Below are positions 1 through 54,389 of a stretch of DNA of 54,389 nucleotides, in pieces. The position numbers were made by a program, and so were the translations under genes. The stretch covers positions 62,001 through 116,389 of the forward strand of contig CAUYUJ010000246.1 of the NCBI GenBank assembly GCA_963575745.1. The letters are read 5' to 3'. This DNA comes from Prorocentrum cordatum (taxonomy: Eukaryota). Numbering within the stretch: the stretch's first letter is position 1; each line of letters begins with the position of its first letter. A model generated the notes under the pieces. It ran no database searches. It was not told the DNA's origin and worked only from the letters and a program-made list of their open reading frames with translations.

Positions 1-321
1 TTGACTATGAGTCGGGATGTTGGTAGGTGCTCGGTGTTCTCAGCTCCAGTCGAGCTGGAAGCTCTACGAGTCTCCCGGCGGTAACCAAGGTTGACGGTTT
101 ACCGCCGGCGTCCAGTAATTCCGGCGAGCTGGAGAGCTAGTTGGCAAGAAAACTTTTGGTGACTTTTGGTCGGTTCGAAATTTTGTTCTCGAAATTCAAC
201 CATTCGTTAGAGCTCTAGTATTTTTTCCCATGATATTCGATCTTATTCCCGCTCGCCATCTTGATCTCAGCTCGATCGGGTAACTTTGAAGGCCAAAAAG
301 CAGGCAGGCGGGAACGCCGTT

Positions 322-1040
322 TCGAGTCATCTTGATACGCGATGTCGGTTTTCTGATTAACTCGAGCTTCAGGACAGCTACAGAGCTGGTAAGCACAGCT
401 AATCGCATTCAGAATGATGAGGCGCGTTCGCCTGTTGAATCCAGAGGTCTGAACTCGGTCTGCTAGCCGAGCTAGGGTCGCAAACCTATTCGTATTATTC
501 GAGTCATTGTAGCAGACGCTCTCGGTTTTTCGTACTTAACTCGATCTGTAGGGCAGCCACAGAGCTGATAATCACAGAAATCGATTGAGAATTATCAGGC
601 GCGTTCGTCTGTTCAATCAAGAGCTCTGAACTCGGCCTGCTCCACGAGCTAGGTTCGCCAACCTATTGGTATTGTTCGAGTCATCTTGAGAAGTGCTCTC
701 GGTTTTCTGTACTTAAATCGTGCTGGGGGAGGGCTACAGTGCTGCTGGTCACCGGAATCGATTTCGAGACATCAGGCGCGTCCGTTCGTCGAACCGAGAG
801 CTCGGAACTCGGTCTGCTGCTCGAGCGAGATCCGCAAAACTGTTGTATTATTCGAGTCATCCTGAGAGGTACTCTCGGTTTTCTGCACTTAACTCAAGCT
901 GTATGGGGGGCTGCAGAGCTTGTAATCACAGGAATCGGTCCGCAGACATCAGACGCGTCCGCCTGTCGCATTCAGAGGTCTGAACTCGGTTTCATACTCG
1001 AGCTCGATTGGAAAACTGTTCGTTTGTTTCGTTAGAGTCA
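322..1040 (+). repeat. Degenerate ~177-bp tandem subrepeat inside family A elements (example array)
   Basis: Anchor TCGAGTCAT recurs at ~322, 498, 676, 852 and 1033. The same spacing is seen at ~24096, 24272 and 24449. Confidence 0.85.
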
Positions 1041-1041
1041 T

Positions 1042-2066
1042 AACTCGTAGAGCTTCCCTTGGCAAGTTATTGCTGGAAGCTAAGAGTAATTCCGGCGAGC
1101 TGGAGAGCTAGTTGGCAAGAAAACTTTTGGTGACTTTTGGTCGGTTAAAAATTTTGTTCTGGAAATGTGACAATTCGTTAGAGCTCTAGTATTTTTTCCC
1201 GTGGTATTCGATCTTATTCCCGCTCGCTATCTTGATCTCAGCTCGATCGGGTGAATATTACTATCGAAAAGCACTGTGGCGGGATCGGCCGTTTCGAGTC
1301 ATCTTGATACACGGTGACGGTTTTCTCAAGATAACTCGAGCTTCAGGGCAGCTACAGAGCTGGTCAGCACAGCTAATAGATCCAGAATGATTAGGCGCGT
1401 TCGCCTGTTGAACCCAGAGGTCTGAACTCGGTCTGCTAGCCGAGCTAGGTCCGCAAACCTATTCGTATTATGCGAGTCATCTTGACAGGCGCTCTCGGTT
1501 TTCTGTACTTAACTCGACCTGTAGGACAGCTACAGAGCTGATATCCACAGGAACTGATTCAGAATCATCAGTTGCGTTTGTCTGTCGAATCCAGAGCTCT
1601 GAACTCGGTTTGCTGCCCGATCTAGAATCACAAAATTATTCGTATTGGTCGAGTCATCTTGAGAAGTGCTATCGGTTTTCTTCACTCAACTCGCGCTGAG
1701 GGGGGCTACAGTGCTTGTTGTCACAGGAATCGATTTGAAGAGATCAGGCGTATCTGCCTGTCGAATCCAAAGCTCGGAACTGGGTCTGCTGTCCAAACTA
1801 GGTCCGCATAATTATTGTATTGTTCGAGTCATTCTGAGAGGTGCTGTCGGTTTTCCGCACTTAACTCGGGCTGTAGGACTGGCAATGACAGGGGTCGATT
1901 CGCAGACATCAGACGCGCCCGCCTTCGCATTCACAAGTCAAAAAATATTCACTATAAGTCGGAATGTTGGTAGGTGCTGTCGGTTCTCTCAACTGAAGTC
2001 GAGCTAGGAAGCTCTACGAGTCCCCCGGCGGTAACCAAGGTTGATGGTTTACCGCCGGCGCCCAGT
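1042..2066 (+). mobile_element. Family A element, complete copy
   Basis: Left end AACTCGTAGAGCTTCC at 1042. Internal ~177-bp repeats. Right subTIR, hairpin and CCCAGT end at 2066. Confidence 0.8.
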
Positions 2067-3149
2067 TCCGAACTGCTCGAGAGCTAGTTGGCAAGAAAAA
2101 TCTCGACGGACCTTTTGGTGACTTTTGGTCGGTTGAAATTTCGTTCTCGAAATTCAACCATTCGTTAGAGTTCTAGTATTTTTTCCCGTGATATTCGATC
2201 TTATTCCCGCTTGCCATCTTGATTTCAGCTCAATCGGGTACCTTTTACTGCCAAAAAGCGTCCCGGCGGGATCGGTTTTTTCTAGTCATCTTGATACGCG
2301 TTGTCGGTATTTTCTACTTAACTCGAGCTGTAGGGCAGCTACAGAGCTGGTAAGCACACATATCGCATTCAGAATCCTCAGGCGCGTTCGCCTGTTGAAT
2401 CCAATGATCAGGCGCGTTCGCCTCTTGACTCCAGAGGTCTGAACTCGGTCTGCTAGCCGAGCTAGCTCCGCAAATCTATTCGTATTCTTCAAGTCATCTT
2501 GAGAAACGCTCTCGGTTTTCTGTACTTAAATCGAGCTGTAGGGCAGCTACAAAAGCCTATAGTCACAGAAATCGATTGGGAATTATCGGGCGCGTTTGTC
2601 TGTTGTATCGAGAGCTCTGAACTCGGCCTGCTGCTCGAGCTAGGTTCGCGAAGCTATTCGTATTGTTCGAATTATCGTGAAACGTGCTCTTAATTTTCTG
2701 CACTCAACTCGTGCTGGGGGAGGGCTACAGTGCTGCGTGTCATAGAAATCGATTTGCACACATCAGGCGCGTTCGTTGGTCGATTCGAGCTCAGAACTTG
2801 GTCTGCTGCTCGAAACAGGTCCGCGAAATTATTGTATTATTCGAGTCATCCTGAGAGATGCTGTCGGTTTTCTGCATTCAACTCGGGCTGTAGGGGGGCT
2901 GCAGGGCTGGTAATGATATGAGTCGATTCGCAGACATCAGACGCGCCCGCCTGTCGCATTGAGAGGTCTGAACTCGGTCTGATACTCGAACTGGGTTGCG
3001 AAACTGTTTGTTTTTTTGTTAGAGTCTCTGAAATCGCTTGGGGAAAACTAGTCGTTCTCTGGATTTTTTTTCCACGCTATATACTGTCAGGAAGCTCTAC
3101 GAGTCCCCCGGCGGTAAGAAAGTTTGACGGTTTACCGCCGGCGCCCAGT

Positions 3150-3855
3150 ACCTCGTAGAGCTCTTCGGCATCGATGAGCTAGAGGAATTCCGGCGCGGGT
3201 TGGAGCTAGTTGGCCCGCCCGGCCGAGGCGGACAATGTGGTATTGAAAGATATTTTACCATTTATTTTGTGAAAGCAGATTTTTCGCACCTGTAGTGGGT
3301 TAAGGCGCGCCTGCCAGTAAATTTTCAGGTCCGTAGCTGTAGTATTACTATCAAAACACTTGGCGGAATCAACGTTGGATAAAAACAGAAAAACGTGATT
3401 TTTCTAGTTTCTCAGATCTTGCTCTAGACCCTTTCTTCATGCTTACCGATGAGCGCCGTGTGAGAAAAGAGCTCTACGAGGGCCCCGGCGGTAACCTGGT
3501 TGGCGATTTTACGGTTTTGCAGGCCTATTTTAGCGATAAGTTGTGTGATTGATGATTCTCATTTGTGTTGTTGCCTTCATGCGTGCACACATTTGTGTTG
3601 ATGTACACACTCCTTATAAGAGCTGCCAGAGGCTACCGCCTAAGCCGCCCCCCCACGCGCTTGGCGTGGTGAGGCTTTCGCCTTAGCCTCTCTGCCAGAG
3701 GCTACCGCCTAAGCCGCGCGCTTGGCGTGGTGAGGCGCCTGCCCTCGGTGGCCCGCGTTTGGCGTGCCCGCCCGCTTCGGACTGGACTGGGCCTTGGGGC
3801 CCGTGTGTCCGCGAAACGAAAAAACCTGGTTGACGGTTTGCCGCCGGTTCCCAGT
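3150..3855 (+). mobile_element. Family B element interrupted in its 3' hairpin loop by a SINE-like insert
   Basis: ACCTCGTAGAGCTCTT at 3150. The hairpin left arm (3485-3494) is separated from GGTTGACGG..CCGCCGG..CCCAGT (3828-3855). Confidence 0.8.
3503..3822 (+). mobile_element. SINE-like or 5'-truncated retroposon insertion
   Basis: Flanked by direct repeat AACCTGGTTG (3493-3502 and 3823-3832). A-rich 3' end. Internal duplication of CTGCCAGAGGCTACCGCCTAAGCCGC. Confidence 0.7.
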
Positions 3856-4474
3856 TCCGGAGCGCTGGAGAGCTAGTTGGCTCGAAAAAAAGAACTGAAC
3901 TTTTCAGAACTTTTGGTCGGTGACTCGTAGAGCTTCCCTAAGCTAGTTGCTGGAAGCTTAAGAGTCATTCCGGCGCGCTGGAGAGCTAGTCGGCAAGAAA
4001 AATCTCGACGGAACTTTTGGTGACTTTTGGTCGGTTGAAAATTTCGTTCTCGAAATTTGACCATTCGTTAGAGCTCTAGTATTTTTTCCGTGATATTCGA
4101 TCTTATTCCCGCTCGCCATCTTGATCTCAGCTCGATCAGGTAACTTTGAAGGCCAAAAAGCACTCTGGCGGGATCGGCCGTTTCGAGTCATCTTGACATC
4201 CTCCACGGCGGTCCACAGGCCTCGCAGCAGTTCGTTTGAACCGGCGAAGTGTCCGGGGAAGCTTCCGGCAAGCTTCCAAGCGTGCCTGCATGCGCGCAGG
4301 CAACCATGGAAGCCCTTCTGGCAGCGCTTCAGCAGCGCTGCAGGGGAGCCCCCCAGAGCTCTCGAGAAAAGATTCCCTGTCCCCGAGAAACTTCGCTCTT
4401 CAGGTTTTGGACGCTACCAGTGAATAGTACCTCGTACCTCGTAGAGCTCTTCGGCAACGATAAGCTAGAGGAAT

Positions 4475-6609
4475 AACTCGTAGAGCTTCGCTTAGCAAGT
4501 TATTGCTGGAAGCTTAAGAGTAATGACTCGTAGAGCTTCCCTACGCTAGTTGCTGGAAGCTTAAGAGTAATTCCGGCGCGCTGGAGAGCTAGTTGGCTCG
4601 AAAAAAAAGAACTGAACTTTTCACAACTTTTGGTCGGTTGAAAATTTTGTTCTCGAAATTCAACAATTCGTTTGTGCTCTAGTATTTTTTCCCGTGATAT
4701 TAGATCTTATTCCCGCTCGTCATCTTGATCTCAGCTCGATCAGGTACCTTTTACTGCCAAAAAGCACACTGGCGGGATCGGCCGTTTCGAGTCATCTTGA
4801 TACGCGTTGTCGGTATTTTGTACTTAACTCGAGCTGTAGGACAGTCACAGAGCTGGTAAGCTCAGCTAATCGATGTAGAATGATTAGGTGCGTTCGCCTG
4901 TTGAATCCAGAGCTCTGAACTCGGTTTGCTCGCCGAGCTAGGTCCGCAAACCTATTCGTATTATTCAAGTCATCTTGATTCGCACTGTCGCTATTCTGAA
5001 CTTAACTCGAGATATAGGACAGCTACAGAGCTGGTAAGCACGCCTCATAGACTCAGAATCATCAGGCGCGTTCGGCTGTTCGAACCAGAGGTCTGAACTC
5101 GGTCTGCTAGCCGAGCCAGGTCCGCAAACCTATTCGTATTATTCGAATCATCTTGATAGGCGCTCTCGGTTTCCTGTACTTAACTCGAGCTATAGGACAG
5201 CTACAGGGCTGATAGTTACAGAAACCGATTCAGAATCATCAGTCGCGTTTGTCTGTCGAATCCAGAGCTCTGAACTCGGTCTGCTGCGCGATCCAGAATC
5301 ACGAAACTGTTCGTATTCTTCCAGTCATCTTGAGAGCTACTGTCGGCGTTCTGCACTTAACTCGGGCTGTAGGGAGGCTGGAGGGCGGGTAATCACAGGA
5401 ATCGATTCGGAGACATCAGACGCGTCCGTCTGTCGCATTCAGAGGTCTGAACTCGGTCTGATACTCGAGTTGGGCTGAAACACTATTCGTTCTCTGCAAT
5501 TTCTTTCGACATTATATGTTCTCAGGAAGCTCTACGAGTCCCCCGGCGGTAACAAAGGTTGACGGTTTACCGCCGGCGCCCAGTTCCGGAGCGCTGGAGA
5601 GCTAGTTGGCAAGAAAAATCTCGACGGACCTTTTGGTGACGTTTGGTCGGTTGAAAATTTTGTTCTCGAAATTCAACAATTCGTTTGAGCTCTAGTATTT
5701 TTTCCCGTGATATTCAATCTTATTCCCGCTCGCCATCTTGATCTCAGCTCGATCGGGTACCTTTTACTGCCAGAAAGCGTCCCGGCGGGATCGGCCGTTT
5801 CGAGTCATCTTGATACGTCTTGTCGGTATTTTGTACTTAACTCGAGCAGTAGGGCAGCTACAGAGCTGGTCAGCACGCCTATCGCACTCAGAATTATCAG
5901 GCGCGTTCGCCTGTTGAATCCAGAGGTCTGAACTCGGTCTGCTAGCCGAGCTAGGTCCGCAAACCTATTCGTATTATTCGAGTCATCTTGACAGACGCTC
6001 TCGGTTTTCTGTACTTAACTCGAGCTGTAGGGCAGCTACAGGGCTCATTGTCACAGACATCGATGGGGAATCATCAGTCGCGTTCGTCCAATGAACCAAG
6101 AGCTCTGAACTCGGCCTGCTGCCCGAGCTAGATTCGCGAAACCATTCGTATTGTCCGAATCATCTTGAGAAGTGCTCTCAATTCTCTACACTCAACTCGT
6201 GCTGGGGGAGGGCCACAGTGCTGCGGGTCACAGATATCGATTTGCACACCACAGGCGCGTCTGTCGGTCGATTCCAGAGCTCGGAACTCGGTCTGCTGCT
6301 CGATACTGTCGGTTTTCTGCACTTAACTCGGAGTGTAGGGGGGCTGCAGGGCTGGGAATCAGATGAGTGGATTCGCAGACATCAGACGCGCCCGCCTGTC
6401 GCATTCAGAGGTCTGAACTCGGTTTCAAACTCGAACTGGGTTGCAAAACTGTTTGTTTTTTTTTGTTAGAGTCATCTTGAGAGGTCTGAAATCGCTTGGG
6501 CTGAAAACGTAGTCGTTCTTTGGAGTTTTTTCTACACTATATACTGTCAGGAAGCTCTACGAGTCCCCCGGCGGTAAGAAAGGTTGACGGTTTACCGCCG
6601 GCGCCCAGT
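4475..6609 (+). mobile_element. Family A element containing a nested family A copy
   Basis: AAGAGTAAT (4524) resumes as TCCGGAGCGCTGG (5585). Ends CCCAGT at 6609. Confidence 0.8.
4525..5584 (+). mobile_element. Family A element, innermost intact copy
   Basis: GACTCGTAGAGCTTCC left end. Right end is GGAAGCTCTACGAGT, hairpin, CCCAGT. Confidence 0.85.
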
Positions 6610-7271
6610 TCGGGCGCGGGGTGCAGCTAGTTGGCCGACCCGGCCCCGACAGACAATGTGCGAACTTTGGGTCGGTTGGACGAACATTGTGAGAGATTTC
6701 AACATTCGTTTCGAGAATTGGGATTTTTCGCACCTGTAGTGGGTTATTCTGCGTCTGCCAGTGAATTCTTAGGTCTGTAGGTCCAGTAACTCGTAGAGCT
6801 TCCCTTAGCAAGTTATTGCTGGAAGCTTAAGAGTAATTCCGGAGCGCTGGAGAGCTAGTTGGCAAGAAAAATCTCGACGGACCTTTTGATGACTTTTGGT
6901 CGGTTGAAAATTTTGTTCTCGAAATTCAACAAATCGTTTGAGCTCTAGTAGTTTTTCCCGTTATATCCGATCTTATTCCCGCTCGCCATCTTGATCTCAG
7001 CTCGATCGGGTACCTTTTACTGTCAAAAAGCGTCCCGGCGGGATCGGCCGTTTCGAGTCATCTTGATACGCGTTGTCGGTATTTTGTATTCAACTCGAGC
7101 TGTAGGGCAGCTACCGAGCTGGTAAGCACACCTATCGCATTGAGAATTATCAGGCGCGTTCGCCTGTTGAATCTAGAGGTCTGAACTCGGTCTGCTAGCC
7201 GAGCTAGGTCCACAAACCTATTCGTATTATTCGAGTGATCTTGACAGACGTAATCCGAGATGTAGGGCAGT

Positions 7272-8372
7272 AACTCGTAGAGCTTCCCTTAGCAAGTTAT
7301 TGCTGGAAGCTTAAGAGTAATTCCGGAGCGCTGGAGAGCTAGTCGGCAAGAAAAATCTCGACGGACTTTTTGCTGACTTTTGGTCGGTTGAAAATTTGGT
7401 TCTCAAAATTTGACAATTCGTTTGAGCTCTAGTATTTTTTCCCGTCATATTCGATCTTATTCCCGCTCGCCATCTTGATCTCAGCTCGATCGGGTACCTT
7501 TTACTGCCAAAAAGCGTCCCGGCGGGAACGGCCGTTTCGAGTCATCTTGTCACGCGTTGTCGGTATTTTGTGCTTAACTCGAGCTGTAGGGCAGCCACAG
7601 AGCTGGTAAGCACACCTATCGCATTCAGAATTATCAGGCGCGTTCGCCTGTCAAATCCAGAGGTCTGAACTCGGTCTGCTAGCCGAGCTAGGCAAACCTA
7701 TTCGTATTATTCGAGTCATCTTGACAGACGCTCTCGGTTTTCTGTACTTAACTCGAGCTGTAGGGCAGCTACAGGGCGCATTGTCACAGACATCGATGGG
7801 GAATCATCAGTCGCGTTTGTCCATTGAACCGAGGGCTCTGAACTCGGCCTGCTGTCCGAGCTAGGTCCGCGAACCTATTCGTATTGTGCGTATTATCTTG
7901 AGAAGTGCTCTCAATTTTCTGCACTCAACTCGTGCTGGGGGAGGGCTACAGTGCTGCGGGTCACATATATCGATTTGCACACATCAGGCGCGTCTGTCGG
8001 TCGATTCCATAGCTTCGAACTCGGTCTGCTGCTCGAACTAGGTTCGCGAAACTATTCTAGTATTCGAGTCGATACTGTAGGTTTTCTGCACAGAAACTCG
8101 GGCTGTAGGGGGGCTGCAGGGCTGGAATCATATGAGTGTTTGCAGACATCAGACGCGCCCGCCTGTCGCATTCAGAGGTCTGAACTCGGTTTGATACTCG
8201 AAATGGGTTGCGAAACTGTTTGTTTTTTTGTTAGAGTCATCTTGAGAGGTCTGAAATCGCTTGGGCTGAAAAACTAGTCGTTCTTTGAGTTTTTTCCACG
8301 CTATATACTGTCAGGAAGCTCTACGAGTCCCCCGGCGGTAAGAAAGGTTGACGGTTACCGCCGGCGCCCAGT
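7272..8372 (+). mobile_element. Family A element, complete copy
   Basis: Both termini present. Preceded by a right-truncated A copy (6788-7271). Confidence 0.8.
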
Positions 8373-11300
8373 ATTACTATCAAAACACTCGGCGAAACCA
8401 TCTTTGGATGACAACATAAATCGTGATTTTTCGAATGTTTTGGGTCTTCCTCCAGACTCTCCCTGCACATGTACCGAGAAGCGCCGTGCGAGAAAAGAGC
8501 TCTACAAGGGCCCCGGCGGTGACCTGGTTGACGGTTTACCGCCGGTTCCCATAGAGCTCTTCGAAGCTGAGCTAAGAGGAATGCGGGCGCAGGGTGGAGC
8601 TAGTTGGCCGACCGCGCATTAAGAGACAATGTGGTAACTTTGGGTCGAGTTTCTAATGTTTGTGCAGAATTTGAAAATTCGTTTTGAGAACGCGTATTTT
8701 TCTCACGTGTAGTAGGTTACGCCGCGACTGCCAGTTAAATTCTCAGGTCCGTAACTGCAATATTACTATCACAACACTTGCTGGAACCGACTGCCGTTTT
8801 GAGTCATCTTGACGCGCATTAACGGTTTCTGTACTATCTCGGGATATAGGACAGCTACAGAGCTGATGCTTACAGAAACCAATTCGGAATCATGAGGCGC
8901 GTCCATCTGTTCGATCGACAGCTCTGAACTCGGTCTACTGCTCGAGCTGGGTGCGCAAACTTATTTGTATTCTTCGAGTCATTTTGACGAGTGTTGTCCG
9001 TTTTCTCTCGCGATATCTTGAACAAAAATCTCAATGTGTAGTGCGCAGCGCCGCGCAAGAAAGCTCTACGAGGCTCCCGGTGGTAACCTGGTTGACGGTT
9101 TACCGCCGGCTCCCAGTTTCGCGGACCTAGTTCGGGCAGCAGACAGAGTTCAGAGCTCTGTATTCGACAGGCGGACGCCTGATGTCTTTCAATCGATTCC
9201 ACCAAAAGTCAGCAAAAGTTCCGTCGAGATTTTTCTTGCCAACTAGCTCTCCAGCGCGCAGGGGTTGCTTTTAGCTTCCCTTAGCAAGTTATGGCCGGAA
9301 GCTAAGAGTAATTCCGGCGCGCTGGAGAGCTAGTTGGCAAGACAAATATCGACGGAACTGTTGCTGACTTTTGCTCGGTTGAAAATTTTGTTCTCAAAAT
9401 TTGACAATTCGTTAGAGCTCTAGTATTTTTTCCCGTGATATTCGATCTTATTCCCGCTCGCCATCTTGAGCTCAGCTCGATCGGGTGAATATTATTATCG
9501 AAACGCACTCTGGCGGGATCGACCGTTTTGAGTCATCTTGATATGCGCTGACGGTTTTCTGAACATAACTCGAGCTTTGGGACAGCTACAGAGCTGGTAA
9601 GCACAGCTAATCGATGCAGAATGATCAGGCGCGTTCGCCTGTTGAACCCAGAGGTCTGAACTCGGTCTGCTAGCTGAGCTAGGTCCGCAAACCTGTTTGT
9701 ATTATTCGAGTCATCTTGACAGAAACTCTCGGTTTTCTGCACTTAACTCGAGCTGTAGGACCGCTACAGAGCTGATATTTACAGGCACCAATTCAGAATC
9801 ATCAGTTGCGTTTGTCTGTCGAATCCAGAGCTCTGAACTCGGTCTGCTGCCCGATCTAGAATCGCGAAACTATTCGTATCGTTCGAGTCGCTTGCGAGAT
9901 GCTGTCGGTTATCTGACTTAACTCGGGCTGTAGGGGGGCTGCATGGCTGGTAATCACTCGGTTGAAAATTTTGTTCTCGAAATACCTCGTGGAGCTCTTC
10001 GGCATCGATGAGCTAGAGGAATTCCGGCGCGGGGTGGAGCTAGTAACTCGTAGAGCTTTCCGTAGCAAGTTATTGCTGGAAGCTTAGAGTAATTCCGGGG
10101 CGCTGGAGAGCTAGTTACGCCGAGCATTGGCATATAAACTCCTCTCTGACAGCAGCCCAGCTCTGCCGATGCATTTTCTTATGAGTTGATCTCCAGGACC
10201 TGAACGAATATGAACATCGAAAAATTCGAAAGTGAAGATTTTCGAAAAATCTCTATTTTATGATTCTACTCCGATTCTGAGCACTTTCGCCAGTGTCAGG
10301 AGCTCTACGAGGTTCCCGGCGGTGACCAGGTTGACGGTTCACCGCCGGCGCCAGTTGGCAAGAAAAATCTCGACGGACCTTTTGGTGACTTTTGGTCGGT
10401 TGAAAATTTTGTTCTCAAAATTTGAACATTCGTTAGAGCTCTAGTATTCTTTCCGATCATATTCGATCTTATTCCCGCTCGCCATCTTAATCTCAGCTCG
10501 ATCGGGTACCTTTTACTGCCAAAAAGCAGGCAGGCGGGATCGGCCGTTTCGAGTCATCTTGATACGCGCTTTCGGTTTTCTGAACATAACTCGAGCTTCA
10601 GGACAGCTATAACGCCAGTAAGCACAGCTAATCGATGTAGAATGATCAGACGCGTTCGCCTGTTGAATCTAGAGGCCTGAACTCGGTCTGCTAGCCGAGT
10701 TAGGTTCAACAACCTATTCGTATTATCCGAGTCATCTTGACAGGCGCTCTCGGTATTTAGTGCTTAACTCGAGCTGACAGGGCAGCTACAGAGCTCATAG
10801 TCACAGAAATCGATTGGGAATCATCAGGCGCGTTCGTCTGTTGAATCGAGAGCTCTGAAATCGCTCTGCTGCCCGAGCTAGAATCGCGAAACTATTCGTA
10901 TTGTTCGAATCATCTGACGAGGTACTGTCGCTTTCTAAACTTAACTCGGGCTGTAGGGGGCTACAGTGCTAGTGGGGACAGCAATCGATTTGGAGACATA
11001 AGGCGCGTCCGCCTGTGGAAGCCAGAGCTCGGAACTCGGCCTGCTGCCTGAACTCGGTCCGCGAACCTGTTCGTATTGTTCGAGTCATCCTGAAAGATGC
11101 CGGTTTTCTGCACTTAACACGGGCTGTAGGGGAGCTGCAGGGCTGGTAATCACAGGAATCGATTCGGAGACATCAGACGCGTCCGCCTGTCGCATTCAGA
11201 GGCCTGAACTCGGTCTGATACTCGAGCTGGGTTTAGGAAACTATTTGTTTTGTTTGAGTTATCTTCAGAGGTGCTGTTAATTTGCGCACGTAACTCGGGC

Positions 11301-12973
11301 TGTAGCAGAGCTACAGAGCTCGTACAGAAGACAATCCAGAAGCATCAGGGGGCGTTCGGCTGTTGCATCGAGAGGTCTGAAATCGCTTGGGCTAAAAAAC
11401 TATTCGTTCTCTGCAATTTATTTTCTATATTCTATATAGTCAGGAAGCTCTACGAGTACCCCGGCGGTAAGAAAGATTGACGGTTTACCGCCGCGGACAA
11501 TGTGATAACTTTTGGGTGGTTTTGCGAAAATTTGAACGATTTTTGACCATTTATTTTGAGAAAGCAAATTTTTACGCCGAGCATTGGCATATAAACTTCT
11601 CTCTAACAGTAGCTCAGCTCTCTCGATGCATTTTTGCATGAGTTGACTTCCAGGAACTGAGCGAATATGAACATCGAAAAAATCGAATTTGAAGATTTTC
11701 GAAAAATCTCAATTTTTTGATTCTGTGTCGATTCTTTAACAGTGAGAGGAGCTCTACGAGGTTCCCGGCGGTGACCAGGTTGACGGTTCACTGCCGGCGC
11801 CAGTAATTCCGGGGCGCTGGAGAGCTAGTTGGCAAGAAAAATCTCGACGGACCTTTTGGTGACTTTTGGTCGGTTGAAAATTTTGTTCTCAAAATTTGAG
11901 CATTCGTTAGAGCTCTAGTATTTTTTCCCATGATATTCGATCTTTTTACCGCTCGCCATCTTGGTCTCAGCTCGATCGGGTACCTTTTACTGCCAAAAAG
12001 CAGGCAGGCGGGATCGGCCGCTTCGAGTCATCTTGATACGCGCTGTCGGTTTTCTGAACATAACTCGAGCTTCAGGACAGCTACAGGGCCAGTAAGCACA
12101 GCTAATCGATGTAGAATGATCAGGCGCGTTTGCCTGTTGAACCCAGAGGCCTGAACTCGGTCTGCTAGCCGAGCTAGGTACAAAAAGCTATTCGTATTAT
12201 CCGAGTCATCTTGACAATCGTTCTCGGTATTTTGTGCTTAACTCGAGCTGCAAAGCAGCTACAGAGCTCATAGTCACAGAAATCGATTGGTAATTATCAG
12301 GCGCGTTCGTCTGTTGAATCGAGAGCTCTGACCTCGCCCTGTTGCCCGAGCTAGAATCACGAAACTATTCGTATTGTTCGAATCATCTGAAGAGGTACTG
12401 TCGCTTTCTAAACTTAACTCAGGCTCTAGGCAGCTACAGTGCTGGTGGGGAAAGCAATCGATTTAGAGACATCAGGCTCGTCCGCCTGTGGAAGCTAGAG
12501 CTCGGAACTCGGCCTGCTGCCTGAACTCCGTCCCCGAATCTGTTCGTATTGTTCGAGTCATCCTGAAAGATGCTGTCGGTTTTCTTCACTTAACTCGGGC
12601 TGTAGGGGAGCTGCAGGGCTGGTAATCACAGGAATCGATTCAGAGACATCAGACGCGTCCGTCTGTCGCATTCAGAGGCCTGAACTCGGTCTGACACTCG
12701 AGCTGGGTTTAGGAAACTATTCGTTTTGTTTGAGTTATCTTCAGAGGTGCTGTTGATTAGCGCACGTAACTCGGGCTGTAGTAGAGCTAGAGAGCTCGTA
12801 CAGAAGACAATCCAGAAGCATCAGGGGGGCGTTCGGCTGTTGCATCGAGAGGTCTGAAATCGCTTGGCCTGAAAAACTATTCGTTCTCTGCAATTTATTT
12901 TCTACATTATATATAGTCAGGAAGCTCTACGAGTCCCCCGGTATGCGATGTTTCTGATACGAGGCGTATTTCT

Positions 12974-15883
12974 GTGGAGAGTATCTTTAAGAAGTGGTAC
13001 AGTACTTGTCTCTCGATCATGCTTGAACCATATTGTCTCCAGGCTGGCACTCATGCATCGTTATTCGGTTTCGTTCCCAAAAGATCATGCACCGAGATAT
13101 TTGCAGGACTTAAGGCAGCAGCACAACACGCCTCACAGTGGGGGAAGGATCGACGTCTGGTTCTGGGGTCAGCGGATGTGAAGCAAGCTTTCCAGAACAC
13201 GAAAATCTCGACGGTCAAACGTGCGTTCGACGTCCTCTCTATCCCTCCCTGGCTCCAGTACGGTGTGCTCGTGCCTATGCCGTGCGAGGTCACTTCGCTT
13301 CTCTTCCAGGGCTTGCAGCTGCCAGATGTGGGAATTGATACCCACATCAGGACAGGTGGGAACGACAGCCCCTCCTTGTGGAACCTGATAGTCGTTGCGA
13401 TGTGGGCTCCTTTATTTAAGCTTTGGGATGAGCAGGGGATTGGGTTTCATTGTCTGGATCCAAACTCGGTGGGAGAAGTTTCGGCCTCGGTTCCTGTACA
13501 CCACTTGCTATATGCCGACAACATCTTTATCTTGGGATCTTCGGAGGAGGAGTTTAGGCGACAGGTAGGAGACATGACAGAGACTCTGCGGGGATGGGGA
13601 TTCGAATGGAAGATCGAGTCGCTCGAGGTCGCGTTTATCGGTTTCTCGGAGAAGCCAAAACATCCTATCCTGGTTCGGGTTCAGGATCAGATGGTGCCGT
13701 TCAAAGTAGTTGATGAGATGAATGTCTTGGGGAACAGCATATACTGTAGCTATAGGGAGGCACACCAGGACCTTCGGCGGCGGATCGGGGCCGCGCGACG
13801 AGCCTTCCATGCGCATGCAGCTTATTTTAGATCAAAGGCAGTCCCGTTTTCGGCCAAGTGTAGGAGTTATATCACTCGGGTTCAGAGCATTCTCATTTAT
13901 GGAAGTCAAGGTATTAGTTGGGACAGGGACTCCTTGCAGAGCCTGAATGTCTTTGAGGGAAATTGTCTTTACCAGATGACGTCACCCCAAAAGCCAGCCT
14001 CCGAAAGTTGGGTTGTTTGGAAGCCAGCTCGACTCAGAATTGCTAGACGGATGTTCTTTGAAGCAAAGTGCCAGAGTGCAGTGCAGAGAGTTCTTTATTC
14101 CTTGTGGCAGCTTGGAGCTGACATAGCATCATATTTTGGAGCTAATGTCGACAGCGGATATCAGATTCCTGAGTCGGAGCTGAGCCCAGGAATGGTCGCG
14201 GGCTCTCTAGGTACCAATGGGATGGGGGAGGTCTCTTCAGTTACCAATGGGATGGGGGCTGTCTCTTCAGTTACTAGTGGGATGGGTGCAGTCTCTTCAG
14301 ATATGAATGGGATGGGTGTGGTCTCTTCTGATATGCATGGGATGGTCTCTCCAGTTACCAGTGGGATGGATGTGGTCTCTTCAGTTACTGGTGGGATGGT
14401 GGGAGTCTCTTCAGTTACCAGTGGGATGGGTGCTGTCTCTGATATGCATGGGATGGTCTCTCCAGTTACCAGTGGGATGGGTGTGGTCTCTTCAGTTACT
14501 AATGGGATGGTGGGAGTCTCTTCAGTTACCAGTGGGATGGGTGCTGTCTCTGCAGTTACTAATGGGATGGGCGCAGTCTCCTCAGATACGAATGGGATGG
14601 GCGCTGTCTCTTCAGATATGCATGGGATGGTCTCTTCTGCTATGCCCTCTGATAGGGCCTCTTCTTCTCGAGATGTTGAAGTTCCCTGTGAGCGGGGGGG
14701 GCCTAGGGATTCCCCCAGGTCCCCCCCGAAACGTCGGAGGGTGGCTGTTCCTGGACTTGGACAACAGACGGTGTATCCTCGTGCGCATCGTGACGCACGC
14801 CGGCTTCTGATGTGCTGTACCCCGAGGTGGGAGGAGAAAAGGACACTGGAGTCAAAATATTGGCGTTCACAGTGGAAGTGGAAGGAGGCCTCGAAACTGA
14901 CACGATTAGGCAGTACTAAGGGGCAGGCGACGGGTGAACATCCTTGGTGTTTCATGTTCCAGACGATATTTCCCTCGTTTGTGAATCTGGAGGATCGGTG
15001 GTGGAGGGCGTGCTCTTTCTCTTACTCTGACTTCGTTCAGTATTGCAGGCAGTTCCTGGAAGCTTGTACTTTGGGGTCTCTGTTTGACTTGTTTGTTGTC
15101 CGTGGAGGAACTGGAGGGAGAGGAGACTACATAAAGGAGAGGGGGGAGGAGATGTTGGCTCGTCCGTTGTCGGCGAAGGAGTCCGAGAAGCTGGCCCAGA
15201 GATTGGCCTCGAACAATGAACAGGAGCCGACTTGGGATCTGAGTGATGATGGGATCGGTCTCGAGCTGACGGGCGATTCGCTTCTTATCTGTAACTGGAT
15301 CAATGGTCTCTGGAAGGTTGAGGGAGGAGAAGGAGGAGATGGGGCTTCTTATCGTAGGCGGGTGGCAAATATTATTTCTCTTTTGGAAGAGTTGGAGGAG
15401 GAAGGAATACGACCCCCCTCATGGGGCAACGACTTCATTCGACACATATATCGAGAGAGTAACACAGTAGCTGATGAACTTACCCACTTAGCACGGGAAG
15501 GCCAGATATTCAGAGAGCTGTTCCACCACCATATCTTTCGTTCTGATGTCCGAGACAACTTTCGAGTTATTGGCCTCCGCGGATCCTTCGACGGCGGAGT
15601 GTGTGCCCAAGGTGTGGGCGTTGGCTGGTTTCTGCAGATTGGATATATTCCTCGATTCCATGACCCTTACCCTGACCCTGAGCATAGAGATAAGAGAGCT
15701 CGTGTAGTCTCCCTCTTCCCCCAAGCCTCCTCTCCTTGTCCAATCATATGGGAAATAGTAGGGCGTTGTGCACAGGCACTCCCCTCCCATAGCAGTATCA
15801 CTGACGCTGAGCTTTCGGGTCTCGAGGGCCTCTTGCGGGCCGCAGTCCAGGTGGCCCAAGACCTCCAGCTGCAGAGAGACTAG
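12974..15883 (+). CDS. LINE ORF2, partial: reverse transcriptase plus circularly permuted RNase H
   Basis: Uninterrupted 969-codon frame. RT motifs FGFVPKRS, ADVKQAF, IRTGGNDSPSLWN, LYADN, VLG. RNase H motifs GDSLLI, RESNTVADEL, FDGG..GVGW, DAELSGL. Confidence 0.9.
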   Translation: MESIFKKWYSTCLSIMLEPYCLQAGTHASLFGFVPKRSCTEIFAGLKAAAQHASQWGKDRRLVLGSADVKQAFQNTKISTVKRAFDVLSIPPWLQYGVLVPMPCEVTSLLFQGLQLPDVGIDTHIRTGGNDSPSLWNLIVVAMWAPLFKLWDEQGIGFHCLDPNSVGEVSASVPVHHLLYADNIFILGSSEEEFRRQVGDMTETLRGWGFEWKIESLEVAFIGFSEKPKHPILVRVQDQMVPFKVVDEMNVLGNSIYCSYREAHQDLRRRIGAARRAFHAHAAYFRSKAVPFSAKCRSYITRVQSILIYGSQGISWDRDSLQSLNVFEGNCLYQMTSPQKPASESWVVWKPARLRIARRMFFEAKCQSAVQRVLYSLWQLGADIASYFGANVDSGYQIPESELSPGMVAGSLGTNGMGEVSSVTNGMGAVSSVTSGMGAVSSDMNGMGVVSSDMHGMVSPVTSGMDVVSSVTGGMVGVSSVTSGMGAVSDMHGMVSPVTSGMGVVSSVTNGMVGVSSVTSGMGAVSAVTNGMGAVSSDTNGMGAVSSDMHGMVSSAMPSDRASSSRDVEVPCERGGPRDSPRSPPKRRRVAVPGLGQQTVYPRAHRDARRLLMCCTPRWEEKRTLESKYWRSQWKWKEASKLTRLGSTKGQATGEHPWCFMFQTIFPSFVNLEDRWWRACSFSYSDFVQYCRQFLEACTLGSLFDLFVVRGGTGGRGDYIKERGEEMLARPLSAKESEKLAQRLASNNEQEPTWDLSDDGIGLELTGDSLLICNWINGLWKVEGGEGGDGASYRRRVANIISLLEELEEEGIRPPSWGNDFIRHIYRESNTVADELTHLAREGQIFRELFHHHIFRSDVRDNFRVIGLRGSFDGGVCAQGVGVGWFLQIGYIPRFHDPYPDPEHRDKRARVVSLFPQASSPCPIIWEIVGRCAQALPSHSSITDAELSGLEGLLRAAVQVAQDLQLQRD
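14215..14640 (+). repeat. In-frame ~30-bp minisatellite encoding (VSSVTSGMGA)n inside LINE ORF2
   Basis: Repeating TCTCTTCAGTTACCAGTGGGATGGGTGCTG variants; the reading frame is kept throughout. Confidence 0.9.
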
Positions 15884-16103
15884 GTAGGCACTTAACGGGC
15901 GCTGGGGCGCTCGGTGCCTGGTCAGCCTCCCCCCCCAAAAAAAAAAAGAAAGGTTGACGGTTTACCGCCGGCGCCCAGTCTGGAGACATTTCTCAAGAAT
16001 TAAGAATTCATGTTTTTCGTGTCCACATAAAGTTGGTTCCGCCAAGTGCTTTGATAGTAAAAGTGCGCCTACAGAACACATATTAAGAAGCAGAGACCCT
16101 CAT

Positions 16104-16456
16104 ACCTCGTAGAGCTCCTCGGCATCGATGAGCTAGAGGAATTCCGGCGCGGGGTATAGCTAGTTGGCCCACCCGGCCAGAAAGGACAAAGTGGTAACTT
16201 TTGGGTGGTTTTGCGATTTTTTGAAAGATATTTGACAATTCATTTTGAGAAAGCAGATTTTTCGCACCTGTAAACGACTATGAGGGCCTCTCTGTCTGAG
16301 TATGAGCTCTGCAGGCGCACTTTTACTATCAAAACACTTGGAGGAAGAAATGCTCCCAGAAGCTCTCTCTTTCGACTCCGAGCACTCTTGCGCGTGAGAT
16401 GAGCTCTACGAGGTTCCCGGCGGTGGCCAGGTTGACGGTTCACCGCCGGCGCCAGT
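16104..16456 (+). mobile_element. Family B element, intact (~350 bp)
   Basis: ACCTCGTAGAGCTC left end. Right end is GAGCTCTACGAGGT, hairpin, GCCAGT. Confidence 0.85.
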
Positions 16457-19400
16457 TTGACAATTCGTTTGAGCTCTAGTATTTTTTCCCGTGATATTCG
16501 ATCTTATTCCCGCTCGCCATCATGATCTCAGCTCGATCGGGTAAATATTACTATCGAAAAGCACTGTGGCGGGATCGGCCGTTTCGAGTCATCTTGATAC
16601 GCGCCGACGGTTTTCTGAACATAACTCGAGCTTCAGGAGAGCTACAGAGCTGGTAAGCAGAGCTAATCGATGTAGAATGATTAGGCGCGTTCGCCTTTTG
16701 AATCCAGAGGTCTGAACTCGGTCTGTTAGCCGAGCTAGGTCCGCAAACCTATTCGTATTATTCGAGTCATCTTGACAGAAACTCTCGGTTTTCTGTACTT
16801 AACTCGAGCTCTAGGACAGCTACAGAGCTTATATTTACAGGAATCGATTCAGAATCATTATTTGCGTTTGTCTGTCGAATCCAGAGCTCTGATCTCGGTC
16901 TTCTGCCCGATCTAGAATCGCGAAATTATTCGTATTGGTCGAGTGATCTTGAGAAGTGCTTTCGGTTTTCTTCATTGAACTCGCGCTGAGGGGGACAACA
17001 GTGCTTGTTGTCACAGGATCGATTTGGAGACATCAGGCGCGTCTGCCTGTCGCATTCAGAGCTCGGAACTCGGTCTGCTGCCCGAACTCGGTCTGCGAAA
17101 CTACTGTATTGTTCGAGTCATCCTGAGAGGTGCTGTCGGTTTCCTGCACTTAACTCGGGCTGTAGGGGGGCTGCAGGGCTTGTAATGACAGGAGTCGATT
17201 CGCAGACATCAGACTCTAATAATTAGATTATTAGTGTGACAGAGATTAATAGAACTTCTATAATATACAATGAGTCAGAATGTTGGTAGGTGCTGTCGGT
17301 TTTCTCAACTTAAGTCGAGCTAGGAAGCTCTACGAGTCTCCCGGCGGTAACCAAGGTTGACGGTTCACCGCCGGCGTCCAGTTCCGGGGCGCTGGAGAGC
17401 TAGTTGGCAAGAAAAATCTCGACGGACCTTTTGCTGAGTTTTGGTTGGTTGAAAATTTTGTTCTCGAAATTCAACAATTCGTTTGAGCTCTAGTATTTTT
17501 TTCCGTGATATTCGATCTTATCTCCGCTCGTCATCTCGATCTCAGCTCGATCGGGTACCTTTTACTGCCAAAAAGCACACGGGCGGGATCAGTCGTTTCG
17601 AGTCATCTTGTCACGCGGTGTCGGTTTTCTCAAGATAACTCGAGCTTCAGGACAGCTATAGAGCTGGTAAGCACAGCTAATCGATTCAGAATGATCAGGC
17701 GCGTTCGCCTGTTGAAGCTAGAGGTCTGAAGTCGGTCTGCTAGCCGAGCTAGGTGCGCAAACCTGTTCGTATTATTCGAATCAGCTTGACAGGCGCTCTT
17801 GGTTTTCTGTATGTAACTCGAGCTACAGGACAGCTAAAGAGCTGATGCGTACAGAATCCGATTCAGATTCATCAGTGGCCGTTGTCTGTTGACTCCAGTC
17901 TCTGAACTCGGTCTGCTGCCCGATCTAGAATCGGGAAACTATTCGTATTGTTCGATTTGCTTGCGAGATGCTGTCGGTTCTCTGCACTTAACTCGGGCTG
18001 TAGGGTGGCTGCATGGCTGGGAATCACTGGAATCGATTCGGAGACATCAGGCGCGTTCGCCTGCGGATTCCAGAGCTCCGAACTCGGTCTGTTGCTCGAA
18101 CTAGGTCCGCAAACCTATTCGTATTGTTCGAGTCATCCTGAGAGGTGCTGTCGGTTTCCTGCACTTAACTCTTCTGCAGGGGGGGCTGCAGGGCTGGTAA
18201 TCACGGGGATCGATTCAGAGACATCAGACGCGTCCGCCTGTGTCATGCAGAGGTCTGAACTCGGTCTGATACTCGAAGTAGGTTTGCCAAACTATTCGTA
18301 TTGTTCGAGTCACCTTGAGAGGTGCTGTCGATTTACGCACGTAACTCGGGCTGTAGGAGAGCTACAGAGCTCGTACAGAAGACAATCTAGAAGCATCGGG
18401 GGCGTTCGGCTGTTGCACCCGAGAGGTCTCAAATCGCCTGGGCTGAAAAACTATTTTTTCTCTGTAATTTCTTTCGACATTATGTGTCGTCAGGAAGCTC
18501 TACGAGTCCCCCGGCGGTAAGAAAGGTTGACGGTTTACCGCCGGCGCCCAGTTTGAGTCATCTTGAGAGGTGCTGTCGGTTTTCTGTACTGAACTCGTGT
18601 TGTGGCGTGGCTACAGTGCTGGTAGTCACAGGAATCGATTTGGAGACATCAGGCGCGTCCTCCTGTCGAATAGACTCGGTCTGCTGCCCGAACAAGGTCC
18701 GCGAAGCTATTCGTAGTTCGAGTCATCCTGAGATGCTGTCGGTTTTCTGCACTTAATCTGGGCTGTAGTGGGGCTGTGGTAATTACAGGAATCGGTTCGG
18801 AGACATCAGACGCGTCCGCCTGTCGCATTCAGGGCTGAACCTGGTCTGATACTCGAGCTAGGTTTGCTAGACTATTCGTATTGTTCGAGTCATCTTCAGG
18901 TTTGCTGTCGAAGCTACAGAGCTCGTACAGAAGACAATCCAGAAGCATCGGGGGCGTTCGGCTGTTGCATCGAGAGTTTTCAAATCGCTTGGGCTGAAAA
19001 ACTAGTCGTTCTCTGTATTTTTTTCGACATTATATATTGTCAGGAAGCTTTACGAGTCCCCCGGCGGTAAGAAAGGTTGACGGTTTACCGCCGGCGCCCC
19101 AGATCCGGGGCGCTGGAGAGCTAGTTGGCAAGAAAAATCTCGACGGACATTTTGAGGAATTTTGGTCGGTTGAAAATTTTGTTCTTGAAATTCAATCATT
19201 CGTTAGAGCTCTAGTATTTTTTCCCGTGATATTCGATCTTATTCCCGCTCGCTATCTTATCTTGATCTCATCTCAATCGGGTACCTTTTACTGCCACAAA
19301 GCACTGTGGCGGGATCGGCCGTTTCGAGTCATCTGGATTCGCGCTGTCGGTATACTGAACTTAACTTGAGATATAGGACAGCTACAGAGCTGGTCAGCAC

Positions 19401-22400
19401 ACTTCATCGATTCAGAATGATCAGGCGCGTTCGGCTGTTCCAACCAGAGGTCTGCACTCGGTCTGCTAGCCGAGCTAGGTCCGCAAACCTATTCGTATTA
19501 TTCGAGTGGTCTTGACAGGCGCTCTCGGTTTTCTGCACTTAACTCGGGCTGTAGGGGGGCTACAGTGCTGGTGGTGACAGCAATCGATTTGAAGAGATCA
19601 GACGCGTCCGCCTGTCGAATTCAGAGCTCGGAACTCGGTCTGCTGCCCGAGGTAGGCGAAACTATTCGTATTGTTCGAGTCATCCTGAAAGATGCTGTGG
19701 GCTTTCTGCACTTAACTCGGGCTGTTGGAGGGCTGCAGGGCGGGTAATCAGAGGGATCGATTCGGAGACATCAGACGTGTCCGCCTGTCGTATTCAGAGG
19801 TCTGAACTCGGTCTGATACTCGAGCTGGGTTTTCCAAACTATTCGTTTTGTTCGAGTCATCTTAAGAGGTGCTGTGGATTCACGCACGTAGCTCGGGCTG
19901 TAGGAGAGCTACAGAGCTCGTACAGAAGACCGTCCAGAAGCATCGGGGGGCGTTCGGCTGTTGCATCGAGAGGTCTGTTTCGGCTGAAAAACTATTCGTT
20001 CTCTGCAATTTTCTTCGACATTATATATTGTCAGGAAGCTCAACGAGTCCCCCGGCGGTAAGAAAGGTTGACGGTTTACCGCCGGCGTCCAGTTGGCAAG
20101 AGAAATCTCGACGGACATTTTGAGGAATTTTGGTCGGTTGAAAATTTTGTTTTCGAAATTCAACCATTCGTTAGAGCTCTAGTATTTTTTCCTGTGATAT
20201 TCGATCTTATTCCCGCTCGCCATCTTGATCTCAGCTCGATCGGGTATCTTTTACCGCCAAAAAGCACTGCGGCGGGATCGGCCGTTTCGAGTCATCTTGA
20301 TTCGCGCTGTCGGTATACTGAAGTTAACTCGAGATATAGGACAGCTACAGAGCTGATAAGAACAGCTTATCGATTCAGAATGATCAGGCGCGGTTGGCTG
20401 TCCCAACCAGAGGTCTAGCCGAGTTAGGTCCGCAAACCTATTCGTATTATTCGAGTCATCTTGACAGGCGCTCTCGGTTTTTTGTATTTAACTCGAGCTA
20501 TAGGACAGCTACAGGGCTGATGAACTCGGTCTGCTGCCCGATCCAGAATCGCGAAACTGTTCGTACTGCTCGAGTCATCTTGAGAGGTGCTGTCGGTTTT
20601 CTGCACTTAACTCGCGCTGTAGGGGGGCTACAGTGCTGGTGGTGACAGCAATCGATTTGGAGACATCAGGCGCGTCCGCCTATCGAATCGAGAGCTCGGA
20701 ACTCGGTCTGCTGCCCGAACTCGGTCTGCGAAACTGTTCGTATCGTTCGAGTCATCCTGAAAGATGCTGTCGGCTTTCTGCACTCAACTCGGGCTGTAGG
20801 GGGGCTGCAGGGCGGGTAATCACAGGAATAGATTCGGAGACATCAGACGCGTCCGCCTGTCGCATTCAGAGGTCTGAACTCGGTCTGATACTCGAGTTGG
20901 GTTTGCCAAACTATTCGTTTCGTTCGAGTCATCTTAAGAGGTGCTGTCGATTGACGCACGTAACTCGGGCTGTAGGAGAGCTACAGAGCTCGTGCAGAAG
21001 ACAATCCAGAAGCATCGGGGGGCGTTCGGCTGTTGCATCGAAAGGTCTGAAATCGCTTGGGCTGAAAAACTATTCGTTCTCTGCAATTTTCTTCGACATT
21101 ATATGTTGTCAGGAAGCTCTGCGAGTCCCCGGCGGTAACAAAGGTTGACGGTTTACCGCCGGCGCCCAGTTGGCCGACCCGACCTTAAGAGACAAAGTGG
21201 TGACTTTGGGTCGGTTTTGCTAAGATGTGAAAGATATTTGACAATTCATTTTGAGAAACCAGATTTTTCTCACGTGTAGTGGGTTATGCCGCGTCTGCCA
21301 GTCAAATTATCAGGTCCGTAGCTGCAGTTTTACAATCGAAAGACTTGCAGGAGCCCCTTTTCGACGGAAACCGAAAAATCGTGATTTTGATTTTTTTGAT
21401 TTACCGCTGGCGCCCATTTCGTGAGGAAAACCAATGTTTTTCTCACGAGTAGTCGCTTATTCCGCGTTTTCCTGCCATATTCTCAGGAATATTACTATGA
21501 ATAGACGTAAGGCAGCCAACTTCTGAATAAAACATACTTCACTTGCGAATTTTCAAGCTAATGCTGAAGAAACCTTTCCCCTTTCGTTGCGAGCGGCGCC
21601 AGATGCTATCAAAAAGACATAGGAGAAGCGATTTTGTAAAAATCCCAGGAAAGATATTCTGCCACATGTCGAGCTGATACTAGGATTTCTGTTCGAAATC
21701 TAGTGCAAATTCCTGGAGAGCTCTGAGAGCCAGAGGGTTTCAGATTAGAACGAGGTAGAGGAATTCCGGTGCGGGATGCAGCTAGTTAACCCCGCTGGCC
21801 CAGGCACACTGTGTGATACTTGGGTCGGTTTTTCAGAGATTGTCAGAGATTTTTGAATTAACTTGTAGAGCTTCCCTCAGCAAGTTCTTGCTGGAAGCTT
21901 AACAGTAATTCCGGGGCGCTGGAGAGCTAGTTAGTCAGAAAAATCTCGACGGACCTTTTGCTGACTTTTGGTCGGTTCAATTTTTTCTCGAAGTTCCTCA
22001 ATTCGTTTTAGCTCTAGTATTTCTTTCATGTGATATTCGATCTTATTCTTGCTCGCCATCTTGATCTCAGCTCGATCTTGATCTCATCTCTTGAAACGGC
22101 CGATCCCGCGGTGGGATCGGCCGTTTCGAGTCTTCTTGATACGCGCTCTCGGTACATTGGACCTAACTCGAGATACAGGACAGCTATAGAGCTGGTATGC
22201 ACATCTCATCGATTGAGAATGATCAGGCGCGTTTGCCTGTTGCATCCAGAGGTGTGAACTCGGTATGCTAGCCGGGCTAGGTCCGCAAACGTATTCGTAT
22301 TATTCGAGTGATCTTGACAGGCGCTCTCGGTTTTCTGTTCTTAACTCGAGCTATATAACAGCTACAGAGCGGATACTTACAGGAACTCATTCAGAATCAT

Positions 22401-23418
22401 CAGTTGCGTTCGTCTGTTTGGATCCAGAGCTCTCAACTCGGTCTGCTGCCCGATCCAGAATCGCGAAACTATTCGTCTTGTTCGAGTCATCTTGAAAGAT
22501 AAAGTCGGTTTTCTGTACTTAATTCGAGCTGTAGGGGAGCTACAGTGCTGGTAGTCACAGCAATCGATTTGGAGACATCAGGCGCATCCGCCTGTCGAAT
22601 CCAGAGCTCGGAACTCGGTCTGCTGCCCGAACTAGGTCCGCGAAACTATTTCTATTGTTCCAGTCATCTTGAGAGGTGCTGTTGGTTTTCTGCACTTAAC
22701 TGGGGCTGTAGGGGGGCTGCAGGGCTGGTAATTCGGAGACATCAGACGCGCCCGCCTGTCGCACTCAGAGGTCTGAACTCGGTCTGATACTGGAGCTAGG
22801 TTTGCCAAATTATTCGTATTCTTCGAGTCATCTTGAGAGGTGCTGTCGATTTACGCACGTAACTCGGGTTGTAGGAGAGCTACAGAGCTCGTACAGAAGA
22901 CCATCCAGAAGCATCGGGGGCGTTCGGCTGTTGCATCGAGAAGTCTGCAATCGCTTCGGCTGAAAAAATATTCCCTTTCTACAATTCTTTCTTCCACATT
23001 ATATATTGTCAGGAAGCTCTACGAGTCTCCCGGCGGTAAGAAAGGTCGACAGTTTGCCGCCGGCGCCCAGTCGTTTTTCCCAAGGAGCTCTCTGAGAGCC
23101 AGAGGGTTTAAGATTAGAAGCTGGGCGGTGGTGGTACCCGCCAGGATCTCCTCCGCGGCGCTCCAGAATCCCCGCAGCGGTTCGTTCGACCCGGCAGCTG
23201 GTCCGGGGGAGTTTCCGGCAAGCTTCCACGCGTTCAGGCACGCGTGCAGGCACGCATGGAAGCGTTTCTGGCACGGCGTCAGCAGCGCTGCGGGGGAGCT
23301 TCCCAGAGCTCTTACCTTGTAGAGCTCTTTAGCAAAGAGCTAAGAGGAATTCCGGCGCAGGGTAGAGCTAGTTGGCCGGCCCGACCAATGTGGTAACCTG
23401 GAGTCGGTTTTTTCTCTT

Positions 23419-25033
23419 ACCTCGTAGAGCTCTTCGGCATCGATGAGCTAGAGGAATTCCGGCGCGGGGTGGAGCTAGTAACTCGTAGAGCTTCCCTTAG
23501 CAAGTTCTCGCTGGAAGCTTAAGAGTAATTCCGGGCCGCTGGAGAGCTAGTTGGCAAGAAAATCTCGACGGACCTTTTGCTGACTTTTGGTCGGTTGAAA
23601 ATTTTGTTCTCGAGATTCAACAATTCGTTGGAGCTCTAGTATTTTTTCCCGTCATATTCGATCTTATCCCCGCTTGCCATCTTGATCTCAGCTCGATCGG
23701 GTAGCTTTCACTGCCAAAAAGCACACGGGCGGGATCAGCCATTTCGAGTCATCTTGATACGGGTTGTCGGTTTTCTTCAGATAACTCAAGCTTAAGGACA
23801 GCTACAGAGCTGGTAAGCACAGCTAATCGATGTATAATGATCAGACGCGTTCGTCTGTTGAACCCAGAGGTCTGAACTCGGTCTGCTAGCCGAGCTAGGT
23901 CCGCTAACCTATTCCTATTATTCGAGTCATCTTGACAGACGCTTTCGGTGTTCTGTACTTAACTCGAGCTACAAAGCTACAGAGCTGATGAGTACAGAAT
24001 CTGATCCAGAATCATCAGTGGCTGTTGTCTGTTGAATCCAGAGCTCTGAACTCGGTCTGCTGCCCGATCTAGAATCGCGAAACTATTCGTATTGTTCGAG
24101 TCATCTTGAGAGATGCTGTCGGTTCTCTGCACTTAACTCGGACTGTAGGGGGGCTGCATGGCTGGTAATCACTGGAATCGATTCGGAGACATCAGGCGCG
24201 TCCGCCTTTCGAATCCAGAGCTCCGAACCTGTCTGCTGCCCGGACTAGGTCCGCGAAACTATTCGTATTGTTCGAGTCATCCTGAGAGGTGCTGTCGGTT
24301 TCCTGCACTTAACTCGGCTGTAGGGGGGGCTGCAGGGCTGGTAATCACAGGAATCGATTCAGAGACATCAGACGCGTCCGCCTGTCGCATGCAGAGGTCT
24401 GAACTCGGTCTGATACTCAAGCTAGGTTTGCCAAACTATTCGTATTGTTCGAGTCATCTTGAGAGGTGCTGTCGATTTACGCGCGTAACTCGGGCTGTAG
24501 GAGAGCTACAGAGCTCGTACAGAAGACAATCCAGAAGCATCGGGGGCGTTCGGCTGTTGCATCCGAGAGGTCTGAAATTGCTTGGGCTGAACATTTTTTT
24601 TTCTGTGTATTTTTTTTCGACATTATATGTTGTCAGGAAGCTCTACGAGTCCCCGGCGGTAACAAAGGTTGACGGTTTACCGCCGGCGCCCAGTTGGCCG
24701 ACCCAGCCTTAAGAGACAAAGTGGTGACTTTGGGTCGGTTTTGCTAAGATGTGAAAGATATTTGACAATTCATTTTGAGAAACCAGATTTTTCTCACGTG
24801 TAGTGGGTTATGCCGCGTCTGCCAGTCAAATTATCAGGTCCGTAGCTGCAGTTTTACTATCGAAAGACTTGCAGGAGCCCCTTTTCGCTGGAAACCGAAA
24901 AATCGTGATTTTGAATTTGTCGGCTCTTGCTTTAGAAGCTTCCTTCATGTGTTCCGAGGGGCGCTGTGCAACAAAAGAGCTCTACGAGGTGCCCGGCGGT
25001 AACCTGGTTGACGGTTTACCGCCGGTTCCCAGT
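23419..25033 (+). mobile_element. Family B element split by a family A copy (23480-24694)
   Basis: GGAGCTAGT (23479) resumes as TGGCCGACCC (24695). Both sets of termini are present. Confidence 0.8.
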
Positions 25034-25425
25034 TATGCAAAATTTTGAAGTTCGTTTTCAGAAGTGGGATTTTCATTCCCTGTAGTTTGCTATGACGCAC
25101 TTGCTGGTTAAATTCTTATGTCTCTAGGTGGAGTATTACTATCGAAACACTTGGAGGAACCGACTTTGTATCAACATTAAAAAATGTGTTTGTCTGCGTA
25201 AGAGCAGACAAGCAAGAGAGGAAGAAGAGTCGATTATGCAGCGTGTGTCAGTCAAATTCTCAGATCCGTAGGTTATCACACTTGAAGGAACTGATTCGAT
25301 GGAAACTGAAAAATCGTTTTTTCTCGATTTTTCTGGCTCTCGCTTCAGAATCTTCCTTCATGTGTTCCGAGGAGCGCTGTGCAAGAAAAGAGCTCTACGA
25401 GGACGGTCTACCGCCGGTTCCCAGT

Positions 25426-26645
25426 AACTCGTAGAGCTTCCCTTAGCTAGTTTCTGGAAGCTTAAGAGTAATTCCGGCGCGCTGGAGAGCTAGTTGGCAA
25501 GAAAAATCTCGACGGATCTTTTGCTGACTTTTGGTCGGTTGAAAAATTTGTTCTCGAAATTCAACAATTCGTTTGAGCTCTAGTATTTTTTCCCACCATA
25601 TTCGATCTTATTCCCGCTCGCCATCTTGATCTCAGCTCGATCGGGTAAATATCTTTGCAAAAAAGCGTTGCGACGGGATCAGCTGTTTCGACTCATCTTG
25701 ATACGCGTTGTCGGTATTTTGTACTTAACTCGAGCTGTAGGGCAGCTACAGAGCTCAGTCTCACAGAAACCGATTGCAAATCATCAGGCGCGTCCGTGTG
25801 TTCCATCCAGAGGTCTGCATTTGGTCTGCTGGCCGAGCTAGGTTCGCGAAACTATTCGTATTGTTCTAGTCATCTTGAGAGGTGTTGTCAGTTTTCTGCA
25901 CTTAACTCGGGCTGTAGGGGGGCTACAGGGATCGTACTCACAGGAATCGATTTGGAGACATCAGGCGCGTCCGCCTGCCAAATCCAGAGCTCAGAACTCG
26001 GTGTGCTGCCCGAGCTAGGTTCGCAAACTGTTCGTAATCGTCGAGTCATCCTGAGAGGTGCTGTCGGTTTTCTGCACTTAACTCGAGCTGTAAGGGGGCT
26101 GCAGGGCTGTTAATCACCGGAATCGATTCGGAGACATCAGTCGCGACCGCCTGTCGCATTCAGAGCTCTGAGCTCGGTCTGCTGTCTGAGCTAGGTCCGC
26201 GAAACTATTCGTATTGTTCGAGCCGTCTTCAGAGGTGCTGTCGGTTTTCTGCACTTAACTCGGGCTGTAAGGGGGCTGCAGGGTTGGTGATCACAGAAAT
26301 CGTTTCGGAGACAGCAGGCGCGTCTGCCTGTTGCATTCAGAGGCCTGAACTCGGTCTGATACTCGAGCTAGATTCGCGAAACTATTGTTATTGTTCGAGT
26401 GATCTTGGGAGGTGCTGTCGATTTTCGCACGTAACTCGGGCAGTAGGAGAGCTACGGAGCTCGTGCGCACAGAAAACGATCCAGAAGCATGAGGGGCGTT
26501 TGGCTGTTGCATCGAGAGGTCTGAAATCGCTTAGGCTGAAAAACTATTCGTTCTCTGCAATTTTTTTCGACATTATATATGGTCAGGAAGTTCTACGAGT
26601 CCCCCGGCGGTAAGAAAGGTTGACGGTTTACCGCCGGCGCCCAGT
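25426..26645 (+). mobile_element. Family A element, complete copy
   Basis: AACTCGTAGAGCTTCC directly follows the previous CCCAGT. Right end CCCAGT at 26645. Confidence 0.8.
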
Positions 26646-28262
26646 TGGTCGACCCGACCAGAAAGGACAATGTGACAACTTTTGGGTGGTTTTCCGCAAA
26701 TTTGAAAGATATTTGACCATTTATTTTGAGAAAGCAGATACTTACGCCGAGCATTGGCATATAAACTTTGTTCCCTGAGCAGCTCAGCTCTCTAGAGCAA
26801 GTTTTAGTATTAGTTGACTTCCGGGAACCGACTTCATCTTCACTCCGAAAATCTAAATTTGACGTTTTTTCTGGAAAAGCTCCCAGAAGCTCTCCGCTTC
26901 GATCCTAAGCTTTCTTACGGGTGCAAGAGCTCTACGAGGTTCCCGGCAGTGACCAGGTTGACGGTTCACCGCTGGCGCCAGTCAGGAAAGATTTCCCGTT
27001 CCCGAAGGGTCTCTTCGCTCTCCGGGTACCTCGTAGAGCTCTTCCCTATCGATGAGCTAGACCAGCGCGGGGTGGAGCTAGTTGGTCGAACCGGCCAGAA
27101 AAGAAGATGTGGTGACTTTGGGTCGGTTTTGCGAAGATTCGAAAAATGTTTGACAATTCATTTTAAGAAAGCAGATTTTTCGCACCTGTAGTGGATTATG
27201 CCGCGTCTGCCAGTCAAATTCTCATGTCCGTAGGTACAGTATTACAAAACACTTGGCGGAACCGACGTTGGATAAAAACATAAAAAAAAACATGATTTGT
27301 CGAGTTTTTCGTATCTCGCCCAGAAGCTCTCTTTATCTGTTCCGAGGATCGCCGTGCAAGAAAAGAGCTCTACGAGGTTCCCGGCGGTTACGAGGTTGAT
27401 GGTTTACCGCCGGTTGGGACGGTACCGAGTGGGAATTCAGATTTTTATGCTCTGTAGTGAATCATGGCGCGTTCGATGGTAATTCTTAGGGTTCTAGCTG
27501 CACTAATTCTATCAAAAGATTAGAAGGGACTGACATGCGTAGAACCCAGAAACAACATTTCTCGAGTTTTTATTCAAAAAATGAACAGCTAACGCTTGCA
27601 TGTGTTTTGAGCAGTCCGCGCAGGGAGAGAGCTCTACGAGGCTCCCAGCGGTTATCTGGTTGCCGGTTTACCGCCGGCTCCCAGTCCGAGGACTCAGCTT
27701 TCCGGTGTGTGTTCTCTGTGCACTTCGGATTTATCCCGTTGAGCTCTTCGACCGGTGAGCTCGAGGAATTCCGGCGCGGGATGAAGGTAGTTGATCGACC
27801 CGGCCAGAGGACAATATGGCAACTTTCCAGTTTTGCAAAGATTTGACAGACTTTTCGCCATTCATTTTGAGAAACCAGAATTTTTTCACTTGTAGTGGGT
27901 TGTGCCACGTCTGCTTCTGACATTCTCAGGTCCGTAGCTGAAGTATTCTTATCAAAACACTTGGAGCCACCGGCTTTGGAAAAACATATATGATTTTTTC
28001 GAGTTTTTCAGGTCTTGCTCCAGACGCTTTCTTTATGGCTACCGAGAAGCGCCGTGTGAGAAAAGAGCTCTACGAGGGCCCCGGCGGTAACCTGGTTGAC
28101 GCTTTACCGCCGGTTCTTAGTGGACGCTACCAAGTTCGCATCTTGAGAGCTCTACAGAGTCAGACGGTAGCCTGGTTGACGGTTTACCGCTGGCTCCAGT
28201 TGGCCAACCCGGCCAGCAGCGGACAGTTCGACACTTGGGCGCGGTTGGCGAATATTGCGAAG

Positions 28263-28303
28263 GCCTTACGGCCAGTGCCGCCGACCCTGAAGGGCGACGA
28301 CGA

Positions 28304-28342
<39 letters not shown>

Positions 28343-29240
28343 GCGCTCTCGGGGGTCTCTTGAGGGTAGTTTTGGGGCCTCTTCGGAGGCTCTTGGGGCC
28401 TCTTGGGAGCTTCGTGAGGGCCTCTTGGGGCTTCCTGGGGGTCTCTTGGGGGCCTCTTGGGGCTTCTTGGGGGGCTTCTTGCGGGCCTCTGGGGGCCGCC
28501 CAGGCGCCTCTCAGGGCGAGGGCTCGAAATGTCCGTTCGGCTCCCCTGTCTGGGCTCTCTCTTGGAGCCGTCTTCGGGGCCTCTTGGGCCGTCTTGGAGG
28601 CCTCTTGGGTCGTCTTGGGGCCATCTTGGGTTGTCTTGGGGCTGTCTTGGGGGCCTCATGGCCCGTCTTGGGGCGATATTGGGGCCTCTTGGGCCGTCTT
28701 CAAGCGTCGGGAAGCCGAAAACGCGAGCACTCCAAAAACCGTCAAAAAACAAAGGGAATGCTATGAATTTTGCACCTTGGGGCCTTCTTGGGAGTGCTTG
28801 GGACGTTCTCGAAACCTCTTGAGCCGTCTGGAGGCGACTTTGGCGTGTTCGACCGATAGTTCGGCGATGCGGGGCCCTCGAGGACCGTCTTGGAGCCTCT
28901 TGGGGCACTTTTGCCGCGTCTTGGGTGTTTTCGGGGCCCCAGAACCGCCCGGAGGGGAGGCGTATCTGGGTGGCGACCCCCCCGGCGACCCCCCCCGGCG
29001 ACCCCCCCCTCCCATCCCCCCCCTCCGGTGGGGAAGGGATCAAAGGGAAGGGGCTTCCCTTCGACTCAGCGACAACGTCACTCAATGTCGCTTTGGCTAG
29101 CGCGCTTCAGGATGAGGGCCCATGGAAAAGAGATTGGGGACGACGGAGACGACGAGGAGACGACGGAGACGGAGACAACGACGACGACGACGGCGACCAA
29201 CGGAAGAGCGTCTTCCACACGCCGAGGGTTGGCGGATTTT
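28263..29240. repeat. Unrelated GC-rich interspersed repeat with GGGCCTCTTG decamer arrays and (GACGGC)n tracts, inserted in a family B remnant
   Basis: Abrupt composition change, ~10-bp periodic GGGCCTCTTG/GGGCCGTCTT units, and GAC-rich microsatellites near both ends. Boundaries are approximate. Confidence 0.6.
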
Positions 29241-32200
29241 GACAGATTTAATCGTTTGTTATGTCGCGTCTGTCTCTTAAATTCTCAGATCCCGCTTTCG
29301 TATATGCCAGAAAATCTGTGTTTTCACATAAATTCGAGAAAGTTTCCTGGAATTCTTTGCACTAATTCGCGTGTTAAGAGCCCTACGAGGGCCCCAGCGG
29401 GAACCTCGTTGAGGGTTTGCCGCAGCCTCCAGTACCTCGAGAGCTTTTCGCAACAGGGGCCCGAGAAATTCCCGCAGGGGTGGAGCTAGTTGACCGACCC
29501 GGCCCGGGCGGACAACGCGATGAAACTGGGTCCGTTTTGGGAGATTTGAAAGATTTGATAGAGCTCGGTAAGATAAGCTAAAAGGAATTCAGGCGCAGGG
29601 TGAGCTAGTTGTCCGACCCGACCTTCATAGACAATGTGACGACTTGGGTCCTAGTGCGTTATGCCGCGTCTGCCAACTCAATTCTCAGGTCCGTAGCTGC
29701 GATTACTGTCAAAAGACTTGCTGGGACCGTCGGCCGTTTCGAGTCATCTTGACACGCGTTGACGGCTTTCTGTACTTATCTCGAGATTTTGGAAAGTGAC
29801 AGAGCTGATACTTACAGGAACCGATTCAGAATCATCTGGAGCGCTGAATCCTCAGGCGCGTTCGTCTGTTGCATCCAGCTCGGTCTGCTATTCGAGCTAG
29901 CCGTAAACTTTTGTATTCTTCGAGTTATTTTCACCAGTGATGTTGGTTTCCTGTACTCAACTCAAGATTGCGAGGAGCTACAGAGCTTATACCCACATAA
30001 CCCAATCCAGTATCACCAGGCGCGTTCATCTGTTGCACTAAGAGGGCTGAACTTGGTGCGCTACTCGAGCTACATCCACGACGCTATTTGCATTTCTCAA
30101 GTTCAAAACACTTGGCGGAACCGACGTTGAATGAAAAGAGAAAAACGTGATATTTAGATTCGTTTCTCGCTCGAGAAGCTTCCTTCATGTATTCCGACGA
30201 GCGCTGTGCAAGAAAAGAGCTCGACGAAGTTCCAGCGGTAACCAGGTTGACGGTTTACCGCCCGCTGCCATCTTGACACGCGTTGACGGTTCTCTGTACT
30301 TAACTCGAGATTGAGGAAAACTACAGAGCTGATACTTCCAGAAACCGGTTGAGAACCATTAGGCATGTTCGTCTGATCCCTCGAGAGGTCTGCTACTCGA
30401 GCTAGGTCCGCAAAACTGTTCGTATTATACGAGTGATTCAGGTGCTGTCGGTTTCTGTAGTTCACTCGGGCTGTAGGAGAGCTACTGAGCTGGAACGCAG
30501 ACAAGTCGATTAAGAATCATAAGACGCGTTCGTCGGTTGCAACGAAAGTTCTGAAATCGTCGAGCTAGGTCCACGAAGCAGTTCGTTTTCTTGGAGTCAT
30601 CTTGACAGGTCCTGTTCGGTTTCTGTATTTAACTCGAGCTGTAGGGGGGCTAGAAAGCTGTTGCGTCCACCTAATCGATCGAGAATCATCAGGCGCGTGC
30701 GTCGCAAGCATCTAGAGCCTGACATCAGCCTGCTACTTGAGCTAGGTCCGCAAATCTCTGCGTATTCGACCGTTTTTTTTCGAAATGATGGTGAATTTCT
30801 TCATTTAACTAGAGCTGCAGATGAGATTCAGAGCTCTTCCGCACAGAAATCAAAAGGAAATCGCGAGGCGCGCTAGTCTGATGTATCTAGACGCTTCGCT
30901 TGGGTCTGTTGTTAGCGTAACAATTATTCCTCCATTGCTATTTTTGAGGCGATGGAATTTCTGGACTGAACTCGACCGATCAGCGCCGCGCGAGAACGGA
31001 GCTCTACGAGGCTTCCGGCGGTTACCTGGTCGACGGTTTTACCGCCGGATCCCAGTTGGTCGACCCGGCCAGAAACGAAGATGTGATGACTTTGGGTCGG
31101 TTTTGCTAAGATTTGAAAGATATTTGGCAATTCATTTTAAGAAAGCAGATTTTTCGCACCTGCAGACGACTATGAGAGCCTCTGCGTCTTAATATGAGCT
31201 CTATAGGCACACTTTTACTATCAAAACACTTGGCGGAACCAACTTCACGTCGACATGAAAAAATATGATTTTTGATTTTTTCGAGAAATGCTTCCAGAAG
31301 CTCCCTGTCTCGATTCTGAGCAAACCTTACGCGTGCAAGGAGCTCTGCGAGGTTCCCGGCGGTGACCAGGTTGACGGTTCACCGCGGGCGCCAGTTTGGT
31401 GACCACTATTTTTGGAATTCTCAGGTCCGTAAATATTATTATCCAACGAAAACACGTGGAGAAACCGACTACGTATAAAATTCAACAAACTCAACAAAAC
31501 CACAAAACAAACTGCTAGATTTCACGCTGAGTTTCAAAGCTCTCTCCTGATAATCTCAGCACCAGGTCGCGTGGGAAGAGCTCTGAAGGGTTCCGGCGGC
31601 AACCTGGTTGCGGCCCCCAGTTGGCCAGCCCGTCCAGGGCGGACAATGTGACAACTTGCGATCGGTTTTCTTCACATAGCTCGGCAACGACGAGCTGGAA
31701 AAATTCCAGCGCGGGGTGAAACTTGTTGACTCTCCCGGCCCGGGCGATGGGCAAGAGGAATTCTGGCGCAGGGTAAAACTAGGTGACGGATCCCGCTTGT
31801 GCGGACAATGTGACGACGTGGGTCGGTTTATTCATATTTTGAAAGACTTGACGAGTCGGAACCAATATCTTCATATTTCTAGTGGGTTATGCTGCGTCTG
31901 TCTATGAAATTCTCAGGTCTTCAGCTCCAATATTATTCAAAAGACGCGAAGGAGGGGGGGGGAAACAAAAACAACATCAAACTCATATTCAAGGAAGCTT
32001 TCTTCTCGCATTCTGAAAGCTAATACCGCGGCAAGATCTCTACGAGCGCCCCTGCGGTAACCTGGTTGACGTCTCACCGCCGGCTTCTACTTGACTCGCC
32101 GGGTCCGGGCGGACAATATGACAACCAGGAGTCGGATTTTTCTGCAGTTTCAAAGATATTCAACCGGTCATTTTCAGAACCAAGATTTTTCGCACCTATT

Positions 32201-33989
32201 ACAGCTTATGTCGCTGTTTCCCGTGAAATTCTCAGGTCCGTAATTGCAGCGCTATCAAAAGAGCTGGCGGAACCGACTTCGGATTAAAACTAACAAAAAT
32301 CTCAATGTTCAAGCTGAAGCTGAAGGAAGCTTCCTGCTTGTCTTCCGAGCAGCGCGTGGAAAGAGCGCTACGGGGCGGAATTTGGCTGCCATTGTACCGC
32401 CAGCCCCCAGTTTGAAAATATCTTCAACTGGTCATGGGAGCCAAGATATTCTGCACTTGTAGCAGAGTTTCCCGCGCTCGCCAGCTGAGTTCTCAGCTCC
32501 GTAGCTGCAATATTACTGTCGGAACACTTCGGGGAACTGACTTCGGATTGCAACCGAAAATTGTATTCTTCAAGTTCTCAAGCTTGAACTCGAGAAAGCT
32601 GTCTTCTTGCATTGCGAGCATTGCAACGCGTGCCAGAAGCTCTGGACGGTTCACCGCCGGCCCCCAGTTGACCGACCTGGGCGGAAAATGTGGCAACTTG
32701 AGGTCGGTTGGGCGACTATTGTTGAAGATTTGACCGTTCGTGTTAAAAACTAATAGTCTGCCGCGTAGTCTGTGAGGCCGCTTCTGTCTGTCGAATTCTC
32801 AGGTCTGTAGCTGCAGTATTGCCATCCGAAGACGCGGGGGAACCGATTTTGCATGGCGCCGGCGATGAACCGTCAACCTGGTCACCGCCGGGACCCTCGA
32901 AGAGCTCCTTGCACGCGTAAGAGCGCTCAGAATCGAAGAAGAGAACTTCGCAGAAGAGTTTATAGAAAAACGTCAGATTTGCATTTTTCGGCGTCAACCT
33001 GATGTCGGTTCCTCCAAATGTTTCGATAGTACAACTCTCTCTAGAGAGCTGATTGTCTCTCATAATGAACTTGAAACACTAATGCTGGGCGTAACAATCT
33101 GATATCTCAAAATACATGGTTAAATATCTTTCAAATCGTAACAAAACCGACCCCAGGTCGTCACATTGTCCATTCTTGTCGGGTGGGCCAACTAGCTGCA
33201 CACCGCGACGGAATTCCTCTAGCTCATCGTTGCCGAAGAGCTCTACGAGGTATAACATCCTTAAACATATTTTCTTCGAGTTCTCAAAGCTGATATTCGA
33301 GGAAGCTTCCTCCTTGTATTATGACGACTAATTCGTGCGTGAAAAGCTCTACGGGGGGCCATCGGTAAACCGTCAACCACAGGGGCCTCGAAGAGCTCTT
33401 GACACGCGAAGTAGTGCTCAGAATACGACGGAAAAGCTACTTCAATATCATATTAAATTTCGAATTAGCCTGACGAAGGACCCAAACATGTGCAGTTGCG
33501 AGTACCGCATTGTCGGTGCTGGTTTCTGAAGCTCCTCGGGGGCCACTAAAATTGTGAGAGATGCGCCGGATTCGGTGGCGCGGACGCATGCGGACTGGCG
33601 ACGACGGTGCACTGTCAACCTGGTAGAGCTCCTTGCATGTGTAAAAGTGCTCAGAATCGAAGCAGAGAACTTGTCAGAAAATTTGATGCAAATATTCTAT
33701 GAGGTCGGTTCCCGGAAGTGAGCCGATAGTAAAACTGCATATAGAAAGCTGATTCTCACTCAGAATAAAATTTAAACACTAGTGCTGGACGTGAAAATCT
33801 GATATCTCAAAATAGATAGTAACATATCTTCCAAATTTTAGCAAAACCGAGCCCAAGTTGGTCGGGTCGACCAACTAGCTCCACCCCGCGCCGGAATTTC
33901 TCTAGCTCATCGATGCCGAATTTGGTGGCGCGGACACACTGGGAGCCGGCGGTAAACCGTCAACCTTGTTTTTTTTGGGTTTGCGCGGG

Positions 33990-36900
33990 CTCCAGGGCGC
34001 TGTCCGCAGCGCCGCCCGATTGGGCGCCTAGCGAGCCTAGCAAGTCTAAGCGGAGGGCGCGTGTGAGCGCCTCGGCGGCAGCCACTTCACAATCTGTGAT
34101 CGTGGAGTGCGGTGGTAAAAGAAAGGCACTGGAGGCGATGTCCCTCCAAACGAGGGCATCACGTGGCTCACTCCCTGGGGTCCTCCTGCGGGCTATCTGA
34201 CGAGAGCCGAATGGAGAAGGAGTGGTGTGGTAAGTCGGACCCCACTGACTGTAATCCAAGAAGCTTTTCTGCAGCCAAAAACCACATCCGCAACCGTTGC
34301 CGTCCACTCCCCCATCGTATGCCCCACGATCGGCGACGTGTATAAGATATTGTGACTCAATCGGACTGCATGCAACCTGATTGGAGTAGAAAGTGCGGCC
34401 CTCTCGGGCCAGGTGGGTGAGCTCGTCGGCCCTGGTGTTATCTTCCCTGTACTCATGTCGATCTATGTCCCGTCCTATGTTCGCCGCACGGATGTTCGCG
34501 CGGCAGCTCACCTCGTATATGGTCTCCACACACTCCGCAACTCTGTCGGCATAACCCTGATTATGGCACCTCCACTTCCCTTGGAGCCACGATGAGACCA
34601 GTAGTGAGTCCCCTTGGAGGTCCACGCCTATCCCCTCACTCAAGACGTCCCAAACCGTAGCACGCTGACATATTATGGCCAACCGCTTGTACTGTTTCTC
34701 AAGGGCCTCAGGAGTCGTTCCCTTGGTGGACTGCTTGGCCTCGAACTGGGTGGAGCTCCAACTGGGACCTGTGGTGGCAACATGCCAATATTCAAAGATT
34801 TTGTGCTTGTTGAAGTGCCCCAAGATCGTCCGCCACAACTTCACAAAGCCTGTGTACGAGTCGTCAAAGCCGTCCCACCAGCAGGGTCCCAAGACTTCCC
34901 TATACGGGTATTGCCAGGTCCGTTGACCTATACTCGTGGGACCAAAACGTCTCCTGGTGCCCGAGCGTGCCAGTGAGAGCTGTCCCGGTGCATGCAAAGA
35001 AGATGTCAGGTCGTCTCTCCGAGACGTCCAGTCAGGATTGTCGAGGAGCAAAGTGCCTCGACTGTCCAGAAAGGTACGTGAACACCGTCCGTCCCCTCTG
35101 TCGATCCTCAGTCTCACTTCCCTCCCATCCTCCGTATCCGTCTCCCTGGCAGTGTAACGAGAATGAATAGCAAGCTGACCCTGCACATACTGAGCCACGC
35201 TTTGTGCAACATTGAAACTGCGTGCACATACCAACTGTGTGATAGATTGGAAACCCTCATCACAAAATTGCCGTCGGACGTGGTCCAATCGTCGTGGTCT
35301 CCAAATGTCCCAGCTCTCAGTGGCTGGCTTCCTGCGCCCGAACATAGACATGAGTAGACTCCCCTCGCAGCTGTGCAATAATCGTAGCCCCTCCTGCATC
35401 CAGTGTACAGCAGTCGAGGCCGTAAGACATGACGCTCTGAACTCTCTGTTGATATCTATAGAACTTAGCCCGTGGGCTCACATATTTAAAACGAAGTACG
35501 GTGCATGTGCGAAGAACGCCCTCCTGGCCATCGTGATCCGATGACGAATATCTCCATGTGTATTATCAAACTCTGATTCCACCACCGTGCCTAGTACCTG
35601 CATCTTCGTCACTCTCTTGAGCGGGAAGGGGGCCCCTGCAATATCCACCTCAAAGGAGCACGGTGGGGAGTCTCCTGCAATAATATATTCGAAAGAGTGT
35701 GGTTTCCATGATAAACCCCAGTCTTTGAAGCAAGTGGTGAGTGATGTCAAGAGATACTGTAAATCCTGAGCCGAGGTCGCAACGAGATATATGTTATCCG
35801 CCCACAAGGCATGTGAGTACCTGCACACGTCCATAGATACATCCAAGATGTCCGTCACGGGGTATCCTAGCTGGAGGTCCTCCCAAGACTTGAATAGGTC
35901 AGCACACATCGCAAGCACCACAACATTAAACAGCAAGGGACTCTCTGTGCCCCCCGTACGTCTGGAGCGGTCCCAGGATGTAGTAGCCTCCAAGCCCTCG
36001 AAACATAATATACCCGACGTCCCAACAAGAGGCTCCAGGCTAGCATGTGTGAGCCTAGGGTGGACTTTGAGGGTCTCCAGAGCACGCGCCACAACTTGGA
36101 TCGTAATGTTGTCGAAAGCCTTTTTAATATCGGCCTGCGCAACATAAGCAGTTTGGTCGTTGTTGTTTTTGCCCCAGACGCTCCCATGTTGACATATCTG
36201 TTTGAGTGGCCCCACGATCTCCCAAGGGCTCCTACCAGGGCTGAAACCGTAGTGTCCCAGTCGTTGCAGGTCCCCAGATACCTCCGCCTCCAGTGTAATA
36301 GTGAGGGATGTCAGGTACCATTTGGCAAGACTATTGGCAACGACAATCGAGCGTGTCTCACTCAATGATCGTAACGTGGGTACTTTGGGCATCAATGTAA
36401 TGAGAACCTGTCGCCATGTATCTGGAGTCGGAGAGCATGCACGATAGATAGAGAGAAATGTGGTGTAGATGTGGCGGATAGATCTCCACGTGAGTGATTT
36501 CAACAACTCGGCTGCACATCCGTCGGGCCCGCACGACCTCCCCGTGCGAAGGCGTGCTCTCGCTCTGAGCACAACGGCAAAAGAGAGCTTCGGCGCTGGC
36601 CGACCTGACACATTGGCCTGCTCCCGCAAGCGTCGTAGCAGAGAGAGTTGCTCTGCGCGAGACTGTGCACACGACATGGTTGTCGCCCCGTGTATCTGAA
36701 GCGCATCCTCCCACTTCCACCGATCCTCCGTAACCTCCCCATCCACCTCCAACGATGTAGTCTGAACCCGCTGTGTTTTCCTTCTTCCCTGAAGCTCCCA
36801 AGTAAGTCGGGCCCTGTCGTATTGTCGTTTGTGGGGTCTGATTTGTTGTGCAATGGTTTTCATTTGGGCTCTCTTATCTTGGGGGTCCATGTCGGTGCGT

Positions 36901-37979
36901 GACTTGAGTCTGCGGTACATGGCCTGGAGATCGGCCAACGCCGCCGGCTTGACAGGCGGGGAGCTGACTGCTGGCGGCACAAGATAGGGATCGGCGGGAC
37001 CAGACAAGCACGACCCAATGTCTGCAGGGGATGTGTTGGGAATGCCGATATCCGCGAGAGAGGCGAACTGGGATTGTTGGAGCTGGTCAGAGAAGGGCCG
37101 ACGAGCCGTAGAGGTAGGGCGCGGTTGGGAGCGAGGTCGATATCGAGGAGCGCGAACCTGGGGTCGAATCTCGAACTTGAGGAAGGCATGATCAGAGTAG
37201 TGGCTGTGGACTCCGTCACGCACTCATTTCACTATGGTCTCTCCTCCCCCCCAGGCCGTCGGAGTGCAAACGTAATCTAGCACTTTGCTAGGGCTGGCGG
37301 CTCCCCACTTCCAGTAGGTCGGAGTCCGTTCTGCAAAAGTATTGATGGCACAAAGTCCCTCCTCCCCCATGAAGTGTTCAAAGTGCTCCCTCGTCATCTC
37401 CTCCCTCCATCGTCTGCTCTCTGAATCATTCCCATATCCTCTCTGCCGTGTCATCATGAGTCCCTCCCCCGTGATCTGCTCCCCCCGTGTCGACGCAAGG
37501 TCAGGCGTGAGCTCCGCGTTGGCGTCGCACACAAGAAGCAAGCAAGCGCCTGGGAGCCTCTGCACCGCCTCGCGGCGTATCTGCCGTAGCTGTCGGCACA
37601 TTGTCTCCATATCCGTCGGAGCGTCATCATACGAGCTGTCTTTGAAATAAGCACTGCAGAAGCAAACACCGTTACCGAAAAGCACACCTGCGATCCGATC
37701 TAAGTTAACCCAAGTATGACTTATGTTGCATTGGTACGATGCCCGTACCAGAACCCCTGCTCGGAGACAGCTGGATGGATAACCCAGCCAACCAAGCCGT
37801 CTGATCCCATCGGAGAAAATTAAATGCTGGCACTCCTGGAGGCCAATGACCGCAACTCCTTCATGGAGGAGCTGTCAGCATAGGGCAAATCCTCTAGCAT
37901 CACGGCGACCAGCCCTGGCAACATTCATGGAACCTGCCGCGAAAGGCTTGTTGCCTCTGTCCGCGCTCTCGCGGCCCCC
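33990..37979 (-). pseudogene. LINE ORF2 (APE endonuclease, RT, permuted RNase H) with in-frame stops and frameshifts
   Basis: APE motifs SMNV, GLQE, SAY, CDANA, LDY, SDH. RT motifs GPDG, LMPK, YGFSPGRS, ADIKKAFDNI, RTGGTESPLLFN, WADN. RNase H motifs GDSLLV, REDNTRADEL, YDGG..GCGFW, DCEVAA. Stops at ~37876, 37224 and 35478. Confidence 0.9.
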
Positions 37980-39330
37980 TCACTCCAAGCTGGATTGGAA
38001 AGCGGCGACTCTGGTCTGGATACCGTAACGAGGCAAGACCGCGTCCCAGACATCCTTGTGGATGGTCCAGCGTGCTTCTGATGCCTTCCAAACTGCAAGC
38101 TCGATGGGTCGATGGGTCTGGAGGTCGGGCGGCTTGGTCCAGATAGTGCTGATGCCTTTGCCTGATCCAGTCTGACTGCTGATGCCAAACTTTGTGTTCG
38201 GATATTATTTGAGAATTGTTTGCCTCCACATGCCATGGAAACGTCCCACGGCGGCAATAGAACCCTTCTTCCATTCTGGGGCCTCGATCTTGATGATGAC
38301 TTTCTTTGGACGACGATCCATATCTGTGAGGATCTTTTGCATGGTGCGATCTCCTGCGAGCTTCTTTTGGGCATCTGTGCGTTCACTAGGATCCAAAAAA
38401 AAACGCACCCCACAAATGTTTACAGTTCCATAATACATCCCCATCGGTACCAGCGCACAACTTGATACGGCAGAATGAAAACATGGGCTGTTTACCGTTG
38501 ATACGAAGGGTACCAACATCATCCACTTTGGCTCTATCTTCCTTCTCGAGGAGGTCCAGTAAGTTTCGAATATGATGCTGGCAATCGAGGTCCGTGATCT
38601 GTGTCTCTGAGCGCGACATCGCACTGGACGTATCCGTGACCAAGCCGCGGAGTTCGATATATGATGGATTCCACTGGCGCTGTACTCCAGCTCCTCCAAC
38701 CGATGACGTGCCTCCCGCACTCGGGGCCGCCGTGGAGGCCGACGTACCTGCTTTGATGAAGGCGATCTCTTTCTCAAGGCGGTCGAGTTTGGTATCCTGC
38801 TTGTCGTTGTGAGCCCTGAGCGAACCAATATCATCCTTGACCTCTGTGATTTCCTGCTTGAGCTCAATCATATTCTCGGACTGGAGGGAGGCCAGGGCGC
38901 TCAGGGCATCTCCGAGCTTGCCGAAATCGTCGGGTGCATCATCCGCTTTGCACGCCTCGCTGAACGAGGCCATAGATTTCTCACAGGCCTCGCGTTTTGC
39001 CTCCAATGCCGTCGCCTGTGCCCGTCGTTTGACCCTGCGGTCGTCGCCCATGACTACATCCGACACAGCCGTCGTCATATCTGATGCCGCTCTGTGGAGC
39101 TGACTGAGATGTACTCCCCAGCGTTGACACCAGTCTTGGTCGTCCTGAGGGGACCTTTTGCGGGATGCTGCCTGGGCCGCTGGGTCCTCAGCCTCCGTAT
39201 CTTTGAGGTGTTTGTCAAGATCAATAGACTCAGTGGGATCGATAGAAGCGTCGATGAGATGAGTCTTCTCGTCTGGCCTCTGTCTGGTACAGTGACGTGT
39301 CAAAACCTGATTAAAGCGGTACGGCGTGAT
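37980..39330 (-). pseudogene. LINE ORF1 (coiled coil plus probable RRM-like domain), disrupted
   Basis: Heptad segment LKQEITEVKDDIGSLRAHNDKQDTKLDRLEKEI followed by WNPSYIELRG. Frameshift near 38400, stop at 38205, terminal TGA at 37980-37982. Start position uncertain. Confidence 0.7.
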
Positions 39331-39509
39331 GCATCCCTCGACCAATCGCAATCGCACGAGAGCAGGAGTCGAACTCACACGAGAGCAGGAGTCGGACGCA
39401 GGCGAGAAAAATATACTTGTGGTGTAAGAGGTGAAAAGGGGAGGTAGAGGTGACTGCAAGCGGGAAGGTGGCGTATCGTGACCTCCTCCCCTTCTGGAGC
39501 GACGTTGCT

Positions 39510-39536
39510 CTTGAGCCGACGTTGCTCTTGAGCCAA
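39510..39536 (-). other. Dinoflagellate spliced-leader relics at the LINE 5' end
   Basis: Minus strand reads TTGGCTCAAG (39527-39536) and GGCTCAAG (39510-39517), matching the 3' end of DinoSL DCCGTAGCCATTTTGGCTCAAG. Confidence 0.6.
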
Positions 39537-42500
39537 GTTGCTCTTGGTTACCGCTGGGAACTCGTAGCGCTTCCTCGTGCAATGCGGGCGCGGCAATCTT
39601 GCGCTGCGCGCGCGAGGGCGTGATCTGCTGGAGGAGAACGTGGGGGAGAAGAAGGGGCGAGGGAAACATGTCAATTGAAAACAATACTAGACAGACCAGA
39701 CCGAGTTCAGACGTCTGGACACTTTGAGTCAGCGCACCTGTTGATTTCGGTCTGACTGCTGTGCCAAACAGCGTAAAGAAAACCATGGCCGTCTAAAAAA
39801 AATGGAGAATACGAATAGTTGTTTTCGGTCCGAGCGTTGATGGCAGGCCGAGTTTAGGCGTCTCGATGATATAAACTGGCACGCCTGATTATATCCTTCC
39901 GATTGCCGTGCCAAATAGCTCTGTATTTCATCTGCAGCTCGGATTAAGTCAAGAACACCTATATCATCTCCAAAAGACAAACAGAGTACGAATAGTTGTG
40001 CAGTCGCAGCGCTGATAGCAGACCGAGTTCAGGCTAGATACTTCAGACTATCGTGTATGACGAGTTCCTTCCCATTGCTGTGCCAAACAGCTCTGTAGTT
40101 CATCTGCAGCTCGACTTAAGTCAAAAAAACTATCACCATCTCGAATACGAGTACGAATAGCGTCGCAGCCCCAGCGCTGATAGCAGACCGAGATCAGGCG
40201 TCTAGATACTTTGAACTAGCGCGCCCGATAGTGTCCTTCCGATTGTTGTGCTGAACAGCTCTGTAGCTTATCTGCAGGTCGAGCTAAGTCAAGAAAACCA
40301 CCACCATTCCCAAGGAATGAGCAGAGTACGAATGGTTTTTGAGCTCCAGCGCTGATAACAGACTGTTGTCAGCCGTCTAGATACTTTAAACTCGCTCGCA
40401 TGATTATTGTCTTCCGATCGTCGTGCCAAACAGCTCTGGAGCTCGTATACAGCTCGATTTAAGTCAAGAAAATCATCACCATCTGCAAAGAAAATAGAAT
40501 ACGAATAGTGTTTTGGCTCCAGCGCTAATAACAGGCCGATTTCAGGCGTCTAGATACGTCAGACTATCGCGTCAGCTGGTTACTTCTGAGTGCTGTGCCA
40601 AAGAGCTCTGTGTCTGATCTGCACCCGATTAATGCCAAAGAGCTCCATGTCTGATCTGCACCTCGAGTGAAGTCAAGAAACTCGTCATAATCTCGAACAA
40701 AAAAATAGACTACGAATAAGAGCTTCGAGAACCTAGCTCGGGTAATAGACGGTTCAGATATCAGGACACTCCAGACGAACGCGCATGACGATTCTAGATC
40801 GATTAGGTGTGCACAACAGCTCTGCAGCTATCCTACAGCTCGAGTTAATTTGGGAAAACCGACAGCACCTGTCACAATGACCCAAACAGCCGATCCGGCC
40901 AGAGTGCTTTCTGACAGTGACAGGTACCCGATGGACCTGAAATTAAGTCGGCGAGCGGCAATGAGACCGAATATGAGGACCTGCTGTTCAAGAACCCGAA
41001 TAGCCAAATAAGAGAACACTGGCGCCCGCGATGAACCGTCAACCTGGTCACCGCCGGAACCTCGTAGAGCTCCTTGCACGCGTAAGAGTGCTCAGAATCG
41101 AAGCAGAGAACTAAAAGGAATATTTGCTTAAAGTCTTCATTTCTCATGTTTTGATGCAGCGTCCAAAACCGGGAGAGCAACTGGCGCCGGCGGCAGACCG
41201 TCAACCTGGTTACCGCCAGGGACCTCGTAGAGCTCCTTGCACGCTCGACAGTGCTGGGCAAAGGAGCAGATAGCTTCTCGAAGCATTTCTCGAAAGGTGA
41301 AACATTGATTTTTTCATGTCGACATGAAGTTGGTTCCTCCAGCTGTTTTGATGGTAAAAGTGCGCCTACAGAGCTCATAGTAAGACACAGAGACCCTCAT
41401 AGTCTTCTACAAGTGCGGAAAAAATTGGTATTTAAAAATGATTTTTTAAATATCGTTCAAATCTTAGGAGCAACCACCCCAAAGTCACCACATCTTCTTG
41501 TCTGGTCGGGTCGACCAACTAGCTCCACCCCGCGCCCGAACTGGGCGCCGGCGGTAAACCGTCAACCCTGGTTGCCGCCGGGAGGCTCGTAGAGCTTCCT
41601 TGCCATATACCATCTCCAAAGAATTAGCAGAGAACGAATAGTGTTTCAGCCCGGGCGCTGATAGCAGACTGATTTCAGGCGTCTAGATACATTTAACTAG
41701 CGCCCCTGATGATTCCCTTCCTTCTGCTGTGCTGAACAGCTCTGTAGCTCATCTGCAGCACGAGTACAACCACGAAAACCAATACCATCTCCAAGAAATT
41801 AGCAGAGTACGAATAGTTGTTCAGCCCGAGCGCTGATAGCAGACTGAGTTCAGGCATCTAGATACTTCCAAATAGCGCGCCTCAATAATCCCTTCCGATT
41901 GCTGTGCCTAAGAGCTCTGGAGCTCATCTGCAGGTCGAGTTAAGTCAAGAAACCATTTCATCACCAGAAAAAAAAAACAGAGTATGACTAGTCGTTCGGC
42001 TGCTGCGCTCATAACAGACCCAATTCAAGCGTCTAGATACTCGTACTAGCGCGCCTGATGATTTTCTTCCGATTTCTGTGCCAAAGAGCTCTCAAGCTCA
42101 TCTGCAGCTCGAATTCAGCGAAGAAGTTCATCATCATCTCGAGAAAAATCGGTACAATATAAATTTTGTTTCGGACGCAGCTCGAGTAGCAGACCGAGTT
42201 CAGACCTCTAGATGCTTTAGACGAACGCGCCTGATATTCTCAATCGATTACGTGTGCGCACCAGCTCTGTATCTCCCCTACAGCTCGAGTTAAGTACAGA
42301 AAACCGACAGCACCTGTCAAGATGACTCCAAACAGCCGATCCCGCCTGGATGCTTTTTGGCAGTAATAGGTACCCGATCGAGCTGAGATTTAGACGGCGA
42401 GCGGGAATAAGATCGAATATCGCGGGGAAAAATATTAGAGCCCTAACGAATTTTTGAATTTCGAGAACATAACTGGCAGCCGGCGGTGAACCGTCAACCA

Positions 42501-42848
42501 GGTTACCGCCAGGAGCCTCGTAGAGCTCTCCTTCTCGCGCGGAGGTGCTCAGACCACATGGAGGGAGCTTTCTGAAGCGTAAGCTGGAAAACACAAACAA
42601 AACGCATTCTTCGGTATCCATCCGAAGGCAATTCCTTCAAGTGTTTCGATAGTAATACTGCAGTGCAGCTACAAGCCTGAGAATTTACTTGGCGGACGCG
42701 GCATAACCCACTACAGGTGCGAGAAATACCGGTTCTCGAAACGAATTTTCGAATCTCTCACAATCTGGAAAAACCGACGCCAGGTCATGGCATTGTCCGC
42801 CCGTGCCGGGTGCACCAAGTGGCGCCGGCGGTGAACCGTCAACCTGGT

Positions 42849-44599
42849 CTTTTGCGGTCTTTTGCGGACGGTCGATTCGAGCCTCCACGGAGGCAGACCG
42901 AAACACAAAGCAACTCAGAACAGAGCCTGAGAGCAAAACGCTGAGCGCACTAACAGCGAAGCTGTACAGCAATGCCCAAGAGCGTAAATCCCACTAAGAG
43001 TCAACTAAGAAAAGTAAGAATATCCAGAGCTGTACAAACAGCAAAGCAAGAAGCAGTGAGAGACCATACAGTAACCACTGGTTTATACAGCGATTACCGT
43101 CTCAACACCACTGAGAATAGAAGCAGTGAGAGACCATGCAGTAACCACTGGTTTATACAGCGATTACCGTCATTACCACTGAGACAAACACGAAACTAGC
43201 AACTAAAATGGCGAGTGCGCTTCAAAGCAATGCGAGACCATGCAGTAACCACATATAGCGATTACCGTCTCAGCACCACTGAAAGACCATGCACGTGAAA
43301 CACAACGTCGAATTTGCGGTCGACTGTGCGGGCCGTCTGGCCCAGTCGCTAGCTGGAAAACGGCGGCATACAGAGTCAGGCAAGACACCCGCCACTCTTT
43401 GAGCGGGAGTGGGCAAATGCAAAACTCTTATTCCGAACAAAGTGAAGATCACGCGGAGCTCTTATACCAACATGCGCGCATGCCCGACACACACACAGCA
43501 TGGCAAGAGCCAACGCAAACACAAAGTCCGAAGTATGTCATAACAACCCGCGGTAAGACAGGAGTCGTATGCTCACGTCGAATGTGTGATAACTGAATGT
43601 CTGATAACGTGCACGACTCTAACTCACGAAAGAAACGATTCCAACCTCCCCTCGAAGGTTCCCACGGCGTAGTGAATAAGAGTACTCAGACTGCAACCAA
43701 AGTCAAAATTGGATACGTGCTGAGAGCAACTCGTACAAGATAACAAATGCGGCAAGTACAAACGCAAGTGGCCTGGAAGTACACAGACTGATATGGAATG
43801 GGACGGAAGAGGACACTTGTGGAACACAGACTGATATTGATGCTGTTGAATTGGCTCTGGCTCAACTGCATACATACGTATCGTACTCAACTGTCCATCT
43901 TGTTATTGCCTGTGAATTGCCTTCTTCTTGTTGAGCGAATCCACGTATCATATATGGAGTTCGTTACATCTGAATTGTCAGGCATGGATTTTGTAGCTTC
44001 AGATTGGACTGCTACGGCGTTGTTTACTTCCGAGTTTCTCGCTGCTCGTTTGTCTACGCTCGAAGTGTGTGTTAGTGACATATTGCCGTGTTCGCCCTTC
44101 GTACGGAGGTGAGTCTCGCCTGCATGAGCGAGACCAGCTGTATGGGCATGGTGTCAAAGTTTCTCAATCGAAGATAGCTTTCAGTGGTGCTGAGACGGTA
44201 ATCGCTATATTTGGGTACTGCATGGTCTCGCATTGCTTTGGGGCGCACTCGCTATTTTAGTTCTCTTAGCTTCGTGTTTGTCTCAGTGGTGTTGAGACGG
44301 TAATCGCTGTATAAACCAGTGGTTACTGTATGGTCTCTCACTGCTTCTAGCTGTGCTTCCATATCTATGGTCTGCATTGCTTCCCTCATTATATTGTTAG
44401 TTGTTTTCTCGTGTGCTTGCAGTCTTGTGCATATTTGTACAGCGCAGTCTTGTGCATATCTGTGCAGCTTCGCTGTTTGATGCACCTCTGCTTTAATCTT
44501 TGCAGCTTCGCTGTTTTCCTGTACAGCTTCGCTGTTTAGGTTCCCTGTGTCCTGGCCTGCTCTCCAGGGAGCTCGAATCGGCCAACGCAGACTACGCAG
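42849..44599. mobile_element. Pair of related retroposon-like 3' ends facing outward (long imperfect inverted repeat)
   Basis: 43050-43115 is the reverse complement of 44281-44347, and 43180-43285 is the reverse complement of 44179-44286. Each outer end joins directly to CC(A/T)GGTTGACGG of a hairpin. Confidence 0.6.
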
Positions 44600-45689
44600 A
44601 CCTGGTTGACGGTTTACCGTCGGCTCCCAGTGCCTCGTAGAGCTCTTCGGCATCGATGAGCTACAGGACTTCCGGCGCAGGGTGCAGCTACTTGGCCCAT
44701 CCCGCCCGGGCAGGCAATGTGGCCACTCACTGATTCCGCCACGGCCGCAGGCGATCCCCCGAATCCACGACGCCGAGTCGCCCCGAGGCGACGCCGCGTC
44801 GAAGGCGCCGACGCCGCGCCCGGGAGGTGCCAGACGCCCCAGCAGCGCCGGACCCCACGCGCGAAGCCCCGTCGCAGAGCACTCCGCCGAGCGCGGCGAG
44901 ACACAGGCCACGCGCAGCGCGGCGCCGCCGACGCACTGCCCCGCCCCTTGCGACGCCCTCCAGGCAGCATCACCCACGCACTCGCTCGCGCTCTGCCCCG
45001 CCCTGCCCAGTGCGCCGCCGATCCCAATGCCGGGAGAGAACCTGCGCGCGCGCGCCGCCCCCCACATGGGTAGGTTGCATCGGGCGGAAATCCATCTTCG
45101 AGGGCCATTGACAGGTCAAGGGTGGCTCCCATACAGTAGTGTATGTCCTCTGTAAGTCTGTAAGCAGCCAAGACTTATCACAACTCGCAGTGTGGTGTCA
45201 CCTAGAGGGATTGGCGGACATGTCCATCAAACAAAAACTCATTATCCTCCTCCTCCTCCTCCTCCTCGTCCTCGTCCTCCTCCTGCCGTTCCTCCTGCGC
45301 AACTTATTATCCTCCTTTTTCTCAGTATCCTCCTCCTCCTCCTTCTCCTCCTCCTCCCCCTCTCCCCCGAAAAAGGAAATCCTTAGGAATCCTTCGGTGG
45401 GTTGTCGTGGCCCTTACCGTCGTCGCCGTCGCCCTCGTCGTTCGCCCCCGCGTCCCTGCCGTCGCCCGCGCCGGTGGCCCGAGACTCGCGGCGGGTCGCC
45501 GCGCGCGCCCTCCTGGGCCCCTGGGCCCTCGCCGTCTCCGAGGCGCGGCCCCCCCCCGAAGGGGAGGAGGGGAGGGCAGAGAGCCTCTCTGCCAGAGAGG
45601 AGGGGAGGAAGGATAGGGAAGGAGGGCGGAAAGAAAGGGAGGGCGAGGGAGAAGGGGAGGGGGAGGGAACGGAACGGGGAAAACGACAA

Positions 45690-45980
45690 ACAATAAACGT
45701 GACATACGACAAACAGTGAATACGGCAATCAGTAAACGTGCAGTACGACAAACAGTGAATACGACAAGCAGTAAGTGGTCCTGATGTGCAAACAGTACAA
45801 ACAGTATACACGTGCAAACAGTACAAGCACTACAAACAGTACAAACAGTACAAAGAATACAAACAGTAGACGTGCAAACATTACAAACAGTACAAACAGT
45901 ATGACAAGCAGCGCGTGAATACGTGCAAACAGTACAAACAGAATAAACAGTACGAACACTACAAACAGTACAAGCAGTAA
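45690..45980 (+). repeat. ACAAACAGT-type ~9-bp minisatellite
   Basis: Repeated (T)ACAAACAG variants upstream of the transposase ORF. Confidence 0.8.
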
Positions 45981-46019
45981 AGCCCTACAGCCACCAAGGA
46001 AAATGAACGTGAACAACAA

Positions 46020-49000
46020 ATGTCACCCCTAAACAGCAAACCAATGCACGTGAATATCAGTAGCCGTTTTGGCTTCAAGTGTTTCATTGTGATGCCACCC
46101 ACTGCCCAGGCTATCGTGAGTGATATTATACCTTTCGTTGAGTCCAGGCGTTTGAGGCGATGTCTTGTGTTGGGTGCTTTTTCAATTTCCAATGTTGCTT
46201 CGATCGCACTTGTTGTTACCGACGAAGCTAGCTCAACTGGCGCAGAACGGCGGCGTGAGCATTCTAGAATGAGGCAGGCGATCCGCTCTGCACTTGGGTT
46301 CTTCGGCAGCGGGTCTTCGAATCAAGTCCCCCTGGAACTACTACACAAATGTCTGAACGCAACGTGCGCCACGCAGCTCGGGCGAGAACACATAGACATG
46401 GTTCGCCGTCGGCTCGTTGATGCAGACGACGGTGTCGCAGTCGCCTGCATCGTTCCAGCTGTCCAGGACGGGCATGGCCAATGCAGGCTCGAGACCAGCA
46501 TCGCCGAATGCCTCTCTGACAAATATGGAGACAAACCAAGAGATGAGCTTCAGTTGGCGCTTCTGGACAAAGATATAGGGATAGCTCGGTTGAGAGACGA
46601 TTGCCACAATATAAGCGCCAGTCGGAATTACTACAAGCAGAAATCAGAGAATTTGTCGCACGTTTTGAAGGGCCATGAGCTCCAGATCAAATCACTCAAC
46701 GAACAAATTTTTATGAGGCCAGGGAAAAGGAATGTCAGTGTATTTGGTGGGTATTCGATCGCGCTGAAGCGAAACATTGGGCACGCGTCATCGAAAGCGA
46801 TAGTGGCAGTTCTGTCTGGTGATCCAGAGCGCGGGGGGCTCAGGGATAAGAATATCTCAATTAAGTTTGAACATCGTTGCAACCACGTCCAGCGATTGTT
46901 GAGTTCCCAGCACTATCAAGCCATTGCAGTAGAATTCAAAACTTGCCTGCGCACTTCGGGCACGCCGCCCCCTTTCAACATCGAAGTGATTCAATGCCTT
47001 GCAGACGCAACTAGTCAATCGGCTATTCAAAAGGAGAATATGCATATCGCGTTGGTGTCGTGCCTGTCTGCATCTTCCAACGCACTCGTGTGCACTGGGA
47101 CCGCAGAGTACTTGTGCACCCGCTCATTGGCTGATATACAGTGTGTGAGAACTGGCACTGGCGACGAGCTGCTCGCATTGGCTTTGCGAGAGTTTGCTTC
47201 CGTATATTGTCCAGATTGGCGTTGTCGGAAAGAGAACACAATTAGCTCCTTTATGTTCGGTTTGGACAAAGGGCCCGATTGCCAGAAGTTTGGGCGGCTG
47301 GTAGTGGCTGAAATGCAGAGTGTGCCGAATGTGATTGTACATGTGCAGTGGTGCTCGTTGCACAGTTACCACAAAATTGTTGAGAAGAATCTAGAGTTCG
47401 CAGACAGCTTCACATGGCCTGGGTATGAGCTTCCAGTCAAATACACGAGTGCTCTCAAGACTCTGGTCAACACGTGGAGGGCACCTGGTATGCACAGGAA
47501 GCTCAAAGCTGCTGCTACGAAGCTGTTCAACCCTGTGCTGGCGCATCGGATCTTCAAGATTTTGCCTGGGCGTTGTATATCTGGTCGGTGGTGCAGCGTC
47601 GACGCGGTCGAGAAGATGCTCGTCCACGACTGGGTGCACATCGCCAGCGTGTTTGCGAAGGTGCTCAAGGGCGCCAAGATTGTCGACGAGGCAGCCTGTG
47701 TTCTCAATCTGCCCTAGCACACAAAACAACACGGGAAGGGGCAGGACCATGAGAGCGGTGAGGGGGACGTAAAGGGGGATATAGGATATGAGGGTGATGG
47801 GAGGGGGGAGGGTGGAAGAGGGGGGACGAGCGGGGGGGGAGGCGACAAACCAAACAGAGGGGGATGTGGGACGTAAAACTGCGGAGGGCTGGTTGAGAAC
47901 ACATCCCGAGGATAAAGTCCTTGACCCTGATGACGAAGATGGTCACTACCAGGTGGGGGGATGCATGCGTGCCAGAGGGGGGCGGTGTGAACCTTGTAGC
48001 TAGTAGCTTAGGCCACGGACACACACTCCAACATTTCAAACAACAAAACAAGCTAGGGCTATCGGGTGATCGTCACGGGAGGTCGCCCCACGAAGCCCCG
48101 CCCCCTTTAGATCCCTGTTCCCCTTCTACACGTAGATGCCACCGTACGTAAACATCCAACGTGGTGTGCGTCCAAATGCTCATCCCCCTACTCTTTCTCC
48201 TCTTCATCCTCCTCCTCCTCAATGTGTAAATAGAAAGTGCAGGTTTCTCTTTCTTTTCAATTTGCCCCCTCCTTCCCCTCCTCCTCGTCTTCGTCCTCCT
48301 CCCCCCCCTCCTCCTCCCGCCCTTCTCTGTCCTCCTCCTTCTCCCTCTTGCCCATCCCCATCCTCCTCATCCCGCCCTCTCCCAATGCAAGGTTCGCACC
48401 GAAGACCCCCCTCATTGCACCGCCACCCCGAGATCTGAGGTGAAAATGGGCAGGTGGCGCCGCAGTGCGCGTGAGTTGTGTGAGGCGCAGGTTTTCGGAG
48501 CCATGATCGCGATTTCTTATTGTGCCAAACAAGCAGTGATGGAGGCGTTCTACTGGTCGCAAAAAATTACCAAACAGGAAAATGACTCCCGAGAGCGCAG
48601 CCCATCCTCTGTACACCCTGGTCCAACTGTCATGTCGTTGCTTGTTTCGGAGAAGGCCGACTATTTTAACGAGAAATACTCTGGGTTGCTGACTGCAGAT
48701 TTACCACTACTATCAGGCGCACTGGACACGCTACGTGCAGAGTGCGAGAGGCTTCACAGTGCTGGTCTTGAGTTGTTTGTATCAATTGTTATCCAAGGTG
48801 CTGCTCAATGGAAAGTTCGGGTCATGGACGTCGTTGATGAATGGCCATACAAGATTTTTCACATGCTCACTACTCCACCAGATGATATGTGCGATCGTCG
48901 GAAAGAGTTGGCGTTGGAGTGGCTTGGCAAAGAGCGCCACGATCTCGCCAGCGTGCACTCGGACATGGCTTGGAAACTTCGCTCGCTCTTCTACGAAGAT

Positions 49001-50723
49001 TTGGTTCTTATGGCAAAGGATGGGCGCTGCACGTGCGTGATGTACAATTCTCTTATCGCGTTGAGATCGCAGTGGCCTGGGCATACGCAAGAAGTGGAAG
49101 GAACCCATAATATTCTACAGTGTATGGCGAAGCGTGCGCCTGCCATGTTGCAGCCACTCGCGAACGCTAGACTGTCTCTCAAAAAAGGTGAACGCCCGAC
49201 TCCTCCAGACTGCGTCGTGTTGCATCATCAGGTACTTGCATACGAGAACACACCCACGTGCAATACAAGGTTCGCGCCACTTCACATTGTAGAGCATGCT
49301 GATCCTGCGAAAGAGCGACCAACGACGTACACGTTGCCACTGCTGCGTGCTGGGTTTATTGCTCGCTCTGTGAAGACTGAATTTGGTATCGGTGCTGGCG
49401 CCGCGATGAAGCTGCTGGTTAATTGCGAAGACCTGGCTGAAGTGGACCACGGAGGGTCGGCATACCTTTGGGCACATGGGTTCCGCAGTGCACTGTATTC
49501 AGTTTGTGGCGACATTCAAGCACACAATGGTACTATAATGTTTTATCTATCGGAGCCCTTGGTTATAGAGCGAGTTCTGGATGTGGTAGCGAGCATCATA
49601 CAAGATATCGATCGACGTACTGCTGCTGATGTTTGTGTCCTCAAGTACCCATTGGTTTGGATATCGCGCACATCTGCAATTGCCAGAGTTCACGACATGT
49701 CCATTCACAAATTCCGATTGAAGAAGATAATCAGCAGAAAGAGATTCAGGGATGAGGCTGGGCCTGCAGACGGCGCTATAGCGGATGAGCCAGAGGGAGA
49801 GATCGACATTGTTGACTTGCAAGATGAACTTGAGAAGCTTCTGGAAGCTGACGGTGCTGGCATCGATGACAGCAGGGAGCCGCGCGACGGACCCCCGTCG
49901 AGCTCAGATGGGGATGATGGGGATGACGCCGACGACGAGTCGGACTCTGATCCTGAGCACCTAGAGCCACCTGAATTAGGATCACCAGCATGCGCAGCTT
50001 CAGGAGTTAGGCTCGCGCCTCCAGTGGTCGCGCTGGCGCCAGTGCACCCCATTGATGCACTTGGCGAGGCGGACCGCTTGAACGTGCTGCGTGCTTGCAT
50101 GGACAGTTGCAGAGCAGGCTTCCACGCAGTCGGTGAAGCTAACGTAGCAGCCGACACGCATAGCTCAGGCGAGCTGGCAGATGGCACGATCTCTTTGATC
50201 AGTTCGGAGGTTGGTGATGAGACCAGGGTGCTCTTCGTGAAATGGAGTAATGCGAAAAACAGAGATGGGCGGCCTGTTAGCTTGGACAAGTTGGGCCGAG
50301 TAAAATGGCTGGTGCCTGCCAGGAGAGGCGCCCGTCCTGGCGGTCTTGGCGTCCCCGAGGAGAGCTACGCAGGTTGCAAAATCCTGATTGGCAAGGTGCC
50401 AGTTACCATGTGGAAAACGACTGCCAAGGGGGGAGGGCCAATGCCAGAGTGGTGTTTGTGCCTTCGCAACGCGTGCGAAGCGAATTCTTTGTAGCGGACC
50501 CGTAGTGGTCCAGGACGACCAGTCCCCATGCGTTTTGTGCGGGGCGGTCAAAGTGGATGGGTGCCCTTTACTTGATGACAGCTACACGTGTTCCAGCTGT
50601 TGTTTGTTGTGGCACCCATCTTGCTCACGATGGGCCGCGCCCAAATGGGGCGTGGACTGCGACAAGTTTATGATGGCCCCTTGGATGTGCCCAGCCTGCG
50701 AATCAGCATACGCAGCAGGTTGA
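46020..50723 (+). CDS. Intron-containing hAT-like DDE transposase with C-terminal PHD finger (exons ~46020-47690, 47911-47952, 48440-50723; frameshift near 50490)
   Basis: Motif order LADATS, LDKGPD, WCSLH (CxxH), GRWCS (RW), TQEVEGTHN (catalytic E region). PHD pattern CVLC..CSSC..WHPSC..WMCPAC. Phase-0 introns GC..AG (47691-47910) and GT..AG (47953-48439) join the frames. Confidence 0.7.
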
Positions 50724-50754
50724 GGCTTGGGGCCGCACGCGCTGAAAGACAACA

Positions 50755-50831
50755 GCATCATCATCACCATCGTCATCAACAGCATCATCATCACCATCAC
50801 CATCACCATCAACGTCACCATCACCATCACC

Positions 50832-50863
<32 letters not shown>

Positions 50864-50920
50864 CATCATGATCAGCAGCATCAGCATCATCTTCATCACC
50901 AACATCATTATCATCATCAT
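50755..50920 (+). repeat. (CAT/CAC)n microsatellite
   Basis: Direct reading of the sequence. Confidence 0.95.
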
Positions 50921-51537
50921 CCCTCCTCCTAGTCCCTCTATTCCTTCTCCTTCCCCTTCCCCTCAGTCCTCCCCATCCCTCCAGATGATGCCTCATCCCC
51001 CTCCCCCGCATCCCCCTCCTCCTCCTCATGGTCCTGCTCCTCGCTCTTAGGCGTCCTTCCCTTCCCCCCTCCAATCCCGATGGGGTAAGTCAGGTTTTTG
51101 CTTGCGCAGCAGGCTGTGTCTAATGATCGCACAGGTTCGGGGATGCGTCCCACATCAGCGTACCTAAACGATTGGGAGGGGCAGGGGGCATGGGAATGGG
51201 GTCGAGCTCTCTCTTTCTCGCCCCTGCTGTCGGCGCAGGCGTTCGCGACTTCCTGGACCTGCCGATGGCGTGTGCCGCGGCACCCGCGCCTTCGGCGCCC
51301 GCTGCTGCGCTGGGCGGCGGCGATGCGCAGGTCTTGGGGATTCGGATCGGGCTTGCGTGCTCTCGCATTTCCATTTCTGTTCTTGATTCGAAAAAAAAAA
51401 CAACACAACACATATTTGCAGGACACTGAACTGTAGTATTGTGTGTGTTTTGTTTGAGTTGTTTGTGAATTTAACTGCACAGCGTGACATTTTTATTTGA
51501 ATTGTACCAGATACACGTCTGTCGATATATGCTCGTG

Positions 51538-52797
51538 TGGCAGCTGCTGCCAGCTATTGCAGTTGCTCCAAGGGTCCATTTGACAGCTGCTGCCAAATGG
51601 ACCCTTCGAAACAAACGTCCATTTGACAGGAGCTGCCAAATGGGCCCCTAGAGACAGACGTCCATTTGGCAGGAGCTGCCAAATGGACCCCTAGAGACAT
51701 ACGTGCATTTGGCAGGAGCTGCCAAATGGACCCCTAGAGACATACGTTCATTTGGCAGGAGCTGCCAAATGGACCTCTAGCGACAGACGTGCATTTGGCA
51801 GGAGCTGCCAAATGCACGTCTGTCTCTAGGGGTCCATTTGGCAGCTCCTGCCAAATGAACGTCGGCTTCAAGGGGTCCATTTGGCAGCTCCTGCCAAATG
51901 GGGGTCTGTCTCTAGGGGTGCATTTGGCAGCTCCTGCCAAATGCACGTCTGTCTCTAGGGGTCCATTTGGCAGCTCCTGCCAAATGAACGTCGGCTTCAA
52001 GGGGTCCATTTGGCAGCTCCTGCCAAATGGGGGTCTGTCTCTAGGGGTGCATTTGGCAGGTCCTGCCAAATGCACGTCTGTCTCTAGGGGTCCATTTGGC
52101 AGCTCCTGCCAAATCGACCCCTGGGGACGGTCGTAGATTTGGCAGTGGCTGCCAAATGGACCCCTAGAGGCAGACGTGCATTTGGCAGCTCCTGCCAAAT
52201 GCACGTCTGTCTCTGGAGGTCCATTTGGCAGCTCCTGCCAAATGGGCGTCTGTCTCTAGGGGTCCATTTGGCAGCAGCTGCCAAATGCACGTCTGTCTCT
52301 AGTGGTCCGTTTGGCAGCAGCTGCCAAATTGACTCTTAGAGACAGACGTAAATTTGGCAGCAGCTGCCAAATCCACCTCTGCTCTTAAGGGTCCATTTGG
52401 CAGCTGCTGCCAAATGAACGTATGTCTCTAGGGGTCCATTTGGCAGCTCCTGCCAAATGTACGTCTGTCTCTAGGGGTCCGTTTGGCAGCTCCTGCCAAA
52501 TGGGGGTCTGTCTCTAGGGGTGCATTTGGCAGCTCCTGCCAAATGCACGTCTGTCTCTAGGGGCCCATTTGGCAGCTCCTGCCAAATGGGCGTCTGTCTC
52601 TAGGGGTCCATTTGGCAGCTCCTGCCAAATGCACGTCTGTCTCGAGGGGTCCATTTGGCAGCTGCTGCCAAAGCCACGTCTGTCTCGGGGGGTGCATTTG
52701 GCAGCTCCTGCCAAATCGACCTCTGGAGACATACGTAGGTTTGGCAGCAGCTGCCAAATGGACCCCTAGAGATAGACGCGTATTTGGCAGCTGCCGC
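51538..52797. repeat. 43-bp tandem array: 23-bp palindrome CATTTGGCAG-NNN-CTGCCAAATG plus ~20-bp spacer in either orientation
   Basis: Period 43 (51663 to 51706), roughly 29 units. The spacer is GACCCCTAGAGACAGACGT or its reverse complement. Confidence 0.95.
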
Positions 52798-52845
52798 TAG
52801 ATTATGGGGTGTCGGGCGTTGTCCAAACAATATTTTGCCACCGAG

Positions 52846-54087
52846 GTGGCGTCTACGGGCATCGATTTCAGCCAGTTCAAGCACAGCCAAGTGTGGGGCG
52901 ACGGCTTCGCTCGTGCCGAGGACCGTTTCCCAGGGTTCGTGGGCTTGCAGCTCATGGAGATCCTGTTTCACTTCTATCCCATCTCGAAGGGCGCCTCGAT
53001 CAAGTTCATCAACGGCGCAGGGCAGTGGGCCATCTGGAGGGACCCCTTGAACAGCTCTCGCGGGGACGAGGCTACGATAGAGGACCCTGGACCCTGCCGA
53101 ACTTCTAAACGCAGCCACGCAACCATCCTTGACCGTATTACCTTATTTATTCTCTTCATCGCTTTGCTCCTTCTCCTTCTCGTGAAGGATAGGGCCGCCA
53201 GCATCGAGACCGTAGGCTTGCTTCATGGTCTCCGAGGCGGTGCGTGGGTCAGGGCTGGCTCCAAAGATAACGCCATGGGCCCCGCCGCCACCTTCACCAC
53301 GCTCCACTGGGGGTCATTGTGCGACGGCGTCAAGAGGGCCTTCGACCGTGACCCGAAGAAGTTGAATGCGAAGGTCCAGCGCAGCGTTGCCCTCGGCTTG
53401 CAGGACGTCACCGTGTTCCCGTTCGACACCCCGAGGGACGTCTGCGAGAAGCTGGTGTCCTTGGGCAACTCCATGAACAACAAAGCCTTGTCGACCACCT
53501 TCGTCGAGGTTTGCGAGTCGACCGACGTCATCGAGGCGACGTGGGACAAGCAGAAGGAGGATTTTGGCTGGACTCATTCCAGCATCGGGCAGACGGCCAC
53601 GGAGGCCAACAAGAAGGCGATGTTCAAGGCCGCGTTCGATTACCCACGCTGGGACTCCGTCCCGATGTACGAGAATTGCCGCAAGTTCTACGCCGGCGCC
53701 AAGGCCCTGGTCATCAAGCGCGGGTCGGGCGCTGAGGTGGCCTACTGGGATGTGTTCAAGGAGAGCACTGCTAGGGATCGCAACGAACCCCTATTCCGAA
53801 ACATCATGGGGCTGTGGTGGCTGGGGAGGGATTCTTGGGCAGGGCCCCCCCCCGATTCTGCTGCGCCCCACCAGGGGGGGGGCCTCCCCAGCCACTGCAG
53901 CCCAACGTGACGTTTCAGAAGGGGTGGGTTCTTCGAGGAGTGGTGCAAGACCAATGTTGATTTCACGAATAGGGCCGTCGATAACCATCGGGTGATCTTC
54001 GCCAGCTGCTTCGCCATCTTCAAGCGCTTCAAGGACGACCCTTCCATGATGGAGCAGCTGTTCTCGCTCGTGCTGCCTGTGAACAGG
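52846..54087 (+). CDS. Exons of an uncharacterised multi-exon protein gene (probable exons ~52846-53082, 53188-~53760, ~53990-54087)
   Basis: GC3-rich coding-like segments alternate with low-complexity segments bounded by AG|G junctions, e.g. an in-frame 105-bp GA..AG intron candidate at 53083-53187. Product unknown. Confidence 0.5.
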
Positions 54088-54309
54088 CTGCGCAATGGCT
54101 GCGCTGGGGCATGGCGCATGCCGTTGTTGCCCCGACCCGCCCGTCCCCCCTCTTCCCCCGCGGGGGTCGGGGGAGAAGGGGTCAGCCCAGTAGCCGAGAC
54201 CACTTGAGCAAACGCTTCCTTGGAGGATGTGCTTGGGAGGGGAGGAGAAGGGAGGAAATGAGGAACGGAGGGGAGGGAGGTAAACGTGCCAAAGTGGCTC
54301 CCGCAGAGA

Positions 54310-54389
54310 TGGGGGAGGAGGCGGGAGGATGAGGAGGAGGATGAGGAGGAGGAGGAGTAGGGGGAGGAGGAGGAGGAGGAGGAGGAGGA
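54310..54389 (+). repeat. (GGA)n purine microsatellite
   Basis: Direct reading of the sequence. Confidence 0.9.

Follow-up and report, generated by a model that had tools for sequence, protein, structure and literature searches.

The organization of a 54,389-nt window of Prorocentrum cordatum DNA (contig CAUYUJ010000246.1) allows us to describe its positions 1-44,706 as nested and tandem non-autonomous elements of the HLE2 (Helitron2/Helentron) type, belonging to families A, B and A2, with a few other insertions. Families A and B are probably non-autonomous HLE2 rolling-circle transposons similar to HINE and DINE-1, as the original prediction had proposed; all of the structural features of such elements that could be tested, as given in the available excerpts of the literature (PMC3627910, PMC4067079, PMC11417382, PMC5148889), were found. 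By the excerpts of the first three of these papers, HLE2 elements have an inverted repeat of 8-16 nt whose 5' copy lies within 0-4 nt of the 5' terminus, a 5' hairpin that uses part or all of this copy, and a subterminal 3' copy immediately before a 3' hairpin, at a distance of 20-60 nt to the end; they insert between T and T (or T and C/A) without a target-site duplication (TSD), and their autonomous partners encode a Rep-helicase, with an AP endonuclease in addition in Helentrons (PMC3627910, PMC4067079, PMC11417382). Central tandem repeats between the terminal modules are typical, not obligatory, for the HINE/DINE-1 type and are present in family A.

The left ends of families A and B read R-(A/C)-CTCGTAGAGCT and carry a 5' hairpin, and the right ends consist of the complementary repeat, a 10-bp GC hairpin and CCAGT, giving the layout T^R(A/C)CTCGTAGAGCT... 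on the left and ...CTCTACGAG(T/G)-hairpin-CCAGT on the right. The 15-mer ACTCGTAGAGCTTCC, allowing up to two mismatches, occurs 29 times in the window; by their flanks, ten occurrences are left ends on the plus strand and the others are right subterminal copies (17 on plus and two on minus). This 15-nt 5' repeat begins 1 nt inside the terminus in ten family A left ends and is placed likewise in family B and in the subfamilies found on metagenome contigs. The short inverted repeat AGCTTCC-N(1-30)-GGAAGCT is found nine times in the window and never in 100 shuffles. DNA folding gives a 5' hairpin that covers nt 2-44 and takes in the 5' repeat, with 97.8% of 89 cells paired in the outer stem. Base 2 and its hairpin partner form A:T in 12 rows and C:G in nine, with none unpaired among the 21 rows (of 23 in all) that have both letters; the switch from A:T to C:G falls between the families. 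At the other end, 32 complete right ends were aligned (27 from the window and five from metagenome contigs), and all show the repeat, the 10-bp GC stem (96.9% of 320 cells paired) and the terminal ...CCAGT, with 45 nt from repeat to terminus in family A and 44 nt in family B (32/32). The 3' repeat closes with T in A-type ends and with G in B-type ends, and one pair of the stem varies between A:T (22 rows) and G:C (six). Each covarying pair may reflect a single split between A and B.

The two families are represented by the following copies, the first of which was delimited from its sequence and flanks, tandem repeats, DNA folds and its match to the covariance model of left ends (LTS).

25426-26645, plus strand: family A reference full copy, 1,220 nt, the best LTS match (94.1 bits); 5' hairpin at 25427-25469, central 177-nt repeats at 25687-26529, 3' repeat at 26586-26600, stem arms at 26604-26613 and 26628-26637, tail CGCCCAGT at 26638-26645.
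16104-16456, plus strand: family B full copy, 353 nt, LTS match of 78.0 bits; 5' hairpin ACCTCGTAGAGCTC...GAGCTAGAGG, 3' end ...GAGCTCTACGAGG, hairpin, GCCAGT.

Both families are non-coding and related to each other. Family A is ∼1.0-1.2 kb long and, by tandem-repeat analysis, has ∼2 to 4.8 copies of its central 177-nt unit; family B (∼350-390 nt) has none. Searched with blastn, the A, B and A2 reference copies match 27,984 of the 44,730 nt flagged at the outset (62.6%) and 0 nt in 44,731-54,389, so the extent first given for the domain holds. Family-matching DNA amounts to 24,296 nt in the plus and 3,676 nt in the minus orientation. Counted at 40 bits or more, the covariance model of right ends (RTS) finds 36 in the window, 31 on plus and five on minus, all within 56-42,531, and LTS finds 20 left ends. 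Simple nesting within the window leaves this excess of right ends unexplained; to account for it, one would have to invoke left fragments located upstream of the window, 'one-ended' copies with 5' truncation, which an excerpt of PMC3627910 describes for Chlamydomonas Helitron2, or deletions. The copies are old: the median identity of family A copies across the 5' 260 nt is 0.88 (n = 8). Rfam and tRNA scans of the window gave no match. The nests in 1-27 kb were parsed outside parts of 1-4.4, 8.5-12 and 17-21 kb. The regions on which the description of insertion and of the domain edge rests are as follows.

4436-8553, plus strand: fully resolved nest; host B in pieces 4436-4474, 6610-6787 and 8373-8553, with an A copy (4475-4524 and 5585-6609), itself split by another (4525-5584), between the first two pieces, and a third A copy (6788-8372), in which 484 nt are duplicated internally, between the last two.
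23419-25033, plus strand: A copy 23480-24694 within a family B copy, at the site ...GAGCTAGT^TGG.
9984-16456, plus strand: 6.5-kb composite running from a B left end to a B right end, within an A copy.
39543-42849, minus strand: cluster of two 5'-truncated A2 copies and B right ends; the A2 copies have diverged 175-nt repeats, and RTS matches lie on minus at 41015, 41177, 41537 and 42469.
44600-44706, plus strand: domain edge; a right end, present as its 3' half, reaches 44631 and is followed by a B left-end fragment at 44632-44706 (LTS, 61.8 bits), with similarity lost after ∼90 nt; there are no right ends in the rest of the window.

Insertion is strand-specific, after a T and without target duplication. 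The base before the left end is T in 25 of 25 cases (31 listed flanks less six that belong to right ends read in reverse complement). Of these flanks, 12 end in AGT; the other 13 end in AAT, GGT, CAT, CTT, ATT, CGT, TAT or TTT, and a 3-bp AGT target duplication is therefore ruled out. Following CCAGT, the 32 right ends have T in 20 cases, A in six, C in four and G in two; as only 20 of 32 have T, the target is 'after T' and not strictly TT. In-silico excision restored an uninterrupted host copy with no base duplicated or lost in all five cases tried. For the nest at 4436-8553, it yields contiguous B and A sequences at ...GAGGAAT^TC(C/G)GG, ...AAGAGTAAT^TCCGG and ...CCAGT^ATTAC; removal of 23480-24694 gives a B copy 82.2% identical to the reference across a gap-free junction; and the composite 9984-16456 sits at ...CTCGAAAT^TTGACAATTCG, where the joined flanks align gap-free to two intact A copies. 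The ends and boundaries thus have the form originally predicted: a subTIR at the left end, an inverted repeat inside it, the partner subTIR ∼45 bp from the right end, a GC hairpin followed by CCAGT, and junctions that share a single T with no longer TSD, the shared T being a one-base ambiguity at the insertion boundary.

The same ends are found in other DNA contexts. A metagenome scan with the right-end pattern returned seven contigs, six of which carry the same ends; the matching contigs are 1.1-2.2 kb each. The seventh, L007, was rejected as a family member, being a chance match in coding-like DNA (18.5 bits). Two others, L001 and L004, have stacked left fragments at the same sites as in the window, in a different subfamily. 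In sequencing run X1, 32,088 of 6,054,007 contigs map to 4.4 kb of the domain, with the depth being summed word depth and not copy number. Empty-site forms are among them: for the nest at 4436-8553, a loose end lies behind 4474 in 34 contigs and a joint connects 6782 to 8370. The right-end pattern had no match in the collections genome_contigs and viral_contigs.

Copies are nested in the same orientation, and 17 of the 32 right ends adjoin one of three homologous sites, AAGAGT^AAT, AAT^TCCGG and GCTAGT^TGG. The random expectation is ∼0.3 (p = 0.0087 per junction) if each of the 344 T positions of an A copy is equally likely; the junction counts are not independent events, as one pair at least (21066-21365 and 24590-24889) is a 95% segmental duplicate and composites may have been mobilized whole. 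All three of these T-ending homing sites lie in the 5' region of the elements themselves. At the first, family B has AGAGG, and no insertion is found there in family B.

It is unlikely that the domain arose from few insertions and grew mainly by unequal crossing-over, segmental duplication and inversion, in a satellite-like manner, with its junctions being copies of one another. Such growth is suggested by a 95% segmental duplicate (D18), by the 484-nt tandem duplication, which spans a left end, by inversion junctions at hairpins (9201-9303 and 42850-44599) and by the surplus of right over left ends. However, the same three sites are hit in A and B hosts and in the metagenome-contig subfamily, flanking copies diverge by ∼12-20% and five junction pairs are base-exact. 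This explanation also addresses how the domain grew and not what the elements are.

For the enzyme, we take the Rep-helicase from the published HLE2 model. Neither a Rep-helicase nor another HUH protein or transposase with these ends was found in the window, where all 169 stop-to-stop open reading frames of at least 90 residues were compared with Pfam and only RVT_1 scored above the cut-off. By this model, a Rep-helicase supplied in trans would nick T^R(A/C)CTCG at the left end, unwind the plus strand and cut after CCAGT, guided by the 3' repeat and hairpin; the freed strand would then be joined into single-stranded target DNA after a T. The target sites can be read as resembling the element's own 3' terminus, and the enzyme may favour ...AGT^ and ...AAT^ sites just 3' of a hairpin or GC palindrome, which would fall in the first 70 nt of other copies. 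Given such a preference, a new copy would end up within an older one or immediately behind it, in the same direction, and this would build the 44.7-kb domain.

We consider it improbable that the ends merely look like those of HLE2 and are used by a different enzyme that leaves no TSD, for example an HUH protein that lacks a helicase (Replitron-like or IS200/IS605-like) or a tyrosine or serine recombinase whose substrate is a short shared core. The lack of a Rep-helicase partner in the window would fit this, as would the half of the left flanks that end in AGT, the last three bases of the element, a pattern that a core-sequence recombinase would give as well; the organism is also sparsely sampled, a word-based protein search giving one homologue each for the LINE reverse transcriptase (RT) described below and for P0001. 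Against it, 13 of 25 left flanks lack AGT, so that the common base is one T only, and asymmetric repeats with two hairpins are the published hallmark of Rep-helicase-partnered elements. The excerpt of PMC10288648 describes Replitrons, known from green algae, as HUH-type copy-and-paste elements, mostly without TSDs and with a right-end palindrome, which A and B resemble, but takes short direct repeats at the termini as their defining feature; no such repeat is shared by RACTCG... and ...CCCAGT, and the first and last 10 nt of A and B have no direct repeat in common, so they were rejected as Replitrons. Improbable, too, is a distinct lineage of HUH or other single-strand transposase, apart from the canonical Rep-helicases, that reads 'hairpin plus ...AGT' both as 3' end and as target; if true, this would account for the strictness with which the elements home to three sites in their own 5' region.

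A large gene at 46020-50494 adjoins the domain, and its family has invariant or near-invariant D, D, C..H, RW and E positions, a pattern that we take to resemble that of hAT-like transposases. That A and B are MITEs of a DDE transposon, for example of this gene, is hardly credible: the gene family keeps those positions and the B left-end fragment 44632-44706 lies 1.3 kb upstream on the same strand, but the five reconstructions have no TSD where one of fixed length is the criterion, the ends are asymmetric where symmetric TIRs are, the right repeat lying 44-45 nt internal, and no right end lies downstream of the gene within the window. The homologue of P0001 is 97% identical to it, the word-based search found none for P0002, and the P0001/P0002 family gave only marginal coiled-coil and PHD-finger matches among PDB sequences. 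P0008 has no relative in viral_contigs.

Three poly(A) retroelements, two of them related LINEs, share one position in the loop of the 3' hairpin; they are outside the A/B family.

3503-3824, plus strand: 322-nt poly(A)-ended insertion in the 3' hairpin loop of a family B element; its TSD comprises at least CCTGGTTG.
12942-15947, plus strand: non-LTR retrotransposon, 5'-truncated and with an A11 tail, that occupies the 3' hairpin loop of a family A element; RVT_1 from residue 14 of its open reading frame (Pfam).
33969-39542, minus strand: 5.6-kb non-LTR retrotransposon with RVT_1 and an A8 tail, flanked by the TSD CAAG and lying in the 3' hairpin loop of an A2 element.

The two LINEs are 36% identical over the RT and 29% over the C-terminal part. 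Their open reading frames had no match in PDB sequence searches and, with P0001-P0003, gave no endonuclease or RNase H against Pfam at E values up to 5. Several features led us to reject the two RT elements as autonomous partners of A and B: their tails are poly(A), their targets are duplicated or carry a small deletion, the right ends that they interrupt are complete, and A or B sequence is absent from both. The shared loop position suggests a second layer, a LINE lineage with the transposon hairpin as its landing site.

Comparison with known systems, by their descriptions in the available excerpts, places A and B among HLE2 elements. The non-autonomous Helitron2 elements of green algae (Helitron-1N1_CRe and CRe-1/2/3 of Chlamydomonas; Bao and Jurka, 2013, PMC3627910) share the 5' repeat at 0-2 nt from the end, folded into a hairpin, the 3' repeat that precedes a 3' hairpin, TSD-free insertion after T, and an over-abundance of 3' parts together with 5' truncation; their 3' repeat lies ∼20-30 nt from the end (44-45 nt here), their target is TTTT^ as described (AGT^ or AAT^ here), and the variable-length TSDs described there are absent from the truncated copies examined here. 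DINE-1/HINE, the non-autonomous Helentrons (Thomas et al., 2014, PMC4067079), likewise have subterminal repeats of 12-15 bp, which lie near the end on the 5' side and 38-60 bp from it on the 3' side, a short inverted repeat whose 5' half falls within the 5' repeat, tandem repeats in the centre, a 3' stem-loop, clustered copies and T-rich targets without TSDs, whereas those described are animal families whose partners have an extra endonuclease domain, and A and B have no T run at their termini. Cg_HINE of the Pacific oyster (PMC7492417) is similar in its two flanking modules with subterminal repeats and 3' palindrome, its satellite-like central repeats of ∼170 nt and the absence of a TSD by the empty-site method, but its copies are dispersed, and self-nesting at fixed sites is not described in the excerpt. 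FoHeli1/2 of Fusarium oxysporum (PMC5148889) are Helitron2-type elements with an extended target of their own (TNAT^T/A); the excerpt discusses the one-T boundary ambiguity, covers a study of self-insertions and reports that outward PCR detected joined ends. They are autonomous with a Rep-helicase and differ in termini and target motif. Canonical Helitron1 shares the lack of a TSD, the 3' hairpin and strand-specific insertion, but has 5'-TC and CTRR-3' ends and an A^T target (excerpts of PMC11417382 and PMC4067079). A and B have R(A/C)CTCG, CCAGT, terminal inverted repeats, a 5' hairpin and a T^N target, and were rejected as Helitron1 on their termini and on the T, not A, before every left end.

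The new lineage suggested by the original prediction is not borne out: the anatomy is that of textbook HLE2, and self-insertion, 3' over-abundance and satellite-like central repeats are all in print. On present evidence, A and B are a new family of a known kind of element; a literature search for 11-mers of the repeat, a weak check of the term 'undescribed', gave no transposon paper among the matches listed. The domain is a clean, base-resolved case of Helitron2-type elements building a one-directional repeat domain, which they do by homing to a small number of T-ending sites within their own 5' region and to positions immediately after 3' ends already present. The exact termini allow the autonomous partner to be fished from the genome and, if the target sites truly mimic the 3' terminus, the domain would offer a simple substrate set for studying how HLE2 elements choose their cleavage and integration sites.

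Two related non-coding repeat families, A and B, make up most of positions 1 to ~44,706 of the window, whose 54,389 nt are without any N. The copies used as references, a diverged form and two stretches of unlike DNA are as follows.

Repeat families and other repetitive DNA in the window
25426-26645, +, reference copy of family A (copy size ~1.0-1.2 kb)
16104-16456, +, full copy of family B (copy size ~350-390 nt; plan as in family A)
39.5-42.8 kb, reverse orientation, A2, a diverged A-like form
28204-29250, ~1 kb of GC-rich low-complexity DNA with CTCTTGGGGC-type repeats and GAC/GGC runs, breaking a copy of family B at a point outside the hairpin
51488-52862, ~30-copy array of a palindromic 43-nt unit (CATTTGGCAGCTCCTGCCAAATG core), outside the domain

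A family A copy starts with (A/G)ACTCGTAGAGCTTCC, a loop and GGAAGCT, so that its first 44 nt form a single hairpin. The interior has a conserved 5' block and then a 177-nt unit in ~2 to 4.8 copies; the 3' end reads GGAAGCTCTACGAGT, then CCCCCGGCGGTAA-loop-TTACCGCCGG, then CGCCCAGT. Family B has ACCTCGTAGAGCTC...GAGCTAGAGG on the left and ...GAGCTCTACGAGG-hairpin-(C)CCAGT on the right, and the end patterns for the families are T^R(A/C)CTCGTAGAGCT (left; ^ marks the element boundary or insertion point) and CTCTACGAG(T/G)-hairpin-CCAGT (right). The low-complexity insert at 28204-29250 shows neither a poly(A) tail nor recognisable ends.

The 15-mer repeat occurs 29 times in the window with at most two mismatches, and AGCTTCC-N(1-30)-GGAAGCT occurs nine times, versus zero in 100 shuffles. 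A right-end covariance model trained on 32 aligned ends gave 36 matches scoring 40 bits or more (31 on the + strand and five on the - strand, ranging from 56 to 42,531), 27 of which belonged to the training set and nine of which were new; the left-end model gave 20 matches at the same threshold. Using blastn with three reference copies, 27,984 of 44,730 nt were covered (24,296 nt in + and 3,676 nt in - orientation) and 0 nt in 44,731-54,389. The original prediction of a self-nesting, non-autonomous family occupying 1-44,730 holds in both its coordinates and its description.

The search for the left-end core listed 31 hits, six of which were reverse complements of right ends and were dropped. 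The base before the left end is T in all 25 that were kept (19 from the window and six from contigs), with AGT in 12 of them; the base after CCAGT (n = 32) is T in 20 cases, A in six, C in four and G in two. Five inserts were excised in silico and the joined flanks were aligned to intact copies.

In-silico excisions and the junctions they restore
4525-5584, insert A in host A, junction AAGAGTAAT^TCCGG
4475-6609, insert A in host B, junction GAGGAAT^TC(C/G)GG
6788-8372, insert A in host B, junction CCAGT^ATTAC
23480-24694, insert A in host B, junction GCTAGT^TGG
9984-16456, composite insert in host A, junction CTCGAAAT^TTGACAATTCG

All five excisions restore the host with zero bases duplicated or lost, the sole ambiguity being which of two Ts the element owns, and contigs of X1, a sequencing run that matches the domain, carry the uninterrupted form at two of the five sites. 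The single shared T of the original prediction, without a longer target-site duplication (TSD), corresponds to this one-base ambiguity. Head-to-tail junctions of the form CCAGT^R(A/C)CTCG are present in the genomic DNA at 3149/3150, 25425/25426 and 44631/44632.

The 3' stem is paired in 96.9% of 320 cells, and at one of its positions 22 ends have A:T and six have G:C. In the 5' hairpin, 97.8% of 89 cells are paired across the four outer positions of the stem. Left-end base 2 and its hairpin partner are A:T in 12 rows, C:G in nine and unpaired in none. A-type ends carry T, and B-type ends G, as the final 3'-repeat base, the one that would pair with base 2. For Helitron2, Bao and Jurka proposed, in the available text of PMC3627910, that the 5' repeat pairs with either its hairpin partner or the 3' repeat. 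The 5' repeat of families A and B would likewise alternate between the two, and the joint change of base 2, its partner and that final 3'-repeat base is as expected under such pairing, although the covarying changes may each have arisen once, at the A/B split.

Insertions are concentrated at a few sites: 17 of 32 right ends adjoin one of three homologous positions less than 70 nt from the start of another copy, namely AAGAGT^AAT (four times), AAT^TCCGG or AAT^TCGGG (seven times) and GCTAGT^TGG (six times). With insertion equally likely at each of the 344 Ts in an A copy (p = 0.0087 per junction), ~0.3 right ends would be expected there, the observed counts not being independent events because duplicates exist in the domain. 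The 5' hairpin has its last paired base at the first site (AAGAGT^); family B has AGAGG here and no insertions. The third (GCTAGT^) lies 9 nt past the GC palindrome CCGGCGCGCTGG, and the real terminus lies 8 nt past the 3' stem. We infer that the target sites mimic the 3' end of the element.

Scanning metagenome contigs for the exact pattern recovered seven of 1.1-2.2 kb. Six have strong right ends (80-90 bits); the seventh is a chance match as judged by its right-end model score. Two of the contigs, L001 and L004, represent a subfamily with a different 5' loop, and their left fragments are stacked (GACTCG...AAGAGT^GACTCG...AAGAGT^AATTCG...GGCTAGT^), indicating nesting at the sites used in the window. 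The right-end pattern had no match in the prokaryote genomes or viral contigs scanned. In run X1, 32,088 of 6,054,007 contigs were placed on 4.4 kb of the domain with at least 90% likeness, so the family is abundant in this data set. No transposon paper was among the matches listed for literature containing the repeat 11-mers, the available text of the literature pairing Pyramimonas with Helitron names the alga merely as a probable virus host, and the literature searched describes no such elements in prasinophyte green algae.

Simple nesting does not explain the excess of right over left ends (36 versus 20); 17382-21170 and similar runs are made of 5'-truncated copies, each immediately behind a right end. 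The array could have been reshaped by recombination, which has certainly acted on the domain, as seen in duplicates and inversion junctions. There is a 95% duplicate segment, and a 484-nt tandem duplication at 6776-7730 (93% identity) holds a complete family A left end, giving one element with two tandem left ends. The inversion junctions are located at hairpins; at 9201-9303 family A 5' regions are joined, - to +, at the palindromic 5' inverted repeat, apparently through an inversion that took place at the hairpin. It is also possible that 5'-truncated 'one-ended' copies were formed, as reported for Chlamydomonas Helitron2 (available text of PMC3627910). Left fragments stacked upstream of the window are a further possible source of the excess.

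Three poly(A)-ended insertions sit in the right-end hairpin loop, oriented as the host element.

Poly(A)-ended insertions in the hairpin loop
3503-3824, +, 322 nt
12942-15947, +
33969-39542, -

The poly(A) side of all three is within 1-2 nt of a common position before GGTTGACGG. By our own arithmetic, ~40 loops with three positions each in 44.7 kb amount to ~0.3% of the domain, making three of three there unlikely by chance. The pattern suggests a LINE lineage with the hairpin of families A and B as its target. The insertions at 12942-15947 and 33969-39542 are related non-LTR elements (LINEs) with 36% identity over the RT, and these two have only one database homologue (44%). The long ORF of the truncated LINE contains a 30-nt (10-codon) tandem repeat in ~15 copies (14198-14630). 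A 1.75-kb palindromic unit at 42850-44599, with internal inverted repeats of 91-97% identity, has an inverted copy of the hairpin 3' half at each edge, and at its boundaries the hairpin is broken at the loop position used by the retroelement insertions; a fourth insertion, duplicated in inverted form, is a possible origin of the unit.

Adjoining the domain, the ORFs at 46020-47717 (+) and 48440-50494 (+) correspond to the N- and C-terminal halves of a ~1,300-residue (aa) protein family with 387 homologues (E at most 0.001) among 50% cluster representatives. No Pfam domain was found in ten long members; D, D, C..H, RW and E positions are conserved, and there is a hint of a C-terminal PHD-like zinc finger. 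The conserved positions are reminiscent of a DDE transposase, and the family may be a putative, undescribed DDE-type transposase family. A EukProt protein labelled Pyramimonas sp. shares 97% identity with the ORF at 46020-47717, which makes a prasinophyte green alga the likely host. At 51167-51553 (-) a Cullin match falls below the Pfam threshold (17.9 bits against a cut-off of 33.2); the segment is a possible host-gene exon.

The window has 169 stop-to-stop ORFs of 90 aa or more; a Pfam scan of every one, in sets of 61, 48 and 60, gave only RVT_1 above the cut-off, in two ORFs. The two RVT_1 elements were rejected as partners: they have poly(A) tails, interrupt complete right ends and are without A or B sequence, and are thus retroelements that arrived as later guests.

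According to the available text of the sources, the 5' repeat of Helitron2 lies 0-2 nt inside the terminus and folds into a 5' hairpin, its 3' repeat precedes the 3' hairpin, and insertion is after T and leaves no TSD (PMC3627910). In HINE and DINE-1, the non-autonomous Helentrons, repeats of 12-15 bp are placed 2-4 nt inside the 5' end and 38-60 bp inside the 3' end. The 5' one has an inverted repeat nested in it, and these elements also carry central repeats and a 3' stem-loop and use TT as their target (PMC4067079). For HLE2 (Helitron2/Helentron) the repeats are 12-16 nt long, a stem-loop follows the right one, and the target is T-T (PMC11417382). Every one of these features is present here, the central repeats in family A, whereas the characteristic ends of Helitron1, the direct repeats of Replitron (available text of PMC10288648) and the features of MITEs are absent. 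Family-specific extended targets, self-insertions and joined ends have already been described for Fusarium Helitron2, as have satellite-like central repeats for oyster HINEs (PMC5148889 and PMC7492417, respectively, in their available text). With all HLE2/HINE features present and those of the rival classes absent, the families belong to an already known kind; the HLE2-like class of the original prediction stands on structure, but its suggestion of a new lineage finds no support. The structure of the ends supports families A and B as HLE2-type non-autonomous elements, which would be moved by a putative HUH enzyme.

Follow-up and report, generated by a model that had tools for sequence, protein, structure and literature searches.

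Can one transposable element be the dedicated target of another? The question is raised by a stretch of 54,389 nucleotides from Prorocentrum cordatum (the window), in which different retrotransposons lie on the same 1-2 bases of the end hairpin of a host element, so that one parasite appears to home into another. The reading that we favor, with a probability of about two in three, is that a dinoflagellate non-LTR lineage integrates by a target-primed route (TPRT) at one site in the 3' hairpin of a Helentron/HLE2-like transposon that is non-autonomous and present in huge numbers. The LINE lineage itself is real and probably site-specific. What was observed directly is where the junctions lie, how the tails are oriented, the target-site duplications and empty sites, the domains encoded and the architecture of the host; the features are collected in Table 1.

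Table 1. Host segments, retroelement inserts and tail junctions in the window
Feature	Position	Strand	Description
Host element array	1..33000	+ (up to ~32.7 kb)	Interrupted by retroelement inserts
Host left half, insert 1	3469..3502	+	Right TIR GAGCTCTACGAG, left hairpin arm, first CCTGGTTG copy at 3495-3502
Insert 1	3503..3824	+	322-bp retroposon, A6 tail
Host right half, insert 1	3825..3863	+	Second CCTGGTTG (3825-3832), loop motif, right arm, host end ..CCCAGT
Tail junction, insert 1	3828	+	A6 then CCT
Host left half, LINE2	12920..12941	+	Right TIR, truncated left arm ending CCCCCGG
LINE2	12942..15947	+	3006 bp, 5'-truncated
Host right half, LINE2	15948..15980	+	GAAA, GGTTGACGG, right arm, CGCCCAGT
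Tail junction, LINE2	15952	+	A11 then GAAA
Host right half, LINE3	33930..33968	-	CAAG duplication (33965-33968), GGTTGACGG (33957-33965), right arm, CTCCCAGT
Tail junction, LINE3	33965	-	A8 then CAA
LINE3	33969..39542	-	5574 bp (5.6 kb), full length, A8 tail
Host left half, LINE3	39543..39572	-	GCGCTACGAG-TT-CCCAGCGGTAAC, then first CAAG copy (39543-39546)
Minus-oriented host elements	39543..42845	-	Intact hairpins at 41044, 41206, 41567, 42499
Tail junction, X-minus	42844	-	No poly(A); (GCAAAAGACC)2 then A
X-minus	42846..43750 (inner boundary approximate)	-	Non-coding; 3' end: stem-loop, GCTCGAATCGACC, (GCAAAAGACC)2
X-plus	43751..44602	+	Relative of X-minus; tail (ACGCAGAC[TC])2, adjoins hairpin right half 44603-44640
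Tail junction, X-plus	44604	+	No poly(A); (ACGCAGAC)2..C then T

The host repeat and its terminal hairpin

Most of the window consists of host repeat. Each element follows the same plan: a T and a 5' terminal inverted repeat (TIR; RMCTCGTAGAGC..), internal tandem repeats of ~180 bp, a 3' TIR (GAGCTCTACGAG), a hairpin, and the end ..CAG followed by T. There are 19 forward 5' copies of RMCTCGTAGAGC(T/C).. opposite the 3' GAGCTCTACGAG, and the TIRs form two co-varying subtypes (ACTCGTAGAGCTTCC with GGAAGCTCTACGAGT, and ACCTCGTAGAGCTCTT with AAGAGCTCTACGAGGT). T precedes the 5' repeat in all 19 copies, and 28 of 37 right halves end in ..CAGT. A clean empty site of the host element was not seen, because most copies abut other copies.

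The hairpin starts 2-5 nt past the right repeat and has a 10-12-bp stem (-11 to -15 kcal/mol for the top-strand fold) with a conserved GGTTGACGG loop. Compensatory change in the stem amounts to 41 cells, compared to 16 in shuffles, with none of 500 shuffles as high; the sequences are related, and this figure is not a probability. Homologous hairpins are present in a second organism, where 26 of 27 are intact and the sole interrupted copy carries no A-tail; across the two organisms the stem shows compensatory changes and the loop is nearly invariant. In sequencing run X1, the summed word depth of the hairpin flank is 84,406, versus about 33-213 for the LINE body.

Helentron/HLE2 elements as defined in PMC11417382 have 12-16-nt TIRs, a 3' stem-loop that follows the right repeat, and a T on either side. 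Like the non-autonomous members of that group, the host element has short TIRs and a 3' stem-loop past the right repeat, and its flanking Ts are compatible with insertion between T and T; it differs from them in its dense head-to-tail or nested arrays, in its ~180-bp internal tandem repeats and in that no RepHel-encoding copy was seen. No RepHel gene and no Rep-helicase-encoding autonomous copy was seen in the window, and Helitron_like_N and PIF1 gave no match in the 16 frames scanned among the window's 43 frames of at least 150 aa. Non-autonomous copies are the rule in Helentron/HLE2-type families. The preliminary description had called the host Helitron-like. By its structure the repeat fits a rolling-circle type, which upholds that part of the description, and its layout is closer to Helentron/HLE2 than to a canonical Helitron.

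Five retroelement tails at one hairpin position

An exact match to the loop motif GGTTGACGG is found 32 times in the window, where 0.35 would be expected, and none of 100 shuffles reaches 32. In the flank listing, 25 of these sites carry a canonical hairpin left half, GAGCTCTACGAG-NN-CCCGGCGGT[AG]AC-(3-4 nt); the left arm is degenerate at one site (28174) and gone at another (33378, minus strand). At five of the 32 a retroelement 3' tail stands in place of the left half, exactly where the preliminary description had placed the five 3' ends. Our reading of the junction alignments, which allows for A or ACC microhomology, puts all five bottom-strand nicks within 1-2 nt, between AA and CC of GGTAACC. 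Relative to the hairpin, the five tails all point the same way. They lie in five different host copies with three loop variants and, since the five host flanks differ, the junctions are not duplicates of one event. With ~45 hairpin sites of 3 nt making up ~0.25% of the window, our arithmetic gives ~1e-13 for five of five by chance.

The ~44 kb of element sequence were also said to hold no poly(A)-tailed insert elsewhere, and this agrees with the distribution of A/T runs of at least 7. There are 22 of them, two being the tails of LINE2 and LINE3 (the A6 of insert 1 is too short to be counted); the remaining 20, inspected by eye, fall within host repeat units, within LINE3 or in non-repeat DNA. 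Similarly, tblastn with the LINE proteins matched the LINE2 and LINE3 loci and no other LINE remnant in the window.

All five junctions had been taken for insertions. Three of them (the 322-bp retroposon, the 5'-truncated LINE and the full-length LINE) are indeed clean target-primed insertions: their tails are A6, A11 and A8, respectively, the first and the last have duplicated 8 and 4 bp of target, and the 5'-truncated LINE is accompanied by a deletion of 4-6 nt; the two without poly(A) are an inverted pair and not simple insertions.

Insert 1 is flanked by an 8-bp target-site duplication (CCTGGTTG) and contains a 26-bp internal duplication and a GC-rich stem-loop ahead of its tail. ARAGORN found no tRNA in it, Rfam gave no match, and it shows no similarity to the 3' ends of LINE2 or LINE3. 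Judged by its sequence, it is a short poly(A) retroposon, and the earlier label of SINE is unsupported, there being neither a tRNA-like or Rfam head nor a tail shared with LINE2 or LINE3.

The left flank of LINE2 stops at CCCCCGG, and 4-6 target nucleotides (CGGT, possibly with AA) have therefore been lost. Its single open frame, which runs to 15883, contains the reverse transcriptase (RT), a GMGAVSSVT-like repeat block and a conserved C-terminal domain, and the 3' UTR ends in a stem-loop followed by C8 and A11.

LINE3 is bounded by a 4-bp CAAG target-site duplication. Its ORF1 encodes a coiled-coil protein (frame 38386-39792), and its ORF2 (33960-37874) contains the APE, RT and C-terminal domains in that order. 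ORF2 is crossed by two in-frame TGA codons, and its frame does not close until the TGA that belongs to the target GGTTGA. Right after the 5' junction are two relic pieces of the dinoflagellate spliced leader (DinoSL), each followed by AGCAACG; TTGGCTCAAG is identical to the last 10 nt of the 22-nt SL (sequence from PMC5585692), and TCGGCTCAAG agrees with 9 of these 10. Contigs of run X1 also contain the empty site, with a joint 33964>39543 that skips 5578 nt, i.e., LINE3 plus one duplication; further joints of this kind are 33968>39560 and 33966>39582. Together with the target-site duplications, these contigs bear out the earlier proposal that the hairpins existed before the insertions.

X-minus adjoins a hairpin right half (42800-42845, minus strand), with a junction that is ambiguous over GACC. 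X-plus and X-minus share 92-97% identity over about 170-250 bp of internal repeats and are arranged head to head, tails outward, with no host left halves between them. The pair has no 5' junctions, and no RT-encoding partner was found. The X junctions are thus only putative insertions and may not be independent of each other.

The LINE proteins and their endonuclease domain

Both large inserts contain an RVT_1 domain above the curated Pfam cut-off (E 1.1e-8 in LINE2 and 3.5e-11 in LINE3), and their identification as LINEs is further borne out by an N-terminal domain with an APE fold. The plan common to the LINE2 and LINE3 lineage comprises ORF1, an APE-fold endonuclease, RT and a conserved C-terminal domain (the LINE2 copy itself being 5'-truncated); the two share 36% identity in RT and 29% in the C-terminal domain.

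The N-terminal ORF2 domain, ahead of RT, is identified as an APE-type (EEP-fold) endonuclease by motifs, homologues and a structural model. Searches with the window's own domain matched no Pfam family even at E up to 10, and phmmer and hmmsearch against the PDB gave only non-significant matches (E >= 0.28). An alignment of nine sequences shows the motifs GLQEC, SAYF, DANxEL, NTF, LDY and SDH, which we take to be EEP active-site motifs. Among 11 homologues scanned with Exo_endo_phos (PF03372), one (P0008, 44% identical) reached the cut-off (E 2.5e-5, 24.6 bits versus 24.5), four fell under it (E 0.0013-0.05) and six were unmatched. The AlphaFold model (pLDDT 69) has R1Bm EN as its best Foldseek match (2ei9, E 8.8e-6; ~19% identity over the fold alignment), and the top matches are R1Bm EN, APE1, L1 EN and TRAS1 EN, at E values of about 9e-6 to 1e-4. 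Only 20 relatives of the domain were found among 1.84 billion representatives, and the closest named homologue is from Prorocentrum cordatum. This homologue and the DinoSL relics at the LINE3 5' end agree with the dinoflagellate lineage suggested earlier.

Evidence from outside the window

In three marine-metagenome runs of one study, contigs match the hairpin right half and a T-run and then continue into three other sequences, departing at 33975, 33976 and 33985 (2, 2 and 3 contigs, respectively). Runs X2-X4 belong to a single study, and X1 is possibly the window's own sample. The metagenome scan for the LINE matched a single locus, without its 3' end.

The LINE3-family protein cluster has eight members, four of them with a C-terminus, and three of these four end in ..QTQKNQG-stop (three JGI proteins are possibly one locus assembled three times). 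This ending can be read as AAA AAC CAA GGT TGA, in which poly(A) runs into the CCAAGGTTGA loop. A relative at NCBI ends in ..KIPG-stop, which is compatible with CCA GGT TGA. P0047, one of the four proteins with a C-terminus, diverges ~45 residues ahead of the tail. In a sister family, the read-through C-termini of P0067 (..KKKQVTK) and P0068 (..SKANK) do not translate back into the hairpin sequence; going by these endings, the two may be copies inserted elsewhere.

Alternative explanations

The most serious alternative, which we nevertheless regard as improbable, is a structure-driven hotspot: a cruciform or single-stranded hairpin would be nicked by cellular nucleases or during replication, and any retroelement cDNA could be primed there by elements without sequence specificity. 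The fold energy of the top strand is in line with this, as is the presence of unrelated 3' ends (three poly(A) types and the GACC-repeat tails) at one spot. Moreover, the left arm is lost in three hairpin variants, in two of them up to GGTTG^ACGG, which is the top-strand boundary of the insert 1 duplication and suggests recurrent breakage there. Endonuclease-independent LINE insertions are unlike what we observe, namely a single orientation for all five tails, intact tails, and regular target-site duplications in two of the three clean insertions. Two LINE families with only 36% RT identity have kept one site, and 26 of 27 homologous hairpins are uninterrupted in the second organism; both findings tell against a hotspot.

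Far less probable is a retention bias, whereby insertion is broad and copies survive only in the junk array or at the hairpin position. The window is mostly host repeat, and most insertions there would therefore be neutral; survival, however, cannot focus tails to 1-2 nt within ~36 kb of equally dispensable repeat, and the array has no LINE remnant elsewhere. Equally remote is capture by the host, in which the rolling-circle element acquired retroelement fragments beside its 3' hairpin, by Helitron-style capture or end recombination. Helitron-like elements are known to pick up foreign sequence, and the X pair is bordered on either side by a hairpin right half, with the left halves absent, but insert 1 and LINE3 each separate the two halves of a single hairpin and are flanked by a short direct duplication, and their removal restores a canonical hairpin. 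Least probable of all is an artefact or non-independence, in which the assembly is chimeric or a single ancestral insertion was copied along with the array: the inverted structure at 42.8-44.6 kb might reflect a mis-join or an inverted duplication of some age, but the three poly(A) inserts either show no sequence relationship or share just 29-36% protein identity, and they lie in different host subfamilies with different flanks, and independent contigs reproduce both empty and occupied sites.

Proposed mechanism

Under site-specific integration by TPRT, the endonuclease of the element would nick the bottom strand at 5'-..CC(W)GGT(T/C)^ACCGCC-3', where the left arm meets the loop. The 3' end freed in this way, ..TT-3' (or ..GGTC-3'), would then pair with the poly(A) (or with a GACC-ending tail repeat) and prime cDNA synthesis, and a top-strand cut a few bases away, e.g., at GGTTG^ACGG, would yield a duplication of 4-10 bp or a small deletion. 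Short non-coding elements would be mobilized in trans; the 322-bp insert is one of these, and the X family is probably another. The LINE RNA would be SL trans-spliced, so that the element would not need a promoter of its own. We infer that the site specificity is supplied by the element's own endonuclease and that it holds genome-wide; insertion would presumably inactivate the host terminus, and the hairpin may serve the LINE as a safe haven.

A bolder reading, which we offer tentatively and consider less likely than simple site specificity, is that an old dinoflagellate LINE clade is an obligate hyperparasite of Helentron-type transposons, whose APE endonuclease reads the terminal hairpin, splits it and may thereby curb the host, and whose expression depends on its surroundings. 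The endonuclease would recognize the conserved sequence or shape of the hairpin, a cis element that the host's Rep-helicase must use; the 5' end would come from SL trans-splicing and, in one family, the ORF2 stop from the target GGTTGA.

Relation to known systems and significance

The closest parallel is Tx1L/Tx2L of Xenopus laevis, where, as here, an APE-type non-LTR element occupies one position of another multicopy transposon (Tx1D/Tx2D). In PMC8869645, which cites Christensen et al. 2000 for Tx1L, "other TEs" are named as one kind of target that site-specific non-LTR elements use. The present target is not a cut-and-paste transposon but the stem-loop at the end of a rolling-circle-type (HLE2-like) element, and the LINEs differ in their dinoflagellate setting, extra conserved C-terminal domain and spliced-leader relics at the 5' end. 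The insect elements R1, TRAS and SART, whose sites lie in 28S rDNA or in telomeric repeats, show the strict positioning by an APE endonuclease and the short microhomology between RNA 3' end and nicked target that we propose here, and R1Bm EN and TRAS1 EN are among the fold matches of our model. Their targets are host genes or telomeres, as opposed to a transposon here, and the likeness, at ~19% identity to R1Bm EN, is one of fold. R2, NeSL, CRE and SLACS are likewise site-specific LINEs in multicopy targets (rDNA or spliced-leader genes); they carry a C-terminal restriction-like endonuclease, whereas the present LINEs have an N-terminal APE fold. Among Creative Commons papers in PMC and in bioRxiv, we found no report of a LINE homing into a rolling-circle terminal stem-loop, or of a dinoflagellate LINE with a specific target site.

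Site-specific LINEs are rare, and they exemplify a route by which an APE endonuclease can arrive at a long, precise target; they have been considered for targeted DNA integration. If the specificity holds genome-wide, the present lineage would be the second independent case, after Tx1L, of a retrotransposon specialized on another transposon, and would provide a natural enzyme that recognizes a hairpin-forming site of ~15 nt. The gene content of dinoflagellates is shaped by retroposition and trans-splicing, and genome-wide specificity would also afford a view of the interplay of transposons in their very large, repeat-rich genomes.

Five retroelement tails at one position of the host hairpin

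The host of the inserts is an abundant transposon whose units end in a 3'-terminal hairpin, and the conserved loop motif of this hairpin, GGTTGACGG, is present in 32 copies across the window (54,389 bp), compared with 0.35 copies expected (none of 100 shuffles reached 32). The flanks of every copy were tabulated over 90 nt upstream and 60 nt downstream. The canonical context, present in 25 of the 32, consists of GAGCTCTACGAG, 2-3 nt, CCCGGCGGT[AG]AC, 3-4 variable nt, GGTTGACGG, TT[TC]ACCGCCGG and then CGCCCAGT. One copy (28174) has a degenerate left arm, and another (33378, minus strand) has none. In the other five, everything to the left of the variable loop bases is replaced by unrelated sequence with a retroelement-like tail. 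The preliminary description had reported five tails joining the hairpin at one position, and all five junctions were recovered in this listing.

Inserts joined to the right half of a host hairpin (positions in the window)
Insert	Tail	Loop motif	Strand	Extent of insert
Insert 1, 322-bp retroposon	A6	3828	+	3503-3824
LINE2	A11	15952	+	12942-15947
LINE3, 5574-bp LINE	A8	33965	-	33969-39542
X-minus	(GCAAAAGACC)2	42844	-	
X-plus	(ACGCAGAC)2	44604	+	

All five tails share one orientation relative to the hairpin, and since the downstream host flanks differ among the junctions, these are not copies of one event. When mismatched copies are added, the window contains ~45 hairpin sites; a 3-nt window at each makes up ~0.25% of the sequence, and by our own arithmetic all five tails would fall there by chance with a probability of ~1e-13. 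A GC-rich stem-loop is found shortly upstream of the tail in each of the five inserts. As to the further claim, that no poly(A) insert lies elsewhere, the window contains 22 runs of at least 7 A/T; judged by eye from their contexts, none except the LINE2 and LINE3 tails marks a retroelement end. In tblastn searches of the window, the proteins of the LINEs matched no additional LINE remnant.

Insertions into pre-existing hairpins

Three of the five junctions, those of insert 1, LINE2 and LINE3, are insertions into a pre-existing hairpin. Insert 1 is bordered on either side by CCTGGTTG (3495-3502 and 3825-3832), with the host repeat and left arm directly upstream; if the insert and one duplicate are taken out, a canonical hairpin results, and it belongs to the same subfamily as the copies at 8526, 25006 and 28095. 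Upstream of LINE2, GAAGCTCTACGAGTCCCCCGG is host sequence broken within the left arm, so that 4-6 target bases were lost. LINE3 has ..CCCAGCGGTAACCAAG before it and CAAGGTTGACGG after it, with a 4-bp duplication. In public (Logan) contigs, the joint 33964>39543 skips 5578 nt, i.e., LINE3 plus the duplication, and further joints cross LINE3 at 33968>39560 and 33966>39582; these contigs represent uninterrupted hairpins of other copies.

The two X copies, related non-coding sequences situated between 42846 and 44602, are arranged head to head with their tails outward, and their internal repeats share 92-97% identity along about 170-250 bp. The right half of a hairpin adjoins each copy, and no left half is present between the two; both junctions share the common position, yet they are not demonstrated simple insertions. 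The strand of the host array is plus to about 32.7 kb, minus to 42.8 kb and plus again at 44.6 kb, the second switch (~43750) falling within the X pair. An inversion model for the pair was rejected, as it predicts a reciprocal junction near the 32.7 kb switch, where no X-like sequence occurs.

Composition of the inserts

Both LINE2 and LINE3 match Pfam RVT_1 above the curated cut-off. Their reverse transcriptases (RT) are 36% identical over 302 residues, and a C-terminal region of roughly 370 residues is 29% identical; homology through both regions places them in the same lineage, as deeply diverged families. LINE3 is full length and comprises a 5' leader, ORF1, which is of the coiled-coil type, and ORF2, which contains two in-frame TGA codons (37224-37226 and 35478-35480, minus); the endonuclease domain of this copy is interrupted by a TGA. 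TGA is also the codon preceding the open ORF2 frame and its final stop; decay, such as CGA>TGA, is one possible reason for the repeated TGA, among others. LINE2 starts within the RT and is therefore 5'-truncated. Its ORF carries, between the RT and the C-terminal domain (~14210-14640, plus), a long block of imperfect 9-residue repeats (GMGAVSSVT-like) which is absent from LINE3.

The N-terminal domain of LINE3 ORF2 gave nothing significant by sequence search against Pfam or PDB, and a 9-sequence endonuclease profile reached at best E 0.28 (APE2) and 0.92 (R1Bm EN) against PDB. An exhaustive HMMER search of 1.84 billion representatives yielded only 20 relatives of the domain. Among the 11 scanned with Pfam, P0008 (44% identical, annotated as a partial protein of Prorocentrum cordatum) reaches the Exo_endo_phos curated cut-off, four match weakly and six have no match. 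The alignment displays the motifs GLQEC, SAYF, DANxEL, NTF, LDY and SDH, and an AlphaFold model (pLDDT 69, pTM 0.72) best matches the R1Bm endonuclease (E 8.8e-6), followed by APE1, ExoIII, L1 EN and TRAS1 EN. The P0008 match, the motifs and the model together support the APE-type label given to these LINEs in the preliminary description.

In the conserved C-terminal domain (33963-34670, minus; 15170-15880, plus), the order of the RNase H-like motifs is swapped: in all seven aligned relatives, GDSLL..W and YRExNTRADELTHLAREG precede DGGV..G.G.G and TITDxE..A.E. This order suggests a possible circular permutation. Matches of the domain to RVT_3 are weak (E 0.011 and 0.15), and its model (pLDDT 54) has no Foldseek match at E <= 0.001, RNase HI appearing at rank 25 (E 0.38).

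For insert 1, the designation SINE is not supported: ARAGORN detected 0 tRNAs, Rfam at gathering thresholds gave 0 matches and hence no head, and there is no similarity to LINE2 or LINE3. The insert is therefore described here simply as a short retroposon with a poly(A) tail.

Spliced-leader relics

Directly after its 5' junction (39500-39545, minus), LINE3 reads AGCAAC-TTGGCTCAAG-AGCAACG-TCGGCTCAAG-AGCAACGTCGCTCC. Two stacked spliced-leader (SL) relic pieces, TTGGCTCAAG and TCGGCTCAAG, can be distinguished, with AGCAACG after each. The former is identical to the 3'-terminal 10 nt of the spliced leader of dinoflagellates, DCCGTAGCCATTTTGGCTCAAG, and stacked truncated relics of this kind are a mark of repeated retroposition of trans-spliced RNAs, according to PMC5585692. 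Their location at the LINE3 5' end implies that the LINE RNA itself is trans-spliced, and their stacking implies repeated rounds of trans-splicing and full-length retrotransposition. The dinoflagellate origin is supported by these relics and by the Prorocentrum homologue.

The host element

Host units start with RMCTCGTAGAGC(T/C).., preceded by T in all 19 forward copies, and end with GAGCTCTACGAG and the hairpin, ..CAGT closing 28 of 37 right halves; the two subtypes of 5' and 3' repeats co-vary. In many cases the end of one unit is followed immediately by the start of the next (..CCAGT, then ACCTCGTAGAGC..), and ~180-bp internal tandem repeats occur, e.g., at 17600-18450 and in similar stretches throughout 1-33000. 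The Helitron-like host fits, on structure, a Helentron-type layout, defined in PMC11417382 by terminal inverted repeats of 12-16 nt, a stem-loop behind the right repeat at the 3' end and a T on both flanks. Canonical Helitrons, by contrast, possess a 5'-TC and a hairpin with a CTRR suffix. No Rep-helicase was found among 16 scanned of the window's 43 long frames (>=150 aa). In sequencing run X1, possibly the window's own sample, the summed word depth reaches 84,406 at the hairpin flank versus about 33-213 along LINE3, a figure that does not represent copy number. The hairpin as a known RNA gene or spliced-leader gene was dropped as a candidate (0 Rfam matches).

The hairpin pattern had no match in viral contigs and matched seven loci in prokaryote genome contigs: five are chance matches in GC-rich bacteria, and two lie in eukaryote-like contigs of one marine MAG, which contain homologous host elements (28 matches to a 17-mer versus 1 for a control pattern). 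Dense homologous hairpin arrays with AT-rich spacers are seen in contigs C80, C84, C99 and C118 of this MAG, G001, binned as Nitrospinota (loci L003, L006 and L009-L034). These contigs look like eukaryotic contamination, and the homologous hairpin family is present in a second organism. There, 26 of 27 hairpins have both arms, and the sole interrupted one bears no A-tail. When the hairpins of the two sources are taken together (59 in all), the loop GGTTGACGG hardly varies, and three stem pairs exhibit compensatory change (41 cells versus 16 in shuffles, with none of 500 shuffles as high), which, the sequences being related, is support rather than proof. Site-specific LINEs are known to settle on targets of this type, cis elements that are conserved, structured and very abundant (PMC8869645).

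Beyond the last junction, a GC-rich, non-repetitive stretch occupies 44.7-51.5 kb; its long open frames have no Pfam or atlas match, and a 754-aa frame (48230-50491) retrieved nothing informative from the protein atlas. It is followed at ~51550-53000 by an unrelated satellite, the unit of which, estimated by eye at roughly 40-45 bp, contains the palindrome CCATTTGGCAGGAGCTGCCAAATGG.

Probable position of the nick and shape of the hairpin

The top strand was numbered G1 G2 T3 A4 A5 C6 C7, terminal A's (ACC/GACC in the X tails) being assignable to either partner. The bottom-strand nick can then be placed between A5 and C6 for four junctions, and between C6 and C7 for LINE3; the inferred site is 5'-..CC(W)GGT(T/C)^ACCGCC-3'. 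The ..TT-3' end left by such a nick could pair with poly(A), and in the GGTGACC subfamily the ..GGTC-3' end could pair with GACC, the last four bases of every X tail repeat. From insert 1, a break at GGTTG^ACGG is deduced for the top strand, which locally resembles the bottom-strand site (GGTT^AC). In DNA folding the stem measures 10 bp and extends to 12 bp with a 7-9-nt loop in three of four subfamilies; these dimensions place the nick at the arm/loop border and not deep in the loop.

Deletions are present in five variants of the hairpin (25390-25425, 32630-32665 and ~31590, plus; 33378 and 33631, minus). In two of them (25401, 32643) the missing sequence begins immediately behind the terminal repeat and extends to GGTTG^ACGG, which on the top strand coincides with the insert 1 duplication boundary. 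Such deletions may reflect recurrent breakage, or may be footprints of aborted or lost insertions.

Evidence outside the window

The LINE3 ORF2 frame (33960-33985, minus) stays open through the A8 tail and stops at the TGA of the target GGTTGA (..QTQKKQG-stop). Because ORF2 has no stop of its own, predicted proteins of relatives report their flank. In the 90% cluster around P0002, which belongs to the LINE3 family, four of eight members include the C-terminus: three end in ..QTQKNQG-stop, compatible with an A-run plus CCAAGGTTGA, and one diverges about 45 residues before the end. A 45%-identical NCBI protein ends in ..KIPG-stop, compatible with CCAGGTTGA. The proteins concerned are P0046, P0048, P0049 and P0006 (three metagenome proteins with ..KNQG-stop, one with ..KIPG-stop). 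A single locus, assembled three times, may account for the three JGI proteins that agree, and their change relative to the window copy is explicable by one base substitution. Counter-evidence comes from a sister family, in which two read-through ends (..KKKQVTK and ..SKANK) fail to yield the hairpin sequence when decoded. As evidence on the flanks, peptide ends are indirect.

In contigs of three marine-metagenome runs from one study, the hairpin right half and a T-run are followed by three other sequences among the loose ends listed, diverging at 33975, 33976 and 33985 (at least 2, 2 and 3 contigs among those listed, with 139 further loose ends beyond them). These represent additional tails at the same site. 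A scan with an alignment of both LINE C-terminal domains returned 269 matching metagenome stretches, one of which encoded a relative, its match running to the contig end. Protein word searches with the full LINE2 ORF and with the last 130 residues of LINE3 produced no match.

Mechanism and alternatives

We favor, with a probability of about 0.68, a site-specific lineage of APE-type LINEs. Its members would insert by target-primed reverse transcription at the hairpin arm/loop border, and the short non-coding elements would be mobilized in trans. The main alternative, which we consider unlikely, is a structure-driven break hotspot at the hairpin, usable by any retroelement. It would accommodate unrelated tails at a common site, as well as the three hairpin variants without a left arm, two of which (25401, 32643) lose that arm up to GGTTG^ACGG; however, it sits poorly with the single tail orientation, the intact tails, the regular duplications and the use of a common site by LINEs with as little as 36% identity. 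The nucleotide precision, the duplications and the unrelated inserts are left unaccounted for by retention bias, by host-side capture and by artefact.

Non-LTR elements that insert site-specifically into "other TEs" are already known, and PMC8869645 cites Tx1L. Among Creative Commons papers in PMC and bioRxiv preprints, we encountered no description of a LINE that targets the stem-loop of a Helitron or Helentron, nor of a site-specific LINE in dinoflagellates. We regard the finding as real and of interest to transposon specialists. In the reconstructed Helitron Helraiser, the 3' hairpin is reportedly important for termination. Because the stem-loop is split by the inserts described here, it is plausible that insertion inactivates the host end.

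Follow-up and report, generated by a model that had tools for sequence, protein, structure and literature searches.

Type 1 ribonucleases H (RNases H) are already known from the ORF2 proteins of LINEs, and an archaeal-type form (aRNH) in plant L1 LINEs was reportedly the subject of a 2013 plant L1 paper. The closest known counterparts of the domain described here are the aRNHs (Pfam RVT_3, PF13456) of plant Ta11-type L1 elements, oomycete L1 LINEs and the Tat, Chronos and Archon LTR retrotransposons, as covered in the available part of PMC5348765, in which 'permut' occurs zero times. Like these, our LINE family has a predicted type 1 RNase H that carries the residues D-E-D-R-D (R rather than H) and follows the reverse transcriptase on its C-terminal side in what is probably an APE-type LINE. 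Theirs is ordered b1-b2-b3-aA-b4-aB-aD-b5-aE, whereas ours runs from b4 to aE and then from b1 to aA. The solved archaeal-type RNases HI, namely Halobacterium RNase H1 (4e19), LC11-RNase H1 (3u3g), Sulfolobus tokodaii RNase HI (2ehg, 3aly) and Mycobacterium tuberculosis Rv2228c (3hst), give the best matches to our family profile (E 1.1e-7 to 8e-5) and, alone among the structure-search rows, show 26-29% identity. They are in canonical order, stand-alone or differently fused, and each matches one half of our model at a time. Circular permutants of Escherichia coli RNase HI have reportedly been engineered for folding studies and show that the fold tolerates permutation; these are laboratory constructs, whereas the permutation proposed here is natural and family-wide. 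The dual RNases H of retroviruses and Tat-like elements, a degenerate 'connection' domain plus a newly acquired one, are also remodelled, with two RNase H-derived pieces in tandem. According to the available part of PMC5348765 these are two complete domains, the older of which lacks catalytic residues; unlike them, the LINE family has one domain's worth of elements and keeps all catalytic residues. The closest solved relative of the family's reverse transcriptase part is the ORF2p of human LINE-1, an APE-type LINE (8uw3, 8sxt, 9k6g; E 7.5e-15), in which the available part of PMC10830420 names a wrist and a C-terminal domain while ascribing RNase H domains to viral and LTR elements only.

The window that we analysed is the whole 54,389-nucleotide stretch of Prorocentrum cordatum DNA. 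An open frame at 12917-15883 on the plus strand (988 aa, stop to stop) holds all four RNase H motifs in the order GDSLLICNWINGLW, HIYRESNTVADELTHLA, SFDGG..GVGVGW and TDAELSGL (Table 1). In the numbering of P0002, the 327-aa query used for modelling, GDS..H.YRE.N..AD occupies aa 125-198 and FDGG..G.G.GW..TDAEL follows at aa 229-308. The first-pass annotation had described this succession within one frame, and it holds. The span given there, 15255-15880, agrees with the AlphaFold domain, whose strand b4 starts at aa 119 (position 15254), and the acidic catalytic residues that it listed as complete are indeed all present (D126, D192, D231 and E304, 92-98% conserved in the family). The ORF2 stop of this copy is a TAG at 15881-15883, followed by an A-run at 15937-15951. 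Because in both LINE copies of the window a stop after aA precedes an A-run and then the target junction, the ORF2 protein truly ends after aA.

Table 1. Positions of the LINE and RNase H features in the window; residue numbers are those of P0002 unless stated.
Feature	Position	Strand	Basis or content
GDSLLICNWINGLW motif	GDS = 15272-15280	+	ORF translation
HIYRESNTVADELTHLA motif	15443-15493	+	ORF translation
SFDGG..GVGVGW motif	15584 onward	+	ORF translation
TDAELSGL motif	15800-15823	+	ORF translation
Permuted RNase H, half A (canonical RNase HI C-terminal half)	15254..15496	+	b4, aB, aD, b5, aE
Half A catalytic residues	D126 = 15275-15277 (b4, GDS); R185 = 15452-15454; D192 = 15473-15475 (aE)	+	
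Linker of ~21 aa, end of aE (old C-terminus) to start of b1 (old N-terminus)	15497..15559	+	AlphaFold2 elements E204-207, H209-212, H215-220
Half B (canonical RNase HI N-terminal half)	15560..15880	+	b1, b2, insert, b3, aA; protein end
Half B residues	D231 = 15590-15592 (b1, FDGG); E304 = 15809-15811 (aA, TDAEL)	+	
LINE copy 1, 5'-truncated, inserted in satellite-like repeat	12943..15951	+	Junctions aligned to uninterrupted repeat copies
LINE copy 2, a decayed full-length element	33966..39541	-	ORF list, tblastn of P0009 aa 19-1451, junction sequences
Copy 2 permuted RNase H motifs	GDS 34596-34613; H.YRE..AD 34407-34457; YDGG 34308-34322; TDCE 34065-34097	-	Coordinates checked
Reverse transcriptase domain	12956..13609	+	Pfam RVT_1 vs P0001 aa 14-231, E 1.1e-8, 35.5 bits (cut-off 29.6)
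In-frame 30-nt tandem repeat (GMGAVSSVT-like), RT-RNase H linker	14159..14672	+	Repeat family D7, spacing 30 nt
Helical region upstream of RNase H (P0002 aa 18-107)	14951..15220	+	AlphaFold2 secondary structure

Aligned to P0009, a relative of 1455 aa, copy 1 starts at roughly aa 538-545 (in tblastn, residues 538-1446 matched 12944-15865), and it ends 3' in its A-run. Copy 2 is about 30% identical to it. Both are dead elements, since one is 5'-truncated and the other carries two stop codons (in-frame TGA at 37224-37226 and 35478-35480); intact relatives of 1299-1491 aa exist. Judged by its sequence, the host ORF is a LINE ORF2: a profile of eight full-length relatives matches human LINE-1 ORF2p (E 7.5e-15), and A-runs at both 3' junctions, the 5' truncation of copy 1 and the lack of LTRs are hallmarks of LINEs. 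The EEP endonuclease region is missing from copy 1 because of its truncation. On P0009, Pfam Exo_endo_phos scored E 0.05 and 13.8 bits (cut-off 24.5), and the family consensus has GLQE, DAN.E and SDH words that we take to be EEP endonuclease motifs. Motif C of the reverse transcriptase reads YADN in copy 1, not YxDD. The form (Y/W)ADN occurs in 21 of 21 relatives spanning the motif (12 distinct representatives, the others being cluster members) and in window copy 2, and the expected two-aspartate form (xxDD) is absent from all of these. Human L1, by contrast, has the usual xADD. No paper on a YADN reverse transcriptase was found among the literature matches listed. A 15-nt word of the dinoflagellate spliced leader had zero matches in the window.

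The swapped order is shared across the family. Half A preceded half B in 117 of 156 related proteins (HMMs of the halves, i-E < 1e-3), a set that contains near-identical cluster members as well as P0001 and P0002. Fragments account for a further 29 with half A only and six with half B only, and at the same threshold none of the 156 showed the order B-A or B-A-B. In the 112-sequence family alignment, D126 was conserved in 86 of 91 sequences, R185 in 102 of 107, D192 in 103 of 107, D231 in 100 of 102 and E304 in 82 of 89. P0002 itself carries the complete archaeal-like set (D231, E304, D126, R185, D192); the available part of PMC5348765 gives the RNase H signature as D-E-D-R/H-D, the R being that of aRNH. 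Because the second, divergent LINE on the minus strand has the same order, as do the 117 relatives, and because the carboxylates are so highly conserved, the pattern exceeds chance and is not an accident of one copy. The family is abundant in environmental assemblies, with 128 clusters at 50% identity.

Homology to RNase HI was found half by half. The 112-member family profile gave seven matches among PDB sequences at E up to 10, six of them RNases H (4e19 at 1.1e-7, 3u3g at 1.7e-7, then 4h8k, 3aly, 2ehg and 3hst). Profile positions 80-156 align to the C-half of the RNase HI chains and positions 167-234 to the N-half, where FDG lies opposite FDGG and AE opposite aE. The half B signal is weak, at 10 bits for profile 167-234 against residues 63-127 of 4e19 and 0.4-1.5 bits for the other RNases H. 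A half-B-only profile of six sequences matched just one PDB entry, a designed protein (E 1.1), and thus no RNase H; this search had little power, as its few sequences are close relatives of one another and contain the variable insert. The single-sequence PDB search with P0009 gave no matches. Pfam RVT_3 matched 44 of 112 family members at E up to 0.1 (RNase_H, 2 of 112), and six relatives passed its cut-off (P0046, P0071, P0083, P0096, P0110 and P0133). For P0133 (E 1.7e-6, 28.4 bits, cut-off 21.6), there were two stretches, the better of which, aa 488-544 against profile positions 2-56, lies downstream of the GDS at aa 394-396. The N-half is likewise downstream of the GDS half in P0096 (aa 162-220, profile 2-57) and P0087 (aa 152-182, profile 30-62). 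P0002 had no significant Pfam match, with RVT_3 reaching E 0.11 and 12.9 bits (cut-off 21.6) over aa 180-196 only. The closest ESM Atlas clusters were RVT_3 (score 0.90) and RNase_H (score 0.89).

Structure prediction gave the same arrangement. The AlphaFold2 model of P0002 has a mean pLDDT of 83.3 and a pTM of 0.72, with about 90 residues poorly ordered; means over 10-residue blocks are 81-98 for aa 91-250 and 95-98 for aa 281-320. Its elements are E119-125, H128-134, H148-167, E180-182, H189-199, E221-235, E238-251, E283-294 and H300-326. In half B, b2 corresponds to G.G.GW, and a variable, low-confidence insert (aa 252-282) precedes b3. For P0133, 22% identical to P0002, the corresponding means are 90-98 across aa 391-550. 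Both models are predicted to run b4-aB-aD-b5-aE-linker-b1-b2-b3-aA, and neither they nor the HMM coordinates show the canonical order b1-b2-b3-aA-b4-aB-aD-b5-aE. The two halves are predicted to form one compact unit with pLDDT above 90.

We consider it likely that the last ~210 aa of ORF2 make up a single, circularly permuted type 1 RNase H of the archaeal type (aRNH, RVT_3-like). What the data show directly is how the motifs are ordered, that this order is kept throughout the family, that each half is homologous to its counterpart in RNase HI, and in which order the secondary-structure elements are predicted. The chain would start at b4 (GDS) and pass through aB, aD, b5 and aE (H.YRE.N..AD); a linker of ~20 aa would then bridge what used to be the C- and N-termini, and b1 (FDGG), b2 and b3 would follow, with the chain ending at helix aA (TDAEL). 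All four carboxylates would meet in a single three-dimensional active site assembled from D231 (b1), E304 (aA), D126 (b4) and D192 (aE), together with the aRNH-specific R185. The domain is putatively catalytic. It may hydrolyse, by a two-metal mechanism, the RNA strand of the RNA:cDNA hybrid that the upstream reverse transcriptase produces in target-primed reverse transcription; with the RNA removed, the first cDNA strand would become available for second-strand synthesis. A bolder reading, on which we find the case about evenly balanced, is that no catalytic type 1 RNase H with a natural circular permutation was known before this one, that it is active, and that it has been fixed and is under selection in a whole LINE clade, which also has the unusual (Y/W)ADN polymerase motif and whose insertions all fall on the same exact position within a conserved genomic palindrome. 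Among the full-text literature matches listed, a scope that excludes subscription journals and Repbase reports, we found no paper describing a retroelement whose RNase H is permuted, and 'permut' was not found in the main text of PMC3985635; the earlier remark that such a permutation is not known to have been described in non-LTR elements agrees with this search.

Instead of being an enzyme, the same permuted fold might have a structural role or bind nucleic acid, much as the retroviral connection domain does, with host RNase H removing the RNA. Many LINEs, human L1 included, function without their own RNase H, and the window copy has diverged beyond Pfam recognition. The closest solved relatives are moreover L1 ORF2p structures, and the available part of PMC10830420 lists no ORF2p RNase H. 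We nevertheless regard a non-enzyme as unlikely, because D-E-D-R-D is 92-98% conserved over 112 diverged sequences, whereas degenerate RNase H domains of LTR elements lose active-site residues (available part of PMC5348765).

We also weighed a relic of a tandem pair, in which the C-half of a first copy adjoins the N-half of a second without the two folding into one domain. The usual route to circular permutation is duplication followed by loss at both ends, so a tandem stage must once have existed, and a helix does lie directly before b4, at the canonical position of aA. This upstream region is all helices and no beta strands in the AlphaFold2 models of P0002 and P0133, and includes a confident helix at aa 92-107 (EKLAQRLA). 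We asked whether that helix is a vestigial aA and found the idea unsupported: hhalign of the upstream region or the helix against half B or b3-aA gave a probability of 0.1%, E96 of the helix is conserved in just 22 of 61 sequences, and the Asp of 'LFD' is not conserved either. A canonical FDG/E half upstream of the GDS motif had been named in advance as the finding that would refute a permuted single domain and point to a tandem with a truncated second copy; the half-B (FDGG..AEL) HMM found no significant copy there in any of the 156 proteins, and no downstream C-half was found in any of them. Weak upstream half-B matches occurred only in P0145 and P0147 (E 1.9-6.3), at a 'DGSY' word adjoining the WW motif that is missing from other family members. 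Unpaired half-domains are not expected to retain all catalytic residues or to reach pLDDT above 90 as one unit, and the ORF ends at the A-run; we judge a relic very improbable. On the permuted single domain, the permutation may have arisen by duplication and truncation; a search with the reverse transcriptase region of P0009 returned just four close proteins, and a canonical or tandem intermediate was not found.

There is only a slim chance that the active site exists solely in a domain-swapped dimer, where half B pairs with the half A of a different ORF2 molecule, since the presence of the 21-aa linker is conserved and a single chain is modelled confidently on its own. Chance likeness of short motifs, or a rearrangement or assembly artefact of a truncated copy within repetitive DNA, we count as refuted by the order conserved in the ~30% identical copy 2 and in over 100 independent proteins from databases, and by profile matches to RNases H in the PDB with E-values down to 1e-7.

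Work on protein folding and on two-metal nuclease catalysis uses RNase H as a standard model, and the domain is also a key marker in the classification of retroelements. Studies of its folding pathway are so far not known to have used any but engineered permutants. A natural, conserved permutant would be a fold re-threaded by evolution with its active site kept, and thus a natural test case for such studies; if the permuted enzyme is active, then a natural RNase H fold can have its chain begin at b4 and finish with aA. What RNase H is known to do in retrotransposition is left unchanged. Because domain-based annotation fails on sequences such as the window copy, which has no significant Pfam match, this LINE clade would be classed as lacking RNase H, which would bias attempts to reconstruct how non-LTR elements gained and lost the domain.

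The RNase H domain that ends the ORF2 frame of LINE copy 1 has its two halves in swapped order within one open frame: GDS comes first, followed by HIYRESNTVADELTHLA, SFDGG and TDAELSGL, at coordinates that bear out the motif positions and order given in the first-pass annotation. We refer to GDS..H.YRE.N..AD, the canonical C-terminal half of RNase HI, as half A, and to FDGG..AEL, the canonical N-terminal half, as half B. The window holds another LINE of this family, strongly diverged (copy 2; ~39541-33966, minus strand, full length), whose C-terminus has the same order (GDSLLV .. HEYREDNTRADELTHLA .. AYDGG..GCGCGFW .. TITDCEVAAAEAL). Copy 2 is decayed, because two in-frame TGA codons interrupt its ORF2; all three of its stops are TGA.

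Among 1.84 billion cluster representatives, we found 128 relatives at E ≤ 1e-3, 43 at ≤ 1e-10 and 8 at ≤ 1e-30, and a word-indexed search supplied further close relatives. The family alignment (A2, 112 rows) comprises 110 of 132 search hits plus the two window copies; the remaining 22 hits were excluded by eye, being fragments no longer than ~125 aa or matching outside the domain. HMMs specific to each half of A2 were run on 156 proteins, including the copy 1 frame (P0001), its C-terminal 327 aa (P0002) and near-identical cluster members. Half A preceded half B in 117 proteins, 29 had A only and 6 (fragments) had B only; B-A or B-A-B order occurred in none of the 156 at i-E < 1e-3. A one-copy accident is thus ruled out as the source of the swapped order, both by copy 2 and by the relatives with A then B (117/156). 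Intact full-length members exist (1299-1491 aa), and one cluster holds five members of 1455 aa, each on different contigs.

The first-pass label 'LINE ORF2' is correct, because the N-terminal part of the 988-aa frame is a reverse transcriptase (Pfam RVT_1, aa 14-231, E 1.1e-8, 35.5 bits with the cut-off at 29.6), element junctions and an A-run are present, the 1455-aa relative P0009 (aa 538-1446) aligns with 12944-15865 in tblastn, and the best PDB match of a profile from eight full-length relatives is human LINE-1 ORF2p (E 7.5e-15). Copy 1 is a 5'-truncated LINE that interrupts a satellite-like array of ~177-nt repeats. Its left junction, placed by alignment to repeat copies without an interruption, is at ~12943; at its right end lies an A-run (15937-15951), directly after which the repeat sequence resumes. 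The stop at 15881-15883 is the true end of the element's frame, ~55 nt ahead of the A-run. The ~177-nt arrays, with higher-order units of ~1.0-1.5 kb, span ~9000-21000 and beyond. Between the RT and RNase H, a 30-nt minisatellite has expanded in frame (GMGAVSSVT-like units, 14159-14672), and the same linker in relatives holds other low-complexity repeats, such as GIPGGGGKPH in P0009. RT motif C, usually xxDD, reads (Y/W)ADN in 21 of the 21 proteins covering it (12 distinct representatives; relatives P0009, P0013, P0014, P0022, P0029, P0049, P0133, P0150 and P0157-P0159), and is also ADN in copy 2 (ALWADNIYLV). A literature search for 'YADN' with 'reverse transcriptase' found no relevant paper.

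Features of the two LINE copies, the permuted RNase H domain (residues and model elements numbered as in P0002) and the palindromic motif
Feature	Position	Strand	Remark
ORF2 frame, copy 1	12917-15883	+	988 aa stop to stop; permuted RNase H at its end
RT motif C, copy 1	13508-13522	+	YADN
GDS	15272-15280	+	first motif of permuted domain
HIYRESNTVADELTHLA	15443-15493	+	second motif
SFDGG	from 15584	+	third motif
TDAELSGL	15800-15823	+	fourth motif
In-frame stops, copy 2 ORF2	37224-37226 and 35478-35480	-	TGA, TGA
D231			conserved 100/102
E304			conserved 82/89
D126			conserved 86/91
R185			conserved 102/107
D192			conserved 103/107
b4, P0002 model	E119-125		ends in GDS
helix, P0002 model	H128-134		
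helix, P0002 model	H148-167		
b5, P0002 model	E180-182		
aE, P0002 model	H189-199		bears N..AD
short linker elements, P0002 model	between aE and b1		
b1, P0002 model	E221-235		bears FDGG
b2, P0002 model	E238-251		
variable insert, P0002 model	between b2 and b3		low confidence
b3, P0002 model	E283-294		
aA, P0002 model	H300-326		bears TDAEL
Palindromic motif, example sites	89, 5557, 15952, 18525, 33965-, 41567-		'-' after a position = minus strand

Each half can be related to RNase H. Against all PDB sequences, the A2 profile gave seven matches at E ≤ 10, six of them archaeal-kind type 1 RNases H: Halobacterium RNase H1 (4e19, 1.1e-7), LC11-RNase H1 (3u3g, 1.7e-7) and its variant 4h8k, Sulfolobus tokodaii RNase HI (3aly, 2ehg) and Rv2228c (3hst, 8e-5). 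In all six, profile positions 80-156 (GDS..AD) align with residues ~70-136, the C-terminal half of the chain. Positions 167-234 (FDGG..aE) align weakly with the N-terminal half (10 bits for 4e19, 0.4-1.5 bits for the rest), placing FDG on FDGG and AE on aE. A small profile restricted to half B retrieved no RNase H from the PDB. Pfam RVT_3, the archaea-like RNase H (aRNH) family, matches 44 of the 112 members at E ≤ 0.1, and 29 of 68 members scanned singly at E ≤ 0.01. The best stretch lies on the GDS half (profile 53-123) in 27 of these 29; in the other two, the RVT_3 N-half falls C-terminal to the GDS half (P0096 aa 162-220, profile 2-57; P0087 aa 152-182, profile 30-62). The relative P0133 exceeds the Pfam cut-off (E 1.7e-6, 28.4 bits, two stretches), with its best stretch at aa 488-544 (profile 2-56) and its own GDS earlier, at 394-396. 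P0128, annotated by JGI as 'ribonuclease HI', has 'FTDGS' after an 'SDS..N..AD' half. The window protein by itself reaches just E 0.11 with RVT_3, across 17 residues, below the family threshold. At the level of sequence, the RVT_3 matches independently support the RNase H identity of the halves.

A canonical half upstream of GDS, which would make the domain a tandem with a truncated second copy, was sought in several ways, and none was found. The half-B HMM detected nothing significant upstream of half A in any of the 156 proteins, and when hhalign compared half B with the 99 residues upstream, or with the helix immediately N-terminal to b4, the probability was 0.1%. The Asp of an upstream 'LFD' is variable (D/E/Y/E/E in the first five sequences), and the upstream-helix Glu is conserved in only 22 of 61, against 82 of 89 for the C-terminal E304. 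AlphaFold2 places nothing but helices ahead of aa 119.

AlphaFold2, run on P0002 with the 112-row alignment, returned a model with mean pLDDT 83.3 and a pTM of 0.72; averaged in blocks of ten residues, pLDDT was 81-98 across aa 91-250 and 95-98 across aa 281-320. P0133, 22% identical and with short loops, gave an identical element order, its block means being 90-98 across aa 391-550. The predicted order is exactly that of a canonical RNase H opened between aA and b4, with aE rejoined to b1, and the four carboxylates would cluster in one site. For neither model did Foldseek give a match at E ≤ 1e-3; Sulfolobus RNase HI ranked 37th (89 columns, rmsd 3.4 Å, 25% identity). Such results from sequential structure aligners are as expected for a predicted permutant, yet do not prove the fold. 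Both models (mb4784d0aeeb8, me1c10b78d7fd) share weak neighbors among PelC, CsgG and LptE-like lipoproteins (E 3e-3 to 0.1, rmsd 9-19 Å), probably through chance sharing of the b-a-a-b-a-b-b-b-a order.

The aRNH signature is D-E-D-R-D, in which R replaces the H of the bacterial/eukaryotic type (PMC5348765). Alignment columns show that the family keeps all five residues, including the four catalytic acidic residues first noticed in copy 1 (D231, E304, D126 and D192), each conserved family-wide. Because this conservation extends to sequences of down to ~25% identity, it argues for a working nuclease, and the permuted domain may well be catalytic. From the analogy with other LINEs that carry an RNase H, it would strip the template RNA from its hybrid with cDNA once target-primed reverse transcription has taken place. 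The permutation presumably arose when a duplicated domain lost its outer halves; no intermediate of this route was found in the half-HMM scan of 156 proteins, the search for RT-region relatives or hhalign of the upstream region.

The window also contains a ~60-nt palindromic motif, AGCTCTACGAG..CCCGGCGGTAAC(C/A)A ^ GGTTGACGGTT(T/C)ACCGCCGGCGCCCAGT, where ^ marks the LINE insertion point. Its right half occurs at 39 sites (≤3 mismatches; 0 expected): those up to ~32 kb lie on the plus strand, those between 32.8 and 42.9 kb on the minus strand, and a further one, at 44604, is again on the plus strand. The insertion point within this motif is identical for both LINE copies (junctions ~12943/15952 and ~39541/33965); in each, the left half stands at the 5' junction and the right half follows the A-tail directly, an arrangement which suggests that integration is site-specific or strongly site-preferring. 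In three more copies (3828, 42844-, 44604), other sequence replaces the left half, A-rich at 3828 and 42844. The 5' end of copy 2 (39541-39480, minus strand) starts GAGCAACTTGGCTCAAGAGCAACGTCGGCTCAAG, with the word GGCTCAAG present twice. We take this word to resemble the 3'-terminal part of the dinoflagellate spliced leader, of the kind that retroposed cDNAs retain as relict leaders; a longer, 15-nt leader word had no match in the window. The words hint at the host lineage and at a trans-spliced LINE RNA. Long plus-strand open frames lie 3' of the LINEs at 45981-47717 (578 aa), 48230-50494 (754 aa) and 52801-53910 (369 aa).

Among known families, the aRNH/RVT_3 domain of L1 elements from plants and oomycetes comes closest: it shares the subtype, the position after the RT and the signature, but differs in chain order. 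By this comparison, the family would work like an aRNH, yet is not an ordinary RVT_3 member, because the canonical order is absent and the window protein scores below threshold. A literature search, in which most subscription journals and Repbase lay outside coverage, found no paper dealing with a retroelement whose RNase H is permuted. Where 'permuted' or 'permutation' occurs in passages from PMC13524379, PMC10830420, PMC5029228 and PMC2628886, it refers to other matters, and the main text of PMC3985635, a 2014 survey of the RNase H-like superfamily, does not contain 'permut'. Provisionally, then, a permuted retroelement RNase H has not been described before. The family-wide order, the homology of the halves, the AlphaFold2 order and the lack of an upstream half all support the original reading of a naturally permuted RNase H. 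Our findings support a natural circular permutation, shared across the family, of a domain that is otherwise familiar; it is of relevance to protein evolution and to the annotation of retroelements.
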